Shown: positions 1 through 64,000 of the stretch, one piece after another
Position numbering within the stretch: the first letter of the stretch is position 1
How the letters are laid out: every line of letters begins with the position of its first letter
Source of the DNA: an uncultured bacterium
GTDB taxonomy: Bacteria > Zixibacteria > MSB-5A5 > GN15 > FEB-12
NCBI GenBank assembly: GCA_965372795.1
Contig: CBDVDR010000008.1
Location: 1 to 64,000 of the forward strand
Length of the DNA: 64,000 nt
Direction of reading: 5' to 3'
Translations under genes and position numbers: made by a program
The notes under the pieces: model-generated
Told to the model about the DNA's origin: nothing
The model's input: only the letters and a program-made list of their open reading frames with translations
Database searches by the model: none

Positions 1-543
1 CAAACTATCAGGACGAACCACTGCCCATTCAATTAAATTATCGTGCTGTCCAATATCGGTTCTCAGATAGTCAGCAGCCATCTCGTTATCCACATGTGGA
101 GGTAACAACAGTCTAATAATTCCAATGACAATTTTTTGCCCAAGTGAAATCTGTTCTTGCAGATCTCGGTTACTGTTACCAGTTGTATTCATTAACACAA
201 ATTTGGTTGTTTTCTCGGACTTATTAGCTTTGATAGCCTGGCATAACCGTTTTGTCGCATCGGTTACAAGTTTGCGAGGTTGTCCGTAAAGACCCTTAAA
301 ATTCAAATTGTGTCCCAAGCAGGAAGCCACCGCATTACATCCTTTAACATGTTGCAACATCTCTTTATCACTGAGATCAAGAATGCTTGCTTCAGTTATG
401 GATATGTTTTCATGATTACAAAGATGTCCGGGCAATTTTTCGAGAATTCTCACAATCAATTTGACCTTTTGTCCACGATTGATTAACTGTTCTACCAACA
501 ATTGACCGGTCGCTCCGCTTGCTCCAACGACTAGGGTTGTCAT
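1..543 (-). CDS. NAD(P)H-binding oxidoreductase (SDR/flavin reductase-like); runs off the window edge
   Basis: Not in the ORF track. Hand translation from ATG 543 gives MTTLVVGASGATGQLLVEQLINRGQKVKLIVR (Rossmann GxxGxxG) and later ...EWAVVRPDSL at the window edge. AGGAG lies upstream. Confidence 0.85.
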   Translation of the reverse strand, partial: MTTLVVGASGATGQLLVEQLINRGQKVKLIVRILEKLPGHLCNHENISITEASILDLSDKEMLQHVKGCNAVASCLGHNLNFKGLYGQPRKLVTDATKRLCQAIKANKSEKTTKFVLMNTTGNSNRDLQEQISLGQKIVIGIIRLLLPPHVDNEMAADYLRTDIGQHDNLIEWAVVRPDSL

Positions 544-768
544 CTTCTTTTCTCCTCTATTAGTGCTAACCTGATAATAAAGTTAAGCTGCATAAATATT
601 GTCTAAAGATAATGTACACAATTTATCTTTTATAAAATACTATTTCCTATATCTGAAAATTCATATTATTTTTTAAATTTGGATTGAGAATCGAACCCTA
701 AACTCGAGTTGTGGTGCAACCTAGAATTCCATGAACATCTTTTATAGGTTTTCGAAATTTCTTAAAAT

Positions 769-796
769 AAAAAAGCCCCCTGTAAAAGGGGGCTTT
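769..796 (-). terminator. Rho-independent terminator
   Basis: Stem AAAGCCCCCT/AGGGGGCTTT with a U-tract on the minus strand just after the cupin stop. Confidence 0.75.
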
Positions 797-815
797 CCAT
801 ATTATATTATATCAG

Positions 816-1187
816 TTAAGCTTCAGAAGCTAACTTCTTACCAATATGATCGTATAATTCTTTTAATTTTTTCTGAGGGCTGAATTCAACGAAAGTAGTA
901 TCTTCATCCACCCAGACAGTATGTCCGGCAGGCCAATAAAACATCTCACCAGCTTTGCATACTTCAACTTCGCCATTAGTATAACGAACGGTAATTGCAC
1001 CTTTGAGCATGTAACCCCAATGTGGACATTGGCATTTGTCATCAGGCAGTCCCTCAAGCAGTGGAGTGGCATCCACACCCGCTTTTAATTCGACGTAGGC
1101 TACTCCCATATCATCCCAGTCAATAGCCCGAAATGTCGCAATAGGCAATTCCAAGGCAATCGGTAATTCTTCTTTTTTTAGTTTCAA
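816..1187 (-). CDS. Cupin-domain protein
   Basis: CQCPHWGYMLKG ... FYWPAGH cupin motifs. Confidence 0.8.
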   Translation of the reverse strand: MKLKKEELPIALELPIATFRAIDWDDMGVAYVELKAGVDATPLLEGLPDDKCQCPHWGYMLKGAITVRYTNGEVEVCKAGEMFYWPAGHTVWVDEDTTFVEFSPQKKLKELYDHIGKKLASEA

Positions 1188-1530
1188 GATTCATCCCTTC
1201 AAAGTTGATTGCTTGGATTGTAAATACAACCAGCAACAGTTTTAGATTGTTATAACTCATCGTTAATGAGTAATTATAACTCCGTATTAGATATCTTAAT
1301 CAATAGCTTTCCACGGAGAGTTACCTGGTTTAAGGACTTTATTTATCTATTATGTATATATTATTTTCAGAAAAGTCAAGTAACAATAATTAGAGTGCTT
1401 TTTTAAAATAGTTTCTGGTGTTGACGCAAAGCTCATAATTAAGTAATTTATTTTTAAATAAAAAATGATGATTACCATACAAGAGTAATCTCAAATTTAC
1501 TTAATTGTTTTAAACTTCATAGAGGAAAAT

Positions 1531-2631
1531 ATGATCTGTGGCAATAGAAATTTCCAAAAAATAATAAGAATTTCACTCATTCTTATAGTTTTGTTAGTGT
1601 TCTCAAATGGAATCCAATCTCAGTTGGAGGCAACCGAAAATAAAATCGTTCTGGAACCGGTTGCCTTTTCCGACATTCAATGGACGGGCTTGGCAATAGC
1701 AAATAATGGCCGGTTATTTGTTAATTATCCACGCTGGTCAAATAATCTACCTTTTTCTGTTGCAGAACTCATTGATGGTAAGCCAGTCCCCTACCCTAAC
1801 CAAATAATGAATAGTTGGGAACCGGGTAAAGATCCTTCTACGCATTTAGTCTGTGTACAAGCCTTGTATATAGATAATAAAAATATGTTGTGGATTTTGG
1901 ATCCTGCTAACCCAATGTTCAAAGGCACCATTCCGAACGGACCCAAGTTGCTCCAAGTAGACCTTGTCACCAATACAGTAATCAAGACATATCCTCTTGG
2001 TTCTGAGATTGCACCTGAAATAAGTTATCTTAATGATGTCCGGATTGATACTAATAATGATTTCGCTTATATTACGGATTCAAAAGATGGTGCGTTAATT
2101 GTACTCAACCTAAAAACAGGCGAAGCTCGCAGGCGACTGGACAATCATCCCTCGACTGCATCAGAGAATGTGATTTTAACTGTTGGAGGAGAACCATGGA
2201 TGCGCAATGGTGAAAAAATCAGGGTTCATTCTGACGGAATTGCATTTGACCCGATTGGTGACTTTGTCTATTATCAAGTCCTGACAGGGCGTACAATGTA
2301 TCGAATCAAGGCTTCATTACTTCGACAGTTTAATCTTCCAGAAAGTGAAATTGAAAAAATGGTTGAAAAAGTCGGTCAAACCGGAGCTGCTGACGGACTC
2401 ATTTTCGGTCCTGATGGAAAAATCTATATCTCTGCTTTAGAGCATGATGCAATTTTCCGCACTACTCCTCAAGGTAATGTTGAAACAGTCATCAAAGATA
2501 AAGACATAGTATGGCCAGATTCTTTCAGCTTTGGCAAGGATAACAAACTTTATTTTACAACTTCACGAATTCATGAAGGTGGAGAACCAAAAGGACCGTT
2601 TGGAATATACCGTATCAAATTACCTAAATAA
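1531..2631 (+). CDS. Secreted major royal jelly protein / SMP-30-like beta-propeller (L-dopachrome tautomerase-related)
   Basis: Signal peptide; RLFVNYPRW, YLNDVRID, AYITDS, ADG and WPD motifs. Confidence 0.85.
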   Translation: MICGNRNFQKIIRISLILIVLLVFSNGIQSQLEATENKIVLEPVAFSDIQWTGLAIANNGRLFVNYPRWSNNLPFSVAELIDGKPVPYPNQIMNSWEPGKDPSTHLVCVQALYIDNKNMLWILDPANPMFKGTIPNGPKLLQVDLVTNTVIKTYPLGSEIAPEISYLNDVRIDTNNDFAYITDSKDGALIVLNLKTGEARRRLDNHPSTASENVILTVGGEPWMRNGEKIRVHSDGIAFDPIGDFVYYQVLTGRTMYRIKASLLRQFNLPESEIEKMVEKVGQTGAADGLIFGPDGKIYISALEHDAIFRTTPQGNVETVIKDKDIVWPDSFSFGKDNKLYFTTSRIHEGGEPKGPFGIYRIKLPK

Positions 2632-2778
2632 AATAATACACCATCAGGAATTTGCAGGATGCACCTTTTCGAACTCTAGATCAACTGATTAAGAGAAACT
2701 ATACAAAGGCAGGGAGTTAGGTAAATTATCCTAATAACGCCACTCTATAACTTATTGATTTGTTATTACTTTTACAAA

Positions 2779-2919
2779 TAAGGTAGGAAATCACAAGCAA
2801 AGCTTATTTTATCTTATTGGGAGACAACCAAATACACGATATCGTTAAGAATGCCAACGATTTCCAGCTTTTATTTGGTTTTGTTTGGATTGGTCTATTC
2901 TGATCCTAATGTGGCACAA
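2779..2919 (-). repeat. Cassette junction repeat, long type A copy 1
   Basis: Eroded tmRNA-3' core, then CAAGCAAAGCTT...ATATCGTTAAGAATGCCAACGATTTCCAGCTTTTATTTGG...GTGGCACAA. Confidence 0.85.
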
Positions 2920-3104
2920 AAATTTACGCCCTACGAGATCGCTTTGATAGTGCTGGATCGTTCCGAGTATCTGGAAATATTGGGCTAAAGAATCCTCATA
3001 TTGCCATCCTGAATACTATCGTGAATTTTTAATTGACAGAAGCAACTTTTGCATATTCTTTGCATAAAATGAGCGTGTTATCATTAATCTATTATTCTAT
3101 TATT

Positions 3105-4046
3105 ATGAACATGAAGAAACTAATGAAAGTTCTATCAGTCACAACAATCTTGCTCTGCATCTTCTTTGAGACGACCTATGCCCTAAGCCCCGAGAAGGAG
3201 CATCGGGCAGTGCCTTCTGACTACAGCATAATCTACCGGGCAGTGGAAATAGGAACCTCCGATTCTATCACGATCAGGGGTTGGTTCTTTCCGGCGCAGG
3301 ATACCATCGGAATAATCAACGCGCTTGTCGGAAGCATGCCCATCCCACCGTCGTACAAAGGCACGGTGCGACCCTATCGGACTATCGATACAAACAAAAG
3401 AGCTACGATAATCATTTGCAACGGTGATTCAGGTAATATGGCCTACCAGATTCTCTACGCATACAACCTATTTACCAGGGGATTCAACGTTCTACTGTTC
3501 GATTGGCGCGGATTTGGACAGAGCGATGAGTGGCCTATGAATCCTGATCAGCTCTGTCTTACTGAGTTTCTTATAGATTATCGAGCTGCTCTGGATTACG
3601 TGAGGGAGCAGCCGGAAGTAGACAGTACACGAATCGGTGTATTCGGATTTTCCACAGGCGCCTATTTGTCCTTCGCGATTGCAGTCGAGTCGGATGACAT
3701 AGCCGCGTATGCCGGACGGGCTTTGATGACATCGTTTGATGAGGTAGCACCTATTCTTAGAGCACTTGCCCCGGATCGACCGCTACTACTACCGCAGAAT
3801 TATCCGGAAGAACTGCAACCCATAATCGCGGCGGCACGCATGACCAAGCCTGTTTTCTTGGTGGTTGGAGAGAATGATGATCGAACGCCTCCTGCGATGT
3901 CTCGACTTGTTTTTTCAAAGCTACAAGCACCCAAAGAATTGTGGGTTGTCGAAAATGCCGGTCATGGTGGTAGTAAAGCTCCGGAATTTGTTGACTACCC
4001 TTTATTCTTCCAACGACTGGCCGAGTTCTTCTCTGAACATCTGTAG
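3105..4046 (+). CDS. Secreted alpha/beta hydrolase
   Basis: FDWRGFGQS, nucleophile GFSTG, Asp (ENDDRT) and His (GHG). A start at 3105/3111 gives a signal peptide. Confidence 0.85.
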   Translation: MNMKKLMKVLSVTTILLCIFFETTYALSPEKEHRAVPSDYSIIYRAVEIGTSDSITIRGWFFPAQDTIGIINALVGSMPIPPSYKGTVRPYRTIDTNKRATIIICNGDSGNMAYQILYAYNLFTRGFNVLLFDWRGFGQSDEWPMNPDQLCLTEFLIDYRAALDYVREQPEVDSTRIGVFGFSTGAYLSFAIAVESDDIAAYAGRALMTSFDEVAPILRALAPDRPLLLPQNYPEELQPIIAAARMTKPVFLVVGENDDRTPPAMSRLVFSKLQAPKELWVVENAGHGGSKAPEFVDYPLFFQRLAEFFSEHL

Positions 4047-4113
4047 CTAATTTGACTTTCTGCAAGAAATAGATCAATCAGATTGACTCTGAATGACTAT
4101 GTGTAGAAATCAA

Positions 4114-4276
4114 TAGAGGGGGAATCACAAGCAAAGCTTGTTTTATCTTATTGGGAAACAACCAAATACACGATATCATTAAGAATGCCAACGATTTCCA
4201 GCTTTTGTTTGATTTTGTTTGGTTCTAATAATTCAGGTTACTTTACACCCAGGATGGCACAAATATGGCACAAGCT
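4114..4276 (-). repeat. Cassette junction repeat, long type A copy 2
   Basis: AGAGGGGGAATCACAAGCAAAGCTTG...TGGCACAAATATGGCACAAG. Confidence 0.9.
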
Positions 4277-4491
4277 CTATACCGTACCGTAGATCAATGT
4301 TAGGGTAGCAGGCGATTAGTTAGGTGGCGTTGGCAGTATTCAGTCAATAATAATTAGCATTGGAAAAGACCGTCCTAAGGCTCATCAAGATATTAACTGT
4401 TTACATTTTTCTGACGACAGTACATATTAACTCCCTATTGTGGGAGTGTTGGTCGCGGAACTATTTAAGGGATTATATGTTAAATTAGAAT

Positions 4492-4806
4492 ATGGTAAAT
4501 TTTGCTAACAAATCATTATTATTGCGTTTTGTAACAGCCTTGGCAATTATTCTTCTATTCGGAGTTCTGTTATTACCTACTGTAGCCGAAACTATGCAAA
4601 CTGACTGTGATGATGATTGTGATGATCACTGTGAATCAGTTTGTGGTTGTATTGGTTGTCCACCTGTAATATTATCTTATGAAATTTCGCCGCCAGAGCA
4701 TGTCCCAGCTATGAACATTCAAGGTTACTCAATAATCTCTTCCTCAGTAGGCATTGAGTACGAATGTCTTGATCGAGTAGATCGACCACCACAGACACTC
4801 ATCTAA
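4492..4806 (+). CDS. Small Cys/Asp-rich protein upstream of a metal efflux operon (CzcI-like position)
   Basis: Hydrophobic N-terminus, CDDDCDDHCESVCGCIGC, C-terminal DRPP motif. Confidence 0.6.
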   Translation: MVNFANKSLLLRFVTALAIILLFGVLLLPTVAETMQTDCDDDCDDHCESVCGCIGCPPVILSYEISPPEHVPAMNIQGYSIISSSVGIEYECLDRVDRPPQTLI

Positions 4807-4953
4807 ATATTTTTCAAATGCGACTGACCTTTCAACTCTGGTCGCACAAAACCATTATAATATTATGGGCTCGTTTGTGAGTCCAAAATTCTACTTGGTA
4901 CTTATGGTCGCTTATAAGCACCTTGAGTTTCAAAATATAGAGGAGTAATTTGT

Positions 4954-6630
4954 ATGAAGACACGTTTGTGGATTACCATTGTAGTTATTGTGATAGCAGG
5001 GGTTTCACTAACATCAATGGTCCTGTTAAATAATACAGAAGCAGATAAAGAGGATACTACCACCGAGAACCTAAGTTTACAGGTTTCCGGTAATATTGAT
5101 GTATTAGACTGGTGTGCTGAACATGCTGTGCCCGAATCAGAGTGTACACAATGCAATCCCTCACTCATAGATCATTATAAAACATCAAACGACTGGTGCG
5201 TCGGACATGATCTACCAGAATCGCATTGTCGTCTATGTAACCCGGAGATTAAATTCCTACAGGAATTTAGTATTGCTAATACAGAGACAGAACTTGATTG
5301 GTGCACTGAACACTCAGTGCCCGAATCAGAGTGTACTCAATGCAATCCTACTCTCATAGATCAATATAGGGCATCAAACGACTGGTGCGTCGGACATGAT
5401 CTTCCAGAATCGCATTGTCGTCTCTGTAACCCGGAGATTGAATTCCCACAGGAAGAAATACTGAAAATCCGCCATTTGGAATCTACCGGTAACAGCATAA
5501 AGGTTTCACTCTTCTTTCGTGACAATGCTGAAGTATGCGCAACCAACGACGCTCTTATACAATTTGCGTCGTCAAAGACTGCTGACAGATCAGGCATCAC
5601 CGTCCGTCGGACGTTTGCGGCTCCTTACGAAATCGAACTTGAAGCACCTGCTGAAATCCTGTTCGACGAGAATAGCACTACGGTGATAACTTCTTCTGTG
5701 AAAGTACTTGTTTCTCGATGGCTCATCTCACCAGGTGATGTAATCATGAAAGGAGAGCCAATTGCGATTTTGCAATCGTCGGAAATGGCAGAATTACAAG
5801 CACGGTTGATGTCAGCTGCTGCAGAGTTTACAGTTCAAGAGAAAGAGCTGGAAAGAGACGAAGCACTGGTATCGAAAAACCTCATTACCAAAAGCGACTA
5901 TGAACGCAGAATAGCTCTTAACAAAAAAGCGCAAGCAGAATTGACGAGTATAAGCGGCTTACTGTTGTCAAGTGGCATTAGTAAAACTGATATAGATGAA
6001 CTGCTTGTTAAGGGGATCGTTACGAATGAGTTTGTCTTACGAGCACCCAGCGCCGGTGTCATCGCTAAACGAATAGCCCAAGTAGGTGAGCTGCTTGAAG
6101 ACGGACAGGCATTAGCTATACTAACTGATCCCACTTCATTGTGGATAGAAGCACAATTGACAGAAGATCAAATCAAAAATGTTTATGTCGGGCAGGACCT
6201 GCTCTTTGCATCCGATGATGGTGCTCTAAATCGGGTCAAGGGAACCGTAATATGGGTATCCCCTTATCTTGACCCCCATACTCGAACAGGAATAGTACGA
6301 GCTCGGGTTGCCAATCAAGCTCATAATCTCCGAGCAGGGGAATTTGGACAAGTCACTATCATAAATACCCATGATTCTCAGGCTATATTGGTGCCTAAGG
6401 ACGCAGTTCAATGGGAAGGTTGTTGCAATGTAGTCTTTGTTAGAGAATCTCCCGACCGTTTCCGTCCTCGTAAAGTAGAACTTGCCGATGGACCCAGTTC
6501 ATATTACCAGGTGACCAATGGGTTATTGCAAGGGGAAGAAATTGTAGTTGATGGTTCCTTCCTGTTGAAGACTGAACTCAAAAAGACAAGTATCGGCGCT
6601 GGTTGCTGTGATGTCGGACCTGTGGGTTGA
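4954..6630 (+). CDS. Heavy-metal RND efflux periplasmic adaptor (CzcB/CusB-like) with four N-terminal Cys/His repeats
   Basis: MFP features (RAPSAGVI, LDPHTRT, VPKDAV); 4x WCxxHxxPESxCxxCNP. Confidence 0.9.
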   Translation: MKTRLWITIVVIVIAGVSLTSMVLLNNTEADKEDTTTENLSLQVSGNIDVLDWCAEHAVPESECTQCNPSLIDHYKTSNDWCVGHDLPESHCRLCNPEIKFLQEFSIANTETELDWCTEHSVPESECTQCNPTLIDQYRASNDWCVGHDLPESHCRLCNPEIEFPQEEILKIRHLESTGNSIKVSLFFRDNAEVCATNDALIQFASSKTADRSGITVRRTFAAPYEIELEAPAEILFDENSTTVITSSVKVLVSRWLISPGDVIMKGEPIAILQSSEMAELQARLMSAAAEFTVQEKELERDEALVSKNLITKSDYERRIALNKKAQAELTSISGLLLSSGISKTDIDELLVKGIVTNEFVLRAPSAGVIAKRIAQVGELLEDGQALAILTDPTSLWIEAQLTEDQIKNVYVGQDLLFASDDGALNRVKGTVIWVSPYLDPHTRTGIVRARVANQAHNLRAGEFGQVTIINTHDSQAILVPKDAVQWEGCCNVVFVRESPDRFRPRKVELADGPSSYYQVTNGLLQGEEIVVDGSFLLKTELKKTSIGAGCCDVGPVG

Positions 6631-6638
6631 GGTGATAT

Positions 6639-9600
6639 ATGCTAAAACATCTAGTTGAATTTACACTGAAATACAGATTAGTTGTACTAACATTAGGTGG
6701 TGTCTTTTGCATATTTGGGTTCGTAGCCCTTTGGAATCTACCTTTCGATGCATTTCCTGATACTACGCCAACTCTTGTACAAGTAAACGTATCTGCTCCG
6801 GGATGGGCTCCTGAAGAACTCGAAAAACTTGTGACCTTTCCTATTGAGCAATCCTTAACCGGACTCACCGGACTTAGTGAAGTTCGATCTGTTACGAAAT
6901 ATGGACTTTGTCAGGTAACTACTATATTTGAGGATGGCACAGATTTATATTTAGCTCGACAACAAGTAAGTGAACGACTATTAACGGCAGAGCTACCTGA
7001 TGGTGTCGGTGTGCCACAATTGGGACCAGTGTCAACCGGACTTGGTGAGATATTTCATTATATTGTCTTAGGTCCCTCCGGTGATCCAACTGGACCACGC
7101 ACGGCTCAGGATTGGCTAATTAAACCACAGCTACAAGCTGTTTCTGGTGTAGCAGAAGTCAACAGTTGGGGTGGATTTAAAAAACAATATCTTATTTTGT
7201 TCGATCCCGCGAAGATGGCACGATACGGGCTCACAGTCAATGAAGTAATTACGTCAATTAAGGATGATCTGGGTAACGTTCCCGGTGGTCAGGTTGTTCG
7301 AGGCGGTGAAATGACCCTGGTTCGGGGCATTGGTATTGTCGAATCCATTGAAGAGATTGAGAATATTGTCATTGATAGTCGCGAAGGTGTACCAATACTT
7401 GTACATAACATAGCTGATGTTGTTATTGGTCATGAGTTGCGACGGGGAGCAACTACTTACGACGGACAGGGAGAGGTAGTCCTCGGTTTAGGTTTCATGA
7501 TCACAGGTGAGAATCCACCTGAGGTAACCAAGCGGCTAGCCGAACGGCTTGCCGAAGCCACAAGTGCACTGCCTGACAGTATCCAGGCAATAACTGTCTA
7601 TGAGCGGACTGACCTTGTCAACAAAGTTCTTTCAACTGTCAAACACAACCTTTTCTACGGTGCTCTTTTGGTAATCGCCGTTCTGTTTGCATTCTTGGGT
7701 AATCTTAGAGCCGGATTGATTGTTGCATCTGTAATTCCGTTATCGATGCTCTTTGCCTTTGATATGATGTCAAGGGTGGGCATTGTTGGAAGCCTTATGA
7801 GTCTTGGAGCTATTGACTTTGGATTGGCTGTCGATAATGCCGTCATTCAGGTGGAGAATTCAGTCCGAAGACTAGCTCAAGCAGACCAATCTGCCAATCG
7901 TTTGCACGTTATTCGTGACGCCATTCTGGAAGTTAGAAAACCGACGCTGTTTGGTGAATTGATACTCATTATAGTTTATCTGCCAATTCTTACGCTTGAA
8001 GGTGTAGAAGGCAAACTCTTTCAGCCTATGGCTCTGACTGTTGTGTTTGTTCTCACCGGATCTCTCCTACTCTCGTTCACCGTTATCCCTGCATTGATTG
8101 GCACTTTTCTGACCAAGAACATTCGAGAACGAGAGCCGGTTTTTGTGAGTTGGTTACGTCGCCTTTATGAACCTGTTCTGGATTGGGCTTTACGTTTTCG
8201 AAAGGTTGTTATAGTTGGTGCCCTACTGATGATTGTGGGTGGAGCAATGCTCTCCAGTCGTCTTGGGTCTGAATTTGTACCGAGATTAAGCGAGGGAACG
8301 ATAGTTATCAATATTATACGGCTGGCCGGTATCTCTCTTGATCAAACGGTCGAGTATAATACTCAAATTGAACGAAATCTACTCAATGCATTTCAGGATG
8401 AGATTGAACATGTTTGGACACGCTCTGGCACAGCCGAGTTGTCTACAGATCCGATGGGTTTGGAATTGTCTGATATGTTTATTTCGTTGACGCCAAGAGA
8501 TCAGTGGACAAAAGCGAGCAGCCAACAGGAATTGGTAGCTGCCATAGATGCTGAATTAGCCGATCTTCCCGGACAGAATCGAATATTCACACAGCCCATC
8601 GAAATGCGAGTCAACGAAATGATTGCCGGCATTCGATCGGATATTGGAATCAAGTTATTTGGCGATGATCTGTCAGTCCTGGTGAATCAAGGGGAGCTGA
8701 TTGCGACGGTAGTCAAGCAAATACCAGGAGCTGCAGATGTATCTGTGGAGCAAATGACAGGACAACCACAGCTTCAGCTTAAAATAGATCGGCAAAGATT
8801 GGCTCGCTACGGTCTATCGGCGCGTGACGTTCTCGTTGCCATTGAGAGTATCGGGGGGCTTTCGGTAGGCGATGTCTTTGAAGGACAACGCCGATTTGAG
8901 TTAGTTGTGCGAGTTGATACTACACGCATCAAAGGTCCTGAAGATATTAGTCAAGTGTTACTGGCATCGAGCTCAGGCAGCTTGATAAGTCTTGATCAAG
9001 TGACAACTGCAACACTAAGTGAAGGTCCCACTACAATTACAAGGGAATGGAGTAAGCGTCGAATCGTAGTACAGTGTAATGTGCGAGATCGTGATATGGG
9101 ATCGTTTGTGGATGAACTCCGTGATCGCCTTGATTCTGAAATATCTCTGCCAACTGGGTATTTCATCAGACTCGGAGGACAGTTTGAAAACCTCGAACGC
9201 GCTCGAACTAAACTTGCAATCGTCGTGCCTATTGCTTTGCTGTTGATTTTTGGACTCCTATATTGGACTTATAAGTCAACAAGAGATGCCTTGCTGATTT
9301 TTTCCGGAGTGCCACTTGCCGCCATTGGAGGGGTCGTAGCACTTACCCTTCGAGGCATGCCTTTTTCGATATCTGCGGGGGTTGGTTTTATAGCTCTCTC
9401 TGGAATCGCTGTGCTCAATGGTCTTGTACTTGTTTCATCGATCAAACAGCTCCTGTCTGAAAGTAAGGATATTATTGCAGCAGTTAAGCAAAGCGCATTG
9501 ACCCGGCTCCGGCCTGTACTCATGACTGCCTTAGTCGCCGCGTTTGGTTTTATTCCAATGGCTATCTCTACCGGTGTAGGGGCAGAGGTGCAACGTCCTT

Positions 9601-9707
9601 TAGCAACAGTTGTGGTTGGAGGGATTCTTACCTCAACCGTGCTTACGCTGATCGTATTACCTGTGCTTTACATGATCTTTGGAAAAAGAACGGAATCAGA
9701 AACGTAG
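6639..9707 (+). CDS. CusA/CzcA family heavy-metal RND permease
   Basis: 1022 aa; DAFPD, GLGEI, GAIDFGLAVDNA and RLRPVLMTALVA...QRPLATVVVGG motifs. Confidence 0.95.
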   Translation: MLKHLVEFTLKYRLVVLTLGGVFCIFGFVALWNLPFDAFPDTTPTLVQVNVSAPGWAPEELEKLVTFPIEQSLTGLTGLSEVRSVTKYGLCQVTTIFEDGTDLYLARQQVSERLLTAELPDGVGVPQLGPVSTGLGEIFHYIVLGPSGDPTGPRTAQDWLIKPQLQAVSGVAEVNSWGGFKKQYLILFDPAKMARYGLTVNEVITSIKDDLGNVPGGQVVRGGEMTLVRGIGIVESIEEIENIVIDSREGVPILVHNIADVVIGHELRRGATTYDGQGEVVLGLGFMITGENPPEVTKRLAERLAEATSALPDSIQAITVYERTDLVNKVLSTVKHNLFYGALLVIAVLFAFLGNLRAGLIVASVIPLSMLFAFDMMSRVGIVGSLMSLGAIDFGLAVDNAVIQVENSVRRLAQADQSANRLHVIRDAILEVRKPTLFGELILIIVYLPILTLEGVEGKLFQPMALTVVFVLTGSLLLSFTVIPALIGTFLTKNIREREPVFVSWLRRLYEPVLDWALRFRKVVIVGALLMIVGGAMLSSRLGSEFVPRLSEGTIVINIIRLAGISLDQTVEYNTQIERNLLNAFQDEIEHVWTRSGTAELSTDPMGLELSDMFISLTPRDQWTKASSQQELVAAIDAELADLPGQNRIFTQPIEMRVNEMIAGIRSDIGIKLFGDDLSVLVNQGELIATVVKQIPGAADVSVEQMTGQPQLQLKIDRQRLARYGLSARDVLVAIESIGGLSVGDVFEGQRRFELVVRVDTTRIKGPEDISQVLLASSSGSLISLDQVTTATLSEGPTTITREWSKRRIVVQCNVRDRDMGSFVDELRDRLDSEISLPTGYFIRLGGQFENLERARTKLAIVVPIALLLIFGLLYWTYKSTRDALLIFSGVPLAAIGGVVALTLRGMPFSISAGVGFIALSGIAVLNGLVLVSSIKQLLSESKDIIAAVKQSALTRLRPVLMTALVAAFGFIPMAISTGVGAEVQRPLATVVVGGILTSTVLTLIVLPVLYMIFGKRTESET

Positions 9708-9870
9708 GTGATGGAGTTCGAAGTCTGTTGACTCCGGATTCTATGTAAACTGCGGATTTATCAATGATCACGGTGACACCTCTCTTGCTAAGATATTATA
9801 CCAATGGAGGTGTTTCCACCTAATCTGAGTAGCCACGTAACTGTTGTATAATAACAATTTGGTGATCAAA

Positions 9871-10024
9871 TGGAGGGGGAAATCGCAAGCGAAGCTTGTT
9901 TTATCTAATTAAAAGACAATCAAGTACACGATATCGTTAAGAATGCCAACCATTTCCAGCTTTTATTTGGTTTTGGAAAATCAGTCTGTTTTACATCCAA
10001 GATGGCACAAATATGGCACAAGCT
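9871..10024 (-). repeat. Cassette junction repeat, long type A copy 3
   Basis: TGGAGGGGGAAATCGCAAGCGAAGCTTG...TGGCACAAATATGGCACAAG. Confidence 0.9.
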
Positions 10025-10270
10025 TCTACATCAAGTGATCAAATATCTTTGTCTGTCACCATTCCATATTCTGTAATACTATGCGAAGTTGCCCTGCCGT
10101 CTCAAGCTACTTTGTAGCTTGTGAATGCCTTCAACCAATCACAATTGGATTATTCTTTTGATTAAAAAAGAATAATGCGAGTAATTGTAGCTACCCCTCC
10201 AATTGGGGTGTATCATAACATTGAATATACACAATTGCTAACAAGTATCAAAAAGTGAAGCCAGAATAGA

Positions 10271-11605
10271 ATGACAATGAAGCACACATATATTATTCTC
10301 ATTTGTTCATTATTACTCTTAAGTAATAATGCAAATTCTCAAAATCCAAAAGAGAAATGGAAAAAGTATAGAATTGTTGAACAATCCGGGTTTACTAAAG
10401 AGAAATTAGACAAAGCAAAGGCATATTACGATTCATTGAATTCTTCTGCTTTTATGATTATTCAAAATGGAATAGTTGTTGAGAACTGGGGAGATATTAA
10501 CAGGCGGTTTATTGTTCATTCGGTCAGAAAATCTATTCTAAATTCACTTTATGGTATTTATTATGAGAATGGAACTATAGACTTAAATAAGACCATAGGA
10601 CAATTAGGAATTACTGACAAAGAATCATTGTCTGAATTGGAAAAATCTGCAAAAGTAATTCATTTGATAAAAGTTCGTTCAGGTGTATACCATAAAGCGG
10701 CGGCTGAACCCAGTTTTGTAGAAGATTATAGACCACAAAGAAATAGTCATCCTCCAGACTCTTTTTGGTTTTATAATAACTGGGATTTTAATGTATTAGG
10801 GACAATCTTTGAGCAATTAACTAGAACTCCCATATATGAAGCATTTTTTGATGACATAGCAACTCCTTTATATATGGAAGATTACAGAATTATGGATGGA
10901 GAATATTATCATGAACCTGAATATTCAATACATCCTGCTTATCATTTAAAAATGACAGCAAGAGATTTAGCAAGATATGGCCAGCTGTTTTTGCAAAATG
11001 GCTCGTGGAATGGCATACAGGTACTTTCAAAAGAGTGGGTTAACAAAAGTACTTACCCTGTTTCAAAGCATGGTGGTGGTGGAGAAATAGGCAGATGGTA
11101 TGGCTATTTATGGGGAGTCTCTGAATACTATAAAGATTACAAAATGTATTTTGCAGCAGGAATGGGTGGACAGTTTCTTGCAATATTCCCAACTGAAAAC
11201 CTAATATTAGTAAACCTTTCTAATACTTATCAAAAGGATAAGTTATATGACAATGAAATTGTAAAGTTGTTCAATCTGGTCTTAAATGCGAAAGTGAATA
11301 AGTCTTCAGAAGATCCTGAAGTAGTCATACTAGATTCAAAATCAAGAATTCCGGAAAACTTATATCAAAAGACCTTAAACTATTCCAGGTATATTGGTGA
11401 TTATCTGATTAATGATAAAGAAGTTTCAATAATTGAGTTGAATGGCGATCTGATTATTAAGGATTATTACATGAAACTTAAACTTTTCCCGATTTCACCT
11501 TCCAGATTTTTCGTGGAGGATATTGAGAAATATTTGAATATCGAATTAAGTGAGAATGGGAGGCCAATAAAATTATTCTATGATGAGGATAATGATAAAT
11601 TGTAG
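10271..11605 (+). CDS. Secreted serine hydrolase, class C beta-lactamase-like fold
   Basis: SxxK (SVRK), YxN (YNN), MTARDLARYG; signal peptide. Substrate unknown. Confidence 0.85.
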   Translation: MTMKHTYIILICSLLLLSNNANSQNPKEKWKKYRIVEQSGFTKEKLDKAKAYYDSLNSSAFMIIQNGIVVENWGDINRRFIVHSVRKSILNSLYGIYYENGTIDLNKTIGQLGITDKESLSELEKSAKVIHLIKVRSGVYHKAAAEPSFVEDYRPQRNSHPPDSFWFYNNWDFNVLGTIFEQLTRTPIYEAFFDDIATPLYMEDYRIMDGEYYHEPEYSIHPAYHLKMTARDLARYGQLFLQNGSWNGIQVLSKEWVNKSTYPVSKHGGGGEIGRWYGYLWGVSEYYKDYKMYFAAGMGGQFLAIFPTENLILVNLSNTYQKDKLYDNEIVKLFNLVLNAKVNKSSEDPEVVILDSKSRIPENLYQKTLNYSRYIGDYLINDKEVSIIELNGDLIIKDYYMKLKLFPISPSRFFVEDIEKYLNIELSENGRPIKLFYDEDNDKL

Positions 11606-11656
11606 AGAGCTTCACGCCGAGTAAGCCCGACATCTCTGGTGGGGTTACTAATTTAA

Positions 11657-11682
11657 TGGAGGTGGGGAGAATCACAGGCGAG
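11657..11682 (-). repeat. Cassette junction, core-only copy of the tmRNA 3' end
   Basis: TGGAGGTGGGGAGAATC matches the ssrA 3' end at 16/17 positions, then ACAGGCG (start of type A). Confidence 0.75.
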
Positions 11683-11718
11683 GTCAAACAGAATGGACTC
11701 ATCCGTCAGAAGCACAGC

Positions 11719-12333
11719 TTAAAAGAAAACAGCTATACCGAAAGCTACATTAATGATGTCCGATATTCCCACGGTTTTGGATTTCACCGCGTTTCTCAAG
11801 TAAATGTCAATTGTCCCGATCTCCATGTAGAAATCATACCCCTTGAGACGGTTGTTCAGCAATTCAACGTTCTTATGGAGCCTCGCACCAATAAATGGCG
11901 CTAGGTGCAGGGCACTGGGCCATTCGGAATTTATCGGGTGGGCATCAGGAGAAAATAGACTCATGTTCTCTCCAAATGTTACATTCACGTTCAATCCAAA
12001 GAGAAAGGAAACAAATAATGAGTTGTTCGAAATAGATTGATGGTACGGTGCAAAGGTATTTTTCCAAGCTATCGTGTGGATGTCGGTTCCCCCCACTGAC
12101 TCTGGAACATAGCCGTACAAGAACTCCATTTGCCAAAAATCACCAATACACATAAAACCAGCACCCACCGAAAGAAAACCGATATTCCCGGCGTACTGTA
12201 CTTTCACATAGTCGGGAGCATACCAGATGTTGTTTCTGTTGATCAACGCGCTTCCTGCGTCAGCCGGTGTTGGGCAGAGTGCCATGGCACCTATAAACAC
12301 CAAACAGATATTCTTGCCACTGCTTATTATCAT
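11719..12333 (-). CDS. Hypothetical outer-membrane beta-barrel-like protein
   Basis: Signal peptide, QYAGNIGFLSVG, C-terminal Phe; translationally coupled to the upstream phosphoesterase. Confidence 0.65.
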   Translation of the reverse strand: MIISSGKNICLVFIGAMALCPTPADAGSALINRNNIWYAPDYVKVQYAGNIGFLSVGAGFMCIGDFWQMEFLYGYVPESVGGTDIHTIAWKNTFAPYHQSISNNSLFVSFLFGLNVNVTFGENMSLFSPDAHPINSEWPSALHLAPFIGARLHKNVELLNNRLKGYDFYMEIGTIDIYLRNAVKSKTVGISDIINVAFGIAVFF

Positions 12334-13163
12334 TGGATAAAAACTCTTTCGATACTGACATTCGCACTATCCACCGTCACAATACAATAGTCACGGTCTT
12401 TTACGTCGTTGCTGATGAGATATTTCACCCCGTCATTGTTCAGCTCACCGTAGAGAAATCTGTGAGCATGACCCAGGATGACCATTGATGTCCCTCTTTC
12501 TTCAAATAACTTTGCAAGTTTCTTTCCCTCTTCACCCTTTTTTAGCTCATCTCCCCATGGAAGAACATGAGCTATAACAAAAATATGGTTGAACTGTTCA
12601 CGTTCAGAGAACTCACCAGCCAGCCAATCCAAGTCCAGTACTTTGCCTGTAATCTCCCTGTTATTATCGTTGAAAAAGATAAACTTGGAGCCGCTGTATT
12701 CAATGGAGTAATTGAAGTTGCCGTACATCTGACGGTAAATCTGTTTGCCATTAGAGAGGCAGTCATGATTACCGATAACTGTCAGATACGGAAGGCTTAA
12801 CTGAGATATTATCTCCTCAAACCAGATATACTCTTTTCGCAGTCCGATATCCGTCATATCACCGGCATGGATGACAAAGGACAACTCCGAATTGTTGTTT
12901 ATGTGAGCAACGCAGTCTGCCAGTTCTTCGTAATCACCATGACTGTCGCTAATCACCGCAAACTGGAAAGCCCCTGAAGCAGACGGTATCTGCGCAATAT
13001 TCATAGCCGTCAAATTCGCCTTCTGTGTGTCGATTTCAGTTTCGAAAGGACTGTACTCAATGCAACTCGATAGACAGAGCCAAACAATCACAATCAAAGA
13101 TGCCATACTCTGTGTGAGCCTCATCTTATTCTCTTCTAATTCCGGCATCGAAAGTATTTCCAT
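12330..13163 (-). CDS. Calcineurin-like metallophosphoesterase (lipoprotein)
   Basis: DSH, GD, GNHD, H and GHAH motifs; lipobox LSSC. Confidence 0.9.
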   Translation of the reverse strand: MEILSMPELEENKMRLTQSMASLIVIVWLCLSSCIEYSPFETEIDTQKANLTAMNIAQIPSASGAFQFAVISDSHGDYEELADCVAHINNNSELSFVIHAGDMTDIGLRKEYIWFEEIISQLSLPYLTVIGNHDCLSNGKQIYRQMYGNFNYSIEYSGSKFIFFNDNNREITGKVLDLDWLAGEFSEREQFNHIFVIAHVLPWGDELKKGEEGKKLAKLFEERGTSMVILGHAHRFLYGELNNDGVKYLISNDVKDRDYCIVTVDSANVSIERVFIQ

Positions 13164-13354
13164 TTTTAGAAATTTATGTCATACTAGAGATACTCCCATT
13201 TAGCAGTGGAATGTGTCATTATTATTACAAATTTAGTGTAATGGATTTTACGACAAGGTACTAATAGTCTGCTATGACCAGAACAGTCACAAATTATTTA
13301 TTGTTTTTGGAGCGAAGAATAGGCGATACTACGTTAAATTTTTGTAGATTTTAA

Positions 13355-13495
13355 TGGAGCTGGAGGAATTGCAAGCAAAGCTTGTTTCTCTTATTGGGAG
13401 ACAATCAAATACAAGATATCGTGAAGAACGCCAACGATTTCCAGCTTTTATTTGGTTCTGGAAAATCAGGCTGTTTTACACTCAATGTGGCACAA
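13355..13495 (-). repeat. Cassette junction repeat, long type A copy 4
   Basis: TGGAGCTGGAGGAATTGCAAGCAAAGCTTG...GTGGCACAA. Confidence 0.9.
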
Positions 13496-13540
13496 CAGTA
13501 TAAATGAGAAGTTGATTGTGTTGCTTCAGCGACCAGGGTA

Positions 13541-13660
13541 TTAGGGTGTCTGTTTGTGGTTCTCTTTCCACCATGACCTCCCAGCTGATCTGTCAATACC
13601 TTTACCAACCTGCTCAACTATTTCGTATGGCCCAAGCATCTGCCCGTTGGTAAATGTCAT
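13541..13660 (-). pseudogene. Possible N-terminal remnant of a Ser/Thr protein kinase
   Basis: MTFTNGQMLGPYEIVEQVGKG resembles kinase subdomain I (LGPYEIxxxxGxGG); similarity is then lost and the frame stops after 39 aa. Confidence 0.5.
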
Positions 13661-14048
13661 GACTTAATCCTGGAACGTAAAGAAGTCAAGCTCTGCAGTA
13701 TTAGATCTTCAACCAGTTTCTGGCTCGTCGTATCTTTCTGGACTGCGACTATCTTTAGTCGCTTGTGCGTATTATCATCTAATCAAATATGAATCATTCA
13801 ATTCTTAGTTTGGTCGTTTAGTTTCTTTTACTTTTCATTTCGTTTTTATTGATTTTTCTATGGCTACAAATATAACAATATATCTGTTACGAAGTAAATC
13901 ATAAAATAGATTGATTTAGACTATATTAAAGTGCATTACGCTGTGACAAAATTGTGTTAATTTTTTCAATTCTCATTCCTGGGCGTTCTACAATGTCAGA
14001 CACTAATTGGATTCAGTGTATTCCTGTTCGGAGGTCGTCAAATAAAAC

Positions 14049-14807
14049 TTAGCGTTTGTGCTCTGGGTTCTGGAAATTGGTGTTACAACCCACCTCCCAA
14101 ACATCGGGTTGGTTACCGTGAGCCGGTATTCCGCCGTTGTCTTTCAACATGCGTGCCATATGTAAGCAGTTCCAGGCCAAAAATGTGGTATTCCGATTGG
14201 TAAAATCGTTTTCTGGCCCACCGGAGCCTTCATCGCGATACGAGGGGCCGGGGCCGACTTCACCCATCCACCCGGAATCAGCCTGCGGTGGAATGGTATA
14301 GCCAATATGAGACAACGAAAATAATATGTTCATCGCACAGTGCTTGACACCATCCTCATTACCGGTAATAAGCGTTGCACCCACTTTACCGTAATCTCGG
14401 TATTGCCCCTTTTCATTGAAGCTATGTGTGTATCCGTACATTCTCTCCAACGTCCGGTTGCAAACCGAAGACTTCTCGCCAAGCCAAACCGAAGTACAAA
14501 CTATAAGAATGTCGCACTCATCGACTTCTTTTTGAATTTGCGGCCAATCGTCTCGCTCCCACTCTGCCGTCTCGGCCATATCTTGACCAAGACCGGCTGC
14601 GATTTCGTAGTCAACAGGACGAATGATTTTAGTCTTGACGCAATTTGCTTCAAACACCTTTTGCGCTACATGGATTATCCCCTCCGTATGGGATAGAACC
14701 GGCGTCCGGTTAAGTGTGCAATTCAAAAATAACACTGATAGATCATCGTATTTTGCAGGTGGATTGTTGCATTGATTCAATGTAATTTCATTGAGTTGTT
14801 CAGACAT
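14049..14807 (-). CDS. Flavodoxin-like / NADPH-dependent FMN reductase family protein
   Basis: LNCTL...SHT, TSVWLG, GKVG...ITGNEDG, GYTIPPQAD. Confidence 0.85.
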   Translation of the reverse strand: MSEQLNEITLNQCNNPPAKYDDLSVLFLNCTLNRTPVLSHTEGIIHVAQKVFEANCVKTKIIRPVDYEIAAGLGQDMAETAEWERDDWPQIQKEVDECDILIVCTSVWLGEKSSVCNRTLERMYGYTHSFNEKGQYRDYGKVGATLITGNEDGVKHCAMNILFSLSHIGYTIPPQADSGWMGEVGPGPSYRDEGSGGPENDFTNRNTTFLAWNCLHMARMLKDNGGIPAHGNQPDVWEVGCNTNFQNPEHKR

Positions 14808-15332
14808 TTATTGGGACCTCAAGATCTATAAATTTCTATAAGCTATGTGTGCAATTCAATGAAGTTACGAAATAATCATCATATTCGTTTGGAAAATTGT
14901 TGCATTTTCCTGTGATCTTTTCGGTTGTTTTGGTAAATATGAGGACCTGACTAATTAACAATTTTCATAAGAAAAATATTTTACAAGCTGAGCAAGAGAG
15001 GTCTGTGGATTTACCGATTACGATAACTAACATGTCACTATCATGATTGATTTTGTAGTTAGTACTAATAGCCTTGGAACAATCAAGCGTAAAATTAACA
15101 CCATCGAAGAACAAGCCATCTAGAAAAAATGACCCGCATATAATCCGGGGAATGTCAATAACAGTATTGCAGCCAAATATCTCGACCATGCTGGGAACAA
15201 TTATATTTACATCAAGAAAAGTGATCAGACAAAAAGGGGCTTAGTAGATTTATGGCATATAGTGGACACTTGGTTTTATCTTGTCAGACCGGGGTTGCGA
15301 CGCATCAATTATTCGGCTGCATACAAACAAAT

Positions 15333-15395
15333 TGGAGGGGGGATCGAACCACATTTTTGCATTGCAGCACAAGGACTTACACCATATTGTGACCA
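15333..15395 (-). repeat. Cassette junction repeat, short type B
   Basis: TGGAGGGGGGATCGAACC core, then GACTTACACCATATTGTGACCA (also at ~16783 and ~20845). Confidence 0.75.
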
Positions 15396-15547
15396 CTTCT
15401 TAGTGTACAATTAGTAGTTTATTGACCTTCGGATTATGAGCCAAATAATAACTTAATAATATAGTGGAGTTGGGTAGACAATCTTCGCAACTATTTTATT
15501 GTAAATAGAAAATTTTGAAATTGATAATAAGCTACAAACTATAGATT

Positions 15548-16294
15548 TTATCTGTTTTTTAAAGCTTCGATAACCAGTTCGCCTACGCGATGAGCTGATT
15601 GCGGATTTTGTCCGGTAACAACCCGATTATCACTAACAGCATTCGGCTGCCAGGGGTCAGCCGGAACAAAAATACCTCCCCGTTCGACTAATCTATCCTG
15701 CAACATAAACGGTACGACGGAATCAAGTTTAACCAGTATCTCTTCTTCGTTTGTAAAGGCGGCAAATTGTTTGTCTTTGATTAAATATTCACCTGAAGAT
15801 AGTTTGATTTCAGAAAGAGCTGCCGGTCCATGGCAGACCGCACCGACTACTCCGCCGTTTTCATAGATAGATTTAGAAATATTGTTTATATCAACATTGC
15901 CGGGGAAATCCCACATAGTACCATGACCTCCGCTGAAAATAATAGCTGAGAAGTCAGCTGGATTGATATCGGATAATTTTTTACTGTTGAGAACTCCGGA
16001 CATCAATTCAGCATCTTTGAGGAAGCGTCTATTTATTTGATCAGTTGTGTCCAAACTCCGTGGGTCAATTGGAGCAACTCCGCCTTTAATACTTGCAACT
16101 TCAACACCGAAGCCGGCATCTTTTAATACATAGTACGGGTGAGTTAATTCTGAAAGCCAGAATCCAGTTGGTTTGCCGGTGTTTCCCATTAGAGAATGAC
16201 TGGTGACAACAATCAGTACTTTTTCGGCAGCATTGGCAACTACACCAAGTGATAAAACCGTTAATAATATCGCTAATATAACAAGTCGTTTCAT
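15548..16294 (-). CDS. DJ-1/PfpI (type 1 glutamine amidotransferase-like) protein with signal peptide
   Basis: TGFWLSEL, GGHG, AVCHGP, VTGQNPQS. Confidence 0.92.
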   Translation of the reverse strand: MKRLVILAILLTVLSLGVVANAAEKVLIVVTSHSLMGNTGKPTGFWLSELTHPYYVLKDAGFGVEVASIKGGVAPIDPRSLDTTDQINRRFLKDAELMSGVLNSKKLSDINPADFSAIIFSGGHGTMWDFPGNVDINNISKSIYENGGVVGAVCHGPAALSEIKLSSGEYLIKDKQFAAFTNEEEILVKLDSVVPFMLQDRLVERGGIFVPADPWQPNAVSDNRVVTGQNPQSAHRVGELVIEALKNR

Positions 16295-16617
16295 TTTTAA
16301 TATTTCCTTTAATTTGGTACGCTTTTGATTGGTAATAACACTGACAAGTGAGAAATGTTCCTTTGTTTGATTCTTCTGATAAAAATTATTACTGAAGGCT
16401 CGAACTCATACTGCTTTTTTATTATAACTTCAGATCCAATAATCATTCTAAGTGTAAAGTAAACCATTGAAAGAACAATTACTATGTCCAAATTGTCTCC
16501 TCAGTTGTTGTAAGTTATTGGTAGTTATTCAGAGTTATAGAAAAAGAAGTTAAAATTTAACTAAAAACCCCTCTAGGATAGGTTCTATAATTCGTTGGCT
16601 TGTAATTTTTTTTAAAT

Positions 16618-16814
16618 TGAAGGTGGGAGAAATCGCAGGCATAGCCTGTTTAATTTTTTTGGGAGACGATCAAATACACGATATCGTAATGAATTTCAAT
16701 AATTTACAGCATTTATTTGGTTCTGGAAAATCAGTCTATTTTGATCCCAATGTGGCACAAATATGGCACAAGCTAACCAAATGACTTACACCCAATTGTG
16801 ACCATATTGTGACC
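16618..16814 (-). repeat. Cassette junction repeat, type A plus type B arm (copy 5)
   Basis: Core plus type A body plus TGGCACAAATATGGCACAAG plus GACTTACACCCAATTGTGACCATATTGTGACC. Confidence 0.9.
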
Positions 16815-16845
16815 GTTCTCCTTACTCGATTAATCATCCGCTCCT

Positions 16846-17241
16846 TTAGTACTCTGGAGATATACCGGTTGCATCTGCTACAGGATACCGGCCGATTGTA
16901 TCCACTGGTGATGACAGCGAAACATACTGCGGAACCACACGTGCCGGCTTATCTGCTAACCATGCGGATGCACCGAACCCCGTTGCCAGGCTGATTACGA
17001 TTACCGCCGCAGTCCTCAAAAGCGGCAAGAGCGCCTTTCGAATTCTGGTGGAAGTGGCTGTTTCGGTCACCGGTCGCTCCGGATGAATGCTACTTATGAC
17101 ATCTATATCGCTCAACACTCTTTTCAGTGATGAGCGACACGATTGACAGGCTTCAAGGTGTCTTTCGATTTCCATACTTTCGTCGTCATCGTCAACTATC
17201 TTGAGCCCATACTCGAGAAGTCTATCTTCATTGATGTGCAT
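16846..17241 (-). CDS. Zinc-finger (zf-HC2) anti-sigma factor
   Basis: HLEACQSC (HxxxCxxC) plus a TM helix, directly after an ECF sigma. Confidence 0.8.
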   Translation of the reverse strand: MHINEDRLLEYGLKIVDDDDESMEIERHLEACQSCRSSLKRVLSDIDVISSIHPERPVTETATSTRIRKALLPLLRTAAVIVISLATGFGASAWLADKPARVVPQYVSLSSPVDTIGRYPVADATGISPEY

Positions 17242-17777
17242 TACTCTAACACTCCTTTCCTTCGCAAAATGTCGCGACAGGACTTAACGGCATAGAAGAT
17301 TCGTGATTTAACGGTTCCAATCGGAACGCTCAACAGCTCCGAAATTTCCAAATAGCTGTGCCCGCCGTAGAAGCGTAACAGGAGGATGTCACGATGTTCC
17401 GTGTCGAGGCTGCTAATTGCCCCCGCGATGAGACGCTGACGTTCATCTTTCAGGAGCTGTTCCATAGGGTTTTCAACGTTATCTAGAAGTTCATTTGTCT
17501 CCAGGCCGACATGTCGCCCGACTCGGCGTTTTTCTTTAATAGCCAGGCGATAAGCAATAGTCCCAAGGAAGCCATTAACCGTACCTGAGGTATTATTAAT
17601 GGTGGCGCTAAGCGCCCGAACGAACGTCTCTTGAACAATGTCTTCCGCGGCTACGCTTGATCGGGTGATCAACAGTCCCAGTGCCATAAGGCGCGGCCGA
17701 TATTCTTCCATCAGCTCACGCCATGAGTTTTCGTCTCCTCGCCGGGCGCAAAAAAAGAGGTCCCACTCCGGGTTCAC
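17241..17777 (-). CDS. ECF RNA polymerase sigma factor
   Basis: AEDIVQETF, SYLEISELLSVPIGTVKSR. Probable GTG start at 17777 overlaps the upstream TGA (GTGA coupling). Confidence 0.92.
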   Translation of the reverse strand: MNPEWDLFFCARRGDENSWRELMEEYRPRLMALGLLITRSSVAAEDIVQETFVRALSATINNTSGTVNGFLGTIAYRLAIKEKRRVGRHVGLETNELLDNVENPMEQLLKDERQRLIAGAISSLDTEHRDILLLRFYGGHSYLEISELLSVPIGTVKSRIFYAVKSCRDILRRKGVLE

Positions 17778-19033
17778 TTTTTCTGTGGCTCCGAACACTC
17801 TAATCCCTGATTCTTGCACCATTCATCAACGCTTTCTATATCTGATCCGTAACATGCCCACATCTCAGCGACCCAGTGTCTGAATTCCTGACTGATGTGT
17901 TTCTCAGCATGAGCAACATACCAGTTAAACACGGGGAGGACTAAATCCGGTGTATTTTTTTTAAGCTCCGGCAAGCTTACAGCTATTCTCGAAGCGTAAG
18001 CCATCATCTGTAATCGGCCTGCGTCACCTGGTGGCGCGTGACGCAGCCTCCAACTGTCCAGCCCTCCGGTTAAAAAACCGGTAGTCCAGATGGTAAATGC
18101 CTTTCGCAGCTGGTCGCTGTACGGTGTGTCGGACGGCGTGACGAGCGTCGCCAAACCGAGTTGCCTACCGTTATTGGCCAGCTCTTTCAGCTCCTGGGCT
18201 ACCTGGAATGTAGCGGCAAAATATACTGGCCGGCGGGCGCGCTCGGCCGAGATCACAAGCGTCTTGATGAGTGAGTCGCTGACCTGTCCACCTTCAGAAT
18301 CGCGAAGCTTCTCCAGTTCGCTCTCACTGATAAACCGGGGCAGTCCCCGTTCAATGATATACAGCGGGTACCATTCTGTATTCAACAGATGACGGTTGAC
18401 GATCCTTATATCGGGACGGATCCCAAGTATTCGTGTCAGAATCCATACCGGGTAAGTGTCGTTGTCACCGTTGGTAATTAGAATGGCGTTTTCGTCAAGA
18501 CCTATCAATGTATTGTAGTTGTAATCCATCACTTCATCGGGGATGATTCCGCTCTTGAGCAGACTGCGCAGGGCTAGATCAAGCCGCTCTTCGTCGCGCG
18601 CATTCATATAGATTATTACAAGCCCGAACCACGCATCGGTGTAGCTCGGATCGAGACGCACCGCCTCTTCAAGATACTTCCGCTCCTGCGAGTCGTCTTG
18701 TCTACCGTGATGCACCATCGATTTCAGATATAGCAGCGTGGGGTTAGCGTAATACTTCTCCAAACCGACATCCAGTAATCTGGCATAATCTTCCTGCCCG
18801 GCATACCGAGCGGCATACATCCAGTTGGCGTACGCGTTCTCGGATGGATATTCATCATAGTAGCTTTTCCATAATCCGGCCATCTTCTCGTAGGTTGGCT
18901 GGTCATAGATAACTTGCCGCTTGCTCTTGATTTCTGTGGGTCGGACGACCTCGTCGGCCGAAAGATTCGCCGAGCCACTGAAACTGATCAGAAAAAAGGC
19001 AGTGATTGAAATGAGGATTCTCTTTTTGTTCAT
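17774..19033 (-). CDS. Secreted TPR-containing protein with ITNGDNDTYP motif (DUF2723 C-terminal-like)
   Basis: Signal peptide, TPR-like EEAVRLDPSYTDAW, GDNDTYP. Confidence 0.65.
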   Translation of the reverse strand: MNKKRILISITAFFLISFSGSANLSADEVVRPTEIKSKRQVIYDQPTYEKMAGLWKSYYDEYPSENAYANWMYAARYAGQEDYARLLDVGLEKYYANPTLLYLKSMVHHGRQDDSQERKYLEEAVRLDPSYTDAWFGLVIIYMNARDEERLDLALRSLLKSGIIPDEVMDYNYNTLIGLDENAILITNGDNDTYPVWILTRILGIRPDIRIVNRHLLNTEWYPLYIIERGLPRFISESELEKLRDSEGGQVSDSLIKTLVISAERARRPVYFAATFQVAQELKELANNGRQLGLATLVTPSDTPYSDQLRKAFTIWTTGFLTGGLDSWRLRHAPPGDAGRLQMMAYASRIAVSLPELKKNTPDLVLPVFNWYVAHAEKHISQEFRHWVAEMWACYGSDIESVDEWCKNQGLECSEPQKK

Positions 19034-19192
19034 CGGTAGTTCTCCTTGTTTAACGAGATAATCTCTCGACTCCGATTTTGTTCAGAAAAAACTTTCCTAA
19101 TGACCGAAATAGCCCGGAGAACTCATATCGATCACTCGGGCTCGGGGCTTGATGTCGCCGCAAGCTATTGAAATGTAATGGATTATAACAAT

Positions 19193-19212
19193 TGGAGGTG
19201 AGGGGAATCGAA
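19193..19212 (-). repeat. Cassette junction, core-only copy of the tmRNA 3' end
   Basis: TGGAGGTGAGGGGAATCGAA matches the ssrA 3' end at 19/20 positions. Confidence 0.85.
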
Positions 19213-19247
19213 TACCGGCCTTTCCGTCCTGATGACACTCTTATCAA

Positions 19248-20342
19248 TCACTCTTGCACTCTGAGTCGTACCAAGGTAATCTCATTTGAAGTACCCATAC
19301 GTATTCTAGGCCCAATAGTTCCCGCTCCCTGAGAAACAAAGAAATAAGTACCCTCTCTTTTATATAGACCTTTATTAAGAGGATACAGTAAAGTGGCAAA
19401 AAGAGTCGCGGGAAAAACCTGTCCAGCATGTGTATGCCCTGATAACATCAAATCAACATCTCTCATGATAACGTACTCTAATCCTACTGGACTATGATGC
19501 ATAAGGACGATTGGCTTATCGTCTTGGAGACGAATCTTGGGAAACTCTTCCTTTATAGTTAATTCATTAACAGCATGCACGTCAAAGGCGTCCTCGTCTG
19601 CATTCATATAATCGAGTCCTACGAGTTGGATTCCATTAATCTCGACAACTTCGTTGCGCAGGATGCGGACTCCATGGCTTGCTATGATCTTGAGTGCCCG
19701 CTCTGTATCAACATAACTTTCGTGGTTTCCAATAGTGAAATAAGTCGGTGCATTTAGCTCACTCAAAGGCGATAGAACGCCCGACTCCAATGCGCTATTG
19801 CCATCAACGAGGTCGCCGTTGATCAGAACAAGATCCGGCTTAAGGCGGTTAGTCTCGTACACAATCTGTTCCAAGTATAATCTACCACGATGGTGACCAA
19901 TGTGCACGTCCGAGATATGCATAAGTGTAACATCTTCTTGGAGTCCAACAATTGGGACCTCGATCGTTTCAATATTGAGAATACTTGCCCGCCAAGCTCC
20001 GATGATCGTAAGCAAAACAGCGAGCCCCAAAGCGACTGCTACCCCCAACTGACCCGGAATGCGAACCACAAATCGAGAGGTGTCAAGCACTAGAAGCAAT
20101 ATTGTAAGCATGACGTGAAGATAGAAAATCAATCCTGCAACTGTTGCCAGAGTATCGAATAACGGCCTTGTAGAGTTAGCGAATGCGAGCATTCCTATGA
20201 AACTTAGAAGCACTGTCACTGCGATAGACGCATATAGTGGCCAAGTCCGTCCCAATTCCATCAGTCGGGACAGACAGAATGGTACATACCAGATCGACAT
20301 TGCGATTAATCCTAAGATAGAAACGGCTGCAGCAGTTTTCAA
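19248..20342 (-). CDS. Membrane-anchored metallophosphoesterase (YkuE/YaeI-like)
   Basis: N-terminal TM helices; DVH, GDLVD, GNHE, HHSP and SGHTHAGQ motifs. Confidence 0.9.
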   Translation of the reverse strand: MKTAAAVSILGLIAMSIWYVPFCLSRLMELGRTWPLYASIAVTVLLSFIGMLAFANSTRPLFDTLATVAGLIFYLHVMLTILLLVLDTSRFVVRIPGQLGVAVALGLAVLLTIIGAWRASILNIETIEVPIVGLQEDVTLMHISDVHIGHHRGRLYLEQIVYETNRLKPDLVLINGDLVDGNSALESGVLSPLSELNAPTYFTIGNHESYVDTERALKIIASHGVRILRNEVVEINGIQLVGLDYMNADEDAFDVHAVNELTIKEEFPKIRLQDDKPIVLMHHSPVGLEYVIMRDVDLMLSGHTHAGQVFPATLFATLLYPLNKGLYKREGTYFFVSQGAGTIGPRIRMGTSNEITLVRLRVQE

Positions 20343-20679
20343 AAGTAGGTTAATAACTATTTGACTCCCTTAGTTCCCTCAATTATACAAACATTATCTT
20401 TTGTAGGTATAATGCGGGACTTTAGTATCAGAGGTTAAATTCGTAAATTCTCTTGTTTGATCATCATCGAATTCATTTGTCGCCATAGACAAGTTTCTCT
20501 TAGCTTAAACTTATATTTGATTATTATCAAATAAGATAGATGGTATAACCTATTAAAACAATCTCAAACTCTGGTGTTCTGTTTTCCTAAATTGCTACCA
20601 AATCATGACCAAAGTGGTTAGGTGTTATTGGGGGATATAACAGGCGAAATTGCCGTTAAGGCTTTGTGGCACAATAAAA

Positions 20680-20876
20680 TGGAGGTTGGGGGAATCGCAA
20701 GCAAAGCCTGTTTAATTTTATTGGGAGATATGTAATTTCACGACATCGTTAAGAATGCTAACGATTTTCAGCTTTTATTTGGTTCTGGAATATCAGGCTG
20801 TTTTACACCCAATATGGCACAAATATGGCACAAGAAATATGAATGACTTACACCGTATTGTGGCCATACTGTGACA
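20680..20876 (-). repeat. Cassette junction repeat, type A plus type B arm (copy 6)
   Basis: TGGAGGTTGGGGGAATCG (17/18 match to ssrA end), type A body, TGGCACAA x2, then GACTTACACCGTATTGTGGCCATACTGTGAC. Confidence 0.92.
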
Positions 20877-21009
20877 TGTTTTTTTAGCCTAAATTAATTA
20901 CGATGGCTTAATCGTATTACGGCCCGTACCAGACCAGCGATGTGTAGGCACGCACCTGTTTCTAAACTTCAAACCCTATATCCTGAACCTTTTTTTCAGA
21001 TCGGTGATC

Positions 21010-22533
21010 TTACTTCACCAACTCAATTTCATTCGGTCGCCAGGTTTTATCAATCCATGCTTCAAGCGGTCCATATATACGAATTATCGTGAACCAGCTT
21101 TTGCCCGGGATTGTTTGAAGCCAGTTTTTCTCCTGCCCTTTCGGTGGTTTAGAACTGAAGTAAATGTCGTATGATCCATCCGAATTTATCTTAAATCCCT
21201 CGGATTGACTTCCAACAGTTGGGAACGGTTGTCCGGTTTGCAATTGGGATCTGGTCTGGGAGTCATATAATGTAACTGCCCAAAAATCTTTTGCCGGGGG
21301 ATTGGGCGGAATATGAAGTTTGTATGTTTTTGAGCCATCGAATATTTGTTTCTTAGAATCCAGAAATGCCATACCATAATCAGAACCAATTCCTGGCATG
21401 CTAATGGCCATCGCCGGTGTCACGGCTGTATAAGGATAATGGAACATAACTCGAGCGTCTGAATTCATTGCTCCGTTTTCCAAAAAGAAGACATTCTTAT
21501 TAGTATATGCCATCACCCAAGAGCTTTTAGCATCAGGGTAAATATAAGCTCCTTCATGGCGTGGATACCAGACAATCGCTCGGGCGGTTGCGTTGGCAAT
21601 GGCGACAGCATCGGTTAGAATCTTTTTCATTCTGGCGTCAGGTTTGAAAGGCTGTCCTTTAACAATTCCTATAGACGCAAATAAGCCGCGTGTTTCCGGG
21701 TCAAGCATCTCCATCGATTCGTATTGAATAATATCGTTGAGATGCTCATAAAAGCTATAGTCGTTGGAATGAATTGTATTAAATGACTTTTTAGAGCCGT
21801 TAATAAATTCCATTTTCGGTGGATTGTCTTTTTTAGCAAGCGGATAAATCTTTAAGTTATCCTTAATATTTTTGACGGCCGCATCAATTCCATTATCAAT
21901 AGAACCACGCATAAACAACCATACACCGTATGTTTTTGATCTCATGATATGGTAGCCACTTGGAATCTGTCCTTCATATCCGGGAGGAAGGACAAGATAC
22001 TTGCCTCCTTTCCCTTTGTCGGGGCCGACCGGACCAACATCGCCGATATATCTGAACCAGGCATCATTAAAAGCGCCAAGCATTCCCTGCGGGACTTCAA
22101 CAACTGTTGGACCATCGACTTTAAGGTCAAGTATTGGAGCTGCATAAAGGGTCGAGGTGTTACCGGTTAAAAACAATGGTTTTGAATCCAACAGCTCTTC
22201 CGTGATCATAACTTGATTAGATTTTTTAGCGCCAACTGCATGAGACCCATGTATCAAGCCGCGGATTGATGCTCCGGGCATACCCTTTAGAAATGCATCG
22301 ACTCCCCGCATAAGATCGAGGTTATCGTAAACAAGTTGCGCTGTTTTTTGGGTTGGGACACCGTCAAAAAATCCCAGGGTTCCGATTGATGTTTTGACTT
22401 CGTTCGGGGTCTGAATTGATTTCAATTCCACATCACTTACTTGGGCAGAAATTGGTTGAATGCCAACTACAAGAAGAGTTGCCAGCATCATCACCATCAA
22501 CATGTGATTCCTTTTCATAATTATTCCTTTCAT
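21010..22533 (-). CDS. DUF1254/DUF1214 secreted protein
   Basis: LTGNTSTLY, GPDKGKGGKYL, FWAVTLYD, NSDGSYDIYF, NWLQT...RIYGP. Confidence 0.9.
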   Translation of the reverse strand: MKGIIMKRNHMLMVMMLATLLVVGIQPISAQVSDVELKSIQTPNEVKTSIGTLGFFDGVPTQKTAQLVYDNLDLMRGVDAFLKGMPGASIRGLIHGSHAVGAKKSNQVMITEELLDSKPLFLTGNTSTLYAAPILDLKVDGPTVVEVPQGMLGAFNDAWFRYIGDVGPVGPDKGKGGKYLVLPPGYEGQIPSGYHIMRSKTYGVWLFMRGSIDNGIDAAVKNIKDNLKIYPLAKKDNPPKMEFINGSKKSFNTIHSNDYSFYEHLNDIIQYESMEMLDPETRGLFASIGIVKGQPFKPDARMKKILTDAVAIANATARAIVWYPRHEGAYIYPDAKSSWVMAYTNKNVFFLENGAMNSDARVMFHYPYTAVTPAMAISMPGIGSDYGMAFLDSKKQIFDGSKTYKLHIPPNPPAKDFWAVTLYDSQTRSQLQTGQPFPTVGSQSEGFKINSDGSYDIYFSSKPPKGQEKNWLQTIPGKSWFTIIRIYGPLEAWIDKTWRPNEIELVK

Positions 22534-22542
22534 TTTATACTA

Positions 22543-22710
22543 TTACTTCACTTTTCCAACATCATCTAGGGTCCTGGATATTTCAAAAAGCGGTTTATAT
22601 TGACCGTGCAGGAGGAAGATAAAATAGAACTTCTCACCGGTCGGGACGTTGGTCGACTGCAAGTCTTTTAGACTTCTGCTGGACAGGCCGAAAACTGGGG
22701 CGTCTGCAAC
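22543..22710 (-). pseudogene. C-terminal remnant of a second DUF1214-type gene
   Basis: ...NVPTGEKFYFIFLLHGQYKPLFEISRTLDDVGKVK resembles the DUF1214 C-terminus (NWxPT..F.LxxRLYGP......W...D.E.V); lies immediately upstream of an intact family member. Confidence 0.55.
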
Positions 22711-23048
22711 TAAGCATTTGGTTTCCATGCTGTACACAATAGTAGTTTGCGTAATTGGCTTCCGATTCATATGGTTCAATGTGCAGATTATTACAGACTT
22801 TGTCTGTCGCATTTACTACGAAAGTCTTGTCCCCAAATCATCTACAAAGCTGACCAACGTCGGGAATTCTGGCAGACCGATAAAGCAACTTTGTAAGGCT
22901 CTCGGGATAGCGGTGAGTTTTGGTTGAGGAACATTAGTTGTCGTATTTGGTGGTAGGGCGAAAACTATTGCTCGGGGTACTTCGCGTGGTGGCGCACTTC
23001 CTAAATTGCAAACACACATTGAGTTACAATAGTGTAGTTAGAATAAAA

Positions 23049-23402
23049 TGGAGGTGGGGGGAATCGAACCCCCGTCCGAATCTAGCGTCAAGTCATCATC
23101 TACATGCGTAGGCTATCTATAATTTCTCGCTATATCAGCTGCCGAAAGCCAGGCCACCAATACAGCCAGTCTATTAGTTTAAGTTTCTCTTATAGACATC
23201 GAAAAACCGAGCCTTCTTTAACGGCGCTATATCCCAATCTTGAAGGCAAAAGATCAGGTACAACGGGCTAAACCTATTACTAGGCAGCCATGGCGTAATT
23301 ATTTTCGCCAAATAGTGTTTTGTCCGGTTTGATAACGAGGTTCCAAACATCCCCGGCACGCAAACAACCCCCCACTAAACCCGTCGAAGCCATGTCACCC
23401 CC
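23049..23402 (-). ncRNA. ssrA: tmRNA; tag peptide (A)GENNYAMAA
   Basis: 5' GGGGGTGACATGGCTTCGAC, 3' GACGGGGGTTCGATTCCCCCCACCTCCA with a G3-U alanine acceptor pair. Internal ORF GGC GAA AAT AAT TAC GCC ATG GCT GCC TAG TAA. Length 354 nt; CCA tail not encoded. Confidence 0.97.
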
Positions 23403-23471
23403 AATACGAGTAAAAAACAAAAAAATAATCTTTAACTAAATTCCCGTATTGTATCAGAGTGGCTATGCCAC

Positions 23472-23494
23472 CCCGTCGAAGCCATGTCACCCCC
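23472..23494 (-). repeat. Exact 23-bp duplicate of the tmRNA 5' end
   Basis: CCCGTCGAAGCCATGTCACCCCC occurs at 23380-23402 and again at 23472-23494. Confidence 0.9.
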
Positions 23495-23917
23495 GATACT
23501 TTGTATCGTTTAATCCTTATGGCTGTGAGTAATATTTTATTACATAACCACAAAGAACAAGTTGACTTGTTTCACTTAGGTTTATAAAGAGGCAAATCCT
23601 CTTTAATTGTCAAAGAACTAATTAAATATAACATATCGGTTGAAATAAAACAACCATTGCATATCTTATAACGACAATACTAACAATTTGTTTCACAGAC
23701 TCAGCCTGATTAATAAGTAATATAATGAGCTTTTTTAATGAAAAAGGACCTTTTAAAAAAACTATTTGCTATAAGTTCTCTAGTCGGAGCCGCTCTGATT
23801 AGCCTGTTATTTATATACTTTATTTATCTGGTTTTATTCAAATAAATATTGACTTGCCCCGTCTTCTCTTTAAACTTCAACCAGCTTTAAACAATTGAAA
23901 ATTATATAGGAGTTAGA

Positions 23918-24457
23918 ATGCTACAAAAAGAAAACGCTGTCCTGGTCGTTATAGATGTTCAAGGGAAATTAGCAACTCTGATGAATAAGCATGAAAGACT
24001 GTTTGAAAATGTCAACCGGATGATCAAAGCCGCCAATGTGCTCGAAATCCCAATTGTCTGGACCGAACAGATTCCTGACAAACTTGGCGAAACTGTCCCA
24101 ATAATTAAAAAAGAACTTGAAGGCACTAATTTGCTGACCAAAAATACTTTTTCATGTTGCGGCGGACCGGGCTTTAATGAAAAACTAAAAGAACTGGGGC
24201 GTAAACAGATTCTGGTTACCGGCATTGAAACTCATGTCTGCGTTTATCAAACCTGCATGGATCTTCTAAACTCTGAATACGAGGTTCATCTGGTCAAGGA
24301 TGCGGTCTCTTCCCGGATTAAATCAAACTATCGTTTAGGAGTAGAAAAAATCAAAGAAGCCGGCGCCCAGTTGACTTCGGTTGAGATGTGTTTATTTGAG
24401 ATGCTCAAAGTTGCCGAGGGTGATAATTTTAAACAGATCATCAAAATTGTAAAATAA
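23918..24457 (+). CDS. Isochorismatase family hydrolase
   Basis: VIDVQ, KNTFSC, GIETHVCVYQT, DAVSSR. Confidence 0.92.
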   Translation: MLQKENAVLVVIDVQGKLATLMNKHERLFENVNRMIKAANVLEIPIVWTEQIPDKLGETVPIIKKELEGTNLLTKNTFSCCGGPGFNEKLKELGRKQILVTGIETHVCVYQTCMDLLNSEYEVHLVKDAVSSRIKSNYRLGVEKIKEAGAQLTSVEMCLFEMLKVAEGDNFKQIIKIVK

Positions 24458-24553
24458 GTAATTGATATTAATTTAGTTTACAAATACAAGTCTGCAAAAT
24501 ATATTAATTAACAAAGGGATTATAAATTAATATTAAAAGCATGGGTTACCTAT

Positions 24554-25489
24554 ATGACTTTAATAAGGTTACTTGTTATAGCACCTTGTCTTTTCTTTTG
24601 TTTATTTTTCAATCCAATTTTACAGGCTGAAAAGAATCGGTTTGTACCTTTCCAATGGTCAAATTACGAAACTTCATTGGGTGACTTCAATAAGGGAGCC
24701 CTTAAGATTCCTGTTAAAGTAAGAGGTTATACTAAAAGATTACTTCTTCAATTAGATACAGGATGTGAATCCAGTTTTGTTTATGGAAATAGATTAACTA
24801 AAATTGGAGTAGATATTGATTCGGGTGTTACAGAAATTCAACTTACTTGGTATTCCAAAGACGATCAGATAGGTGTAACAAATTTCCCTGTTTATTGGAA
24901 AGTAGAGGATCTTGATTACATTGACTCTTCCAATACAGAAGATATATCTATTGGCACGCTTGGAAGTAATTATTTTTCAAACAGAATATTATTAATTGAT
25001 TTTCCCAAAACTCAATTTGCTGTTTATAGTGATACCAGTTTGATCCCAGAAGAAATTAATAGCAAAGCAGGATTTGTTCCTGCAACTATCAAAGGTAACT
25101 CGTTTTATATTTCTATTGTAATTGGCACAGATACTTTGAAATCAGTTCTTTTTGATACAGGAGCATCTGGTTTCGGTCTATTTTTACCACTTGATGAATG
25201 GAAAATATACACAGGTTATCAAGGTCATGAACCTGAAATTTTAAAAGACTCGGTTCCTGCGTGGGGAAAATTCATTTCTATCTGGAGAGCGCCATCTAAA
25301 ACCTCGCTGCAATTCAGTAAAATTACGATCAATTCTCCAATGATAAATTGTCGTATCTTGCCACCGGAACGGAATGATAACCTTCGATTAATGGGTAACG
25401 AACTATTCTTTAATGACTATATGATAATTATTGATTTTAAACACGAAAGATTTGGACTTCTACCCTCTGACACCAACATTACTAAATAA
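24554..25489 (+). CDS. Secreted aspartyl-protease-like protein (two DTG lobes)
   Basis: LQLDTGC...GTLG and LFDTGAS...LMG; signal peptide. Confidence 0.6.
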   Translation: MTLIRLLVIAPCLFFCLFFNPILQAEKNRFVPFQWSNYETSLGDFNKGALKIPVKVRGYTKRLLLQLDTGCESSFVYGNRLTKIGVDIDSGVTEIQLTWYSKDDQIGVTNFPVYWKVEDLDYIDSSNTEDISIGTLGSNYFSNRILLIDFPKTQFAVYSDTSLIPEEINSKAGFVPATIKGNSFYISIVIGTDTLKSVLFDTGASGFGLFLPLDEWKIYTGYQGHEPEILKDSVPAWGKFISIWRAPSKTSLQFSKITINSPMINCRILPPERNDNLRLMGNELFFNDYMIIIDFKHERFGLLPSDTNITK

Positions 25490-25516
25490 TATTCTATTCT
25501 AATTTATCAGATTTCT

Positions 25517-25547
25517 AAAAACCGGAATATTTTGTTCCGGTTTTTTT
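25517..25547 (+). terminator. Rho-independent terminator
   Basis: AAAAACCGGAA...TTCCGGTTTTTTT. Confidence 0.75.
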
Positions 25548-25564
25548 ATTCCTATCTCCCTATC

Positions 25565-25624
25565 TGCTAATATTTTAGCATTTTGTTCTTGACAGACTTA
25601 ATTTTATATGCTAATTTATTAGCA
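25565..25624 (+). promoter_or_regulatory. Sigma70 promoter with two palindromic operators for the BlaI-family repressor
   Basis: TGCTAA-N4-TTAGCA at 25565-25580 and 25609-25624, flanking TTGACA (25589-25594). Confidence 0.75.
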
Positions 25625-25681
25625 GTTCAACTAAACAGACAACGACCCTTATGCGTTTAGCAATATATATATGAGGAATTC

Positions 25682-26074
25682 ATGAGCAAATTATTCAACA
25701 AATTAAGTAAACGTGAACGCCAGATAATGGATGTGATATATCAAAATAACGAGGCTACCGTTGCCGAAGTTCAAGAAGCAATTCCAAATTCACCAAGTTA
25801 TTCATCGGTCAGAGCTTTAATAGGCATTTTGGAAAAAAAAGGATATTTGAAACACAAGAAAATCGGTCGCGCCTTTATCTACTCTCCAATAATAAATCAC
25901 AAAAAAGCCAGTCAACACGCTCTCAAACAAGTTGCTCAAACATTTTTTGATGATTCAATCGAACACGTCGTCGCCGCCTTAATCAGTATGAAATCGACTA
26001 AACTAACCGATGAAGAATATGCCCGCCTGTCTGACTTAATTAAATCAAAGCAGAAGGAGGATAAAAATAAATGA
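25682..26074 (+). CDS. BlaI/MecI/CopY family transcriptional repressor
   Basis: LSKRERQIMD...SYSSVR...LEKKGYL...YSP. Confidence 0.92.
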   Translation: MSKLFNKLSKRERQIMDVIYQNNEATVAEVQEAIPNSPSYSSVRALIGILEKKGYLKHKKIGRAFIYSPIINHKKASQHALKQVAQTFFDDSIEHVVAALISMKSTKLTDEEYARLSDLIKSKQKEDKNK

Positions 26075-27654
26075 TGGAAATTTTAACAAATTTATTTGAT
26101 CAAATCAGCCATCCTGAACTTTTGCAATCATTAGTTTTACTTGGAATAAAATCACTCGTTGTAACATCTTTTGCTTTACTGGTTTGTTCATTGATGCGAC
26201 GCTCGACGGCTGCCAATAGAAGTATAATCGTGCAGTTCTCTTTTTTAGCCTTGTTGCTGCTACCCCTGATCTCAATCCTGACTCCGGGCTGGACCTTTAC
26301 TTTGTCCAATCCAAACTGGCAATCAATTATACCGACCGTAAACAGTTCCGCAGTTCAGATGGTTAATGCCATTGAAACGACACCGATCTCTATCCCGTTG
26401 ACTTTTTGGGTGGCATCAATCTGGTTTGGCGGTTTCCTTTTTGGAATCACAAAAATTATGATAGGGATTATTCTTTCGCATATAATATTGAAAAATTCAT
26501 CTCAAATAAACAATTCATATATTGAATCTATTACCAATCAGATCATTAACAAACTACAAATCAAACGGACTGTTCATGTTGTTTTATCAAAACATGTATC
26601 CATTCCGATTACAACCGGTTTGTTTCATCAATATGTTATTCTGCCGCACACAGCAATTAACTGGACCAATAATGAAATTAAAATGGCACTGGTACACGAG
26701 ATGGCTCATATCAAAAGAATGGATATATTTTGGATTCTGATAAGTTCAGTCGTTGGTGCAATTTATTGGTTTAATCCCTTAGTTTGGATATGTAGAAAAC
26801 AATTAATCCTTGATGCTGAAAAAGCATCAGATAATTTCGTTCTCAATGCCGGTACTGACCCGTTTTCCTATGCGGAACATCTTTTGATGACTGCCAGAAA
26901 TTATAAAAAAACCGCTTTGGTCTCCCCCCTCACAGTCAATATGGCAAATAGAACACAATTGGAGGGTCGTCTTATGTCTATTATGAGTAAACGGAAAAAG
27001 AGTATAACCGCAAAAAGTTCCGTAGTTAGAATTGCAATGATCGCATCCCTAGCAATAATTATACCGTTGGCATCGGTTCAACTGATGGCGGGTGACAACG
27101 ACAATAAAGTCGTTACTAAACAGAAAAAAGTTGAATTCGCAAAACAAGAACAACTTGCAAAAAAGATAGCAGCTCTTGAAAAAAAATTACAAGACGTGCA
27201 TAATAAATATGTAGATTCAGAATTTAAAAATAAAGACTTAGGAAAAAAGGAATTTGAACTCAAAGTAGAGTTGGCTAAGCTCTATGAAATGCAAGAGAGT
27301 AATAAAAAAGAGAAGGTTTTAATTGCCTCCGATTATATTCCTTCACCTGATGATTTTATCGCATTGGACACTTACCCCGAAATGTTATCGCAGTCAACTC
27401 CTGATTATCCGGAAAAAGCAAAACAAGCAGGTATTGAGGGTGTGGTATATGTGCAATCATTATTGGACACAAAAGGGATTGTGAAAGAAGTAAAAGTTGG
27501 AAAAACTTCTGGAAACAAAATGCTTGATAAAGCCGCTGTTGAGGCTGCTTATAAGTGTAAATTTACTCCCGGCATGCAAGGTGATAATCCTGTTCACTGT
27601 TGGATAACGTATAAAGTTGATTTTGTATTGGCAAAAAAAGGTACCGGCAAGTAA
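26071..27654 (+). CDS. M56 (BlaR1-type) metallopeptidase fused to a C-terminal TonB domain
   Basis: HEMAHIKRMD, YWFNPLVW, EKASD; C-terminal PDYPEKAKQAGIEGVV...LDKAAVEA...FTPG. Confidence 0.9.
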   Translation: MMEILTNLFDQISHPELLQSLVLLGIKSLVVTSFALLVCSLMRRSTAANRSIIVQFSFLALLLLPLISILTPGWTFTLSNPNWQSIIPTVNSSAVQMVNAIETTPISIPLTFWVASIWFGGFLFGITKIMIGIILSHIILKNSSQINNSYIESITNQIINKLQIKRTVHVVLSKHVSIPITTGLFHQYVILPHTAINWTNNEIKMALVHEMAHIKRMDIFWILISSVVGAIYWFNPLVWICRKQLILDAEKASDNFVLNAGTDPFSYAEHLLMTARNYKKTALVSPLTVNMANRTQLEGRLMSIMSKRKKSITAKSSVVRIAMIASLAIIIPLASVQLMAGDNDNKVVTKQKKVEFAKQEQLAKKIAALEKKLQDVHNKYVDSEFKNKDLGKKEFELKVELAKLYEMQESNKKEKVLIASDYIPSPDDFIALDTYPEMLSQSTPDYPEKAKQAGIEGVVYVQSLLDTKGIVKEVKVGKTSGNKMLDKAAVEAAYKCKFTPGMQGDNPVHCWITYKVDFVLAKKGTGK

Positions 27655-27679
27655 TTTTTAATTAAAATTTACAACTATT

Positions 27680-27707
27680 AAAAGCAGGTTTGGAAAATCC
27701 TGCTTTT
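27680..27707. terminator. Bidirectional terminator between convergent genes
   Basis: AAAAGCAGG...CCTGCTTTT. Confidence 0.7.
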
Positions 27708-27730
27708 ATTACAATCACACTCCGTGTGTA

Positions 27731-28774
27731 CTATGGTTTGAATGAGGTGCCGAAAAAACAATTCGTGAGAATTTCTTTGAGTGTTATTTGCACCGAGCGA
27801 TATTTATAATCTAACTCCTGTCTTGCTTTGTCTGAAGAAAACGACCAGTCATAATCCAAAAGTTTGACCAAATCAGGATAGAACATTATTTTAGGTTTCC
27901 CTCGTAACTGACTTCCGATAAGAGCGCCTCGTGATGCAAATTTTAGAAATGATTTTGGCAATTTAATCAGATGTGGTACTTTGCCAAGGATTCCCGATGC
28001 TTTCAGGGCAAGTTCCCGTCCGGTTAAATTTTCTCCGGCTAAAATATACCGCTGGTTATGCTTGCCTTTCTTTAGCGCTTTTATAACACCTGAGCTAACA
28101 TCACGGAGATCAACCAAATTTATAACATTATCTAAATTGGGAATTAAAAAACTTTTGAAAAATCTTTTTATCGCAGCCTCGCGATCATTGCCGCTTCTTG
28201 AAGGGGCTACAATAATTGAAGGATTGACCATTATCAGTTCCGTTTTACCATTATCAGCAATCTTGTTTAATTCAACCTCCGCCGCATGTTTCGTCATTAT
28301 ATAGGGAATACGCAGATTAGTAAGATTAAATTTTGTTTGTTCATCGGCTGTCGGATAATCTTGTTCCGGGGCATCAATGTTGGCTTTTTCCCTAAAAGGT
28401 AAACCGCCAACTGCCGCCACTGTGGAAATATGAACAAATTTTTCAACGCCCGCTTTTTGAGCCGCTTTGAAAAGATTCAAGGCTCCGATAGTGTTAATCG
28501 CTGTAAACTCGGTTAATTTATTTTGCCTGAAATCTACTTTGGCAGCTGTATGAATAATATAATCGACGCCCTGAACAAGTTTTTCAAGTTCTTCATTGTT
28601 TTGCAAATCAGCAATTCGTTTCTCAAGCTTAAGAGAATCAATATAACTGGAGTCTGATGTTTTCCTGACCTGACAAATCGGTACAATATTGTTACTGGTT
28701 AAATCATAAACCAGTTGTCTACCGAGAGAACCTGAGGCACCGGTTATTAATATTTTTTTACCTGAAAATTCCAT
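27731..28774 (-). CDS. NAD-dependent epimerase/dehydratase (extended SDR)
   Basis: ITGASGSLG, HTAA, YIMTK (YxxxK). Confidence 0.9.
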   Translation of the reverse strand: MEFSGKKILITGASGSLGRQLVYDLTSNNIVPICQVRKTSDSSYIDSLKLEKRIADLQNNEELEKLVQGVDYIIHTAAKVDFRQNKLTEFTAINTIGALNLFKAAQKAGVEKFVHISTVAAVGGLPFREKANIDAPEQDYPTADEQTKFNLTNLRIPYIMTKHAAEVELNKIADNGKTELIMVNPSIIVAPSRSGNDREAAIKRFFKSFLIPNLDNVINLVDLRDVSSGVIKALKKGKHNQRYILAGENLTGRELALKASGILGKVPHLIKLPKSFLKFASRGALIGSQLRGKPKIMFYPDLVKLLDYDWSFSSDKARQELDYKYRSVQITLKEILTNCFFGTSFKP

Positions 28775-28855
28775 ATAAGAAAATAACGAAAAACTGTTAC
28801 ATTAAAAGAATATTTTTTTATATTATCTATTATCAATTATTACAACAGGTAATCA

Positions 28856-29101
28856 ATGAAAAAGTTATTAAAAAGATTATGGGAAAAATGGAAAGTCATC
28901 GCCCATCATATTGCCAAATTTCAGACAGCCTTGATAATTTCTGTATTCTATTTAATAATAATTTCACCATTGGGACTTATTTTTAAAATATTCGGCTGGG
29001 ATCCGCTAAACAGCTCAAAACGGAAGGCAAACCGTCAAACTAATTGGGAAACAACAGATAACGGCGAACCTGATATTTCATCTATGAGCCGATTGAGCTA
29101 A
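28856..29101 (+). CDS. SxtJ-like small membrane protein
   Basis: W..IA..I....TM..SPLGLI...GWDPL; adjacent to a carbamoyltransferase. Confidence 0.7.
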   Translation: MKKLLKRLWEKWKVIAHHIAKFQTALIISVFYLIIISPLGLIFKIFGWDPLNSSKRKANRQTNWETTDNGEPDISSMSRLS

Positions 29102-29106
29102 TTTTT

Positions 29107-30843
29107 ATGAATATAATCGGAATTTCCTGCTTCTACCACGATTCTGCCGCTGCTTTAGTAGTCGATGGAACGCTTGTCGCCGCTTCAAGCGAAGAGCGGT
29201 TTAGCCGGATTAAACATGATTCTGAACTTCCCTCTAAAGCTGTTAATTTCTGCCTTAATAAAGCCGGTCTAACAATCAATGAAATCGACCATATTGTTTT
29301 TTATGACAAACCGATCACAAAATTTGATCGGATTTTAACCGGATATATGGCAGTACCGTTTCTTGCATTAACAGCCTTCCGAAAAGCTTTACCGATCTGG
29401 TTAAGCCGAAAAATCTGGACCGATCACATTATTCAAAAAGAATTGGATTATGACGGTGATGTTTTATACCTCCCTCATCATATCTCTCACGCCGCCGGAG
29501 CCTTTTATAGTTCCCCTTTTGAAAAGGCTGCTATTCTCACAGTTGATGGTGTTGGGGAATGGACCAACGCCTCGTATGGTATTGGAGATAACAACCGTGT
29601 AAAACTGTTAGCACAAATGAAATATCCCCATTCGGTCGGACTGCTGTATTCAGCCATAACTTATTATCTCGGGTTTCATGTCAACTCAGCCGAGTACAAA
29701 GTGATGGGGCTGGCTCCGTATGGGAAACCTGAGTTTGTCGAACTGATTGAAGATAAGCTCGTGACGATCCATGATGACGGCTCTATTCATTTAAATATGG
29801 AATATTTTTCCTTCCATCACGGTATGACCATGACGGGAAGTAAAATGGAAAAACTGTTCGGTCAACCGCGTCGAACCCCTGAAACCGAAGTCGGTTCGTT
29901 CCATGAAAATATCGCCGCCTCGATTCAGGTTATAACCGAAAAGATCATACTGAAAATGGCGCGCCATGTCAGGGAAGTTACAAATTTGGATAAGCTTTGC
30001 ATGTCCGGCGGAGTAGCCTTGAATTGTAAAGCTAACGGAGAAATTTTAAAAGAGAAAATCTTTGATGAATTGTTTGTCCAGCCTGCTTCGGGTGATGCCG
30101 GAGGAGCGATGGGTGCGGCTTTGTATGCTCATTATAAATTGACCAACGAAAATAAAAAGACACAGCCGTTTTTCGGGCTTGGAAGTTCCCGGACAGAAAA
30201 TGAAATCAAAGAATTTCTCGACAGCAATGCTATCCCCTATTCATATTTACCGGATAATGAGATTCATTCTCACACCGCTAAAAAAATCGCCGATGGTCAT
30301 ATTGTCGCTGTGTACCAGGGAGCAATGGAGTTTGGACCCCGAGCCTTGGGGTTCAGATCAATTGTTGCTGATCCGCGAAATAATCAGATGAAAGAAAAAA
30401 TTAATGCCGCTGTAAAATACCGCGAGCCGTTTCGCCCTTTTGCACCGGCTGTTTTGGTTGAGGATGTTTCTGAATATTTTCAATGTGAAAAAGACTCACC
30501 CTATATGCTATTTAATTTTACCGTTCAACCGGACAAGTGCAGTTTGATTCCGGCGGTAACTCATGTTGATAATTCTTCACGAATTCAAACCGTTAGCCAA
30601 AAGGACAACCCATTTTTCTACGACATGATATATGCCTTTAAAAAACTAACTTCATTGTCAGTAGTTTTAAACACTTCATTTAATCTGCGGGGACACCCGA
30701 TTGTAGAATCTCCGGCTGATGCCTTCGCAACTTTCTCAAGCGGCGGGATTGACTTTTTGGTTTTAGAACATTATTTAGTAGATAAGACAAAGGTATCAAA
30801 AGAAATCTTAGACAAATTTTCCTTTGAAAAAGGGATTGATTAA
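29107..30843 (+). CDS. O-carbamoyltransferase (NodU/CmcH/SxtI family)
   Basis: FYHDSAA, EERFSRIKH, HHISHA, DGVGE, EYKVMGLAPYG, GGVALN, EFGPRALG, REPFRPFAP, LNTSFN. Confidence 0.95.
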   Translation: MNIIGISCFYHDSAAALVVDGTLVAASSEERFSRIKHDSELPSKAVNFCLNKAGLTINEIDHIVFYDKPITKFDRILTGYMAVPFLALTAFRKALPIWLSRKIWTDHIIQKELDYDGDVLYLPHHISHAAGAFYSSPFEKAAILTVDGVGEWTNASYGIGDNNRVKLLAQMKYPHSVGLLYSAITYYLGFHVNSAEYKVMGLAPYGKPEFVELIEDKLVTIHDDGSIHLNMEYFSFHHGMTMTGSKMEKLFGQPRRTPETEVGSFHENIAASIQVITEKIILKMARHVREVTNLDKLCMSGGVALNCKANGEILKEKIFDELFVQPASGDAGGAMGAALYAHYKLTNENKKTQPFFGLGSSRTENEIKEFLDSNAIPYSYLPDNEIHSHTAKKIADGHIVAVYQGAMEFGPRALGFRSIVADPRNNQMKEKINAAVKYREPFRPFAPAVLVEDVSEYFQCEKDSPYMLFNFTVQPDKCSLIPAVTHVDNSSRIQTVSQKDNPFFYDMIYAFKKLTSLSVVLNTSFNLRGHPIVESPADAFATFSSGGIDFLVLEHYLVDKTKVSKEILDKFSFEKGID

Positions 30844-30846
30844 AGA

Positions 30847-31008
30847 ATGAATAAGCGGCTTAAAATAATTGGTGAGTTTGTATATTTTTTAAAGCACTCA
30901 AAAAAATACTGGCTGGCGCCAATTTTGTTTTTTTTACTCCTGCTCTCTTTTCTGATCGTATTTACCGAATCATCAGCCCTGGCACCGTTTATATATTCTT
31001 TATTTTAA
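30847..31008 (+). CDS. SxtK-like (DUF5989) 53-aa membrane protein
   Basis: Below the ORF cutoff. MNKRLKIIGEFVYFLKHSKKYWLAPILFFLLLLSFLIVFTESSALAPFIYSLF carries the KKYWLAP...APFIY.LF signature. Confidence 0.85.
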   Translation: MNKRLKIIGEFVYFLKHSKKYWLAPILFFLLLLSFLIVFTESSALAPFIYSLF

Positions 31009-31014
31009 AAAGTT

Positions 31015-32184
31015 TTATCGATTTTTCTTCGCAAACATTTTTAATACTTTTATCAGCTTATTAATATCTTTTTCATTGTTAAAAAGATGGACTGAAACTC
31101 GGATGGAGCCTTCGCGTCTTACCAGAATAATTTTATTGCGTAATATTTCTTTATGCAGTTCTACAATTTTATTGCTGGTAAATGTAAAGATTGATGAGCG
31201 ATGTTTTTTGACCATTGAAGAAGTAATTTGATAGAATGGTTCGTTGGCAATGAAATCTGCAAGTTTATCAATCAGCCCATAGTTATGTTTCTGAATATTT
31301 TTTATGCCCAGATCTTTAAAAATTTCCACAGCAGCATTCATTGCTAAAATATTCAGGATCGCATAGTACCCCATCTCATATTTCCGGGATGACTCAAAAT
31401 AGGGCAGTTCATATCGGAACAGATCTGTAAACTGAACTTTCCAGTCAACCCCAAGCCAGCTCATAAACGGCGGGTTCATTACTTTTTGAATTTCTTCCGA
31501 GAGATAGAAAAATCCGCAACCCTGAGGTGACAACATCCATTTCTGACATCCGGAAGTAAAAATATCAACCCCCAGCCGTGACAGATTAAGCGGTTCAACA
31601 CCCATCCCCTGAATCCCATCAACAACAAAATATATACCATGCTTTTTACAGATTTTAGATATTTCCGCCAGATCGTTTTTGAAACCATTAAAAAACTGAA
31701 CATAGGAAATTGCCAGCAGTTTGGTTTTTTTAGTAATAGATTTGTTCAGATTATCAATGTCGAAAGTATTATTATTAGATTTTAAAAACTTCAGCTTCAA
31801 CCCTTTTGCTTCGGCGGCAGCTTTAAAAGTATAAATTAAAGCCGGAAACTCATTGTCACACAAAAGAATTTCATCACCTTTTTTCAATGGCAATCCAAAG
31901 GCGGCAAGGTTTAGCCCGAAGGTTGTGTTCATCCCAATGCCAATTTCTTTATGTTTGGCACCTACCAGCCTGGCATAATCTTTACGAAGTTTATCAAGTG
32001 CAATAAAAGCATCATGCGAATCATCACGTTCACATAAGAGGCGAAGTTTTAGATTATCCTCAACCGCCGTTGCTACCGGACGGCAAAATGGTCCATACGA
32101 GGCTGAATTAAAATAAACCGTTTTTTTTGTATGGGGGAAAAGTTTACGAACATTTTCAAACTTTTTTATTATTTCTATACTCAT
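31015..32184 (-). CDS. Aminotransferase class V PLP enzyme (cysteine desulfurase/selenocysteine lyase-like fold)
   Basis: YFNSAS, VDGIQG, GCQKWM (PLP Lys), IRVSVHLFN; likely start MSIEII at 32184. Confidence 0.88.
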   Translation of the reverse strand: MSIEIIKKFENVRKLFPHTKKTVYFNSASYGPFCRPVATAVEDNLKLRLLCERDDSHDAFIALDKLRKDYARLVGAKHKEIGIGMNTTFGLNLAAFGLPLKKGDEILLCDNEFPALIYTFKAAAEAKGLKLKFLKSNNNTFDIDNLNKSITKKTKLLAISYVQFFNGFKNDLAEISKICKKHGIYFVVDGIQGMGVEPLNLSRLGVDIFTSGCQKWMLSPQGCGFFYLSEEIQKVMNPPFMSWLGVDWKVQFTDLFRYELPYFESSRKYEMGYYAILNILAMNAAVEIFKDLGIKNIQKHNYGLIDKLADFIANEPFYQITSSMVKKHRSSIFTFTSNKIVELHKEILRNKIILVRREGSIRVSVHLFNNEKDINKLIKVLKMFAKKNR

Positions 32185-32195
32185 AGCCAACCTCA

Positions 32196-32624
32196 TTATA
32201 TTGAATAAAGATATCCGATAATAGCCATACATCCCCCAATTTTTAATAAATAGCTAAGGAGTGTATACAGCATAAACTGCATAGGGAATTTTATCCGCAT
32301 GGAATAACCCATTACCATTGGAACCGCACCCAATGTGAAAGCTACCAAAGCAACAGCCATTCCGGCGCGCATCCCGGTTAAAGGTAAAATTATGTAGAAA
32401 AATCCAAAAGCCAAGGTAGGGATAACTGCGAAGAAAAGAAATTCCATTACAAAATTTATCAGAAACCAGCCAACATTAAATTTTTCCAAAAGTTGTGAAG
32501 GAATCTCTTTGGCTAAGTTTAACTTTTTCTCAATGAAAAACAGAATCGAGCTGATTACCAGTAAGTAGCCTCCGGCCGCTATCAATGAATACAATAATAA
32601 GCCGTTTGAGATCAAGTCAACCAT
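32196..32624 (-). CDS. Hypothetical membrane protein
   Basis: About four hydrophobic helices; operonic with its neighbours. Confidence 0.7.
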   Translation of the reverse strand: MVDLISNGLLLYSLIAAGGYLLVISSILFFIEKKLNLAKEIPSQLLEKFNVGWFLINFVMEFLFFAVIPTLAFGFFYIILPLTGMRAGMAVALVAFTLGAVPMVMGYSMRIKFPMQFMLYTLLSYLLKIGGCMAIIGYLYSI

Positions 32625-33628
32625 CCTTTCTCACGATACCAGCGATAGGTTTCACTCGCTCCGTCTTCAAATGAAATCTTAGATTTAAATCCAAGTTCTT
32701 TATATGCTTTATCAGTTGAAACCTCCCATGATGCCAGAAGTTCATCGGCTTTCTCACGGGTCAGCATCGGGGTCGCTCCCACCATTCTAAATATACTCTC
32801 AGAAAAATAAGCAATTAGTCTAAATAGCGAGGATGGGATATACACCGGGATCGCACTTTTACCGCATCCCTTTTTTAACAGCTTGATAAGCTCTTTCATC
32901 GAATACGAATTTTCTTCAGCGATAAAATAAATTTCACCTGATGGAGTTTCTTTTGTTAAAGCTGAATATATCCCCTCGCACAAATCATCAACATGCACTA
33001 ACTGGAGTTTTCGGCTGGTTTTCCCGACATACGGCTTTAAATGAAAATTAAGAGCCGCAAAAAATCCAAAAATCTCTTTATCGCCCGGTCCGTAAACTCC
33101 GGGAGGACGAACAGCTACAACATTCAATTTATCTTTGTAAGAAAGCGCTGATCTTTCACCGGCGAGTTTCGATTCTCCATAAGTTGTCATTGGACGGGGG
33201 CTGTCTGATTCCCGGACCGGTCTGCCGTTTAATGAACATCCGGCTGCTGCAAGAGAGGATATGTAAACAACCCGCTTTACTTGAGGATTATTTTTATGAA
33301 TTGATTCAAATAGATTTTCAGTTCCCTTTTCATTAACCTCAAAGAAGCTTCTTTTCATTTTAGCTTTTGTTATCCCGGCGTTATGAATAATATAATCAAC
33401 ATTCTCAACCATTGAACTAAGTGATTCAATGTTGCTCACATCACCATAGCGAAATTCAACATCGACTCCATCAAGCTCCGATAGATTGGCGGTTTTTCGA
33501 ATACCGGCAATTACTTTGAATCCTTTGGAAATCAGTTTCCGGCACAATCTTGAACCGACAAATCCATTGGCTCCGGTGACCAAAACAGACGAAATTAGCT
33601 TATTTTTATTTATATTATCGCTGTACAT
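32612..33628 (-). CDS. NAD-dependent epimerase/dehydratase
   Basis: VTGANGFVG, HNAG, YGESK, RPPGVYGPGD. Confidence 0.92.
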   Translation of the reverse strand: MYSDNINKNKLISSVLVTGANGFVGSRLCRKLISKGFKVIAGIRKTANLSELDGVDVEFRYGDVSNIESLSSMVENVDYIIHNAGITKAKMKRSFFEVNEKGTENLFESIHKNNPQVKRVVYISSLAAAGCSLNGRPVRESDSPRPMTTYGESKLAGERSALSYKDKLNVVAVRPPGVYGPGDKEIFGFFAALNFHLKPYVGKTSRKLQLVHVDDLCEGIYSALTKETPSGEIYFIAEENSYSMKELIKLLKKGCGKSAIPVYIPSSLFRLIAYFSESIFRMVGATPMLTREKADELLASWEVSTDKAYKELGFKSKISFEDGASETYRWYREKGWLT

Positions 33629-33693
33629 GATTAGAATTTAGCGAAATGAATGACAGGAAACAAGTTTTGAAAATAATAAAACTTATTTACAAA

Positions 33694-35133
33694 CTAAAAC
33701 ACATCAGCAGTAAAAGTATAAACCTCAGCATATTTACTCTGATATGAATTCTTTGGTAAACCGGCTTTCAAACAGGTCTGTTCCAAAAATTCTGTCGTGT
33801 CCCAGTTTAGATCGGACGCTACCTGAGGCAGCAAGAGTCCGGAATTAAAATCAAGCTTGATTAGCAAGCCATGTTTTCCAATTTTAATTTTATCAAAATT
33901 TTTGACTCTTTCAAGTTGAGAAAGCACAGAGATTTCTATATCAACCTTATCAAATTCTTCACTTGTCAACTTTGGAAAACGGGGGTCATCAAAAGCCGCC
34001 GCCTGAGCCATCTCAGCAGTTGCTTCATATAAAGGTAAATCAGTTCGAATACGACCGATACAACCTCGAAGTTCATTGTCGAGATGAAGAGTAACGAAAA
34101 GACCTTTTTCAAATTCAAGCTTTTCATCTTTCGCATATATATATTTTTTATCTTCAAGCGTGGTTTTAATAGCATCATGAGCTATCTTTTTTAACATCAG
34201 CTCAATTTCATCGGTTACTACAAACTCTTTTTGTTTGCGGGCGTCCTTTATTCCTAATTGAGGAATCACTTTTTTAATTTTGGATTCACCAACGACCGCC
34301 GCTGAAAGGTATCCCACTACTTCATCAAAATCTCCCGTAACAGCACCTGAGGTTGTGTAATCAATGACTTGAACCTCTGAGGCTCCGAGTCGCTGGGTAG
34401 CAATCATCACCGCTGCCATAATTCCACCGCCGCAAGCTTCACCTTTACCCGTTTCAAGAGTCTCTATTAATATTTTGGGATCAAATTGTTCAACAGCTTT
34501 TTGAATATTAAAATCAAGTTTTCGGGCTCTTTTTTCCGGATGAAAATGAGATAGATCGGTAGAGGCAATCAAAAGTGCATTACTGCCTTCAAGGGTTGAG
34601 GCTAAAGTTTCTCCAAGAGCACGGATTGTATCCTCTTCCTGATCTCCCATGACAATCGCAACTAATTTAAATTTACCCAGCACCACTTGTAAAAAAGGAA
34701 GCTGTACTTCAAGGGCATGTTCACCGCGAGTGTTTCCGCTGGAATGACCCATATTTGACAGATATACAACAGGATTTATTTCGCTAATTTTTTGAGAAAG
34801 CTCTTTGTCTATTTCTATAATACCTAATGGAGTCTCATAGCCGTCACCGTCATATACCGAAGCACCTTTGAAAAAAACTGTATGAGATGGCGATATTACC
34901 ACAACCGTATCATATTCCTGACCCTCAAGAAGCTTATAAGCTTTGGCGGCCGTTAATCCGGAATAAGGATAGCCGGCGTGGGGAACTATCAATGCTGACG
35001 GATTACCTTTGATCGGTATTTTTTCGACTTCAGAAAAATAACTAGCTATTGTTTTTGTTAATTCACTGGCATTGGCCGGATAAAATGAGCCTGCAACTGC
35101 CGGTTTACGTATCTGTTCATTATTTTCATTCAT
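33694..35133 (-). CDS. AmmeMemoRadiSam protein B (Memo) fused to protein A (AMMECR1)
   Basis: RKPAVAGSFYP, PHAGY, EHALEVQLPF, STDLSHF; then FVTL...LRGCIG, DPRF, LLPQV, KAG. Confidence 0.92.
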   Translation of the reverse strand: MNENNEQIRKPAVAGSFYPANASELTKTIASYFSEVEKIPIKGNPSALIVPHAGYPYSGLTAAKAYKLLEGQEYDTVVVISPSHTVFFKGASVYDGDGYETPLGIIEIDKELSQKISEINPVVYLSNMGHSSGNTRGEHALEVQLPFLQVVLGKFKLVAIVMGDQEEDTIRALGETLASTLEGSNALLIASTDLSHFHPEKRARKLDFNIQKAVEQFDPKILIETLETGKGEACGGGIMAAVMIATQRLGASEVQVIDYTTSGAVTGDFDEVVGYLSAAVVGESKIKKVIPQLGIKDARKQKEFVVTDEIELMLKKIAHDAIKTTLEDKKYIYAKDEKLEFEKGLFVTLHLDNELRGCIGRIRTDLPLYEATAEMAQAAAFDDPRFPKLTSEEFDKVDIEISVLSQLERVKNFDKIKIGKHGLLIKLDFNSGLLLPQVASDLNWDTTEFLEQTCLKAGLPKNSYQSKYAEVYTFTADVF

Positions 35134-35283
35134 TTATTTTCTAACTCCTATTGCGTTAAGGTAAACGCTTTTATCAGACTTGTCAATTTCCTTCTATTAT
35201 TTAAATGAGATAACGAAATTTGACCTGAATAGTTTAAAAAATAATGAAGTGTCAAAGGCATAGTAGACTTTTTAAGTCTAAAT

Positions 35284-35310
35284 AAAAAAAGAGGAGCCGG
35301 TTGGCTCCTC
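35284..35310 (-). terminator. Rho-independent terminator
   Basis: GAGGAGCC-loop-GGCTCCTC followed by T7 on the minus strand. Confidence 0.75.
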
Positions 35311-35333
35311 GGCTTTGAAGAGGTCAGTCCCGA

Positions 35334-36275
35334 TTAAGCTTGTGCTTCCTCGGTTGATTTTTCGACTGTATTGCTTGTTTTGATTCCTTCAACCATTGCT
35401 GCCAATGATGAAATTATCCCGCTTGTCTCAATCGGCAGGAACAGTTTATTTGCTTTATTATCTGCTAATCTTGGAAGCATTTCCAAATATTTTAAAGTAA
35501 TCAATTTTTCATCCGGTTTCCCTTCATGAATCGCAGTAAAAACCGATTGAATAGCTTTAGCTTCACCCTCAGCAACTGTTAATTGTCTGAATTTCTCAGC
35601 TTCAGCTTTTGTGCGAACCGCCTCGGCATCACCTTCGGCTTGAAGAATCTTAGACTGTTTGTAACCTTCAGCTTTGGTAATGTCTGCCTGTTTAATTGCT
35701 TCCGCATCCAAAATAGCGGCACGTTTATCACGTTCAGCCTTCATCTGGCGACTCATAGCATCATGAATATCTTTGGGCGGATCAATCCTTTGAAGTTCAA
35801 CACGATTTACTTTAACACCCCACTTGTCGGTTGCCCGATCAAGAACATCACGAAGCTGCCCGTTAATTTCATCACGTGAAGTTAAACAGGCATCAAGTTC
35901 TAACTCACCAAAAACATTTCTGAGATTTGTCTGGGCAAGTTTCGTAGCGGCTAAAATATAATTTGCAATTTCATACCGTGAACGAAACGGATCGGTTACC
36001 TGAGCATAAATAACAGCATCCACTTCAACATTGACGTTATCTTTTGTAATCACAAATTGAGGAGGAACATCAAGCACCACCTCCCGCATATCAACTTTCA
36101 AGACCGTATCAAAAAATGGTATAATCAGATTTAATCCCGGTGAAAGAATGTGTTGATATTTACCCAGTCGTTCGACCAGTCCCCGTTCAAACGGACGTAT
36201 AATACGTACCGACATCGAAACAATGATGAAAGCAAATACAACCGCAATTGCTAAAAATATTATTATTGGATTCAT
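35334..36275 (-). CDS. SPFH/band 7 (stomatin/QmcA-like) protein
   Basis: VERLGKY, ITKDNV, WGVKVNRVE, QMKAERDKRA. Confidence 0.95.
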   Translation of the reverse strand: MNPIIIFLAIAVVFAFIIVSMSVRIIRPFERGLVERLGKYQHILSPGLNLIIPFFDTVLKVDMREVVLDVPPQFVITKDNVNVEVDAVIYAQVTDPFRSRYEIANYILAATKLAQTNLRNVFGELELDACLTSRDEINGQLRDVLDRATDKWGVKVNRVELQRIDPPKDIHDAMSRQMKAERDKRAAILDAEAIKQADITKAEGYKQSKILQAEGDAEAVRTKAEAEKFRQLTVAEGEAKAIQSVFTAIHEGKPDEKLITLKYLEMLPRLADNKANKLFLPIETSGIISSLAAMVEGIKTSNTVEKSTEEAQA

Positions 36276-36289
36276 TATAACTCCCCTTT

Positions 36290-36718
36290 CTATATTTTCT
36301 TTATCACATGAAGTTTAGTGCCACTGGAGGACACAATTTCTACTTTTTCGTTTATATCAATATCTTCATCAGCACTTGCAATCCAAACTTCTCCTTCAAA
36401 TCTAATTTGACCACCTAAGTTAAGATCAATTTTTTTTGTTACTAATCCAATTTTGCCAATTAATGCATCAATATTGGATTTTTGTGGAGATGGTTTTGTT
36501 ATTTTCTTGGCTATTTTTCTCATCAATGGCAATAGTAATAATGATACTATAATGAAAATTCCTATTTGCGTGTAATAACCATCAGGAACAAAGAAACTAT
36601 ACACTCCAGCCAGTAATGAACCTGCTACAAAGCAAATGAAAACCAGCGTTGGTGTCATCAATTCCATTATGAGGAATATTACAACCGCAGCCAACCAGTA
36701 CCAGACTACGTTTTCCAT
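36290..36718 (-). CDS. NfeD-like (YbbJ) partner of SPFH
   Basis: TM helices plus OB fold LIGKIG...GEVWIA. Confidence 0.9.
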   Translation of the reverse strand: MENVVWYWLAAVVIFLIMELMTPTLVFICFVAGSLLAGVYSFFVPDGYYTQIGIFIIVSLLLLPLMRKIAKKITKPSPQKSNIDALIGKIGLVTKKIDLNLGGQIRFEGEVWIASADEDIDINEKVEIVSSSGTKLHVIKKI

Positions 36719-36876
36719 TTTTACTCCTTTGTTAAACAGCGGCGTTAAAGCCGGTTTTTAACTAATACTTGACTATCAAAATTATATTCATCTTCTTCTT
36801 CATATATTTATAAGTTTCCAAATGCTGTCTCTGTCAACAAAAAGGCGTTCAATAACTAAAAGAAATCAGGATTACG

Positions 36877-37644
36877 ATGAAACCATATACCAGATTTGCA
36901 GAAGTTTACGATTTAATGGGTGCAGATCGTCATTCAATCAAAATGGTAAAATATTGCCAGAAGATTTTTGAAAAATTTAAAATTCATCCTGTTAACGGAT
37001 TGGATTTATGTTGCGGAACAGGAACAGCTATCAATCATTTATCAAAATTGGGAATAATTATGTCGGGGCTTGATCAAAGCCCGCATATGCTTGCCGTTGC
37101 CGCTAAAAAACTTAAATCAAAAAAAATTAAGTTATATCAAAAATCACTGCCAAAATTCAAACTGCTCCAAAATAATGACTCAACCAAAATCCAGCAATTC
37201 GATCTGGTCACCTCGTTTTTTGATTCGCTTAACTATTTATTAACAGAAAAAGATTTACTGGCTGCCTTCAAATCGGTTCACAAACATTTGAATCCCGGAG
37301 GATGGTTTATTTTCGACATGAATACTCAGGAAGCGTTAAAATATCTTTGGGATGAACATGTCTATGCCGATGCCAAAGATGATATCGCCTGGGTTTGGAA
37401 AAACGAATACCTTCCCAAAGAAAAAATGGCTCTGTGCCATGCTACTTTTTTCATTCAGGTTGGAAAAAAATATGAGCGGTTCTATGAAGTACACAAAGAA
37501 CGAGCCTATCCAAACAGCAAGATCAAAAAGATGCTTCGTGATGCAGGATTTCAGCTAAAAGGATATTACAACTGCTATTCATTCAATCCGGCTGATAGAG
37601 AAACCAACCGCTTTTGTGCAATTGTTAAAAAGAAAAGTAAATAA
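36877..37644 (+). CDS. Class I SAM-dependent methyltransferase
   Basis: LDLCCGTG, DSLNY, LNPGGWFIFD. Confidence 0.9.
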   Translation: MKPYTRFAEVYDLMGADRHSIKMVKYCQKIFEKFKIHPVNGLDLCCGTGTAINHLSKLGIIMSGLDQSPHMLAVAAKKLKSKKIKLYQKSLPKFKLLQNNDSTKIQQFDLVTSFFDSLNYLLTEKDLLAAFKSVHKHLNPGGWFIFDMNTQEALKYLWDEHVYADAKDDIAWVWKNEYLPKEKMALCHATFFIQVGKKYERFYEVHKERAYPNSKIKKMLRDAGFQLKGYYNCYSFNPADRETNRFCAIVKKKSK

Positions 37645-37669
37645 TTTAGTAATCTGCGACCGCAGAAAA

Positions 37670-37879
37670 TCAGGACGCTCAGGAAAATCCCGAACCACAA
37701 CTGGCGGCGCCACAAGGTGCCTGATAAGACTGTGAATTAGTTGATGCGGCAAAAGTAGACAATAATTTTTCTACCCGACCAGAATTACATTCCGGACAGT
37801 TGACAGTTTCATCGGAACTCATCGAAAGTTCTTCAAACTTATTATCACAGTCACTGCATTTATATTCAAAAATTGGCAT
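37670..37879 (-). CDS. FmdB-family zinc-ribbon protein; possible Sec read-through of TGA 37679-37681
   Basis: MPIFEYKCSDC...CPEC. Ends CGSGFS-TGA-AS-TGA with a GGTC-loop hairpin 17 nt after the first TGA. The family call is firm; the extension is tentative. Confidence 0.8.
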
Positions 37880-37888
37880 TTAATCTCT

Positions 37889-38068
37889 CTATTTCTTGTC
37901 AGTTGTCGACATCACCAAACCGGCGAAGAACCCCATCGAGGAAGCCAGATAAGGGTTGCACATTAATCGTCAGGTTGATCCAAAAGCATTATAGAGTACC
38001 GATAAACCAAAGCCGGCTAATGCACCTCCGGCTGAAAACAGTATAAGTCTTTTAGCATTTATTGCCAT
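37889..38068 (-). CDS. Small two-TM protein (DUF6132-like) with in-frame TGA; candidate selenoprotein
   Basis: MAINAKRLILFSAGGALAGFGLSVLYNAFGST-TGA-RLMCNPYLASSMGFFAGLVMSTTDKK; fills the gap between operon neighbours. Confidence 0.65.
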
Positions 38069-38097
38069 GTTATTTTTGTCCTTCTAATAATATCCTA

Positions 38098-38484
38098 TTA
38101 TTCTACGGCTTCAGACATAACCTTCTTCAATCTTTTCTCAACCTCGGAAGCTAACTCATCTAACCCAATTTCCGGCATCATCTGTGAAATCATTTCAGGA
38201 CGACCAAGTGTCATGATCGTTTTGCCAGATTCAGTATGAACAGCAATTTTACAAGGCATGAACAATGCTACGTTGATATCTTTTTTCAGAGCTTCATGAG
38301 CAAAACCGGCATTACACATTTCGATAATAACCAGAGGATCGCGAGAAAACCCTTTTTCTTCAAGAGTCGCCTGAACATCATGCACCGCTAAAACCCGAAA
38401 CTGATTTTCCACGCACAAACGCTGAACCTCGGCAATAACCCTGTCAAAAGGTTTATCCGTTTCTAATCTGTATCCAAATTCCAT
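38098..38484 (-). CDS. DUF302 domain protein
   Basis: F.VLAVHDVQATL..K, MCN...A, MPCKIAV. Confidence 0.88.
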   Translation of the reverse strand: MEFGYRLETDKPFDRVIAEVQRLCVENQFRVLAVHDVQATLEEKGFSRDPLVIIEMCNAGFAHEALKKDINVALFMPCKIAVHTESGKTIMTLGRPEMISQMMPEIGLDELASEVEKRLKKVMSEAVE

Positions 38485-38548
38485 TTTATTTCTCCATCTA
38501 TCATTTTACTATCCATATATATTTAGATAGTAAAGTTATATAAATGAT

Positions 38549-38962
38549 TCACACAATTTCATAACTTGTGATAATTTTACCGATTTCTTTAACCGTCTGA
38601 CTAACGACACAGTACTTATCTTCCGACAGCTCAATAGCTTTGGCAAGTTTGTCAGGATTAATATCCTCGCCGGATGCTATAAATTTTATTTCAACCGTAT
38701 GAAAAGGTTTGGGATAATCATCGTTTTGATGACCGCTCAATTCGATTTCAAGTGAGGTGAGTTTTTGTCTTTGTTTTTTTATAATCTGCACCACATCTAT
38801 CCCGGCACATCCTGCTATACCATAAAGCAATAATTCGGTTGGCTTAAACCCGGCTTCTGATCCTCCTGCTGATTTGGCGCCATCGGTAATTATTGAATGG
38901 CCAAAAACATTGGTACCTTCAAATTTCAACCCGCCCGACCATTTCATTTTTACCGTTAACAT
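38549..38962 (-). CDS. OsmC/YhfA family protein
   Basis: PTELLL..AGCAGIDV, KYCVV; start 38962 has a GGAG RBS. Confidence 0.9.
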   Translation of the reverse strand: MLTVKMKWSGGLKFEGTNVFGHSIITDGAKSAGGSEAGFKPTELLLYGIAGCAGIDVVQIIKKQRQKLTSLEIELSGHQNDDYPKPFHTVEIKFIASGEDINPDKLAKAIELSEDKYCVVSQTVKEIGKIITSYEIV

Positions 38963-39022
38963 ATATTCTCCATCGCAGTTAATTTTTTTTATAAATATAT
39001 GTCTATTCATCAAACAGTCAAA

Positions 39023-41155
39023 TTAAAGTTCTTTTAACTGAATTTTGAACTCTTCCAAATTTGTAACGGGTAAATTACAGACTGAATTTCGACAAACATA
39101 AACTTTTACCGACCCATCAGTTGATTTTCTACCTTCCAGTAATGGCAGCGATAATTTATTATTCCCATTATCAACTGCGATAATTTTATTTGGTATAAAC
39201 TTTGAATATAATTCCTTAATAATTTCATCCCGACTACTGTTATCTCCAACAATAACGATTTCAATTTTATCGTTAAAATAATAATCAACTGCAAACAAGG
39301 CCGAAGTCATTCGATTCGGTGAACGTTGAATTTGACCGGAAATTGCGTCGAGGGCTCCTTTGGCAATTTCCAGATATTTTGCATCATCAGTCAATCGGTT
39401 AATTTTTAAAAGATTCGCTATCATGTACGATCCGGGTGATGGAATGGCGCCATCGGATTCTTCTTTTGGTCGATAGATTAAATCAGTCTGTCCATCAGGA
39501 CGAAGATAAAATATATATTTTTCATCAATAAACAGTTCCGTCGCAGTCTCAGTTAGCTCCATAGCAAAATTCAACCATTTATGATTATTTTCCTGATCAC
39601 TTTCAAAAAGATTCAATAATCCACTGATATAAAAAGCATAGTCCTCAAGAAATTGTTCTTTGGTATGTTTTCCTTCTCGGTAAGCATGAGTCAGTTTTCC
39701 ATCATCATACAATTCATCTTTTACAAAGTTGGCATTTGCAATTGCAGCCTCGAGATATTTTTTATCGCCGGTAATCTGATACCCCTTACAAAAAGCGGTA
39801 AGTGCTAAACCGTTCCACGAAGTCAATTGCTTATCATCGGTCAGGGGCCGAACTCTTTTTGATCGGGCTTCAAATAGTATATCACTTCCCTTTTGAATAA
39901 ATTCATCAAAATTATCAATCTGGTTATCGTTTTTAAATCTGATAGATTCTAAGGAAAGGTTGAGAATATTTTTGCCCTCAAAATTTCCACCCGGTGTAAT
40001 ATTATAATATTTTGCAAAGGGTTCAAATATTTCTTCACCCAGTAAATCCTTCATCTCGTTATAAGTCCAGACATAAAATTTACCTTCTTCCCCTTCACTG
40101 TCAGCATCAAGGGCGCTGTAAAAACCGCCGGTCTTGTCAGTCATCTCTCTTAAGATAAAATCAAGAGTTTCAGTTACAACATTTAGATACACTTCGTTTC
40201 CGGTAATTTGATAGGCTTCGACATATACCGGTACAAGCAAGGCGTTATCGTAAAGCATCTTCTCAAAATGAGGAACCAGCCATTTTACATCGGTTGCATA
40301 GCGAGCAAAGCCGCCGCCGATTTGATCATAGATTCCCCCGAATGCCATCTCTTTTAAAGATTTTTCAGCAGCCTGAAGATATGTCAAGTCACCGCTGGAG
40401 CGATAATAGCGAAGGAAAAGAGACAGTTCCAAAGAATGTGGAAATTTCGGTGCCTGCCCAAACCCGCCGTCAATGTGATCGAAATTATTCATGAGAACTT
40501 CCGCACCCCGTTTTATCATACCTTTGGAAAGCATCGTTGTTCCGGTTGGCGCCAGGATTCTACTTGAAACTTGTTTGAAAATATCATTTGAGGATTTTAT
40601 AATCTGATCTTTACTTTCTTTATAAGCCAGACCAATTTCAGTTATCAATCTTTTAAAGCCCGGTCGACCATAGCGATCATCTGGCGGGAAATAGGTTCCG
40701 GCAAAAAACGGTTTAAGGTCAGGAGTAAGGAAAACTGACATCGGCCATCCACCGTGCCCGGTCATGGCTGTTGTAAATGACATATATATTTCATCAAGAT
40801 CAGGCCTCTGCTCTCGATCAACTTTGATTGAAATAAAATTAGCATTAAGCAAGGCGGCTATTTCTTCGTTTTCAAATGACTCTCGCTCCATGACATGACA
40901 CCAATGACAGGCAGCATAACCGATAGAAAGAAAAATCGGTTTATCTTCATTTTTCGCCCGATCAAGTGCGTCTTCACCCCACGGATACCAATCGACCGGA
41001 TTATGTGCATGAGAAAGCAGATAAGGTGAGTTTTCATTTATTAGATGATTAGTATGTTCATAAATATCGTTTGATTCCATTTCATTTCCTTTATCTTTAC
41101 CGCAGGCAATTGAGTTTAATAATATTAATGCGGCATAAATATATAATCTTTTCAT
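39023..41155 (-). CDS. YyaL/SSP411 thioredoxin-domain protein (DUF255)
   Basis: [38 protein letters not shown]. Confidence 0.95.
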
Positions 41156-41336
41156 AATAAACCTTTAACTGTAAACTAAAAATCTTGTCTATCATAACCA
41201 CGTACAAAACCAAAAGGTCCGCAATAAATTATAATAATAATCAATATTGGAGAAAAACAGTCAATTTTAGGTTGAAATTAAATGGTTACAGAAACGATTT
41301 TAAAAAAGTCTTGTGGGATACTCAGGGAAAACTGTT

Positions 41337-42797
41337 TTATTTAATATTAACTAAGCTGTTTAAGAAGCCTGAAAATTTGATTCGAATAAATGGTAAGCTT
41401 TGGTTTTCATCTTCGATATGGGAAAAGTTTGAAATATGTTCAAGCCCGGTTTCAACATCACAGTAAAAATGATCGGCAATAAATCCTTTGACGCCTACTG
41501 AAACATTGAATCTTTTTTCAACCTGACCCGTTGGAAACGGTTCCTGATAATCACCGTCAATATCCATCCAGGGTTCGCTCCACTCAGCCGTTACTCTGCC
41601 TTCCCCCTGACGGTGATACGATAACAATAAGATGCCTTCAAAGCTTTTCGTGAACCATCGCATAACTTTAAGACTATAGCGGTCGTAATCATTGCCCAGC
41701 GCTCCGCCAATCAAATTACCATCGTTTAAATAACGATTACGATCCAAAACCTGATTAAAAGTCCAGTTGTTCACCCGCGAATATTCAGCTTTGATATCTA
41801 CCAAATCAAGAACATCAACGAAGTAGGCTCCGGCAAGATATCCGATTTCATTCGGTTCCTGATCGCTTTGGATCTCGTTGTCAATTTGGAAATCGTCAAT
41901 AAGCAATTGTCCGTAAAATTTTATACCGGCTTGAGGTTTATAAGAAAAATCAAATCCAAGAAAAGTATTATCATTTCGATTTTTATTCAGTTGATTGGAG
42001 TGGTACATCATTATGGGGTTGAGATAATAAAATTCTACATTTCTCCCAATCCCTCCGAAAACAACGGTTTCAAATATCCCTAAACGAAAATTATCTGAAA
42101 AATCAATATCAAGCCTGTGCCCGGCGAAGTATCTGTCTTCATTTTCCAAATTTGAATTATGCAATACTTTCGTTCGATCAAGTTGTGCCAAACGATATGA
42201 AAAAGTCAGTCGCCCATATTTCCAATTATACTCAAGCCCGTCCATCGTAGTTGAAGGTGCTAATAATAATGAGTTGCGTTCTCCCCAGAAAGATGCAAAC
42301 CGACCGAGCATAATTCTAAAATTATTCAATTTAAAAACGGCAATGCTGTTTTCCACTTTGCCGGCGAAACCGCGCCATTTTTTTCCGGTGTAATTTGGAT
42401 CTTTCGCCTTTTTTTCATCGAGAACAAAATTACTAAAGAAAAACAAATTCTTTGAAGGAGAAAAAGATAAACCTCCTCGAATATTTTCAATACCGTTCCC
42501 ACGAGATAATTTAACCGACCTGAAATCCTCGGATAATATTGCAAAAAGATTTATGCTCTCACTTTTCGGTTTAAAATATTCTTCAAAGGGCGAGATTGAA
42601 AAATCTTCGCGGTCTAAAGTATAAGGACCAAGTTGAAAATCATATTTATCAAGCGACAATGCATCAAGTCGTTCAAAACGATCATAGAGAAAATCAAACT
42701 CACTAATGCCTGCCGGTAGTACAGCTGCTTGAACAGCACCGATTAATATAATAGATAGAACTAAAAAATAGAGTAGTTTATAAATTGAGAAGCGCAT
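41337..42797 (-). CDS. Capsule assembly Wzi family outer-membrane protein
   Basis: AGHRL, FETVVFGG, YLNP, YGQLLIDD; located in the EPS locus. Confidence 0.75.
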   Translation of the reverse strand: MRFSIYKLLYFLVLSIILIGAVQAAVLPAGISEFDFLYDRFERLDALSLDKYDFQLGPYTLDREDFSISPFEEYFKPKSESINLFAILSEDFRSVKLSRGNGIENIRGGLSFSPSKNLFFFSNFVLDEKKAKDPNYTGKKWRGFAGKVENSIAVFKLNNFRIMLGRFASFWGERNSLLLAPSTTMDGLEYNWKYGRLTFSYRLAQLDRTKVLHNSNLENEDRYFAGHRLDIDFSDNFRLGIFETVVFGGIGRNVEFYYLNPIMMYHSNQLNKNRNDNTFLGFDFSYKPQAGIKFYGQLLIDDFQIDNEIQSDQEPNEIGYLAGAYFVDVLDLVDIKAEYSRVNNWTFNQVLDRNRYLNDGNLIGGALGNDYDRYSLKVMRWFTKSFEGILLLSYHRQGEGRVTAEWSEPWMDIDGDYQEPFPTGQVEKRFNVSVGVKGFIADHFYCDVETGLEHISNFSHIEDENQSLPFIRIKFSGFLNSLVNIK

Positions 42798-42821
42798 AAG
42801 ATTCGCTGATAAGTAGGGATG

Positions 42822-44222
42822 CTACGATGCTCCCTGTCCCTTCATAACTGCCGGGATTGTTTTTAAAATAAGTTTTGTATCCAGCCACAATGACCAATTA
42901 TCTATATACTGAAGATCAAGTCTCATCCAATCGTCAAAATCAATCGCATTACGTCCGTTGACCTGCCAGATACATGTTACCCCCGGTTTCACCGATAATT
43001 TACGATGTTGCCAGGGTTCATATTGTTCAACCTCTTTCGGTAATGGCGGACGGGGTCCGACCAACGACATATCGCCCTGAAGGATATTAAAAAATTGCGG
43101 GAGTTCATCAATTGAGTATTTTCTTAACAATCGTCCCACTCTTGTAACCCGGGGATCATCTTTAATCTTAAAGACCGGACCTGACATCTCATTCAAGTCA
43201 GCCAGATTATCCTTTTTCTCCTCAGCGTCACTGCACATAGTACGAAATTTATATAATTCAAACCTTCTGCCATTTAATCCGCTTCGAACCTGCTTGAAAA
43301 AAATCGGTCCTTTACTGTCAAGTTTGATAGCTATTATAGAAGCTAAAATAACCGGAGAAGCTATAAGTAACCCAGCCATAGCACCAATTTTATCCATCAC
43401 ATTTTTCAATAACAATGGCAATCTCGCCAGAGGAACGGCTGTATATACAATCGCCGGATATCCATTTAAAAATGCCGGGTTTGGACGGGTCAGTTTAGAT
43501 TCATACAAGTTAGGCATGAAGCAAACCGGAACACCCATTTTTTCTGAAACCTCAAATAGTGATTGAGTATATTGTAAATCTTTAGGTTCGGTCGCAATGA
43601 TTATGGAATTAATGTGACAAACTGCGGCAATGCGTTCAAAATCATCAGGATGACCGATCAGAGGCACATCCCGAAAACGCCACAGTCCTGTTTTTTTATA
43701 ATCTATAAATCCGATTAATAAAGAATCAAGTTCAGGAGAATCAAGAATTAATGATGCAACTTCTTTTGCTCTTTTTCCTGTCCCAACTATTATTACTTGT
43801 TTTGTAAAATTGTGACTCCGGGAGTCTTTTGTTTTTGACAACAATTTAATAACAAGGTTATTTAAAATAGTCATCGTGAATTGTAATAGACCATTACATA
43901 AAACAAACAAACCAATACTTATTCTTGATACCGGCCAATCCAATAAATAACAAGCCGATAAGAAAAGCAGACTGATAAGAGATTCATCTATAAAAACATT
44001 TTTTACTTTTTGATGATTTAAATAAGCTTTAAGGACCGGCATCGGCGGTCTATAAAGTCGGTAGCCAAGCCGAATTACAAACAAAGCTGCCAGCATTTCA
44101 AAAATAAAATCATTTGTTTGATTAGTCAGTAATACCGCACCCCACAAAGTCAAAAGCGATACAAAAGTCGCTCCGGCAGGTCCGGAAAATAACATAAATA
44201 TATTTTTTAAAATCTTATTCAA
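42822..44222 (-). CDS. Polyprenyl-phosphate sugar phosphotransferase (WcaJ/WbaP family)
   Basis: KFRTM, DPRVTRVG..LRKYSIDELPQ, GDMSLVGPRP, KPGVTCIWQV. Confidence 0.95.
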   Translation of the reverse strand: MNKILKNIFMLFSGPAGATFVSLLTLWGAVLLTNQTNDFIFEMLAALFVIRLGYRLYRPPMPVLKAYLNHQKVKNVFIDESLISLLFLSACYLLDWPVSRISIGLFVLCNGLLQFTMTILNNLVIKLLSKTKDSRSHNFTKQVIIVGTGKRAKEVASLILDSPELDSLLIGFIDYKKTGLWRFRDVPLIGHPDDFERIAAVCHINSIIIATEPKDLQYTQSLFEVSEKMGVPVCFMPNLYESKLTRPNPAFLNGYPAIVYTAVPLARLPLLLKNVMDKIGAMAGLLIASPVILASIIAIKLDSKGPIFFKQVRSGLNGRRFELYKFRTMCSDAEEKKDNLADLNEMSGPVFKIKDDPRVTRVGRLLRKYSIDELPQFFNILQGDMSLVGPRPPLPKEVEQYEPWQHRKLSVKPGVTCIWQVNGRNAIDFDDWMRLDLQYIDNWSLWLDTKLILKTIPAVMKGQGAS

Positions 44223-44434
44223 AACCTTAATCGTTCCTTAGCAAATTATGTCAACAGAATAGTTAAATTTATAACCAAAATGCCTCGTTTGTCAACAAAC
44301 ATGATGGTTTTTAACCATTTATAACAAAATATCAATACTTTTTATAATACAGGACATAAATTGTGCTGAATAATTTTAGATTTTTCCTTAATTTTGATAT
44401 ATTCTGATTCAGTTTGTAATTGAACCAAGGATGT

Positions 44435-45454
44435 TTATTCTTGTTTGATAGTTGCTGTTATCCTTGAATGAGTATCCTGTTTTTCTTCTGAAGGTCTTCT
44501 TATAGTTGTTTTAAGGATATTTTTTGCCGTCAGCTGATAATATTCACTCGGCATCTTTTGAAAAGCCTCAATCAGTTTATCATTAGTTAACACTGATTGA
44601 ATTTGATAACGCATGTAATTTTTCATTAAAGGATAACCATCAAGGTTCTCAATCGCAATTTTATGTCGGGCGATATGATTTCCCACCCTGGCAGTATCTT
44701 TCACTTTTATCAGCAGATAGTCGCCAGCCACTATTCGAGATCTTACACCAATTCTGTTTAATTGGGTTGCAAGACGCAATGATTCTTCGTGTATCTCGTC
44801 CAACCGCATTTTAGTGGCTTGATCGTTAAGTATAATCGTCATTATTGATTTTCTTAAAATTGTCGAAAATGGTTTCTGAGGAATAAGTTCTTTCAGTCTG
44901 CTTATAGTACGTGATGAAGAAACAGCATAACCTGCTTCAAAAGAATTCAATCCAAATGTAGCTGTAAAAGACCGCAATACAATCACATTATCAAACTTAT
45001 CCAGTAGCATTCTTCCGGTTATTCCAAAAAAATCATAATAATATTCATCAATAATTAAATTTCCTTCCGGGATAGCATTATGAATATTTTCAAGCTCTGC
45101 AAGAGAAAAGTTTGCACCGGTTAATCTGTTTGGATTGGCAATATAGACTATATCCTTCGGTGATTGAATAGCATCAATAATATTTGAAATATCACTTGAA
45201 AATGGCGTTTTACCAAATATTTCTTCGAGTTCCATATCCGCCCGATCAGCTGCAATAGCTATCTCAGGCAAAACCTGTCCGCACGCTATAATTTTATTCC
45301 TGATTGTATCACTGTATTTGAAAAGTTCCGTTAGAAAATTGGTAAAGTCCTGATATGGACTGATCATATTTCTATTCACTTTGATGCGCGCTGCGATCAA
45401 AGAAAGAATATCATCTAAATCTAGTTTAGTTGCAGCTTCTATCATGTTATTCAT
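44435..45454 (-). CDS. HisC-like aminotransferase class I/II fold protein, apparently lacking the PLP lysine
   Basis: IANPNRLTG, IDEYY, and VLRSFTATFGL where HisC has RTFSKAxGL. Confidence 0.65.
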   Translation of the reverse strand: MNNMIEAATKLDLDDILSLIAARIKVNRNMISPYQDFTNFLTELFKYSDTIRNKIIACGQVLPEIAIAADRADMELEEIFGKTPFSSDISNIIDAIQSPKDIVYIANPNRLTGANFSLAELENIHNAIPEGNLIIDEYYYDFFGITGRMLLDKFDNVIVLRSFTATFGLNSFEAGYAVSSSRTISRLKELIPQKPFSTILRKSIMTIILNDQATKMRLDEIHEESLRLATQLNRIGVRSRIVAGDYLLIKVKDTARVGNHIARHKIAIENLDGYPLMKNYMRYQIQSVLTNDKLIEAFQKMPSEYYQLTAKNILKTTIRRPSEEKQDTHSRITATIKQE

Positions 45455-45491
45455 TTCCTTATGATATTATAATTCCTTTGAATAATATTAT

Positions 45492-45508
45492 CGCAAGGCT
45501 GATGCCAA
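45492..45508 (-). promoter_or_regulatory. Putative sigma54 -24/-12 promoter
   Basis: TTGGCATCAGCCTTGCG (GG-N10-GC), about 40 bp upstream of the 45454 start. Confidence 0.6.
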
Positions 45509-45712
45509 ACAGTAGAATGCGACAAATAGATGTTATCTAATTAAACAACAACAGATTACAACCAACCCTGAAATTGTCTTTTTAATTTTATATTTCAAGA
45601 CATGGTATTTTTTTCCATGATGTGATTGAAAATATTTCCAAAAAAATTCGCCGAAGAAATGCGCTTTCTCCGACGAATATTAGGAAGGTAAACCAAAAAA
45701 TGGAACGAAAAT

Positions 45713-48079
45713 TTATAATTTACTAACTATATAAATAGTTGTCAAAATTCCTGTTGTAGCTGAAAGCACTTCGGTAAATGCTTTAAGGAAATTTCTCTCT
45801 CTTTCAATTTTAGAAGGCACAAAGATAACGTCACCAATGAGAACTTTTTGTCCGAGAGATTTCTTCCCAGAGATAATTTCCCCGTTAGCCCTAATTAGCT
45901 TAGTTTCATTTTTATCAGAACGGCGGGTAAAATTACCGGCACGCTTTATATAATCTTTAACTTTCAATCCTTGATTGAATTTGATAGTCCCATTGGCGCC
46001 AACAGCACCCATAACTGTTACCCCGGAAGGGATTGAAGGGACATATACCTGATCTCCAGGCTCTAAGATGATATCGCCTTGCTTGCCTTCTGAATCTAAC
46101 AGTTTTTCCATATCAATAATAATACGATTAACAGATTTCAGATCGAATTCAAAGACATTTGAACGAACCAGATTCCCGACAGAATCTTCCACCAAAGGCT
46201 GTGTTTTTTCAATCAGACCTCGGATATGAATTCTCTGCATATTTTCACCGATTGATTCACGTTCAAGAACCAATCCGGTTGGAAAAGCGGTGCGAGTAAA
46301 CCCTCCGGTTCTTTTTATAATCTGATAAAGTGTTTCATCACGGCTTGATAACATATATTGACCCGGATAACGAACTTCCCCTTCAATCGCAACAACCGGA
46401 TTAAACTGCCACTCTGGAATATGACGGACATAAAGATGATCATCTTCTTCCAAAATTATTTTTTTTACAGAATCACTAGCTAATGATATATACATCAAAG
46501 ACACTTCACCGCTTGAATCCAAGCGAGCCAGCTCGGCTTCGTGACGGGAAGCTTCCCGATTATATGAACCGGCAAGAAAGATTAAATCGGCCACTGTCAT
46601 ATTATTATAGAGACGGTATTGCCCCGGCTCTTTTATAGCTCCTTCAATAAACACCCATTTATCCCAGCTGATCTCTTCGATTGAATGAATATGGATCGAA
46701 TCAAGATCCATAAGCAGCAAGTCAGCTTCGGGATTGCCGTCAATTATTTCGCGGAGATTTATGGCAATTACTTCGGTGCTCCAATCTTCATAACGTCTGA
46801 ATAAATCTGCTCTCTCGAGGTAGACATCATAGGTTTGAAGATGTGATTGGAGAAGAAGATCCGATATTTTAGTCGAGTCGTTGCGTTCATAGTAGCCCGG
46901 ATGTTGTACTTGTCCAAATATCCCGACTTTACTTTTCTCAAAATCAAATATTCCATTAACCGTAATTCTATCACCATCCTGAAGAACCAGCTTATCAACC
47001 GGTTTTGAACTGAGGGGATTAAGATTTAAATCCAGTACAACCCATTCTTTTTGATTGGAAATTCTTTCGAGCATAACCCGGTCAAGATAAGCAGTCGGAG
47101 TTGGATTTCCTGCCAGAGCAAGCAAATCATTGCCGGTTTCATTCCCTAATAATTCATAAATTGCCGGTCGATTAATCTCACCTCTGATAGCTACCCGGCT
47201 CCCTGCTACGGGTACAAAGATAACATCGCCCGATTCAAGTCGCAGATCATTAGTATTGTCACCTTTGAGGAGGAAATCATAAAGATCAACAGTTGCTCTC
47301 TTTTTGCCATTTCTCATCAATTTTATCTGTCTCATTGAGCCCAGGTTATTCGGACCGCTCGCAAAATATAAAGCATTATAGACTGATGATAATGAACTAA
47401 CTGTATATGCGCCGGGATATTTCACTTCGCCGCTGATAAAAATTCTTATGGAGCGGATTTTCCCAAGTGAAACTGTTATTTTAAAATCTGAGTAAGCACT
47501 CGATAATCTTTCCTTAGCTAATTCAGTGAATTTCTCTACTGTAAGTCCCCAGGCAACTATTTCTCCAACCTGTTGGATGAATATTTTACCTTCACGATCG
47601 AGAGTAAGATTTAACTGCTTATCGACTCGTCCCCAAAGATAAATGATTACATTATCACCCGGTCCAAGAATATAATCCGAGGCAGCAGCAATTTCTACAG
47701 GAGGTTCTAAATCACGGGGGTCATCAAAAATCTCTAAACCAAACGGCTTTAGATCTTCAAAAGGGATTAATTCCACTTTTTTTTGTAAAGTGCTATCCTG
47801 TTCAAGATCAATTAAGCTTTGATATTTTTGCTTTAAAGAGTCAGGAATTAGTGATTTTTTTTCAGTTTTAGTGGTTTTATCCTCCTGGTCGTATATAGGA
47901 GGAGTCTTGTATGAATTATCTAAGCTGTCATTATCTGCTTGTAATTGATACTGTTTTATGAGTTGTTCTTTTTCCTCGTCTGATAACTTGGACAGGTCTT
48001 GCGCCAGAACCACCTTAAACCAGTTAAGCGAAACAATAATTATTACAAATAAGATAAAGAATAAAATTCTTTTTAACAT
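45713..48079 (-). CDS. Polysaccharide export protein with multiple SLBB domains (Wza/KpsD-like)
   Basis: PFG...DYILGPGD, repeated GEV..PG.Y / L..GD units; probable start MLKRIL at 48079. Confidence 0.9.
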   Translation of the reverse strand: MLKRILFFILFVIIIVSLNWFKVVLAQDLSKLSDEEKEQLIKQYQLQADNDSLDNSYKTPPIYDQEDKTTKTEKKSLIPDSLKQKYQSLIDLEQDSTLQKKVELIPFEDLKPFGLEIFDDPRDLEPPVEIAAASDYILGPGDNVIIYLWGRVDKQLNLTLDREGKIFIQQVGEIVAWGLTVEKFTELAKERLSSAYSDFKITVSLGKIRSIRIFISGEVKYPGAYTVSSLSSVYNALYFASGPNNLGSMRQIKLMRNGKKRATVDLYDFLLKGDNTNDLRLESGDVIFVPVAGSRVAIRGEINRPAIYELLGNETGNDLLALAGNPTPTAYLDRVMLERISNQKEWVVLDLNLNPLSSKPVDKLVLQDGDRITVNGIFDFEKSKVGIFGQVQHPGYYERNDSTKISDLLLQSHLQTYDVYLERADLFRRYEDWSTEVIAINLREIIDGNPEADLLLMDLDSIHIHSIEEISWDKWVFIEGAIKEPGQYRLYNNMTVADLIFLAGSYNREASRHEAELARLDSSGEVSLMYISLASDSVKKIILEEDDHLYVRHIPEWQFNPVVAIEGEVRYPGQYMLSSRDETLYQIIKRTGGFTRTAFPTGLVLERESIGENMQRIHIRGLIEKTQPLVEDSVGNLVRSNVFEFDLKSVNRIIIDMEKLLDSEGKQGDIILEPGDQVYVPSIPSGVTVMGAVGANGTIKFNQGLKVKDYIKRAGNFTRRSDKNETKLIRANGEIISGKKSLGQKVLIGDVIFVPSKIERERNFLKAFTEVLSATTGILTTIYIVSKL

Positions 48080-48148
48080 CCTGTTACCTTCCTTAGCAAC
48101 GTGATCGCATCCTATGATCACACCGTTTCCATCACATTGCAATAGGGA

Positions 48149-48165
48149 AGCAAAGTCAGTGCCGA
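48149..48165 (-). promoter_or_regulatory. Putative sigma54 -24/-12 promoter
   Basis: TCGGCACTGACTTTGCT (GG-N10-GC), about 70 bp upstream of the 48079 start. Confidence 0.55.
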
Positions 48166-48689
48166 AATTTTTCATTTTACCGTAAGTGTTTGTTTCGCAT
48201 TGAAATACAATTTCCATTTGCTCAATGCGACCCGGTTCTTGGTTAAAAATAAGCGAAATAATGGAAACTGTTTCTATTTTGTGGAGAAAGATTTTCCTTG
48301 AAACAGTCTTTTCGCTTTGCTTGTAAAAAATCCATTTAATCTCCTTATAATGTCAATCAATTTATCAAATATTCAAGTCCTTATGCAAAATTAGTTAAAA
48401 AAATATTTCAAAATTTTACAGTCTTAAGGCTTGTACGTCATTATTCCTTAGTGCCTATTTAGGCTATTAAATTATGGTGTTAGAGGTCTAAAAACAGTGA
48501 CAAAATATAGGGTAACTCTTGACAATAGGTGAAGGTTGTAGTAATTTGACAGCTTCATTTGAAGGTACCGGGCTCTAAGTGTGTCTGGTAAAAAAAGTTA
48601 GTCGTTTTTTACTGATGAGGAAGTCGAACAAGGGCATCTGCATCATTTGGTCAAGACATGAAAATTAAATGTAATACTAATTTACGGAG

Positions 48690-50186
48690 ATGAGAATGAG
48701 GATTATAAGATTCTCGGTTTTTGTTATGCTTGTCGTAGCTTTACTCTCTCCAGTATTGCTGGCAAGCGGTTTTGAAAATTCCGGACTGGGTATGAAAGCC
48801 CGGGGAATGTCCGGTGCTTTTCGTGCGGTTGCAAGCGACTGGAGCGCAGCATATTACAACCCTGCAGGGTACGCCTTTATTAACGACAACCAACTGGGTG
48901 CTGATTTTGCTTTTATGCATTATCGAAATGAATTGACACCAAATTATGAGTGGCCGGGTGGATCCGAATGGGATCAGCCGGGAATTTATAACGGTGCCAA
49001 TATATATAATTTCCACGAAGTCTTATCAAATCCATCGATTGGATTTATCGCCCGACTTCCACTTTGGGGTGAGACTGTTTTTGGTTTGTCTGGTTATCAG
49101 CCGTTTGATAATAATATCTCATGGCAGCTTTATGATCATAATACTGCGTATAATGATTCTTTGATAAGCCCGGGCGAACAATATATCAACAATCTCGATG
49201 TTGTAGCTTTTCAGTTTACCGCAGCCAAAGAATTTATAGACAGTAAACTGTCAATTGGTATTGGACTTCAGCTTCTAAGAGCTGACTTACTATTCAAGGA
49301 TGTCATATTCCGTGACAACCCTTATTGGGATAATTTGCCTGCCCAGTACCAGACTCAATTGACCAGAAAGATTACTGAATTTTCAAGTATTGACGGTAAT
49401 GGCTGGGGTTTGGGATTCCGTGGCGGCGCATTGTATAAAGTTAATGAGAAAACTAATTTGGCTGTTACTTTTAATGTGCCATTAAGTATTACTGTTACCG
49501 GCGAATCAGTACTAAAATTCCACCTGCCGGATATCCCGTCATATCATGGTGACTCGGTTCAAATTACAAACCCGGGACAACCTGGTAATCTGTTTGTAGC
49601 CGGAGCAGAATTAATAGATTCAGCCGATTTTGAAACAACTTTGAATTTACCTGTTTCCTTCGGTTTTGGATTATCATACAAAGTTAATGATAAATTTACT
49701 TTATCTGCTGATGCTGAATACACAAACTGGAGTTCATTCGACGGTTTTGAGTTCGCATTCAGCAATCATAGAGGATTACCAACCTCGGCTGATACTTCTG
49801 CTATTGTCAGCAGTTTTGTAACAGCTGACTTGTCCAATCCGGTTGAATGGGATAATACAATAAAGCTAATGGCTGGAATTGATTATACTTTTGCTGATTA
49901 TTTAACGATAGTTGGTGGAACTGTTTTTGATCAATCACCTATTCGTGATATCAAACAGACTATTCCACAATTTGTTGATACCGGTAATAAGCTTGGAATT
50001 AGTGGAGGATTAATTTTCCACATACAGCAATGGGATCTTGGTCTTGTTACAGCTTATACAAAAGCTGATGATCTGACTGTTGACGGTCTGAATGATCTTG
50101 ACAACGACGGCAATTTTGACAGCTTTGCCGGAGACTATGTATCCAAAACCTATGAAACTGTACTGTCAATTAACTACCGGTTTTAG
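48690..50186 (+). CDS. FadL/OmpP1 family outer-membrane transporter
   Basis: ASGF...KARGMSGAF...AAYYNPAG; C-terminal YRF. Confidence 0.88.
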   Translation: MRMRIIRFSVFVMLVVALLSPVLLASGFENSGLGMKARGMSGAFRAVASDWSAAYYNPAGYAFINDNQLGADFAFMHYRNELTPNYEWPGGSEWDQPGIYNGANIYNFHEVLSNPSIGFIARLPLWGETVFGLSGYQPFDNNISWQLYDHNTAYNDSLISPGEQYINNLDVVAFQFTAAKEFIDSKLSIGIGLQLLRADLLFKDVIFRDNPYWDNLPAQYQTQLTRKITEFSSIDGNGWGLGFRGGALYKVNEKTNLAVTFNVPLSITVTGESVLKFHLPDIPSYHGDSVQITNPGQPGNLFVAGAELIDSADFETTLNLPVSFGFGLSYKVNDKFTLSADAEYTNWSSFDGFEFAFSNHRGLPTSADTSAIVSSFVTADLSNPVEWDNTIKLMAGIDYTFADYLTIVGGTVFDQSPIRDIKQTIPQFVDTGNKLGISGGLIFHIQQWDLGLVTAYTKADDLTVDGLNDLDNDGNFDSFAGDYVSKTYETVLSINYRF

Positions 50187-50195
50187 CGGAGGGAT

Positions 50196-51473
50196 ATGAT
50201 GCTAAAAATATTTCGATATACTGTTTTAATCTCGATGTTGACCCTTTTGTTTGTATCCGGTTGTTCTGATCGAGGAACAAACATTCCGGTAAAACCTGAC
50301 ACCGATTTCATCCGCTCTTTACAGGATGTTAAAATTGCTCCGTTGGTTCATGATTTCTATCCGGAATTGTCATTTCAGATACGTAACCAATTCCGCTTAC
50401 TGGAAATGGCTGTTTATGTACCGGACATCGCCTTCCCTGAACCTTACGGCACAGAAGAAAGTGTTCCGCTTTTAGTTCTGCTTCCTCCACAGGATGGTGA
50501 TCAGTATTATTATTTCAATCACGGGCTTCAACAGCTTGCTGATGATCTGATTGCTGATGGCACCATTGAACCGATGATTATCTGTTGTATCACCAACGAT
50601 AAAGCCTTTGGCGGTTACTTCTATGCGTCAAGCAACCCGGCTGGTGATTATGATGAAATTATTGGTAATAAGTTAATTGGGTATATGGAACAAAGTTTCC
50701 CGGTTATTGAATCTCCTGCAAAAAGAGGTATTGGCGGGGTTGGCATGGGCGCCTATGGTGCATTCCGTTCAACTATCTTAAACCCGAATATCTATTCTGC
50801 AATTTCAGCAACCGATGGTCCTCTTGATTTTGACGGTGCTGATGGAAGCTCCGGTTTGATGGATCTCTTTGATGATGCTCTTACCGAACAGGGTCTTGAT
50901 GAAACAACTTTCAAAAACTTTGACACAACCGGTGCCTGGCATGTTTCCCGACTTTTTGTCGGGGGAGCCTTGGCGTTCTCGCCGCATGATACTTTGATTT
51001 ATTCTCATGATGTTCTCATTACCCAGATGGTCAACGGTGTTATTGTTTCTCAAAATTTACAGCTTAATATTGATTCAACTTTGACTTATGATGATGAAAC
51101 AACTTTGATCGCTGATGTCGTTAGCGGCGTAAGAGATTTAGATTTTCATCTTCCGTTCAGTGGTACCGGCGAGGTTTACGGACCAATCTGGCAGCTCTGG
51201 CTGGATAACAATCTTGAAACATTAATAGCTGATAAAGGTCCATCCGCCTTAGCGGGGGTTGAGATTCAAATTAGAACTACTCCGGAAGCCCGTTTTGGTT
51301 TTTATAACCAGACTCAATCCTGGGTTAATACAATTATGAATCCGCCTTACAGTTATAAAATTGATTATGAAAGATATACCGGTTTTGACGGTAACCCGGC
51401 TACTAACGACCAATATCTTTATGAAGTAATGAAAGATATGTTAATTTTCCATTCCAATAACTTTGGAAAATAG
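50196..51473 (+). CDS. Esterase-fold lipoprotein (nucleophile Ser apparently absent)
   Basis: Lipobox VSGC; VYVP, PMII, RGIGGVGMGAYGA (GxSxG position reads GVGMG). Confidence 0.7.
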   Translation: MMLKIFRYTVLISMLTLLFVSGCSDRGTNIPVKPDTDFIRSLQDVKIAPLVHDFYPELSFQIRNQFRLLEMAVYVPDIAFPEPYGTEESVPLLVLLPPQDGDQYYYFNHGLQQLADDLIADGTIEPMIICCITNDKAFGGYFYASSNPAGDYDEIIGNKLIGYMEQSFPVIESPAKRGIGGVGMGAYGAFRSTILNPNIYSAISATDGPLDFDGADGSSGLMDLFDDALTEQGLDETTFKNFDTTGAWHVSRLFVGGALAFSPHDTLIYSHDVLITQMVNGVIVSQNLQLNIDSTLTYDDETTLIADVVSGVRDLDFHLPFSGTGEVYGPIWQLWLDNNLETLIADKGPSALAGVEIQIRTTPEARFGFYNQTQSWVNTIMNPPYSYKIDYERYTGFDGNPATNDQYLYEVMKDMLIFHSNNFGK

Positions 51474-51490
51474 ATTTAAGAAAATTAAAG

Positions 51491-51525
51491 AAACCCGGAA
51501 GAGAATCTCTCTTTCGGGTTTTTTT
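51491..51525 (+). terminator. Rho-independent terminator
   Basis: AAACCCGGAAGAGA...TCTCTTTCGGGTTTTTTT. Confidence 0.75.
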
Positions 51526-51540
51526 GTACGAGGTGTGAAA

Positions 51541-52257
51541 ATGAAATCAAATTATGACCTGCTTTCAATTGGGGCTCATCCGGATGATGTCGAGGTTGGC
51601 ACCGGCGGCGTTCTGATCGATCTGAAAAAAAGAGGCTATAAATGCGGTCTCGTGATTCTGACCGAAGGCGAAATGGGTACCGGTGGAACTCCCGAGATTA
51701 GAGCGCAGGAAGTAAAAGATGCGGCAAAAATTCTGGGGGCCGATGTTGTAAAAACTTTCGACTGGGGCGATACGAAACTTGAAGACAGCATCAAACACCG
51801 CTCACAGTTAGCTGAGATTATCAGACAAACCCGTCCTAAGATAATTCTAACGCCATACCCCCATGTGGGACATGGACGCCGACAGTCACATCCTGATCAT
51901 GTGGCATCCGGTATTATATCGATCAATGCTGCAAATATGGCGGCGTTGAAAAAGGCTGAAATAGAAGGCGAGCCTCATCTGGTAACAAGAATCTTTCACT
52001 ATTTCCTTCCTCCCGGTTTGACTCCAAATTTTGTGGTCGATATCACTCCGCATTTTGAAAAGTGGATCGAAGCTTTGTCGGCGCATAAATCACAATTTCT
52101 CAATCCTGAAAAATCAAATGACTATCTCGAACATCTTGAGGCGATGGCGCGCTCTTATGGTTTGGTGGCAAGGTGTAAATACGGACAGGGATTTCATGCG
52201 GTTGAACCGATAGTGGTTGGTGACATCATGACCCTCGCCGTTCCGGACTTACATTAA
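51541..52257 (+). CDS. bshB1: Bacillithiol biosynthesis deacetylase BshB1 / PIG-L family
   Basis: GAHPDDVE, LTEGEMGT, HPDH, AHKSQF; start ATG 51541. Confidence 0.8.
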   Translation: MKSNYDLLSIGAHPDDVEVGTGGVLIDLKKRGYKCGLVILTEGEMGTGGTPEIRAQEVKDAAKILGADVVKTFDWGDTKLEDSIKHRSQLAEIIRQTRPKIILTPYPHVGHGRRQSHPDHVASGIISINAANMAALKKAEIEGEPHLVTRIFHYFLPPGLTPNFVVDITPHFEKWIEALSAHKSQFLNPEKSNDYLEHLEAMARSYGLVARCKYGQGFHAVEPIVVGDIMTLAVPDLH

Positions 52258-52415
52258 CTCCCACGTTGTGGGTCTTTTCCTTGTAACTCATTCTTTTGTA
52301 TGGGAATACACGGAATTGGGTTCGTTTCTTCACTTTTGACATAGTGATGTCTTTGGCACGCTTCGCGTGAATTATTTTCTTCGTATAATAATCTTTGATA
52401 TGTTTTTGAGTCGAA

Positions 52416-52452
52416 ATTTTGGACATAACTCACTCTTCCCTTTTATAGAGGG
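52416..52452. repeat. Left imperfect inverted repeat (partner at 53754-53792)
   Basis: Reverse complement CCCTCTATAAAAGGGAAGAGTGAGTTATGTCCAAAAT versus CCCTCTATAAAAAGAGGAGCGGTAAATTATGTCCAAAAT. Confidence 0.7.
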
Positions 52453-52815
52453 ATACATTTTCCTATTCAACAGTGTTTTGGGTGTGAATTTGGAGGGATG
52501 CACGGGCACTTGATTAATTGATGAAATACATATATATTTATCCATGAATTATAGGCGTTCGGTTTTGGCAGGGAGATGACTTATGAAGATTATTACTAAC
52601 CCCACCGCAAGGGGTGGGGTGGCTGTGATAGAAGAAAAACATGAACGTCGAAACCGCAAGGGTTTCTACCTACTCTAACTATATAAAAACCAGAATAAGT
52701 CACAATCAAGTCACATCTGGTGTTCAATTTAGAACTTTTAACCGATATAATCGTTATAATATTATTGGTTGACTTAATGCAATAATTAGACATATTGAGT
52801 TTGAAAGGAATTTTT

Positions 52816-53382
52816 ATGGACTTTACAAGATATCATAGCTTCAAAGATGAACATAAAAAACTCAAAGAGTTGATTCTTTATGTTTCAGATAAATGCTTGC
52901 AGCACAATAAATTTGGTGCAACTAAGTTAAATAAAATACTCTTTTTCTCAGACTTTATCGCTTACCATCAGCGAGGCATATCAATTACAGGAGAAACATA
53001 TTTTAAGTTGGATAATGGTCCTGCACCCAAACATTTACTTCCAGTTAGGGAGGAGCTAAGGCAAGCGAAAGATTTAGAGATTTCCATCAGGAAAACATTT
53101 GCTGGTGATCAATTACGCCCTATTGCATTGAGGCCACCAAATTTGTCTGAGTTTGATGGCGAAGAAATCTCAATAGTTGATGAAGTAATTACTGCACTTA
53201 GAGATAAAAGCTCAGAAGAAGTTAGTGAAATGTCTCATTTATTCCCTGGGTGGATATTGGTAAATACGAAAGAAGACATACCTTATGAAACAGTATATAT
53301 AAATGACCCTTCAAAGATTTTAGTTACTGACCATAATAACAAAAAAGCGCAGGAATTAGCTGAAAAAAATGGTCTCATCTGA
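52816..53382 (+). CDS. Panacea (DUF4065/SocA-like) antitoxin
   Basis: TKLNKILFFSDF, SITGETY..L..GP, SEMSH..W; start ATG 52816 after AGGA. Confidence 0.85.
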   Translation: MDFTRYHSFKDEHKKLKELILYVSDKCLQHNKFGATKLNKILFFSDFIAYHQRGISITGETYFKLDNGPAPKHLLPVREELRQAKDLEISIRKTFAGDQLRPIALRPPNLSEFDGEEISIVDEVITALRDKSSEEVSEMSHLFPGWILVNTKEDIPYETVYINDPSKILVTDHNNKKAQELAEKNGLI

Positions 53383-53671
53383 ATTTGATCGTACCTCTCG
53401 TTTTGTAGACTTTAATTCTGATGCAAGAGAAGATATTCATGCTATAGAAAGTACTTATCCAGATATCAATAAAGTTCTTATTGGTATTCAAGTATTTTTA
53501 AAAGAAAGTGCTCATAACGGTATCCATTTAAAGCATAATATTTATTTATACACAACTGCAAAAGGTACAACAATCCCTCCTATTGATGTTTATTATACTT
53601 TTGATGAAATCAAAGTTTTTGTGAATTGTTTAGAAGTAAAAAAGGGCTTTACTTACAATAATAATTCTTAA
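53369..53671 (+). CDS. Putative toxin partner of the Panacea antitoxin (possibly RelE/ParE-like fold)
   Basis: 100 aa, overlaps the antitoxin stop by 14 bp; V.F...A.EDI start and C-terminal beta-strands VYYTFDEIKVFV. Confidence 0.5.
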   Translation: MVSSEFDRTSRFVDFNSDAREDIHAIESTYPDINKVLIGIQVFLKESAHNGIHLKHNIYLYTTAKGTTIPPIDVYYTFDEIKVFVNCLEVKKGFTYNNNS

Positions 53672-53753
53672 CAATATTCTTTTTAAATTTTTTAATTAAA
53701 ATTGCCTTGCATCCAAATTCACTCATTTATCGTTGTTGATTGAGATTTCATAA

Positions 53754-53792
53754 CCCTCTATAAAAAGAGGAGCGGTAAATTATGTCCAAAAT
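53754..53792. repeat. Right imperfect inverted repeat
   Basis: Partner of the repeat at 52416-52452. Confidence 0.7.
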
Positions 53793-54082
53793 CGTATGTC
53801 CAATTATCAAAAAATCACACGAATATAAATAACTCAAAAAATTACAAAAACTGTGTTCTTGGCGTCAAAAACATAAAAATGACAAAACGAGCCCATTTTC
53901 ATTGTACAAGACTATAACAGAATAAGTTACAAAGAAAAAACACTATTTGAGTAAGTTTCCAATATCAAAACTGATCAGGTCTTCGGAGTAAAAGACCTGA
54001 CGTTAGAGGGATAGATGTGCACAAAAGGCAGGATCGCAGGGATGCTACCCTACTAAACTAATACCTCCCACGAAAATCCAAT

Positions 54083-54316
54083 TGAATAGAAACCCACCCC
54101 AAGGGATGGGCTACCCGATGGCGCCCACAAGCAATGTCAGGAGGACATCCGCCTTGGCGGACTGACCTACTCAAGAATAAATTTAATCGACCGTCCACGA
54201 AAATAATGTTGAATAGAAATTAATTCAAATGAATAGAAACCCACCCCAAAGGGTGGGCTACCCGATGGCGCCCACAAGCAATGTCAGGAGGACACGCCTC
54301 CTGACCTACTCAAGAA
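54083..54316. repeat. Duplicated ~90-bp unit built of REP-like GTAG palindromes
   Basis: 54083-54177 and 54230-54316 share GAATAGAAACCCACCCCAA..G.TGGGCTACCCGATGGCGCCCACAAGCAATGTCAGGAGGACA...CTGACCTACTCAAGAA. Confidence 0.85.
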
Positions 54317-54407
54317 AAGACTAAAGGGTTCTGCCCTACTCGAACTATTGGGGCAGACGAGCACACGAAATGTGGTTGACGTCTGCCGCCCACATTACGA
54401 AAGTAAA

Positions 54408-55208
54408 TTATTTATTGGCGATGACGAAGACCGAGGATTCGGTGATCGTCAAGCTACCATTACGGCTCGCTAAATGATCAATAATCATCTTTTTGGTTTT
54501 TGTTTTGTTTTTTTCATTTACAAAATGATCGAGATAATTCTCATTCACAATTGCATTGATCCGTTCAACATAACCGATCGGTTTGATCGGTTCGACCGTT
54601 GACAAAGTAAAATTGTTTTCGACTTTGAAACCGGCATTAGCAACCGATTCGCTTAGTTCTGATAAGGTATGAAGTTTTGCACCCATGATTTCAAAAGGTT
54701 CACCATCAGGGAAAAGGCCGGGGTAGTCCTGAGAGATACCGCGAAGGACATTTGAAAATTCCTGATAACAGTCAGTTGAAAGAGCGACAAGCGCCAGTTT
54801 GCCGTTTGGTTTTAGGACCCGATTGACTTCACTTAGGAACTGTTTGCGATCCGGCACCCAGGGGTAGGCGTTTGATGAGACAACAATATCAAACTCGCCG
54901 GCATCCAGATTAAGATCGAGGGCGTTGCCAAGTTTAAAGGTAACATTCGAAAAATTTTCCCGTTCGAGATTTTTTTGCGACAGTTCAACCATGTTGGGCG
55001 ATAGATCAATTCCCAAAAGCGAGCCGCCATCGGTTAGTTCACGGGCGATGTGCATTGATAAAATTCCCGGACCGGAACCGATATCCAAAATTCGTTCGGT
55101 ACCTTTTAAGTTCAGGGCATGGGTTAAAGCTAAAAACTGATTAAAACGGCGAGGTGATACTGTATTAGTATAAGCCTCTGCTACTGGATTAAAACTGGTG
55201 GTTTTCAT
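54408..55208 (-). CDS. Class I SAM-dependent methyltransferase
   Basis: ILDIGSGPG, GIDLSPNM, FDIVVS, RVLKPNG. Confidence 0.9.
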   Translation of the reverse strand: MKTTSFNPVAEAYTNTVSPRRFNQFLALTHALNLKGTERILDIGSGPGILSMHIARELTDGGSLLGIDLSPNMVELSQKNLERENFSNVTFKLGNALDLNLDAGEFDIVVSSNAYPWVPDRKQFLSEVNRVLKPNGKLALVALSTDCYQEFSNVLRGISQDYPGLFPDGEPFEIMGAKLHTLSELSESVANAGFKVENNFTLSTVEPIKPIGYVERINAIVNENYLDHFVNEKNKTKTKKMIIDHLASRNGSLTITESSVFVIANK

Positions 55209-55333
55209 TATGAAACCTCATTTATTAAATTGTTACAAAAATATATTTTTAATATTAAATACAGCGGGACTTTTTGTCCCGCTGATGCAAAGCTAATTAA
55301 TGTAGAAATGTGAAAGACTGTGAGAGGGTGTGC

Positions 55334-56509
55334 TTATTTCACAGCCTTCTTGGTACATCGAAGAGTTTCAAAAGCGGTTCTGAGATCAATAAGCATATCG
55401 TCGATATGCTCAACTCCGACAGAGAGCCGGATTAGACCATCAGTGATTCCGTTTTTTTCACGGATCTCTTTTGGAATAGAAGCATGGGTCATGGAAGCCG
55501 GGTGATTCAACAAAGATTCGACTCCGCCCAAAGATTCAGCCAGAACAAAAACTTCGGTTGCCATTGCAAATGCTTTGACCTGTTCGAAGTCGGCTTTGAT
55601 ATCAAAGGAAACCATCCCGCCCGGCATGGACATTTTGTTCGGCACCGGTTTGCCATCCTGTCCGGGGAAATAGATGCGATCAACCAGATCGACAGTTTCG
55701 AGATATTCAACAACTTTGACAGCGTTGACGCTGTGGCGTTCCATGCGGAGATGCAAAGTTTTCAAACCGCGCAGAACGAGCCATGAATCAAACGGTGCGA
55801 GAATACCGCCAACGGCGTATTGAGCCAGATGGACTTTTTCAGCAAGAGCTTCATCTTTTACAATCAAGCCTCCTCCGATAACATCACAATGTCCACCGAG
55901 ATATTTTGAGAGCGAGTGCATAACTATATCAGCGCCAAGCTCCAAAGGTCTTTGGATGTATGGTGTTGCAAAAGTATTGTCGACCCCGACAAGGATATCT
56001 TTTTCTTTGGCGATTTTGACAACCGCTTCGATATCGGTAATTTTTAAAAGCGGATTGGTCGGAGTTTCAATCCAGAATAGTTTGGTGTTGGGTTTGATTG
56101 CTTTTCTAAAGTTTTCCGCATCTCTGCCATCGACATAGGTAAAGTCGAGATTAAAGTTACGAAGCATCTTTTCAAACATCCGATGAGTTCCGCCGTAAAG
56201 ATCATCAACCGCAACGACATGATCGCCGGCTTTTAGAAGATGCATCACACAATCAAGGGCGGCGAGTCCGGAAGCATAGGCAAAGCCTTTGTGACCGTTC
56301 TCAAGAGTGGCTAAAGCTTCTTCAAGCGCCAACCGCGTTGGATTTAAATAGCGAGAGTAGACATAGCCGGAATCATCACCGGGGTAATCAACCCGATAGG
56401 TAGTGCTTTGGAAGATCGGAGTTGTTACGGCTCCGGTTTCATCCCCTTTTACACTTCCGGAATGTATCGCTTTTGTTTCAAATTTTTTGTTTTTCCAATG
56501 TTCATTCAT
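55334..56509 (-). CDS. Cystathionine gamma-lyase/synthase (Cys/Met metabolism PLP enzyme)
   Basis: YSRYLNPT, DDLYGGT, ETPTNP, DNTFATP, HSLSKYLGGH, AESLGGVESL. Confidence 0.95.
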   Translation of the reverse strand: MNEHWKNKKFETKAIHSGSVKGDETGAVTTPIFQSTTYRVDYPGDDSGYVYSRYLNPTRLALEEALATLENGHKGFAYASGLAALDCVMHLLKAGDHVVAVDDLYGGTHRMFEKMLRNFNLDFTYVDGRDAENFRKAIKPNTKLFWIETPTNPLLKITDIEAVVKIAKEKDILVGVDNTFATPYIQRPLELGADIVMHSLSKYLGGHCDVIGGGLIVKDEALAEKVHLAQYAVGGILAPFDSWLVLRGLKTLHLRMERHSVNAVKVVEYLETVDLVDRIYFPGQDGKPVPNKMSMPGGMVSFDIKADFEQVKAFAMATEVFVLAESLGGVESLLNHPASMTHASIPKEIREKNGITDGLIRLSVGVEHIDDMLIDLRTAFETLRCTKKAVK

Positions 56510-56518
56510 AACAAGCCT

Positions 56519-57526
56519 CTATTTCAAAAAACCTTTTTCGCGCATCCAGTCATCATTAAAAATCTTACTAATATATTTTGGTCCGCCATCCGGCAGAATA
56601 ACTACCATCGTTTTGTCAGCCTCAAGAGTTTTAGCGTGTTCCATCGCAACATGTACAGCCGCACCCGATGAACCGCCGACGAAGATACCTTCTTTGCGGG
56701 TAAGATCGCGAGCTGTTAGAAAACTCTGCTGGTCGGTAACCTGATAGACTTTGTCGATATACTGAAAATCAATTGAGGGACAAAGCATATCTTCACCAAT
56801 ACCTTCAACAAAATAGGTATGGGGTTCGATCATGGTTTTATCTTTATGGTAATTATAATAAACCGATCCGATGGGGTCGACCGCAACTATTTCAATCTGA
56901 GAATTTTGTTCTTTTAGATATTTAGCTGTTCCCGAAACTGTTCCGCCGGTACCGATACCGCCGACTAACACATCAAGCTGACCATTGGTTTGTTTCCAGA
57001 TTTCCGGTCCGGTCAAATTATAGTGGGCTTCAATATTGTTGAGATTAAAATATTGTCCCACAAAGTAGCTTCCCTGGTTTTCCCGCTGCAGTCTTTTTGC
57101 GGTTTCGTAATAACTTTCGGGAGATTCAGCCGGGACCGCGGTCGGGCAGATATGCACCTCGGCACCAAAAGCTTTTAAGGCGTCAACTTTTTCCTGCGAC
57201 ATTTTATCCGGAATGGTTAATATGACTTTATGTCCATTGACCGCCCCAAACATAGCCACCGCTGCTCCGGTGTTGCCGGAAGTTGCCTCGACAATAGTTC
57301 CGCCCGGTTTGAGATCGCCTTTATCAAGCGCCTGTTTTAAAATATAAATAGCCATGCGGTCTTTAATAGAGCCGGTCGGATTCATAAATTCCGGTTTTAC
57401 TAAAATAGTAGCTTTGATGCCCAGTTCGGCAGGCAATTTTTGAAGTTTAATCAGCGGAGTATTGCCGATTACTTCCGTTATGTCGTTTGAATACTTAAAC
57501 TTAGTTTTCAAAATTGTTTCGTTCAC
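56519..57526 (-). CDS. Cystathionine beta-synthase / cysteine synthase family
   Basis: NPTGSIKDR, EATSGNTG, DKMSQEK (CBS-like), GIGTGGT, EGIG, YISK. Confidence 0.93.
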   Translation of the reverse strand: MNETILKTKFKYSNDITEVIGNTPLIKLQKLPAELGIKATILVKPEFMNPTGSIKDRMAIYILKQALDKGDLKPGGTIVEATSGNTGAAVAMFGAVNGHKVILTIPDKMSQEKVDALKAFGAEVHICPTAVPAESPESYYETAKRLQRENQGSYFVGQYFNLNNIEAHYNLTGPEIWKQTNGQLDVLVGGIGTGGTVSGTAKYLKEQNSQIEIVAVDPIGSVYYNYHKDKTMIEPHTYFVEGIGEDMLCPSIDFQYIDKVYQVTDQQSFLTARDLTRKEGIFVGGSSGAAVHVAMEHAKTLEADKTMVVILPDGGPKYISKIFNDDWMREKGFLK

Positions 57527-57564
57527 TTATAACCTCTTAAAATTTTATATCCTTATAATAAAGC

Positions 57565-57594
57565 AAAAAAAAACCACCTTCAACTAAAAGGTGG
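57565..57594 (-). terminator. Attenuator terminator upstream of the CBS gene
   Basis: CCACCTTT-TAGTT-GAAGGTGG followed by T9, between the leader ORF and the CBS start. Confidence 0.8.
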
Positions 57595-57625
57595 ACCAAA
57601 ATATACAAAGTTGCTGTTATTCAGA

Positions 57626-57697
57626 CTAAGACATATTTCGATCCTTCTTATTACAACAACAACAGCAGCTAATATGTTTACGAAATAGTTTAATCAT
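57626..57697 (-). CDS. Poly-cysteine leader peptide MIKLFRKHISCCCCCNKKDRNMS
   Basis: 23 codons including TGC TGT TGT TGT TGT; AGGA upstream; directly 5' of the terminator and cysteine-metabolism genes. Confidence 0.8.
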   Translation of the reverse strand: MIKLFRKHISCCCCCNKKDRNMS

Positions 57698-57914
57698 CAC
57701 AAGTTTTCCTTTGTAGACAATTATAATCTATAAATAGAATTTGTCAAGATCATAATTTGAACAAAAAATTAATATATTTCAAAAAGTAAAATAATCATTG
57801 ACAACTTTCTTGTGGCTAATTAGAATTATTACAAGCAACCGCGCCCATCTATTTTGTAAGTAGTTGTACAAGTGGCGTTTCTATGACAGAATTCAAATGT
57901 CGGAGATCTTAGGG

Positions 57915-58085
57915 ATGATCTGCACAAATTGCAAAGATGAAATTAAAGGTAATCCAATTAGGCAAGGCGATGAAATCTATTGCTCGTTAGAATGCGCCAA
58001 TAAAACCAGTGGGATGAAGCCTGAGAGTGAAGACTATTTTGAGGAACATGAGCTTGAAGGGCTTTATAACGAGGACGAAGAATAA
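57915..58085 (+). CDS. Small Cys4 metal-binding protein with acidic tail
   Basis: MICTNCK...YCSLECA (CxxC...YCSxxC); GGAG upstream of ATG 57915. Confidence 0.65.
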   Translation: MICTNCKDEIKGNPIRQGDEIYCSLECANKTSGMKPESEDYFEEHELEGLYNEDEE

Positions 58086-58119
58086 CAACTAAGGGTATTA
58101 GTTATAATTCTTACTTAAA

Positions 58120-58602
58120 TTAATCCCGTGATATTTTTATTATTTTATAAGTTACCGATCCGGCGGGAATTTTAATTTTGACAACATCCCCAACTTTTTT
58201 ACCCAATAACGCCAACGCTATCGGTGATTTGACTGATATAATGTCTTTAAAAACATCAGCTTCTCCCGGTGGAGCAACGGTATAGACAATTTCCTCGCCA
58301 TCTTTTTCATCCTTAACAGTAACTTTGGCGTATAGGTAAACTTTGTCTTTTGGTATAGAATCAAGGTCAACCGGTTGTACCCTTGACAGGGTCAGTTCTA
58401 AATCAGCCAGTTTTCTTTCAATGTGCCTTTGAGCCTCTTTGGCAGCATGATATTCAGCATTTTCAGAAAGGTCGCCAAGTTCCATAGCTCTTTTAATCTC
58501 GGCAACAATTTTTGGGCGTTCTTTAAATTTGAGGACTTTAAGTTCATCCTCAAGTTTTTTGATTCCCTCAATTGACATATATATTGGATCACTCATAGTC
58601 AT
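58120..58602 (-). CDS. greA: Transcription elongation factor GreA
   Basis: GDLSENAEYHAAKE, ISVKSPIALALLGK. Confidence 0.97.
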   Translation of the reverse strand: MTMSDPIYMSIEGIKKLEDELKVLKFKERPKIVAEIKRAMELGDLSENAEYHAAKEAQRHIERKLADLELTLSRVQPVDLDSIPKDKVYLYAKVTVKDEKDGEEIVYTVAPPGEADVFKDIISVKSPIALALLGKKVGDVVKIKIPAGSVTYKIIKISRD

Positions 58603-58614
58603 TGAATATAAAAC

Positions 58615-60006
58615 TTAATTTGAATTATTGCAAGATGCTATTTTTTTTGAAAACATAAAAAATATAATTAATGATAAAATAAGACCTGGGAAAATCGGTT
58701 CAATATTATAAAAATATTGATCTGATTCTGAGAAATATTTGCTGATATACCAAATAAATGAGACTCCACTGCATAAAACTATTGAAATGAATGCCTGAGC
58801 CGGCGGGATTCTTCTTTTTCCAACAAAAGCAAAAAAGAGGGGCACTAACAATGCCGGAGTTCCGATTGATCCGAAAGCATGCCAAATATCAACCGCTGAT
58901 CTGAAAAACAAGGCGAAAACCACGGCAAGCAGGGTTGAAATAATTAAGCCGAGGTGGATGTATTTAATAATATCTTTTTCATTCGTCTTTTTTAAGCGAG
59001 GCATGATATCGTTGCCAAAGGTTGAAGCGGCTAAAAATGAATAGGAATCTACCGTTGACATAACCGTTGATAACAGTGCCAGAGCAAATAATCCTAATAG
59101 TCCAACCGGGAGAACCAGTTCTGCCAGAGCGGGAAAGGATGCTATCGGATTGGTTAGATCAGGAAGGAGGACACGGGCATACAGCCCGGAAGTCGTTGTC
59201 AGGAAATCAAAGAACGCCCAGCATAAAATTGAAACAAAAATGCCATTTCTGGCAGTATTAGCATTTTTTGCCGCAAAGCATCTTTGGTAAAAAGCCGGTT
59301 CAATCAGAGTTGCCAACGCGATGACATACCAAACGGCAATGTACCAGCCGGAATTACCGCCATGCCAGGTGAGATGTTCCTCGGGCAGGTTTTTTTGTAA
59401 AAAGTCAAACCCGCCATAGTCGACAAAAAGAAAAATGACTAAAATAATAAAACCGAGAAACATCAATCCAAATTGAAAGAGGTCGGTTCGGACAACCGAT
59501 TTGAAACCGCCCATGAAAACATAGATTATTGAAAAAATGGTTCCGATTATTACTCCGACATAAAATGGTAAATTAAAAAGATGTTCGCACAATACTCCCA
59601 GCATCAATATGTATGCCGCCGGCACGGTCATTAAAAAGATAATAATTGATCCTGCCAGGGCAGTTCGGTTATCATAGGTTTGAGCCAGCCGTTGGGGAAT
59701 GGTCAGCAGTTCGGTTTGTCTGACTTTTTTTGATAAGAAAATCGCAAAGAAAAATGCGGCTAAATAATAAGGCAGTCCGAACACCAGCCAGTTTGATAAG
59801 CCATAGAGATAGGTATATTCTCCGACTCCTAAGATTCCCCCGTACCAGGTAGATACTAACGAGGCTACGAAAGCCGGAAGGGTTAACATCCGGCCTCCAA
59901 GAATAATTTCAGATGTGGAGCTGTCTTTTTTTAAGCGAAAATAAAATCCGAAAGCTAACAAAGCTCCCAAATATAGAATAACAATAGCATAATCAACCAG
60001 CTGCAT
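58615..60006 (-). CDS. Sodium:solute symporter, probably for thiamine or a precursor
   Basis: SLVSTWYGG, GGFKSVVRTD, QRCFAA, MSTVDS; downstream of the TPP-regulated receptor. Confidence 0.88.
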   Translation of the reverse strand: MQLVDYAIVILYLGALLAFGFYFRLKKDSSTSEIILGGRMLTLPAFVASLVSTWYGGILGVGEYTYLYGLSNWLVFGLPYYLAAFFFAIFLSKKVRQTELLTIPQRLAQTYDNRTALAGSIIIFLMTVPAAYILMLGVLCEHLFNLPFYVGVIIGTIFSIIYVFMGGFKSVVRTDLFQFGLMFLGFIILVIFLFVDYGGFDFLQKNLPEEHLTWHGGNSGWYIAVWYVIALATLIEPAFYQRCFAAKNANTARNGIFVSILCWAFFDFLTTTSGLYARVLLPDLTNPIASFPALAELVLPVGLLGLFALALLSTVMSTVDSYSFLAASTFGNDIMPRLKKTNEKDIIKYIHLGLIISTLLAVVFALFFRSAVDIWHAFGSIGTPALLVPLFFAFVGKRRIPPAQAFISIVLCSGVSFIWYISKYFSESDQYFYNIEPIFPGLILSLIIFFMFSKKIASCNNSN

Positions 60007-60009
60007 TGA

Positions 60010-62463
60010 TTAAAATAACTCCATTTTAATCTGTCCAAAAATCGAACGTTCAGCCCCAACATAATATTCCGCCCAGCCACCTACAACAATATTAGTGCCG
60101 TCATCATAGGCATAATTTCCGCCATAACCGGAGGTTTCATATTTTTTATCAAACAGATTGTCAACCTTGCCGGTAACGATAAGGTTGCCAATATTTAAAA
60201 AGTGGTCCATGCGATATGAAATTGATAATGATGCCACAGAAAAAGCATCTATAGCCAGATCATCAATATTCCACAACTCAAGATACTGTTGGCCGATAAA
60301 TTTATGCTTATAAGTTATCCGCCATTTATCAATTGTATAATCAGCAATAATATTACCTAACAATTCAGGGAATCCAGCAGCCTTCTTATTGTTAAAGTCA
60401 ACTTCGTATCCATCGAGCAGGGGCAGATAGTTTTTAATCCGATTATAATTGTAAGAGAAATTTCCTGACAGGCTTAAGCCTGTTTGAATCAAGTATGAAA
60501 AATTGCTTTCTATGCCGGCATGAACTGAGCGATCAGCATTGACAGTAATCGCTATGCCATCATCATCAATACCGCCATAAGGAATGATTTCATCCTGAAA
60601 ATCCATCCAGAACAGGCTTACGCCTGCCTGATATTTTTCAGCTCTATAATCTAAACCAAGTTCATAGTCATAGACCCGTTCAGATTTTGCGGTTGGATCA
60701 CCAAATTTATAGATAGTATCACTTCCAACAGTAGTCATACTTTCAACTTCAAGCGACGGCAGAATAAATGGGTCGTTGGCGTCATAGATTGAAGCATCGG
60801 TCGGGGTTCGCGATGAAATCGCAAAGTTGCCATAAAAACTTAACTTGTCCGATATTTTATAGCTGGCACCAATCCTCGGAGAGAAAAATAACCAGTCGAT
60901 ATCATAATCATGTCCGGCAAAGGCGCCAATTTTTGTCTGATCAAATTTGTACCTTTGATAACGCAGTTGGGCGGTGACTTGAGTTGAAAGTTTTTCGGTA
61001 AACCGATATTCTTCCTGGGCAAAAAACGAGCCAACATATTTATCGCCAAAATATTCATAATAACGTGATGGATTTGAAAGAATTGAATTTAAGTATTCGG
61101 CTTGTTTAACCTGTCCCCAATGTTCCGATTCAAAGAAATAGAAAGAACCGCCAATTGTGTGAGTTCCCTTTTCATGTTCAATCACTAAACTGGGGTTCCA
61201 CCCTAATTGATTTTTGCGTACCCATTGCTGGCGGACAAGGTTACCACTTGAGCTGTCACTTGAATTGTTAAGATTATATTCAGAATAATCACGACCGGTT
61301 TTTAACTGTTCGTAGTAGCCTTTACCGCGAATATAGTATAGGGTATTAGACAGAGTTGTTTTATCGTTGATACGATAAATATTATGCAGATGGTAATGGG
61401 GCTGGTTAAAGTTGTCCGTTTCATTTTCATATTCCAAAGGATTTGCCCGGCGATTAAGTTCTATCGCTTCGCGTGAGGAGCCCCAGTAGGAGAGGTGCAT
61501 CCTTATCGGACCGCCGTAGATATACAGTTCGGTGGTCATGTTTGGATCAAGCCGTCCCAGCCCAAAGAAATATGCCCAGCCTTCATACCAGCTGTTTTCA
61601 CGATAGCCACCGGTTTTCTGTTTTGAGAATCGTCCGGTAAACTGCCATTGCCCATCAATCAACCCCGAGGAATATTCAAGGGTATGCTTATAAATATCAC
61701 TGATGACTTTCCCGTCTGATGTATAAACACCAAATCCGGATGATAAGGAAGTAATTTGAGGCTGTGCAAAGATACTGGTGACAACATTTATAGAGCCCCC
61801 AAACGAGGCATCGCCGTAAAGTGAATTGCCTACTCCACGCTGAATTTGAATATCAGTTATATTTGAGGCAAAATCGGGTAGATCGACAAAATAGGTTGCC
61901 TGATCTTCGGGATCATTTAACGGTACTCCATTAATATAAGTTGAGATACGTTTGTCATCAAACCCTCTGATTTTCATATAGCTGTATCCAAGCGGTGAAC
62001 CGGCATCGGAAAAAGCATGAAGATTTGGAGTTGATTCAAGCAGTAATGGAAATTCGCCCACAGTATAATCGCGTTTGATTTCTTCTTTTGAAAAATTGTC
62101 AAAAGCAATTGGTGAAACACCAAGTTTGGCTCGGTTAGCAGTAACGATTATATCATCACTTCGTAAAAACATTTTTTTCAAAGTAATTTCAGGGGTTAAG
62201 TCCGATGCCTTAAATTTAATCGGGTAATATCCTACCGACGAAAAAGTCACATGGGTTATTCCTTTCATATCCGGCAGTTTAAAAACACCCATATCATTTG
62301 TTATTGTTCCAACCGCTTTCAAGTTGGTGATAACAGAAACCCCCAATAAGGGTTCTTTGTCAGAATTTGTTACTTTGCCGTTGATTTCATCGGCATTGAC
62401 CGAAGAAATCGTGAGCAAAAGGAATAGTAGTAACCCTGAAAAGTTTTTTGTGATTGTTCTCAT
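60010..62463 (-). CDS. TonB-dependent receptor, probably for thiamine
   Basis: Plug IRGFD...INGVPLND, IQIQRGVG..GGSIN; C-terminal F; TPP riboswitch upstream; start MRTITK at 62463. Confidence 0.9.
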   Translation of the reverse strand: MRTITKNFSGLLLFLLLTISSVNADEINGKVTNSDKEPLLGVSVITNLKAVGTITNDMGVFKLPDMKGITHVTFSSVGYYPIKFKASDLTPEITLKKMFLRSDDIIVTANRAKLGVSPIAFDNFSKEEIKRDYTVGEFPLLLESTPNLHAFSDAGSPLGYSYMKIRGFDDKRISTYINGVPLNDPEDQATYFVDLPDFASNITDIQIQRGVGNSLYGDASFGGSINVVTSIFAQPQITSLSSGFGVYTSDGKVISDIYKHTLEYSSGLIDGQWQFTGRFSKQKTGGYRENSWYEGWAYFFGLGRLDPNMTTELYIYGGPIRMHLSYWGSSREAIELNRRANPLEYENETDNFNQPHYHLHNIYRINDKTTLSNTLYYIRGKGYYEQLKTGRDYSEYNLNNSSDSSSGNLVRQQWVRKNQLGWNPSLVIEHEKGTHTIGGSFYFFESEHWGQVKQAEYLNSILSNPSRYYEYFGDKYVGSFFAQEEYRFTEKLSTQVTAQLRYQRYKFDQTKIGAFAGHDYDIDWLFFSPRIGASYKISDKLSFYGNFAISSRTPTDASIYDANDPFILPSLEVESMTTVGSDTIYKFGDPTAKSERVYDYELGLDYRAEKYQAGVSLFWMDFQDEIIPYGGIDDDGIAITVNADRSVHAGIESNFSYLIQTGLSLSGNFSYNYNRIKNYLPLLDGYEVDFNNKKAAGFPELLGNIIADYTIDKWRITYKHKFIGQQYLELWNIDDLAIDAFSVASLSISYRMDHFLNIGNLIVTGKVDNLFDKKYETSGYGGNYAYDDGTNIVVGGWAEYYVGAERSIFGQIKMELF

Positions 62464-62542
62464 GACAGAAACCTCATTAAAAAAATTGTGAGATTCCGTC
62501 CTGTTCGAAAGGAAGCCAAAAGGCTGGGGATGTAAATACATC

Positions 62543-62623
62543 TCCGTTTCCCTACGCCGGTATTATCCGGATCAGGTTTAGGGGTTATGATCTCAGGCGG
62601 ACATTTACGCCACCCCCAACGGA
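62543..62623 (-). promoter_or_regulatory. TPP riboswitch
   Basis: GGGGTG...CTGAGA...ACCC..AACCTGATCCGGATAATACCGGCGTAGGGA with P1 TCCGTT/AACGGA. Confidence 0.95.
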
Positions 62624-62797
62624 ATTATTATCTTCTCATATAATAAATACGAAGCTATTCATTGGCGCAAGCTCTAATTATCAAACGGGATCAAGCAGAT
62701 AACATGTAAGTTTAATTTATCTAATGGTTTAAATTGGTTGACTTTATTTTCATAAAACATCAAATTCTTTTTCGTTGGGACATTTATTGGAGGATTA

Positions 62798-63376
62798 ATG
62801 AGGAAAATTCTTTTTACAATATTTTTATTGTTATTAATGGCTAACTCTACTCAGGCAAAGTCCAGATTTGCCCCAAAGCCGACTTTTGGAATAGGCGGAT
62901 ATTTTGGCGTTGAAGTTCCGGTAACACAGGACGATCAAGGTGATGGAACAGCCTTCGGAATTAAACTGATTATCAAGGCAATGCCTATTATAACCCTTGA
63001 GCCGTTTTTTACCTCAGCTCAATATGGCAAGGCTGTCTTTGACGTTGAGGGAGTAACAATGGACCTTGAGGGCTCAAAGCTGATCTCTTACGGACTAGAC
63101 GCAGTAATAGGAGCTCCGATTGGCACGCCTGGCTTTAATCCCTATTTTGTCGGTGGAATCGGGTATTATAAATTTTCCCGGGAACAGACAAATTTATTTG
63201 ATAACGATAAGTCAGAATTGGGATACGCGGGCGGTATGGGATTCAAGATAAATTTGAACCAGTCTTTGTCACTTGATGTTCGGGGGAAATTTAATGTGAT
63301 TCCGGTAGAAAGTAACAGCTCGAGAAAATCACTTTCACTTGTAGGCGGTTTAAATTTCTATTTTCGAAGTTATTAG
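62798..63376 (+). CDS. Outer-membrane beta-barrel protein (OmpA/OmpW-like 8-stranded)
   Basis: Signal peptide, NPYFVGGIG, alternating strands, aromatic C-terminus. Confidence 0.75.
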   Translation: MRKILFTIFLLLLMANSTQAKSRFAPKPTFGIGGYFGVEVPVTQDDQGDGTAFGIKLIIKAMPIITLEPFFTSAQYGKAVFDVEGVTMDLEGSKLISYGLDAVIGAPIGTPGFNPYFVGGIGYYKFSREQTNLFDNDKSELGYAGGMGFKINLNQSLSLDVRGKFNVIPVESNSSRKSLSLVGGLNFYFRSY

Positions 63377-63390
63377 GAGTCTGAATTACT

Positions 63391-63924
63391 ATGATAAAAA
63401 AATCTTTATTACTTTTTTCCATATTCGCCTTACTTGTGACGAGTGGATGTATTTTGATGTCCGGAACTTTTACAGTTACCGAATCATTCTCGTTTAATCT
63501 TCAAACCGGATTTTATCCTCTAAGAGTAAATTTGACTGATGAAGAGGATTGGGATGATCACAAAGATGAAATTGATAGAATTGATCTTATTGGCTTTGAA
63601 ATATTTATGACTAACGATGAAGACAATGATATTACTTTGAATTTATATATAGATGATGCTGAAAACCCGCTTCATAGCAATTATACTTTGATGCGAAACA
63701 GTGCGATCAGGATTCTTGACCACTATGAACTTGAAGCGGGACCCAATCAATCGAGTCATATTACATATGGCGAATCATTTCAGTACCTTGAGAATATAGA
63801 GGAACTAAAAGAATTCGCAAAACAGGGTAAGTTTAATCTTTATGGAGTTACCAAGACCGGGGGATCGAGCGCCTTTAAAATTGACAGCGGGAAAGTAGTA
63901 ATAACTTTTACAGCACATGATTAA
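63391..63924 (+). CDS. Hypothetical lipoprotein
   Basis: Lipobox TSGC; AGGAG RBS; terminator-like hairpin at 63930-63953. Confidence 0.7.
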   Translation: MIKKSLLLFSIFALLVTSGCILMSGTFTVTESFSFNLQTGFYPLRVNLTDEEDWDDHKDEIDRIDLIGFEIFMTNDEDNDITLNLYIDDAENPLHSNYTLMRNSAIRILDHYELEAGPNQSSHITYGESFQYLENIEELKEFAKQGKFNLYGVTKTGGSSAFKIDSGKVVITFTAHD

Positions 63925-64000
63925 ATAACAATCGACTTTTTTGTCGGTTTTTTGTTGCGTATTTTTATCGTTTATTAGAAATTTATCATATTGGAATAGG

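Follow-up and report, generated by a model that had tools for sequence, protein, structure and literature searches.

Segments and tmRNA-end copies behind ssrA

The window analysed here, a stretch of 64,000 nucleotides from an uncultured Zixibacteria bacterium, carries an array of gene segments anchored at the tmRNA (ssrA) 3' end at position 23049 (Table 1). Window position 1 is also the first base of the contig, and the array's far end is thus outside view. With up to three mismatches allowed, the 18-mer TGGAGGTGGGGGGAATCG occurs five times, always on the plus strand (11657, 16618, 19193, 20680, and 23049), compared with 0.01 occurrences expected. The initial annotation had described repeats of the tmRNA tail in one orientation; copies of its last 18 bases are clear at nine sites, all in that orientation, and weak at 680. 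The core at 680 is at background level and is backed solely by a continuation that loosely resembles the beginning of the short form described below; it is therefore counted as doubtful. The cores at 2779, 4114, 9871, and 13355 differ by about 4–7 edits each in an alignment of the printed sequence and are individually not significant, since a background test showed that cores this degenerate are frequent by chance; they are validated by the module directly behind each of them.

This module of about 150 nt was searched for in the whole assembly by nhmmer, using a profile made from the six window copies themselves. As the initial annotation had stated, six core copies continue into one conserved non-coding module (E 4e-41 to 1e-47), which ends in TGGCACA-N4-TGGCACA. 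In the remaining 3.3 Mb, the profile matched one incomplete copy (C10:20290-20404, E 2e-11) and short stretches covering only the hairpin; the module is thus nearly confined to the array and does not belong to a REP or MITE family dispersed through the genome, in line with the earlier reading. The six copies form one clade with an identity of only 74–82%, which fits a host-specific cassette pool and also fits old copies or gene conversion. A second type of continuation, the short form, is present at the junctions at 15333 (nhmmer E 9e-11), 16764, and 20826. Identity to the tmRNA stops at ...AATCG, in the T-loop, in the long-module copies and extends to GAACC in two short-form copies, placing the crossover in the T-loop or T-stem, much as had been proposed.

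Table 1. Coordinates of the tmRNA gene, core copies, arm elements, and cargo genes in the window
Position	Strand	Feature	Basis or remark
680..697	+	doubtful core copy, loose short-form-like continuation	background-level match
816-1187	-	cupin, segment 680-2779	
1531-2631	+	MRJP/SGL beta-propeller protein, N-terminal hydrophobic stretch, segment 680-2779	
2779..2793	+	very degenerate core copy	only module validates
2780..2923	+	long module (distal att arm, putative), one TGGCACA remaining	nhmmer
3033..4046	+	alpha/beta hydrolase (S9/S33-like)	
4112..4276	+	long module, end = TGGCACAAATATGGCACAAG	nhmmer
4114..4127	+	degenerate core copy	validated by module
4492..9707	+	small Cys/Asp-rich protein, HlyD/CusB-like adaptor, AcrB/CusA-like RND pump	
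9869..10024	+	long module, end = TGGCACAAATATGGCACAAG	nhmmer
9871..9885	+	degenerate core copy	validated by module
10271..11605	+	serine beta-lactamase-family protein	GC 0.32
11657..11674	+	core copy, no module behind	2 mismatches
11719..13163	-	204-aa protein without family, metallophosphoesterase	
13355..13371	+	degenerate core copy, module follows	validated by module
13358..13501	+	long module, one TGGCACA remaining	nhmmer
14049..14807	-	FMN_red-like flavoprotein	
15333..15350	+	core copy with indels, short-form junction	tmRNA identity up to GAACC
15357..15399	+	short-form junction piece, directly behind core 15333	nhmmer
15548..16294	-	DJ-1/PfpI family protein	
16618..16635	+	core copy	3 mismatches
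16618..16815	+	long module and short-form piece (ACTTACACC..ATTGTGACC x2)	nhmmer
16846..19033	-	anti-sigma (zf-HC2-like, weak), ECF sigma factor, 419-aa TPR-like protein	
19193..19210	+	core copy, no module behind	1 mismatch
19248..20342	-	membrane metallophosphoesterase	
20591..20640	+	P2, tmRNA-proximal cassette-end element (GTGACC-type repeats ... GTTATTGGGGGATATA)	40 nt left of core 20680
20680..20697	+	core copy	1 mismatch
20681..20876	+	long module and short-form piece	nhmmer
21010..22533	-	DUF1254/DUF1214 protein	
23049..23066	+	core, tmRNA last 18 nt written on plus strand	0 mismatches
23049..23402	-	tmRNA gene (ssrA), tag GENNYAMAA	ARAGORN; Rfam RF00023, 184.9 bits

The inter-core intervals measure 1285–5757 bp (1.3–5.8 kb in the initial annotation, which had also noted their differing base composition), and the GC content of the segments ranges from 0.335 to 0.490, compared with 0.381 for positions 24001–64000. 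Cargo is unlike from segment to segment; genes left of 11657 lie mostly on the plus strand (the exception is the small ORF in the first segment), and all those to the right lie on the minus strand. The anti-sigma/ECF sigma/TPR-like three-gene unit is also found in 12 other genomes of the order. In relatives, the arms recur across the order, and a genome of the same genus (G001) has no DNA match to window positions 3500–23048, compared with 18 matches to 23400–43000 (the 19.6 kb on the far side of ssrA). The region behind ssrA is accessory.

Integrases and their arms in the order

Mobility genes of the kinds that the initial annotation had described as absent from the segments were also not found here: Pfam searches of 17 main and 19 small array ORFs and PHROGs searches of 18 ORFs returned no integrase, replication, packaging, conjugation, or excisionase family. 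A tblastn search of positions 1–24000 with three proteins of the integrase family Int-1 (see below) gave a best E value of 0.42, and none of the ten segments yielded an integrase fragment. In positions 1–23048, neither an integrase (intact or as a relic) nor an excisionase was found. A tyrosine integrase elsewhere in the genome had been envisaged; the assembly (98.65% complete, 69 contigs) contains no cognate one. It encodes only four tyrosine recombinases, all 24–35% identical to Int-1 and Int-2, of which two resemble housekeeping recombinases of the Xer type (C6:26505-27014 and C12:31861-32385). With both Int-1 and Int-2 absent from the assembly, nothing in it is able to move the segments at present.

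We surveyed 160 genomes (MAGs) of the same order. The sequence TGGCACAAATNTGGCACA is present in 38 of them (reversed control, none of 160), in two contexts: following a displaced end of a tmRNA or tRNA, which is the arrangement in the window, or between the start codon of a tyrosine integrase of about 360 aa and about 70 nt plus an intact tRNA or tmRNA end. This integrase, Int-1, carries PF00589 plus PF13102, and its ssrA-type form (at least 66% identity) occurs in 14 genomes. TGGCACA-N4-TGGCACA separates the Int-1 start from the intact tmRNA end in self-sufficient elements of 25–37 kb. Complete elements have the integrase at ssrA and a core with long module 25.7 kb away (G046, whose cargo includes defence genes and a relaxase-like gene) or 34–37 kb away (G137).

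A second integrase, Int-2, was detected in eight genomes and adjoins the tmRNA in six. In three of them (G132, G155, and G071), the arm from its start codon to the core has the sequence ATTGTGACCAAATTGTGACC...GTTATTCGGTGTTATTC; the related arm of G107 lies after the Int-2 stop codon. The Int-2 arms are homologous to the window P2, and their GTGACC repeats, spaced at 11 bp, are common to the short form. The short-form motif was found in 60 of the 160 genomes (control, 1) and P2 in 31 (control, 0). Thirty fetched loci contain 31 P2 sites, of which 20 are followed by a core 14–127 nt downstream, at exactly 80 nt in 11 cases and 41 nt in five; the short form lies 123–126 nt from P2 at six sites, five of them at exactly 124 nt, and the P2-flanking genes vary between genomes. 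One relative (G015) has five perfect cores enclosing four integrase-less cassettes of 1.6–5.3 kb; it lacks Int-2, and its only Int-1 relative is 58% identical and located elsewhere in the genome. In G052, an integrase-less cassette sits between an Int-1 element and the tmRNA, which can be read as a later insertion in trans or as the Int-1 element entering an outer core. Integrase-less arrays with Int-1/Int-2-type arms are common across the order, and integrase-less junctions far outnumber integrases.

Origin of the array

The array's anatomy and its lack of an integrase are established, as are matching arms on elements that do encode one and the spread across the order. We propose that positions 680–23048 probably consist of about ten non-autonomous, att-bounded cassettes that were inserted serially and site-specifically at ssrA, were probably moved in trans, and are now frozen. 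Integrase-less segments would have entered the T-loop or T-stem part of the ssrA 3' end in succession, each displacing older segments outward and leaving a shifted copy of the tmRNA tail. They would bear the att arms of two related ssrA-targeting tyrosine integrase families found in relatives: the Int-1 arm repeats TGGCACA-N4-TGGCACA would correspond to the six long modules, and the GTGACC repeats of Int-2 to the three short-form junctions and the P2 end at 20591. Both repeats are putative integrase arm sites, judging by position and by analogy with lambda-type integrases. Such cassettes would be inserted, and could be excised, by an integrase that a self-sufficient member of the same family provides. 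Mobilisation in trans or deposition by one element family had been put forward earlier; two integrase lineages with matching arms now offer concrete candidates for this choice, and mobility in trans, with Int-1 and Int-2 as candidate helpers, is what we infer from the same position and analogy. Since this genome has neither integrase and its outer cores have decayed, the array would be a frozen record, one that supplies envelope, efflux, and stress genes. Several features count against this proposal: neither integrase is encoded in the assembly, no circular form, vacant site, or gain or loss between strains was seen, the decay of the outer cores to background level argues against their being maintained, the cores at 11657 and 19193 have no arm whatever, two long modules have lost one TGGCACA, and a proximal arm (P2) is recognisable in only one of the ten segments.

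Decayed outer cores and the nine segments without a recognisable proximal arm, along with the missing integrase, are also what ordinary decayed islands would leave, each segment having once been complete and having lost its integrase end, never being mobile without it. This origin is possible, though we consider it unlikely. Relatives hold integrase-bearing elements with the identical type of distal module, and one genome (G012) contains a deletion product in which core, long module, integrase-side arm, and tmRNA follow one another with nothing between the two TGGCACA repeats. Tycheposon islands, as described, likewise contain remnants with partial tRNAs, but these remnants include fragmented integrases (bioRxiv 10.1101/2020.12.28.424599), of which none of the ten window segments has one. 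Decay would moreover need ten independent deletions, each taking integrase and arm and leaving the next core; the spacing of P2, core, and short form is fixed over many genera with unrelated cargo, the array with perfect cores in G015 is still integrase-free, and short-form junctions occur in 60 genomes compared with Int-2 in 8.

Two further readings are very improbable. Should a host recombinase, such as the Xer-like enzymes on C6 and C12, move the cassettes in an IMEX-like manner, an element-borne integrase would be unneeded; the restriction of the genome to four recombinases distant from Int-1/Int-2, two of them Xer-type, and the lack of Int-2 in most genomes with short-form junctions would agree with this. 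However, the arm repeats resemble those beside Int-1/Int-2 and not a dif-like site, there is no link between the Xer-like genes and ssrA, and Xer enzymes act at dif-type sites without arm sites. It is just as improbable that the long module is mainly regulatory, with TGGCAC-N5-TGGCA serving as a sigma-54 -24/-12 promoter of the cargo genes, with which it spread. TGGCACNNNNNTKGCA occurs four times in the window, always within modules (0.05 expected), the genome encodes RpoN, a sigma-54 activator is among the genes of a G039 cassette, and the next gene is on the plus strand in three of six module-bearing segments; yet cargo lies on the opposite strand in the other three, where the repeat separates an integrase start from the tmRNA end it faces no gene, and complete elements have the repeat on both arms. 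The -12 box of the module also differs by one base from the sigma-54 consensus, TTGCW. A dispersed REP- or MITE-type repeat or a segmental duplication with no tie to site-specific integration, for which the coreless partial module on C10 would speak, is extremely unlikely, given that six of seven module copies in 3.35 Mb lie within the array in one orientation, each directly behind a tmRNA-end copy, that segment cargo is unrelated, and that relatives have matching arms beside integrases.

Comparison with known systems

In integrons, small cassettes are stacked in order at a single fixed site; the cassettes have no recombinase of their own and are bounded by attC hairpins. The window cassettes are likewise stacked in order at one site and none has a recombinase, but the integron-like architecture of the initial annotation is an analogy only: there is no resident intI or attI, and the junctions are tmRNA-derived direct repeats with putative arm sites in place of attC hairpins. 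Because the window cassettes point in either direction, they are not read from one shared promoter, unlike those of integrons. In streptococcal ICE/IME families, site-specific accretion produces CIMEs, att-flanked segments without recombination or transfer genes. CIMEs share with the window segments the flanking att sites and a place at a tRNA-type site in tandem with self-sufficient relatives; as described, they usually stand singly beside an ICE, whereas up to ten segments are stacked here in a genome without a helper, and their mobilisation is proposed.

The closest known cases are the Dehalococcoides ssrA islands, cis-mobilizable elements, and tycheposon islands. That ssrA acts as a gene-capture site was already published for Dehalococcoides, where stacked islands, some without a recombinase, were described (McMurdie et al. 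2011, PMC3146451). According to that account, multiple tandem islands lie downstream of a single ssrA, insertion is in the T-loop with conserved repeat flanks, and islands without the integration module were proposed by the authors as cis-mobilizable elements, all as in or close to the present array. It differs in the enzyme, which is the CcrB-like serine recombinase DsiB, part of an integration module of six genes, compared with two candidate tyrosine integrases and arm-type repeats here; in the 16 islands that retain the module, compared with none of ten window segments with a recombinase; and in phylum (Zixibacteria here) and cargo (PMC3146451). In Prochlorococcus, tRNA and tmRNA genes are reported to carry piled-up insertions and remnants, with successive integrations displacing older elements outward, scattered partial tRNA copies, and niche-adaptive cargo, as at this locus; tycheposons are defined there by integrase and replication modules, and the window units are set apart by description as small, clean, and integrase-free with conserved arms (bioRxiv 10.1101/2020.12.28.424599). 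Tyrosine-integrase islands mapped by Islander/TIGER similarly leave an intact target gene and a displaced 3' fragment at the far end, with the integrase adjoining the target gene, as in the relatives; that class, as described, is defined by an integrase inside each island, which the window segments lack (PMC4383910). The array behind ssrA is thus an unusually dense and clean case of a known route of accessory-gene collection.

Repeat structure and cargo of the ssrA array

The source assembly comprises 3.35 Mb in 69 contigs, and the window is the initial 64 kb of contig C8. Because the window opens at the contig start, the array reaches the contig end and its far end is cut off. The last 18 nt of the intact tmRNA gene (the core), in plus-strand form, recur at 11657, 16618, 19193, and 20680 with at most three mismatches; counting the gene itself, there are five matches to this 18-nt core versus 0.01 expected. 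Direct-repeat search and alignment revealed a ~150-nt non-coding module (the long module) immediately to the right of six cores, at 2780, 4112, 9869, 13358, 16618, and 20681, and a module profile recovered all six copies with E values of 1e-41 to 1e-47. Decay has gone too far at 2779, 4114, 9871, and 13355 for these cores to be accepted by themselves, and it is the module following each that validates them; the cores at 11657 and 19193 have no module, and the copy at 680 is at background level. At 15333 the core leads into a shorter junction piece (the short form), where tmRNA identity extends to GAACC and, after a further ~15 nt, GCACAAGGACTTACACC.TATTGTGACC follows. The short form contains ATTGTGACC twice with a spacing of 11 bp, and a piece of the 15333 type, at 16764 and again at 20826, also terminates a long module. 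The initial annotation had described about ten displaced tmRNA 3' ends; nine are clear, all in a single orientation and with the target gene left intact, the pattern by which genomic islands at tRNA and tmRNA genes are recognized. On the other side of the gene, 92 nt upstream, the tmRNA 5' end and a few preceding bases are duplicated over 28 nt with 96% identity (23472-23499, compare 23380-23407); this copy may be an old duplication or a 5'-side att relic.

In the rest of the genome, the module profile picked up nothing beyond a partial copy at C10:20290-20404 and three short matches limited to the hairpin. Since it finds almost nothing outside the array, with six of the seven module copies inside, a genome-wide REP or MITE family, the outcome that would have contradicted the initial annotation, can be dismissed. 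The partial copy corresponds to profile positions 54-157, is coreless, and precedes a small gene by ~280 nt; the ssrA array of a relative (locus L074 of G063) contains a homologue of this gene with 72% identity. On a third contig, the tRNA-Ser(cga) gene (C13:52434-52519) has a duplicated 3' end at C13:52349-52387, separated by 50 nt from the gene's own end and followed by a hairpin-plus-T run identical in kind to the start of the long module; this duplicate resembles a minimal tRNA-borne relic of the window's element family.

The ten intervals of the array are 1.3-5.8 kb long, and their GC content ranges from 0.335 to 0.490 versus 0.381 beside the array. The claim that they encode no integrase was borne out: integrase, excisionase, replication, packaging, and transfer families were all absent from the segments, including 19 small intergenic ORFs. 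The integrases of three relatives, used as tblastn queries, had no match below E 0.42 in window positions 1-24000, and neither a serine recombinase nor the hallmark tyrosine recombinase and replication module genes of the tycheposon type were found in the window. The whole genome has four tyrosine recombinase genes, the closest just 24-35% identical to Int-1 or Int-2, the two tyrosine integrase families of relatives; the absence of such an integrase from both array and genome is firmly established.

Coordinates and cargo of the ssrA array in the window
Feature	Position	Strand	Content
tmRNA gene (ssrA), intact	23049-23402	-	
Segment	680-2779		cupin; MRJP/SGL propeller
Segment	2779-4114		alpha/beta hydrolase
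Segment	4114-9871		CusB/CusA-like adaptor and RND pump
Segment	9871-11657		beta-lactamase-family protein
Segment	11657-13355		no-family protein; metallophosphoesterase
Segment	13355-15333		FMN_red-like flavoprotein
Segment	15333-16618		DJ-1/PfpI protein
Segment	16618-19193		ECF sigma, anti-sigma, 419-aa protein
Segment	19193-20680		membrane metallophosphoesterase
Segment	20680-23049		DUF1254/DUF1214 protein

Several further features were recorded. The HlyD/CusB-like gene of the array contains a 159-nt direct repeat (89% identical; 5107-5265 and 5296-5454) that encodes a duplicated Cys-rich N-terminal segment with CxxC motifs. Positions 25682-27654 contain a gene for a BlaI-type repressor and, after it, one that fuses a BlaR1-peptidase M56 to a TonB C-terminal domain, and a TPP riboswitch (Rfam RF00059, 72.7 bits) lies on the minus strand at 62532-62627. 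Elsewhere in the genome, two tRNA-Thr(cgt) genes 15 kb apart (C6:75954-91193), the first directly followed by a tyrosine integrase, probably mark a separate integrated island.

Int-1, Int-2, and junction arms in related genomes

We compared 160 genomes of the same order (G-numbers), the relatives all being MAGs and one per species. The motif that ends the long module, TGGCACAAATNTGGCACA, was detected in 38 of the 160, and its reversed control in none. It stands in two settings: within a long module behind a displaced tmRNA (or tRNA) end, as in the window, and ahead of a tyrosine integrase gene (~360 aa), in the stretch from its start codon to an intact tmRNA/tRNA end ~70 nt beyond the motif. 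The ssrA form of this integrase, Int-1, contains PF00589 and PF13102, is 73-80% identical between genera, and is present at an identity of at least 66% in 14 of the 160 genomes. In G046 the integrase lies at ssrA and a core with long module 25.7 kb away, the cargo including Hachiman-like and restriction-type defence genes and a relaxase-like gene; the complete element of G137 spans 34-37 kb, and Int-1 is also found at ssrA in G130, G118, and G052. Because the motif was found in both settings of complete elements, the repeat is placed on both arms, and the Int-1 elements of relatives thus have putative arm-type repeats common to both att arms. Arm-type integrase sites of lambda-type systems show such two-arm placement, and on this analogy the TGGCACA repeats look like integrase arm sites. 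In the window, the distal arm alone is visible, in six segments, whose modules form a single clade (mean identity 78% among themselves versus 61% to other genomes). In G012, core, long module, integrase-side arm, and tmRNA stand in direct succession with nothing between them, which is what a deletion between both repeats would leave.

The second family, Int-2, is a ~340-aa integrase, 33-38% identical to Int-1, found in eight of the 160 genomes and adjoining tmRNA in six (G132, G155, G002, G041, G071, and G107). In G132, G155, and G071, its start codon is separated from the core by an arm reading ATTGTGACCAAATTGTGACC ... GTTATTCGGTGTTATTC, and a related arm is placed after the stop codon in G107. 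P2, the tmRNA-proximal cassette-end element (GTGACCAAATCGTGNCCAAAATGG ... GTTATTGGGGGATATA), is homologous to this arm and sits just left of cores in integrase-less arrays (window copy, 20591-20640). Given this homology and the repeated ATTGTGACC of the short form, the short form and P2 together resemble both arms of an Int-2-type unit minus the integrase. A promoter region of a conserved neighbour gene was ruled out for P2, since the genes beside it are unrelated between genomes, as was an ancestral chromosomal ssrA flank, since P2 also turns up within arrays and shares homology with the arm of Int-2. The short-form motif (at most two mismatches) was detected in 60 of the 160 genomes (control, 1), with frequent clusters beside tmRNA, and P2 in 31 (control, 0). 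Spacing was counted for 31 P2 sites in 30 fetched loci: a core lies 14-127 nt downstream in 20 of them, at exactly 80 nt in 11 and at 41 nt in five, and the short form lies 123-126 nt from P2 in six, five of these at exactly 124 nt, with the long-module motif instead in another five. It is firmly established that insertion at ssrA was serial and site-specific and that the inserted units have the arms of two families of tyrosine integrase.

Int-1 lies at ssrA in five of the 22 ssrA-downstream loci mapped in relatives. Several cores without Int-1 at ssrA occur in G035, G135, G009, G076, G085, G027, G063, G021, G039, and G012, among others, and G077 and G022 have one core each; the array design clearly recurs across the order. 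In G015, five perfect cores delimit four cassettes of 1.6-5.3 kb, all of which start with the short form and one of which ends in P2. Their cargo consists of two beta-lactamase-family proteins, a kinase-TPR protein, and DUF4185, and a TspO gene lies just outside the outermost core. This genome is without Int-2, and its sole Int-1 relative (58% identical) is on another contig. Three P2 elements (L062 in G135, L024 in G012, and L122 in G015) are followed, before the next core, by a decayed longer tmRNA 3' fragment of ~32 nt (core plus T-arm), and the cassette end itself thus holds a fossil att site.

Accessory content and possible movement in trans

The one other genome of the genus, the fragmented G001, matches window positions 3500-23400 at the tmRNA gene alone (88% identity), and has 18 matches of 65-91% to the 19.6 kb across ssrA from the array. 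The upstream side of ssrA is syntenic with G012. Downstream, gene order is conserved in none of 18 related loci, so the far end of the array could not be fixed. The three-gene ECF-sigma unit recurs with identical gene order in 12 other genomes of the 160; its position 6-7 kb from tmRNA in G140 and G141, where recognisable cores are absent around it, hints at a shared cassette. In many related MAGs (e.g., G120, G047, G054, G023, G121, and G048), a contig end follows or precedes the tmRNA gene at a distance of a few hundred bases at most, and repeats behind ssrA may break MAG assemblies.

Public data were also searched. Seven runs had small shares of 0.05-0.11; four of them, compared with the window as Logan contigs of mostly low depth, gave patchy cover, and the read joints were short-sided throughout (22-70 nt), a kind arising from repeats or other organisms. 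When metagenomes were scanned for ATCRTNAAGAAYGCYAACNATTT, which represents the module lineage of the window itself, seven matches came up, all by chance in unrelated sequence. In IMG/VR, the short-form motif had no matches, and exact TGGCACAAATNTGGCACAA was present in 97 viral contigs, of which 80 were fetched (L148-L227). In most of these it lies within the last codons of an unrelated integrase adjoining a tRNA gene, and in a second group between the integrase stop codon and the tRNA end. These contigs are uninformative on the ssrA system; the recurrence of TGGCACAAATNTGGCACAA may reflect wide reuse of an arm-site word, or coincidence. A literature search on the motif as text returned primers only, and for one pairing Zixibacteria with tmRNA, the papers listed were on other subjects.

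A fixed junction build with changing cargo, more junctions than integrases, the perfect cores of G015, and the lack of integrase relics together suggest that each unit is a non-autonomous cassette mobilised in trans. Several points speak against active mobility in the source genome itself: the outer cores show decay, nine of the ten proximal arms are absent, there is no helper integrase, and neither circles nor strain differences came to light. The main rival holds that the segments are ordinary islands that lost their integrase ends; we consider it rather unlikely, and such remnants would form a clean stratified record of past insertions, of ordinary interest. For movement in trans we tentatively put forward, as a possibility still short of an even chance, a Zixibacteria family of integrase-less two-armed mini-cassettes with fixed proximal arm-core-distal arm spacing, serving as the main vehicle of exchange at ssrA with rare Int-1 or Int-2 helpers acting in trans. 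Rare helper elements with either integrase would insert and excise the mini-cassettes, a form of integron-like gene capture whose integrase visits instead of residing. If the cassettes move in trans, ssrA in this uncultured phylum would be an open gene-capture site with a community pool as its source, which would account for swaps of envelope, efflux, and stress genes in sediment bacteria with few recognisable mobile elements. The parts list is testable: two integrases, likely arm sites, and a ~230-bp fixed-spacing junction. For annotation, integrase-based island finders would overlook the entire 22-kb region.

Comparison with known systems

The initial annotation had likened the array to an integron, a likeness that broke down on every defining feature tested. 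Integrons have a resident intI with attI and Pc, whereas no integrase lies at or near the array, and Int-1 itself scores far below the integron-integrase cut-offs (88.7 versus 265 bits). Their attC sites are imperfect inverted repeats, whereas the primary sequence of the window junctions consists of direct repeats of the tmRNA end plus the ~150-nt arm. Integron cassettes share one orientation and a common promoter; in the window, genes left of 11657 are mostly on the plus strand (816-1187 on the minus) and those right of it on the minus strand. tRNA/tmRNA islands carry their integrase inside, usually beside the target gene, as in relatives G046, G137, G130, G118, and G052, but it is absent from window positions 1-23048. 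Like a cis-mobilizable element (CIME), the window segments are bounded on either side by att sites and lack genes for recombination or transfer, and the one observation pointing to CIME-type movement by the enzymes of a self-sufficient element is that integrase-bearing and integrase-less units adjoin in G052 and G046. The Dehalococcoides account (PMC3146451) describes stacked ssrA islands with ~20-bp repeats and T-loop insertion, some of them without an integration module and proposed to be cis-mobilizable; the enzyme there is a DsiB-type large serine recombinase, whereas the Zixibacteria relatives have tyrosine recombinases of PF00589. For Prochlorococcus tycheposons, too, elements are described as integrating one after another at tRNA and tmRNA genes and leaving remnants and partial tRNAs (bioRxiv 10.1101/2020.12.28.424599). 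The present case contributes two named candidate helper integrases, arm repeats that match them, and a defined junction architecture.

Follow-up and report, generated by a model that had tools for sequence, protein, structure and literature searches.

A probable cysteine-sensing, terminator-type leader-peptide attenuator upstream of a CBS-CGL-methyltransferase gene cluster in an uncultured bacterium

Results

Organisation of the locus

The window analysed here (the whole stretch of 64,000 nucleotides from an uncultured bacterium) carries on its minus strand a short leader region followed by three genes encoding a CBS-like PLP enzyme, a CGL-like PLP enzyme and a class I SAM-dependent methyltransferase (Table 1), in agreement with the initial annotation, which had named a cystathionine beta-synthase, a gamma-lyase and a methyltransferase downstream of the leader. 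The first protein scored 393 bits against TIGR01137 (under the cutoff of 510) and matched solved structures of CBS with 270-300 bits and of cysteine synthases with about 215 bits; the top match of the second was PRK07671, a bifunctional CGL/homocysteine desulfhydrase (471 bits, under the cutoff of 594). The gap between genes 2 and 3 holds a hairpin (55284-55262); a hairpin was present in each of the CGL-methyltransferase intergenic regions compared, and a conserved element was not seen among them.

All of the elements that the annotation had placed at 57565-57700 were found, on the minus strand: a leader ORF with five in-frame Cys codons upstream of the CBS and CGL genes, a downstream segment able to pair with the Cys codons, and a CCACCTT/AAGGTGG-U9 terminator ahead of the CBS gene. 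The leader ORF would be translated as (V)MIKLFRKHISCCCCCNKKDRNMS*. Its Cys codons form the only TGY run of at least five in the window (both strands, all frames); in 100 dinucleotide shuffles the mean number of such runs was 0.0, and that of runs of at least four was 0.08. Segment 1 (UGCUGUUGUU, 57667-57658), within the Cys codons, is complementary to segment 2 over 10 positions, including one G-U, and without translation the minimum-energy fold of the leader contains this pairing. Downstream of the Cys codons lies a stable hairpin, here called hairpin A (-16.6 kcal/mol, z = -4.47; as stable in 0/200 shuffles), whose 5' arm (GGAUCGAAAUAUG, 57644-57632) coincides with the last codons of the leader ORF and whose 3' arm (57605-57593) ends in two residues, C57594 and C57593, that it shares with the base of the terminator. 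The terminator itself folds with -10.4 kcal/mol (z = -3.85; as good in 0/200 shuffles).

The promoter matches the sigma-70-type consensus perfectly (12/12 positions, TTGACA-16 nt-TATAAT). From its spacing, transcription is predicted to start at approximately 57713, leaving a predicted 5' UTR of about 13-16 nt that includes the Shine-Dalgarno (SD) sequence. Neither this consensus promoter nor the AGGA SD sequence appeared in the initial annotation.

Table 1 Features of the leader and of the downstream genes (positions in the window).
Feature	Position	Strand	Description
Promoter	57747-57720	(-)	-35 TTGACA 57747-57742; 16-nt spacer; -10 TATAAT 57725-57720
Putative Shine-Dalgarno AGGA	57710-57707	(-)	by sequence reading; 6 nt to GTG 57700, 9 nt to ATG 57697
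Leader ORF (predicted to be translated)	57700 (GTG)/57697 (ATG)-57626	(-)	23/24 codons; stop TAG 57628-57626
Cys codons	57667-57653	(-)	TGC TGT TGT TGT TGT, five consecutive; proposed sensor of charged tRNA-Cys
Hairpin A, candidate antiterminator	57644-57593	(-)	52 nt; from folding
Segment 2, putative anti-antiterminator	57621-57612	(-)	AAUAACAGCA; in the loop of hairpin A; would pair with the Cys codons in the absence of translation
Intrinsic terminator	57594-57565	(-)	8-bp stem CCACCUUU/GAAGGUGG 57594-57574; loop UAGUU; U9 57573-57565
Gene 1, CBS-like PLP enzyme (MccA-like, PALP)	57526-56519	(-)	335 aa; catalytic domain only; GTG start after AAGAGG
Gene 2, CGL-like PLP enzyme (MccB-like, Cys_Met_Meta_PP)	56509-55334	(-)	391 aa
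Gene 3, class I SAM-dependent methyltransferase	55208-54408	(-)	266 aa

Conservation of the leader among relatives

The best 80 of 587 matches to the CBS protein were used as relatives, and nine of them are close (68-79% identity). In 4 of these 80 loci (L004, L005, L006 and L077), all of which belong to the close relatives, 4-5 consecutive in-frame Cys codons precede the CBS gene; the in-frame conservation on which the initial annotation had made its reading depend was thus observed in 4/9 of the close loci. In the four loci roughly 140-170 nt lie between the run and the CBS start, and their leader peptides (MNQTSKILNPTCTCCCCNSEGRTMP, MNLSRCNCCCCCRKEGRITP, MRKNQTYFVVEHCICCCCCTYQRRGLA and MINSLEHTGCCCCRGMDRAGP, respectively) are dissimilar outside it.

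The geometry of the leader is kept more strictly than its sequence in the five instances (the window and the four related leaders). The start codon, frame and stop codon are retained in all five though the surrounding sequence differs, and variation within the Cys run is synonymous (TGT vs TGC); the peptides are 20-27 aa long; the Cys run is followed by the stop codon after exactly 24 nt (8 codons) in 5/5; and 55-58 nt separate the stop codon from the end of the terminator stem, again in 5/5. A TTGACA-16-TAnnnT promoter precedes every leader, and the terminator U tract varies from U6 to U9. The CCACC...GGUGG terminator with its U run is present in all four related loci with the Cys leader and in none of the five close relatives lacking it, and the same distribution (4/4 vs 0/5) was found for a methyltransferase orthologue after the CGL gene. 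Cys run, terminator and methyltransferase gene therefore occur together in 5/5 instances and are all absent from the five other close relatives. We regard the methyltransferase as part of a conserved module, presumably co-transcribed with the two upstream genes. In a CBS tree of 16 rows (the window, the nine close loci and six outgroup loci) the leader-bearing genes do not form one clade, forcing at least two gains or losses.

Other features are shared by some of the leaders. A GGNYCG...CGRUCC helix equivalent to hairpin A was found in L004, L005 and L077, and the sequence of segment 2, the partner of the Cys codons, is not conserved among the leaders. The L004 and L006 leader ORFs look leaderless, judged solely by promoter spacing (7 nt separate the -10 box from the ATG), and an obvious SD sequence was not seen upstream of the L005 leader ORF. 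Covariation in the five sequences was not significant: 85% of the cells were paired vs 81.3% in shuffles (13/500), and two pairs showed double-sided change (119/500 shuffles).

Folding with ribosome masks

Folding of the leaders with and without ribosome masks, the check proposed in the initial annotation, produced a pattern in keeping with the three-state logic of a classical attenuator. With a ribosome stalled at the first Cys codon, the probabilities of the two basal pairs of the terminator were 0.04/0.32 in the window, 0.14/0.39 in L004, 0.11/0.30 in L005 and 0.01/0.11 in L077; for a ribosome placed on the stop codon they were at least 0.93/1.0 in all five instances. The masks thus switch these two pairs from at most 0.39 to at least 0.93 in 4/5 instances, while the upper stem persists at equilibrium in the window, where the upper 6-bp terminator hairpin stays (probability of pair 4, 1.0). 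When the terminator was held fixed and the rest shuffled (300 shuffles per instance), basal-pair probabilities as low were reached in 4/300 shuffles for the window, 8/300 for L004, 29/300 for L005 and 4/300 for L077, and the control was unremarkable for L006 (106/300), indicating that the result is unusual against shuffles in 3-4 of the five instances. In L006, stalling at the last Cys codon is required for the antiterminator (GAGGU:ACCUC) to prevail at equilibrium (0.02; 0.74 at the first codon). If the last Cys codon occupies the A site and 13 nt are masked, the full terminator forms in 4/5 instances; consequently, the model requires stalling at Cys codons 1-4.

The antiterminator, which the initial annotation had been unable to define, is most likely hairpin A, according to the modelled folds, with an optional extension to 57649-57588 (AAG 57649-57647 pairing with CUU 57590-57588). 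The RNAalifold consensus consists of hairpin A and the terminator. In L004 and L005 the hairpin and the terminator have just the two basal C residues in common; over all five leaders the overlap spans 2-7 nt. In folds made before the 3' arm of the terminator exists, residues of its 5' arm are paired upstream in the window (5/8), L006 (6/6) and L077 (7/10). Two other candidates were discarded. The first was a longer, conserved antiterminator in which purine-rich residues upstream of hairpin A would pair with the CCUU of the terminator; such pairing was found in the window, L006 and L077 and not in L004 or L005. The second, a CCACC-like copy located upstream and pairing with the 3' arm of the terminator, was found only in L004.

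Searches for related elements

An Rfam E-value scan of positions 57300-58100 (E up to 10) gave four matches, the best with E 1.3 and all far under their gathering scores, and gathering scans of the nine close loci gave none. A T-box was found neither in the E-value scan of 57300-58100 nor in the gathering scans of the window and the nine close loci, and the Rfam searches of the same sequences did not find a SAM or other sulfur-metabolite riboswitch upstream of the operon. Over the whole window Rfam recognised solely a tmRNA and a TPP riboswitch (62532-62627), both elsewhere.

A covariance model (R1), built from the five leaders and searched in the window and the 80 loci (580,330 bases), recovered only its five training sequences at 70-99 bits. 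The next matches (22.9-16.5 bits, E 0.01-0.3) fall on one syntenic spot in seven Flavobacterium loci and were rejected, since they lack a Cys run and are antisense to apparent coding sequence. Looser Cys patterns (CCC, CC.C, C.CC) were found upstream of CBS in 11 further loci. That of L002 forms the C-terminal end of an ORF of 851 aa; those of L014, L047, L050 and L074 are off-frame within long upstream ORFs; those of L025, L052, L072 and L076, at -437 to -450, are similar to those of L014 and L047; and those of L007 and L079 are artefacts, since the CBS start is off the locus. The five other TGY runs of at least four in the loci (L025, two in L051, L059 and L069) are all on the strand opposite to CBS, and by eye no terminator was seen in the 150 nt shown.

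Discussion

Proposed mechanism and alternatives

We propose that the leader is probably a ribosome-mediated transcription attenuator of the intrinsic-terminator type, which would sense charged tRNA-Cys and control a module for methionine-to-cysteine conversion. The classical terminator-type Cys attenuation suggested by the initial annotation is supported by the in-frame conservation, by the terminators of all four relatives and by the mask folds. The sequence elements, their in-frame conservation and geometry and the mask-dependent folds were established computationally; translation of the ORF, ribosome stalling and a real effect on termination are proposed on this basis. The order of the elements (promoter, SD, Cys5 ORF, hairpin, terminator, biosynthetic genes) is that of a classical attenuator, and the presumed pathway product would be the sensed amino acid, in keeping with attenuator logic. 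The same gene module is placed behind another sensor of tRNA-Cys charging in Clostridium acetobutylicum (see below).

The strong, constitutive promoter would produce a leader transcript with the five-Cys-codon ORF. When cysteine is plentiful, the ribosome would reach the stop codon and its footprint would lie over the 5' arm of hairpin A, so that the terminator stem and U9 would form completely and transcription would end before the CBS gene. When cysteine is scarce, the ribosome would stall on Cys codons 1-4 (57667-57656), leaving the 5' arm of hairpin A free, and hairpin A would fold before the 3' arm of the terminator is made; by holding the two basal C residues of the terminator (in some instances 5-7 nt of its 5' arm), hairpin A would leave the base of the terminator stem beside the U tract unable to close, and RNA polymerase would read into the operon. 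In the absence of translation, the Cys codons would pair with segment 2 in the loop of hairpin A, which would be disfavoured, and the terminator would form.

The sole poly-Cys leaders studied experimentally work by SD sequestration, according to the report on them (bioRxiv 10.1101/834739), and the actinobacterial Cys leaders, including that of Bifidobacterium longum cbs, are presented without terminators in the sections of PMC1262725 concerned with them. The leader could likewise act on translation, the hairpin and U9 being merely a leaky or constitutive stop; the seemingly leaderless ORFs of L004 and L006, resembling mycobacterial leaders, would fit such an explanation, and the short antiterminator overlap leaves space for another control layer. 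However, we consider it very unlikely: a canonical terminator accompanies every Cys leader and none of the five close relatives without one, the stop-to-terminator distance is fixed (55-58 nt), and no stable helix was found over the CBS SD sequence (AAGAGG, approximately 57536-57531; local fold z = -0.11), to which the full-length fold gives only diffuse pairs (MFE frequency 0.0013). The promoter, ORF and terminator also constitute a complete transcription unit, which might belong to an independent small gene (encoding a Cys-rich peptide, for instance a metal- or redox-binding one, or a small RNA), with the CBS operon transcribed from a separate promoter. A second promoter-like site (TTGAAG-17-TATTAT, 57583-57555, 9/12 matches), overlapping the terminator and located downstream of the leader ORF and ahead of the CBS gene, could allow leader-independent expression, and functions in trans are possible for attenuator RNAs and leader peptides, as portions of two reports indicate (PMC7298713; 10.1101/606483). 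This possibility is nonetheless a very improbable one, since conservation is limited to the Cys run and to RNA-level features in a peptide that is otherwise not conserved, and the element is always directly upstream of the CBS-CGL-methyltransferase genes. Moreover, promoter-like sites are frequent in this AT-rich DNA (18 found vs 11.1 expected), and by reading a counterpart of the internal site is recognisable only in L004, and not in L005, L006 or L077. The five leader peptides matched no family at threshold either: NCBIfam gave nothing, and Pfam a single sub-threshold match of the L006 peptide to DUF6590 (E 0.25, 11.8 bits vs 27).

Least probable of the alternatives is an untranslated structured RNA, riboswitch-like or bound by a protein, in which the UGU repeats would be structural and the ORF fortuitous. 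The Cys codons do pair downstream in the minimum-energy folds of three of the five leaders (window, L005 and L006), and the leader 57715-57555 is more stable than its shuffles (z = -2.69). Against this stand the start, frame and stop 8 codons past the run, kept in 5/5 despite differing surroundings, the synonymous variation of the Cys codons, the lack of conservation of their partner segment and the lack of an Rfam family match.

Possible wider significance

Leader-peptide attenuation is a textbook mechanism, to which cysteine has been an exception. Within the published accounts used here, which cover the subject in part, Actinobacteria are the only group with documented Cys-codon leaders, and these have no terminator and regulate translation; a terminator-type Cys leader was not found in the literature on Cys leaders and attenuators, in line with the initial annotation, which knew of no description of the mechanism in this lineage. 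A broader and considerably more doubtful reading than attenuation at this locus is that ribosome-based sensors of tRNA-Cys charging form a family in uncultured FCB-group bacteria. This family would provide the first Cys attenuator of the classical intrinsic-terminator kind, replacing the Cys T-box or CymR of Firmicutes on the methyltransferase-MccB-MccA module and using a minimal-overlap geometry; the leaders might even mark a wider cysteine 'ribulon'. Should the attenuator of Ignavibacteria/Zixibacteria-like bacteria prove to be of the terminator type, the classical mechanism would have been recruited for cysteine as well, leader-peptide control would reach a little-studied portion of the FCB group, and one conserved module would offer a clear case of sensor exchange (T-box, repressor, leader peptide). 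The minimal-overlap geometry would likewise mean that a stable hairpin abutting the terminator and holding two basal residues is enough to stop a strong terminator from closing at the U tract; such a very short overlap, if functional, is relevant to the question of what fraction of the stem needs blocking to prevent termination. The regulatory signature lends support to the annotation of the CBS-CGL-methyltransferase genes of uncultured organisms as a pathway producing cysteine, and the leader is a compact, portable candidate for a cysteine-responsive expression element.

Comparison with known systems

Leader-peptide attenuators of amino-acid operons are known from Proteobacteria (trpL, hisL, thrL, leuL, pheL and ilvL types). 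The leader described here resembles them in its constitutive promoter, its short ORF with codons for the product amino acid, the stop codon placed before alternative hairpins, the terminator before the first gene, the choice of hairpin by ribosome position (predicted here from the mask folds) and the 1:2 pairing when untranslated; the 55-58 nt from stop codon to terminator are similar in scale to the corresponding distance in E. coli trpL. It differs in that cysteine would be sensed and in that the candidate antiterminator is a separate hairpin abutting the terminator; there is also no sequence relation and no Rfam family, and the hosts are labelled Ignavibacteriales or Zixiibacteriota. Outside Proteobacteria, His leaders have been described in Bacilli (PMC2965389). 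In the enteric leader-peptide attenuators treated in part of PMC3064811, antiterminator and terminator overlap by 6-11 nt, compared with 2 nt (L004, L005) to 7 nt here, and the same part reports that short overlaps do not block the terminator fully. It also describes the B. subtilis trp (TRAP) attenuator, in which antiterminator and terminator have only a few residues (CCC) in common, at the base of the stem of the latter, comparable to the CC shared here; the TRAP system has a protein sensor and a weak terminator, whereas here the ribosome is the proposed sensor and the terminator seems a strong one (8 bp, U9, -10.4 kcal/mol).

Polycysteine leader sORFs are reported, in the portion of PMC1262725 that concerns them, for Mycobacterium cys loci, Propionibacterium acnes and Bifidobacterium longum cbs, and the same portion describes no conserved terminator for these actinobacterial leaders. 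The M. smegmatis Ms5788A leader acts on translation by freeing an SD sequence, as far as the summary of that work goes (bioRxiv 10.1101/834739, Mol Microbiol 2020). The present leaders share with them the string of Cys codons close to the end of a short ORF, cysteine-metabolism genes (including cbs) downstream, a constitutive promoter and stalling on Cys codons as the proposed cause of de-repression. L004 and L006 are moreover predicted to be leaderless, as mycobacterial leaders are, while the window leader instead has a 5' UTR with an SD sequence. Unlike the actinobacterial leaders, those described here have a terminator in 5/5 instances, and an SD-sequestering helix is not evident.

The closest parallel in the regulated genes is found in Firmicutes. 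The pertinent part of PMC2566862 describes the ubiG-mccB-mccA genes of Clostridium acetobutylicum, preceded by a Cys-specific T-box, and a CymR-repressed yrrT-mtnN-mccA-mccB operon in Bacillus subtilis; the module, a SAM methyltransferase with CGL and CBS for methionine-to-cysteine conversion, is the same as in the window. According to that part of the source, the C. acetobutylicum T-box also reads tRNA-Cys charging through the choice between terminator and antiterminator. Unlike in C. acetobutylicum, a convergent S-box or antisense system was not detected here (no SAM riboswitch in the window), the methyltransferase gene stands last and not first, and in place of a T-box RNA the proposed sensor of tRNA-Cys charging is the translating ribosome.

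Leader region upstream of the CBS gene

The leader upstream of the genes for cystathionine beta-synthase (CBS), cystathionine gamma-lyase (CGL) and a methyltransferase is, in our judgement, probably a cysteine-responsive, ribosome-mediated attenuator of the classical terminator type, which would control this methionine-to-cysteine module. This reading, already that of the initial annotation, is supported by the in-frame conservation of the Cys codons, by a fixed geometry and by the presence of a terminator in all five instances (the window leader and those of the related loci L004, L005, L006 and L077). The five-Cys leader peptide and the intrinsic terminator annotated before the CBS gene were both borne out. 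The terminator fold has an energy of -10.4 kcal/mol (z = -3.85), and an equally good fold was found in 0 of 200 shuffles. The 64-kb window contains one run of at least five TGY codons, both strands counted; the mean in dinucleotide shuffles (n = 100) was 0.0 such runs (0.08 for runs of at least four).

Features of the cysteine leader and of the genes that follow it.
Feature	Position	Strand	Description
Promoter	TTGACA 57747-57742, 16 nt, TATAAT 57725-57720	minus	sigma-70-type, 12/12 matches
AGGA	57710-57707	minus	upstream of leader ORF
Leader ORF	GTG 57700 or ATG 57697 to TAG 57628-57626	minus	encodes (V)MIKLFRKHISCCCCCNKKDRNMS
Five Cys codons	57667-57653	minus	TGC TGT TGT TGT TGT
Terminator	57594-57574, then U9 57573-57565	minus	CCACCUUU/UAGUU/GAAGGUGG
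First structural gene start	GTG 57526	minus	AAGAGG in front
Gene 1, CBS-like	57526-56519	minus	335 aa, PALP-fold enzyme
Gene 2, CGL-like	56509-55334	minus	391 aa, Cys_Met_Meta_PP enzyme
Gene 3	55208-54408	minus	266 aa, class I SAM-dependent methyltransferase

Folding placed no stable helix over the CBS ribosome-binding site. A promoter-like site (TTGAAG-17-TATTAT, 57555-57583, minus strand, 9/12 matches) overlaps the 3' arm of the terminator and might provide basal, leader-independent operon expression; among the relatives, a site resembling it occurs in L004 only.

There were no Rfam matches at the window leader or in nine close loci, and the five leader peptides belong to no Pfam or NCBIfam family, the sole match being sub-threshold (DUF6590 in L006, E 0.25). 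Searching 580,330 bases with a covariance model built from the five leaders gave no credible further copy: the best non-training match (22.9 bits) is without a Cys run and antisense to an apparent coding sequence. Elsewhere in the loci, Cys-like patterns or runs of TGY lie within, or opposite to, longer reading frames.

Conservation among relatives

Scanning genome contigs with the CBS-like protein matched at least 600 stretches, at least 587 of them relatives, the best 80 of the 587 being kept. Nine loci are close (L001-L006, L008, L009 and L077; 68-79% identity) and come from MAGs labelled Ignavibacteriales (placed in the FCB group), Zixiibacteriota or just 'bacterium'; the remaining ones reach at most 57% identity and are mostly Flavobacteriia (about 47%). 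The in-frame conservation of the Cys run, on which the initial annotation had made its reading depend, held: L004, L005, L006 and L077, that is, 4 of the best 80 of 587 relatives and 4 of the 9 close ones, carry a run of 4-5 Cys codons at a distance of 140-170 nt upstream of the CBS start. Their leader peptides, taken from the nearest start codons (MNQTSKILNPTCTCCCCNSEGRTMP, MNLSRCNCCCCCRKEGRITP, MRKNQTYFVVEHCICCCCCTYQRRGLA and MINSLEHTGCCCCRGMDRAGP, respectively), have little in common beyond this run. In all five instances exactly 24 nt separate the Cys run's end from the stop codon, and 55-58 nt lie between the stop codon and the point where the terminator stem ends. All four relatives also have, as read from the sequence, TTGACA spaced by 16 nt from a TAnnnT box, and a CCACC...GGUGG hairpin followed by U6-U9. 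The five close relatives that lack the Cys run also lack a hairpin-plus-U-run within the 266-350 nt preceding CBS. Behind the CGL gene, a methyltransferase gene is present in 4/4 leader-bearing close loci and in 0/5 of the others; given this co-occurrence (5/5 versus 0/5, window included), leader, terminator and methyltransferase travel together.

The ten close sequences form one clade in the CBS tree (100/100), within which the leader-bearing genes are not monophyletic; this requires a minimum of two gains or losses. Leaderless L008 is sister to leader-bearing L005 (96/97), and the symporter-GreA-orf73-CBS-CGL synteny is common to L008, the window and L004. Despite this synteny, Cys run, terminator and methyltransferase are all absent from L008 (2400-2950), where there is just a possible 12-codon ORF ending ..CGIICCG-stop; the L008-L005 pairing suggests that the attenuator was lost or replaced there. 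Upstream of CBS, leaderless L001 (2800-2931) and L002 (2800-2925) have in common a 5' region that is rich in GC and prone to hairpins (..CACGGG..CCGG..GGC..); it is without Rfam match and may be a regulatory element of another kind. In L004 (2761-2798) and L006 (2748-2785), 7 nt separate the end of the -10 box from the leader ATG, so their Cys leader ORFs are predicted to lie on leaderless mRNAs.

Antiterminator and ribosome-mask folding

The candidate antiterminator, hairpin A (57644-57593), pairs the final leader codons GGAUCGAAAUAUG (57644-57632) with 57605-57593 over 13 bp (-16.6 kcal/mol, z = -4.47; as stable in 0/200 shuffles). Hairpin A and the terminator stem share C57594 and C57593, the final two residues of the former and the two basal ones of the latter. 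Equivalents are present in L004 (GGGUCGGA/UUCGAUCC), L005 (GGGCCGGA/UUCGGUCC) and L077 (GGACCG/CGGUCC), all starting 8 nt past the last Cys codon, and the RNAalifold consensus comprises hairpin A and the terminator. The annotated pairing of the Cys-codon segment with a downstream one is real: 57667-57658 and 57621-57612 form 10 pairs (one G-U) within the minimum-energy fold of the untranslated leader, and an equivalent appears in that of 3/5 leaders. In the predicted fold of the ribosome-free window leader, this pairing and the terminator are present and hairpin A is not.

Ribosome-mask folding, proposed in the initial annotation, was expressed as the probabilities of the two basal terminator pairs (stall mask of 13 nt). 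With the A site on the first Cys codon, these pairs switched in the window (0.04/0.32), L004 (0.14/0.39), L005 (0.11/0.30) and L077 (0.01/0.11), but not in L006 (0.74/0.77); with the ribosome at the stop codon, the values were at least 0.93/1.0 in all five. When the terminator was kept unchanged and only the upstream sequence was shuffled (300 shuffles per leader), basal-pair probabilities as low as observed occurred in 4 (window), 8 (L004), 4 (L077), 29 (L005) and 106 (L006) shuffles. When the stalled ribosome's A site was occupied by the last Cys codon (13 nt masked), the full terminator formed in 4/5 leaders; therefore, the model needs stalling on Cys codons 1-4.

Antiterminator and terminator overlap by 2 nt in two instances, and the upper six pairs of the window terminator persist at equilibrium. 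If termination is triggered by closure of the basal pairs beside the U tract, we infer that it could suffice to hold two basal G-C pairs while a bulky hairpin is joined directly to the stem. Folding the RNA before the terminator 3' arm exists pairs more 5'-arm residues with upstream purines: 5/8 in the window (AAG 57649-57647 : CUU 57590-57588), 6/6 in L006 (GAGGU:ACCUC), 7/10 in L077, and just the two C residues in L004 and L005. Covariation among the five sequences, from which the tested structure was itself derived, was not significant: in alignment A2, 85% of cells pair compared to 81.3% in shuffles (13/500 as high) and 33-62% in slid controls, with 2 pairs showing both-sided changes (119/500 shuffles).

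Downstream genes and neighbouring features

The annotated CBS, CGL and methyltransferase were confirmed at family level (PALP/TIGR01137, Cys_Met_Meta_PP/PRK07671 and class I SAM-dependent, respectively). Among NCBIfam models, gene 1 best matches TIGR01137, for cystathionine beta-synthase (393 bits over the catalytic domain alone; full-length cutoff of 510 not reached), and it resembles solved CBS structures (270-300 bits) more than cysteine synthases (about 215 bits). Gene 2 best matches PRK07671, the model for the bifunctional cystathionine gamma-lyase/homocysteine desulfhydrase (471 bits; cutoff of 594 not reached). We infer the exact activities of genes 1-3 from family and context.

The CGL-methyltransferase gap (125 nt) contains a 9-bp GC-rich hairpin (CAGCGGGAC/GUCCCGCUG, 55262-55284, minus strand) followed by a poor U tract, and the same gap in each related locus holds a stable hairpin unrelated to that of the window. 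The methyltransferase may be co-transcribed.

Divergent from the leader promoter, a 73-aa ORF (57864-58085, plus strand; CxxC...CxxxC spacing, acidic tail; no Pfam or NCBIfam match) has its own promoter (TTGACA-17-TAGAAT, 57798-57826); since leader-bearing L004 and leaderless L008 both keep it in this place, its presence does not track that of the Cys leader. Other features of the window were: a TPP riboswitch (RF00059, 62532-62627, minus strand, 72.7 bits against a gathering score of 54.3), which immediately precedes an 843-aa ORF (60010-62541, minus strand) that by its sequence resembles a TonB-dependent outer-membrane receptor; a tmRNA gene (RF00023, 23046-23402, minus strand, 184.9 bits); and, at 52795-53671 (plus strand), a SocA/Panacea antitoxin-domain ORF (195 aa, PF13274, E 9.6e-15) overlapping a 100-aa ORF without Pfam match, a possible toxin-antitoxin pair.

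Comparison with known systems

On this reading the element would work like trpL and hisL, and it is unrelated to any curated family. Its antiterminator overlap is short compared to enteric leader-peptide attenuators (6-11 nt); PMC3064811 also gives about 7 nt for T-boxes and 3 for B. subtilis trp (CCC, stem base), and notes that a short overlap leaves the terminator incompletely blocked. The window element has an intrinsic terminator, unlike the Cys leaders of Actinobacteria, for which PMC1262725 reports no terminators and suggests Rho. In the M. smegmatis polycysteine leaderless sORFs, a stalled ribosome opens an SD-hiding duplex, a mechanism that its authors explicitly set against terminator-type attenuation (10.1101/834739) and that is cited as translational attenuation in PMC13236596; these mycobacterial sORFs are leaderless, as predicted for L004 and L006, whereas the window leader has a short 5' UTR with an SD.

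Naville and Gautheret, in 2010, described leader-peptide systems as, to their knowledge, unshown outside Proteobacteria and Actinobacteria, added Firmicute His leaders, and noted recurrent exchange of T-boxes and leader peptides on the same genes (PMC2965389). Open-access papers and bioRxiv yielded nothing on Cys leaders with terminators, or on leader peptides in Ignavibacteria or Bacteroidetes, beyond the four sources PMC1262725, 10.1101/834739, PMC13236596 and PMC2965389 and a fifth, PMC2566862, and no report contrary to the annotated view that Cys attenuation is not known to be described in this lineage. In other phyla the same methionine-to-cysteine module is under a Cys T-box or a repressor: PMC2566862 describes a Cys-specific T-box for C. 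acetobutylicum ubiG-mccB-mccA (methyltransferase, cystathionine gamma-lyase, plus cystathionine beta-synthase, converting methionine to cysteine), and CymR repression for B. subtilis yrrT-mtnN-mccA-mccB.
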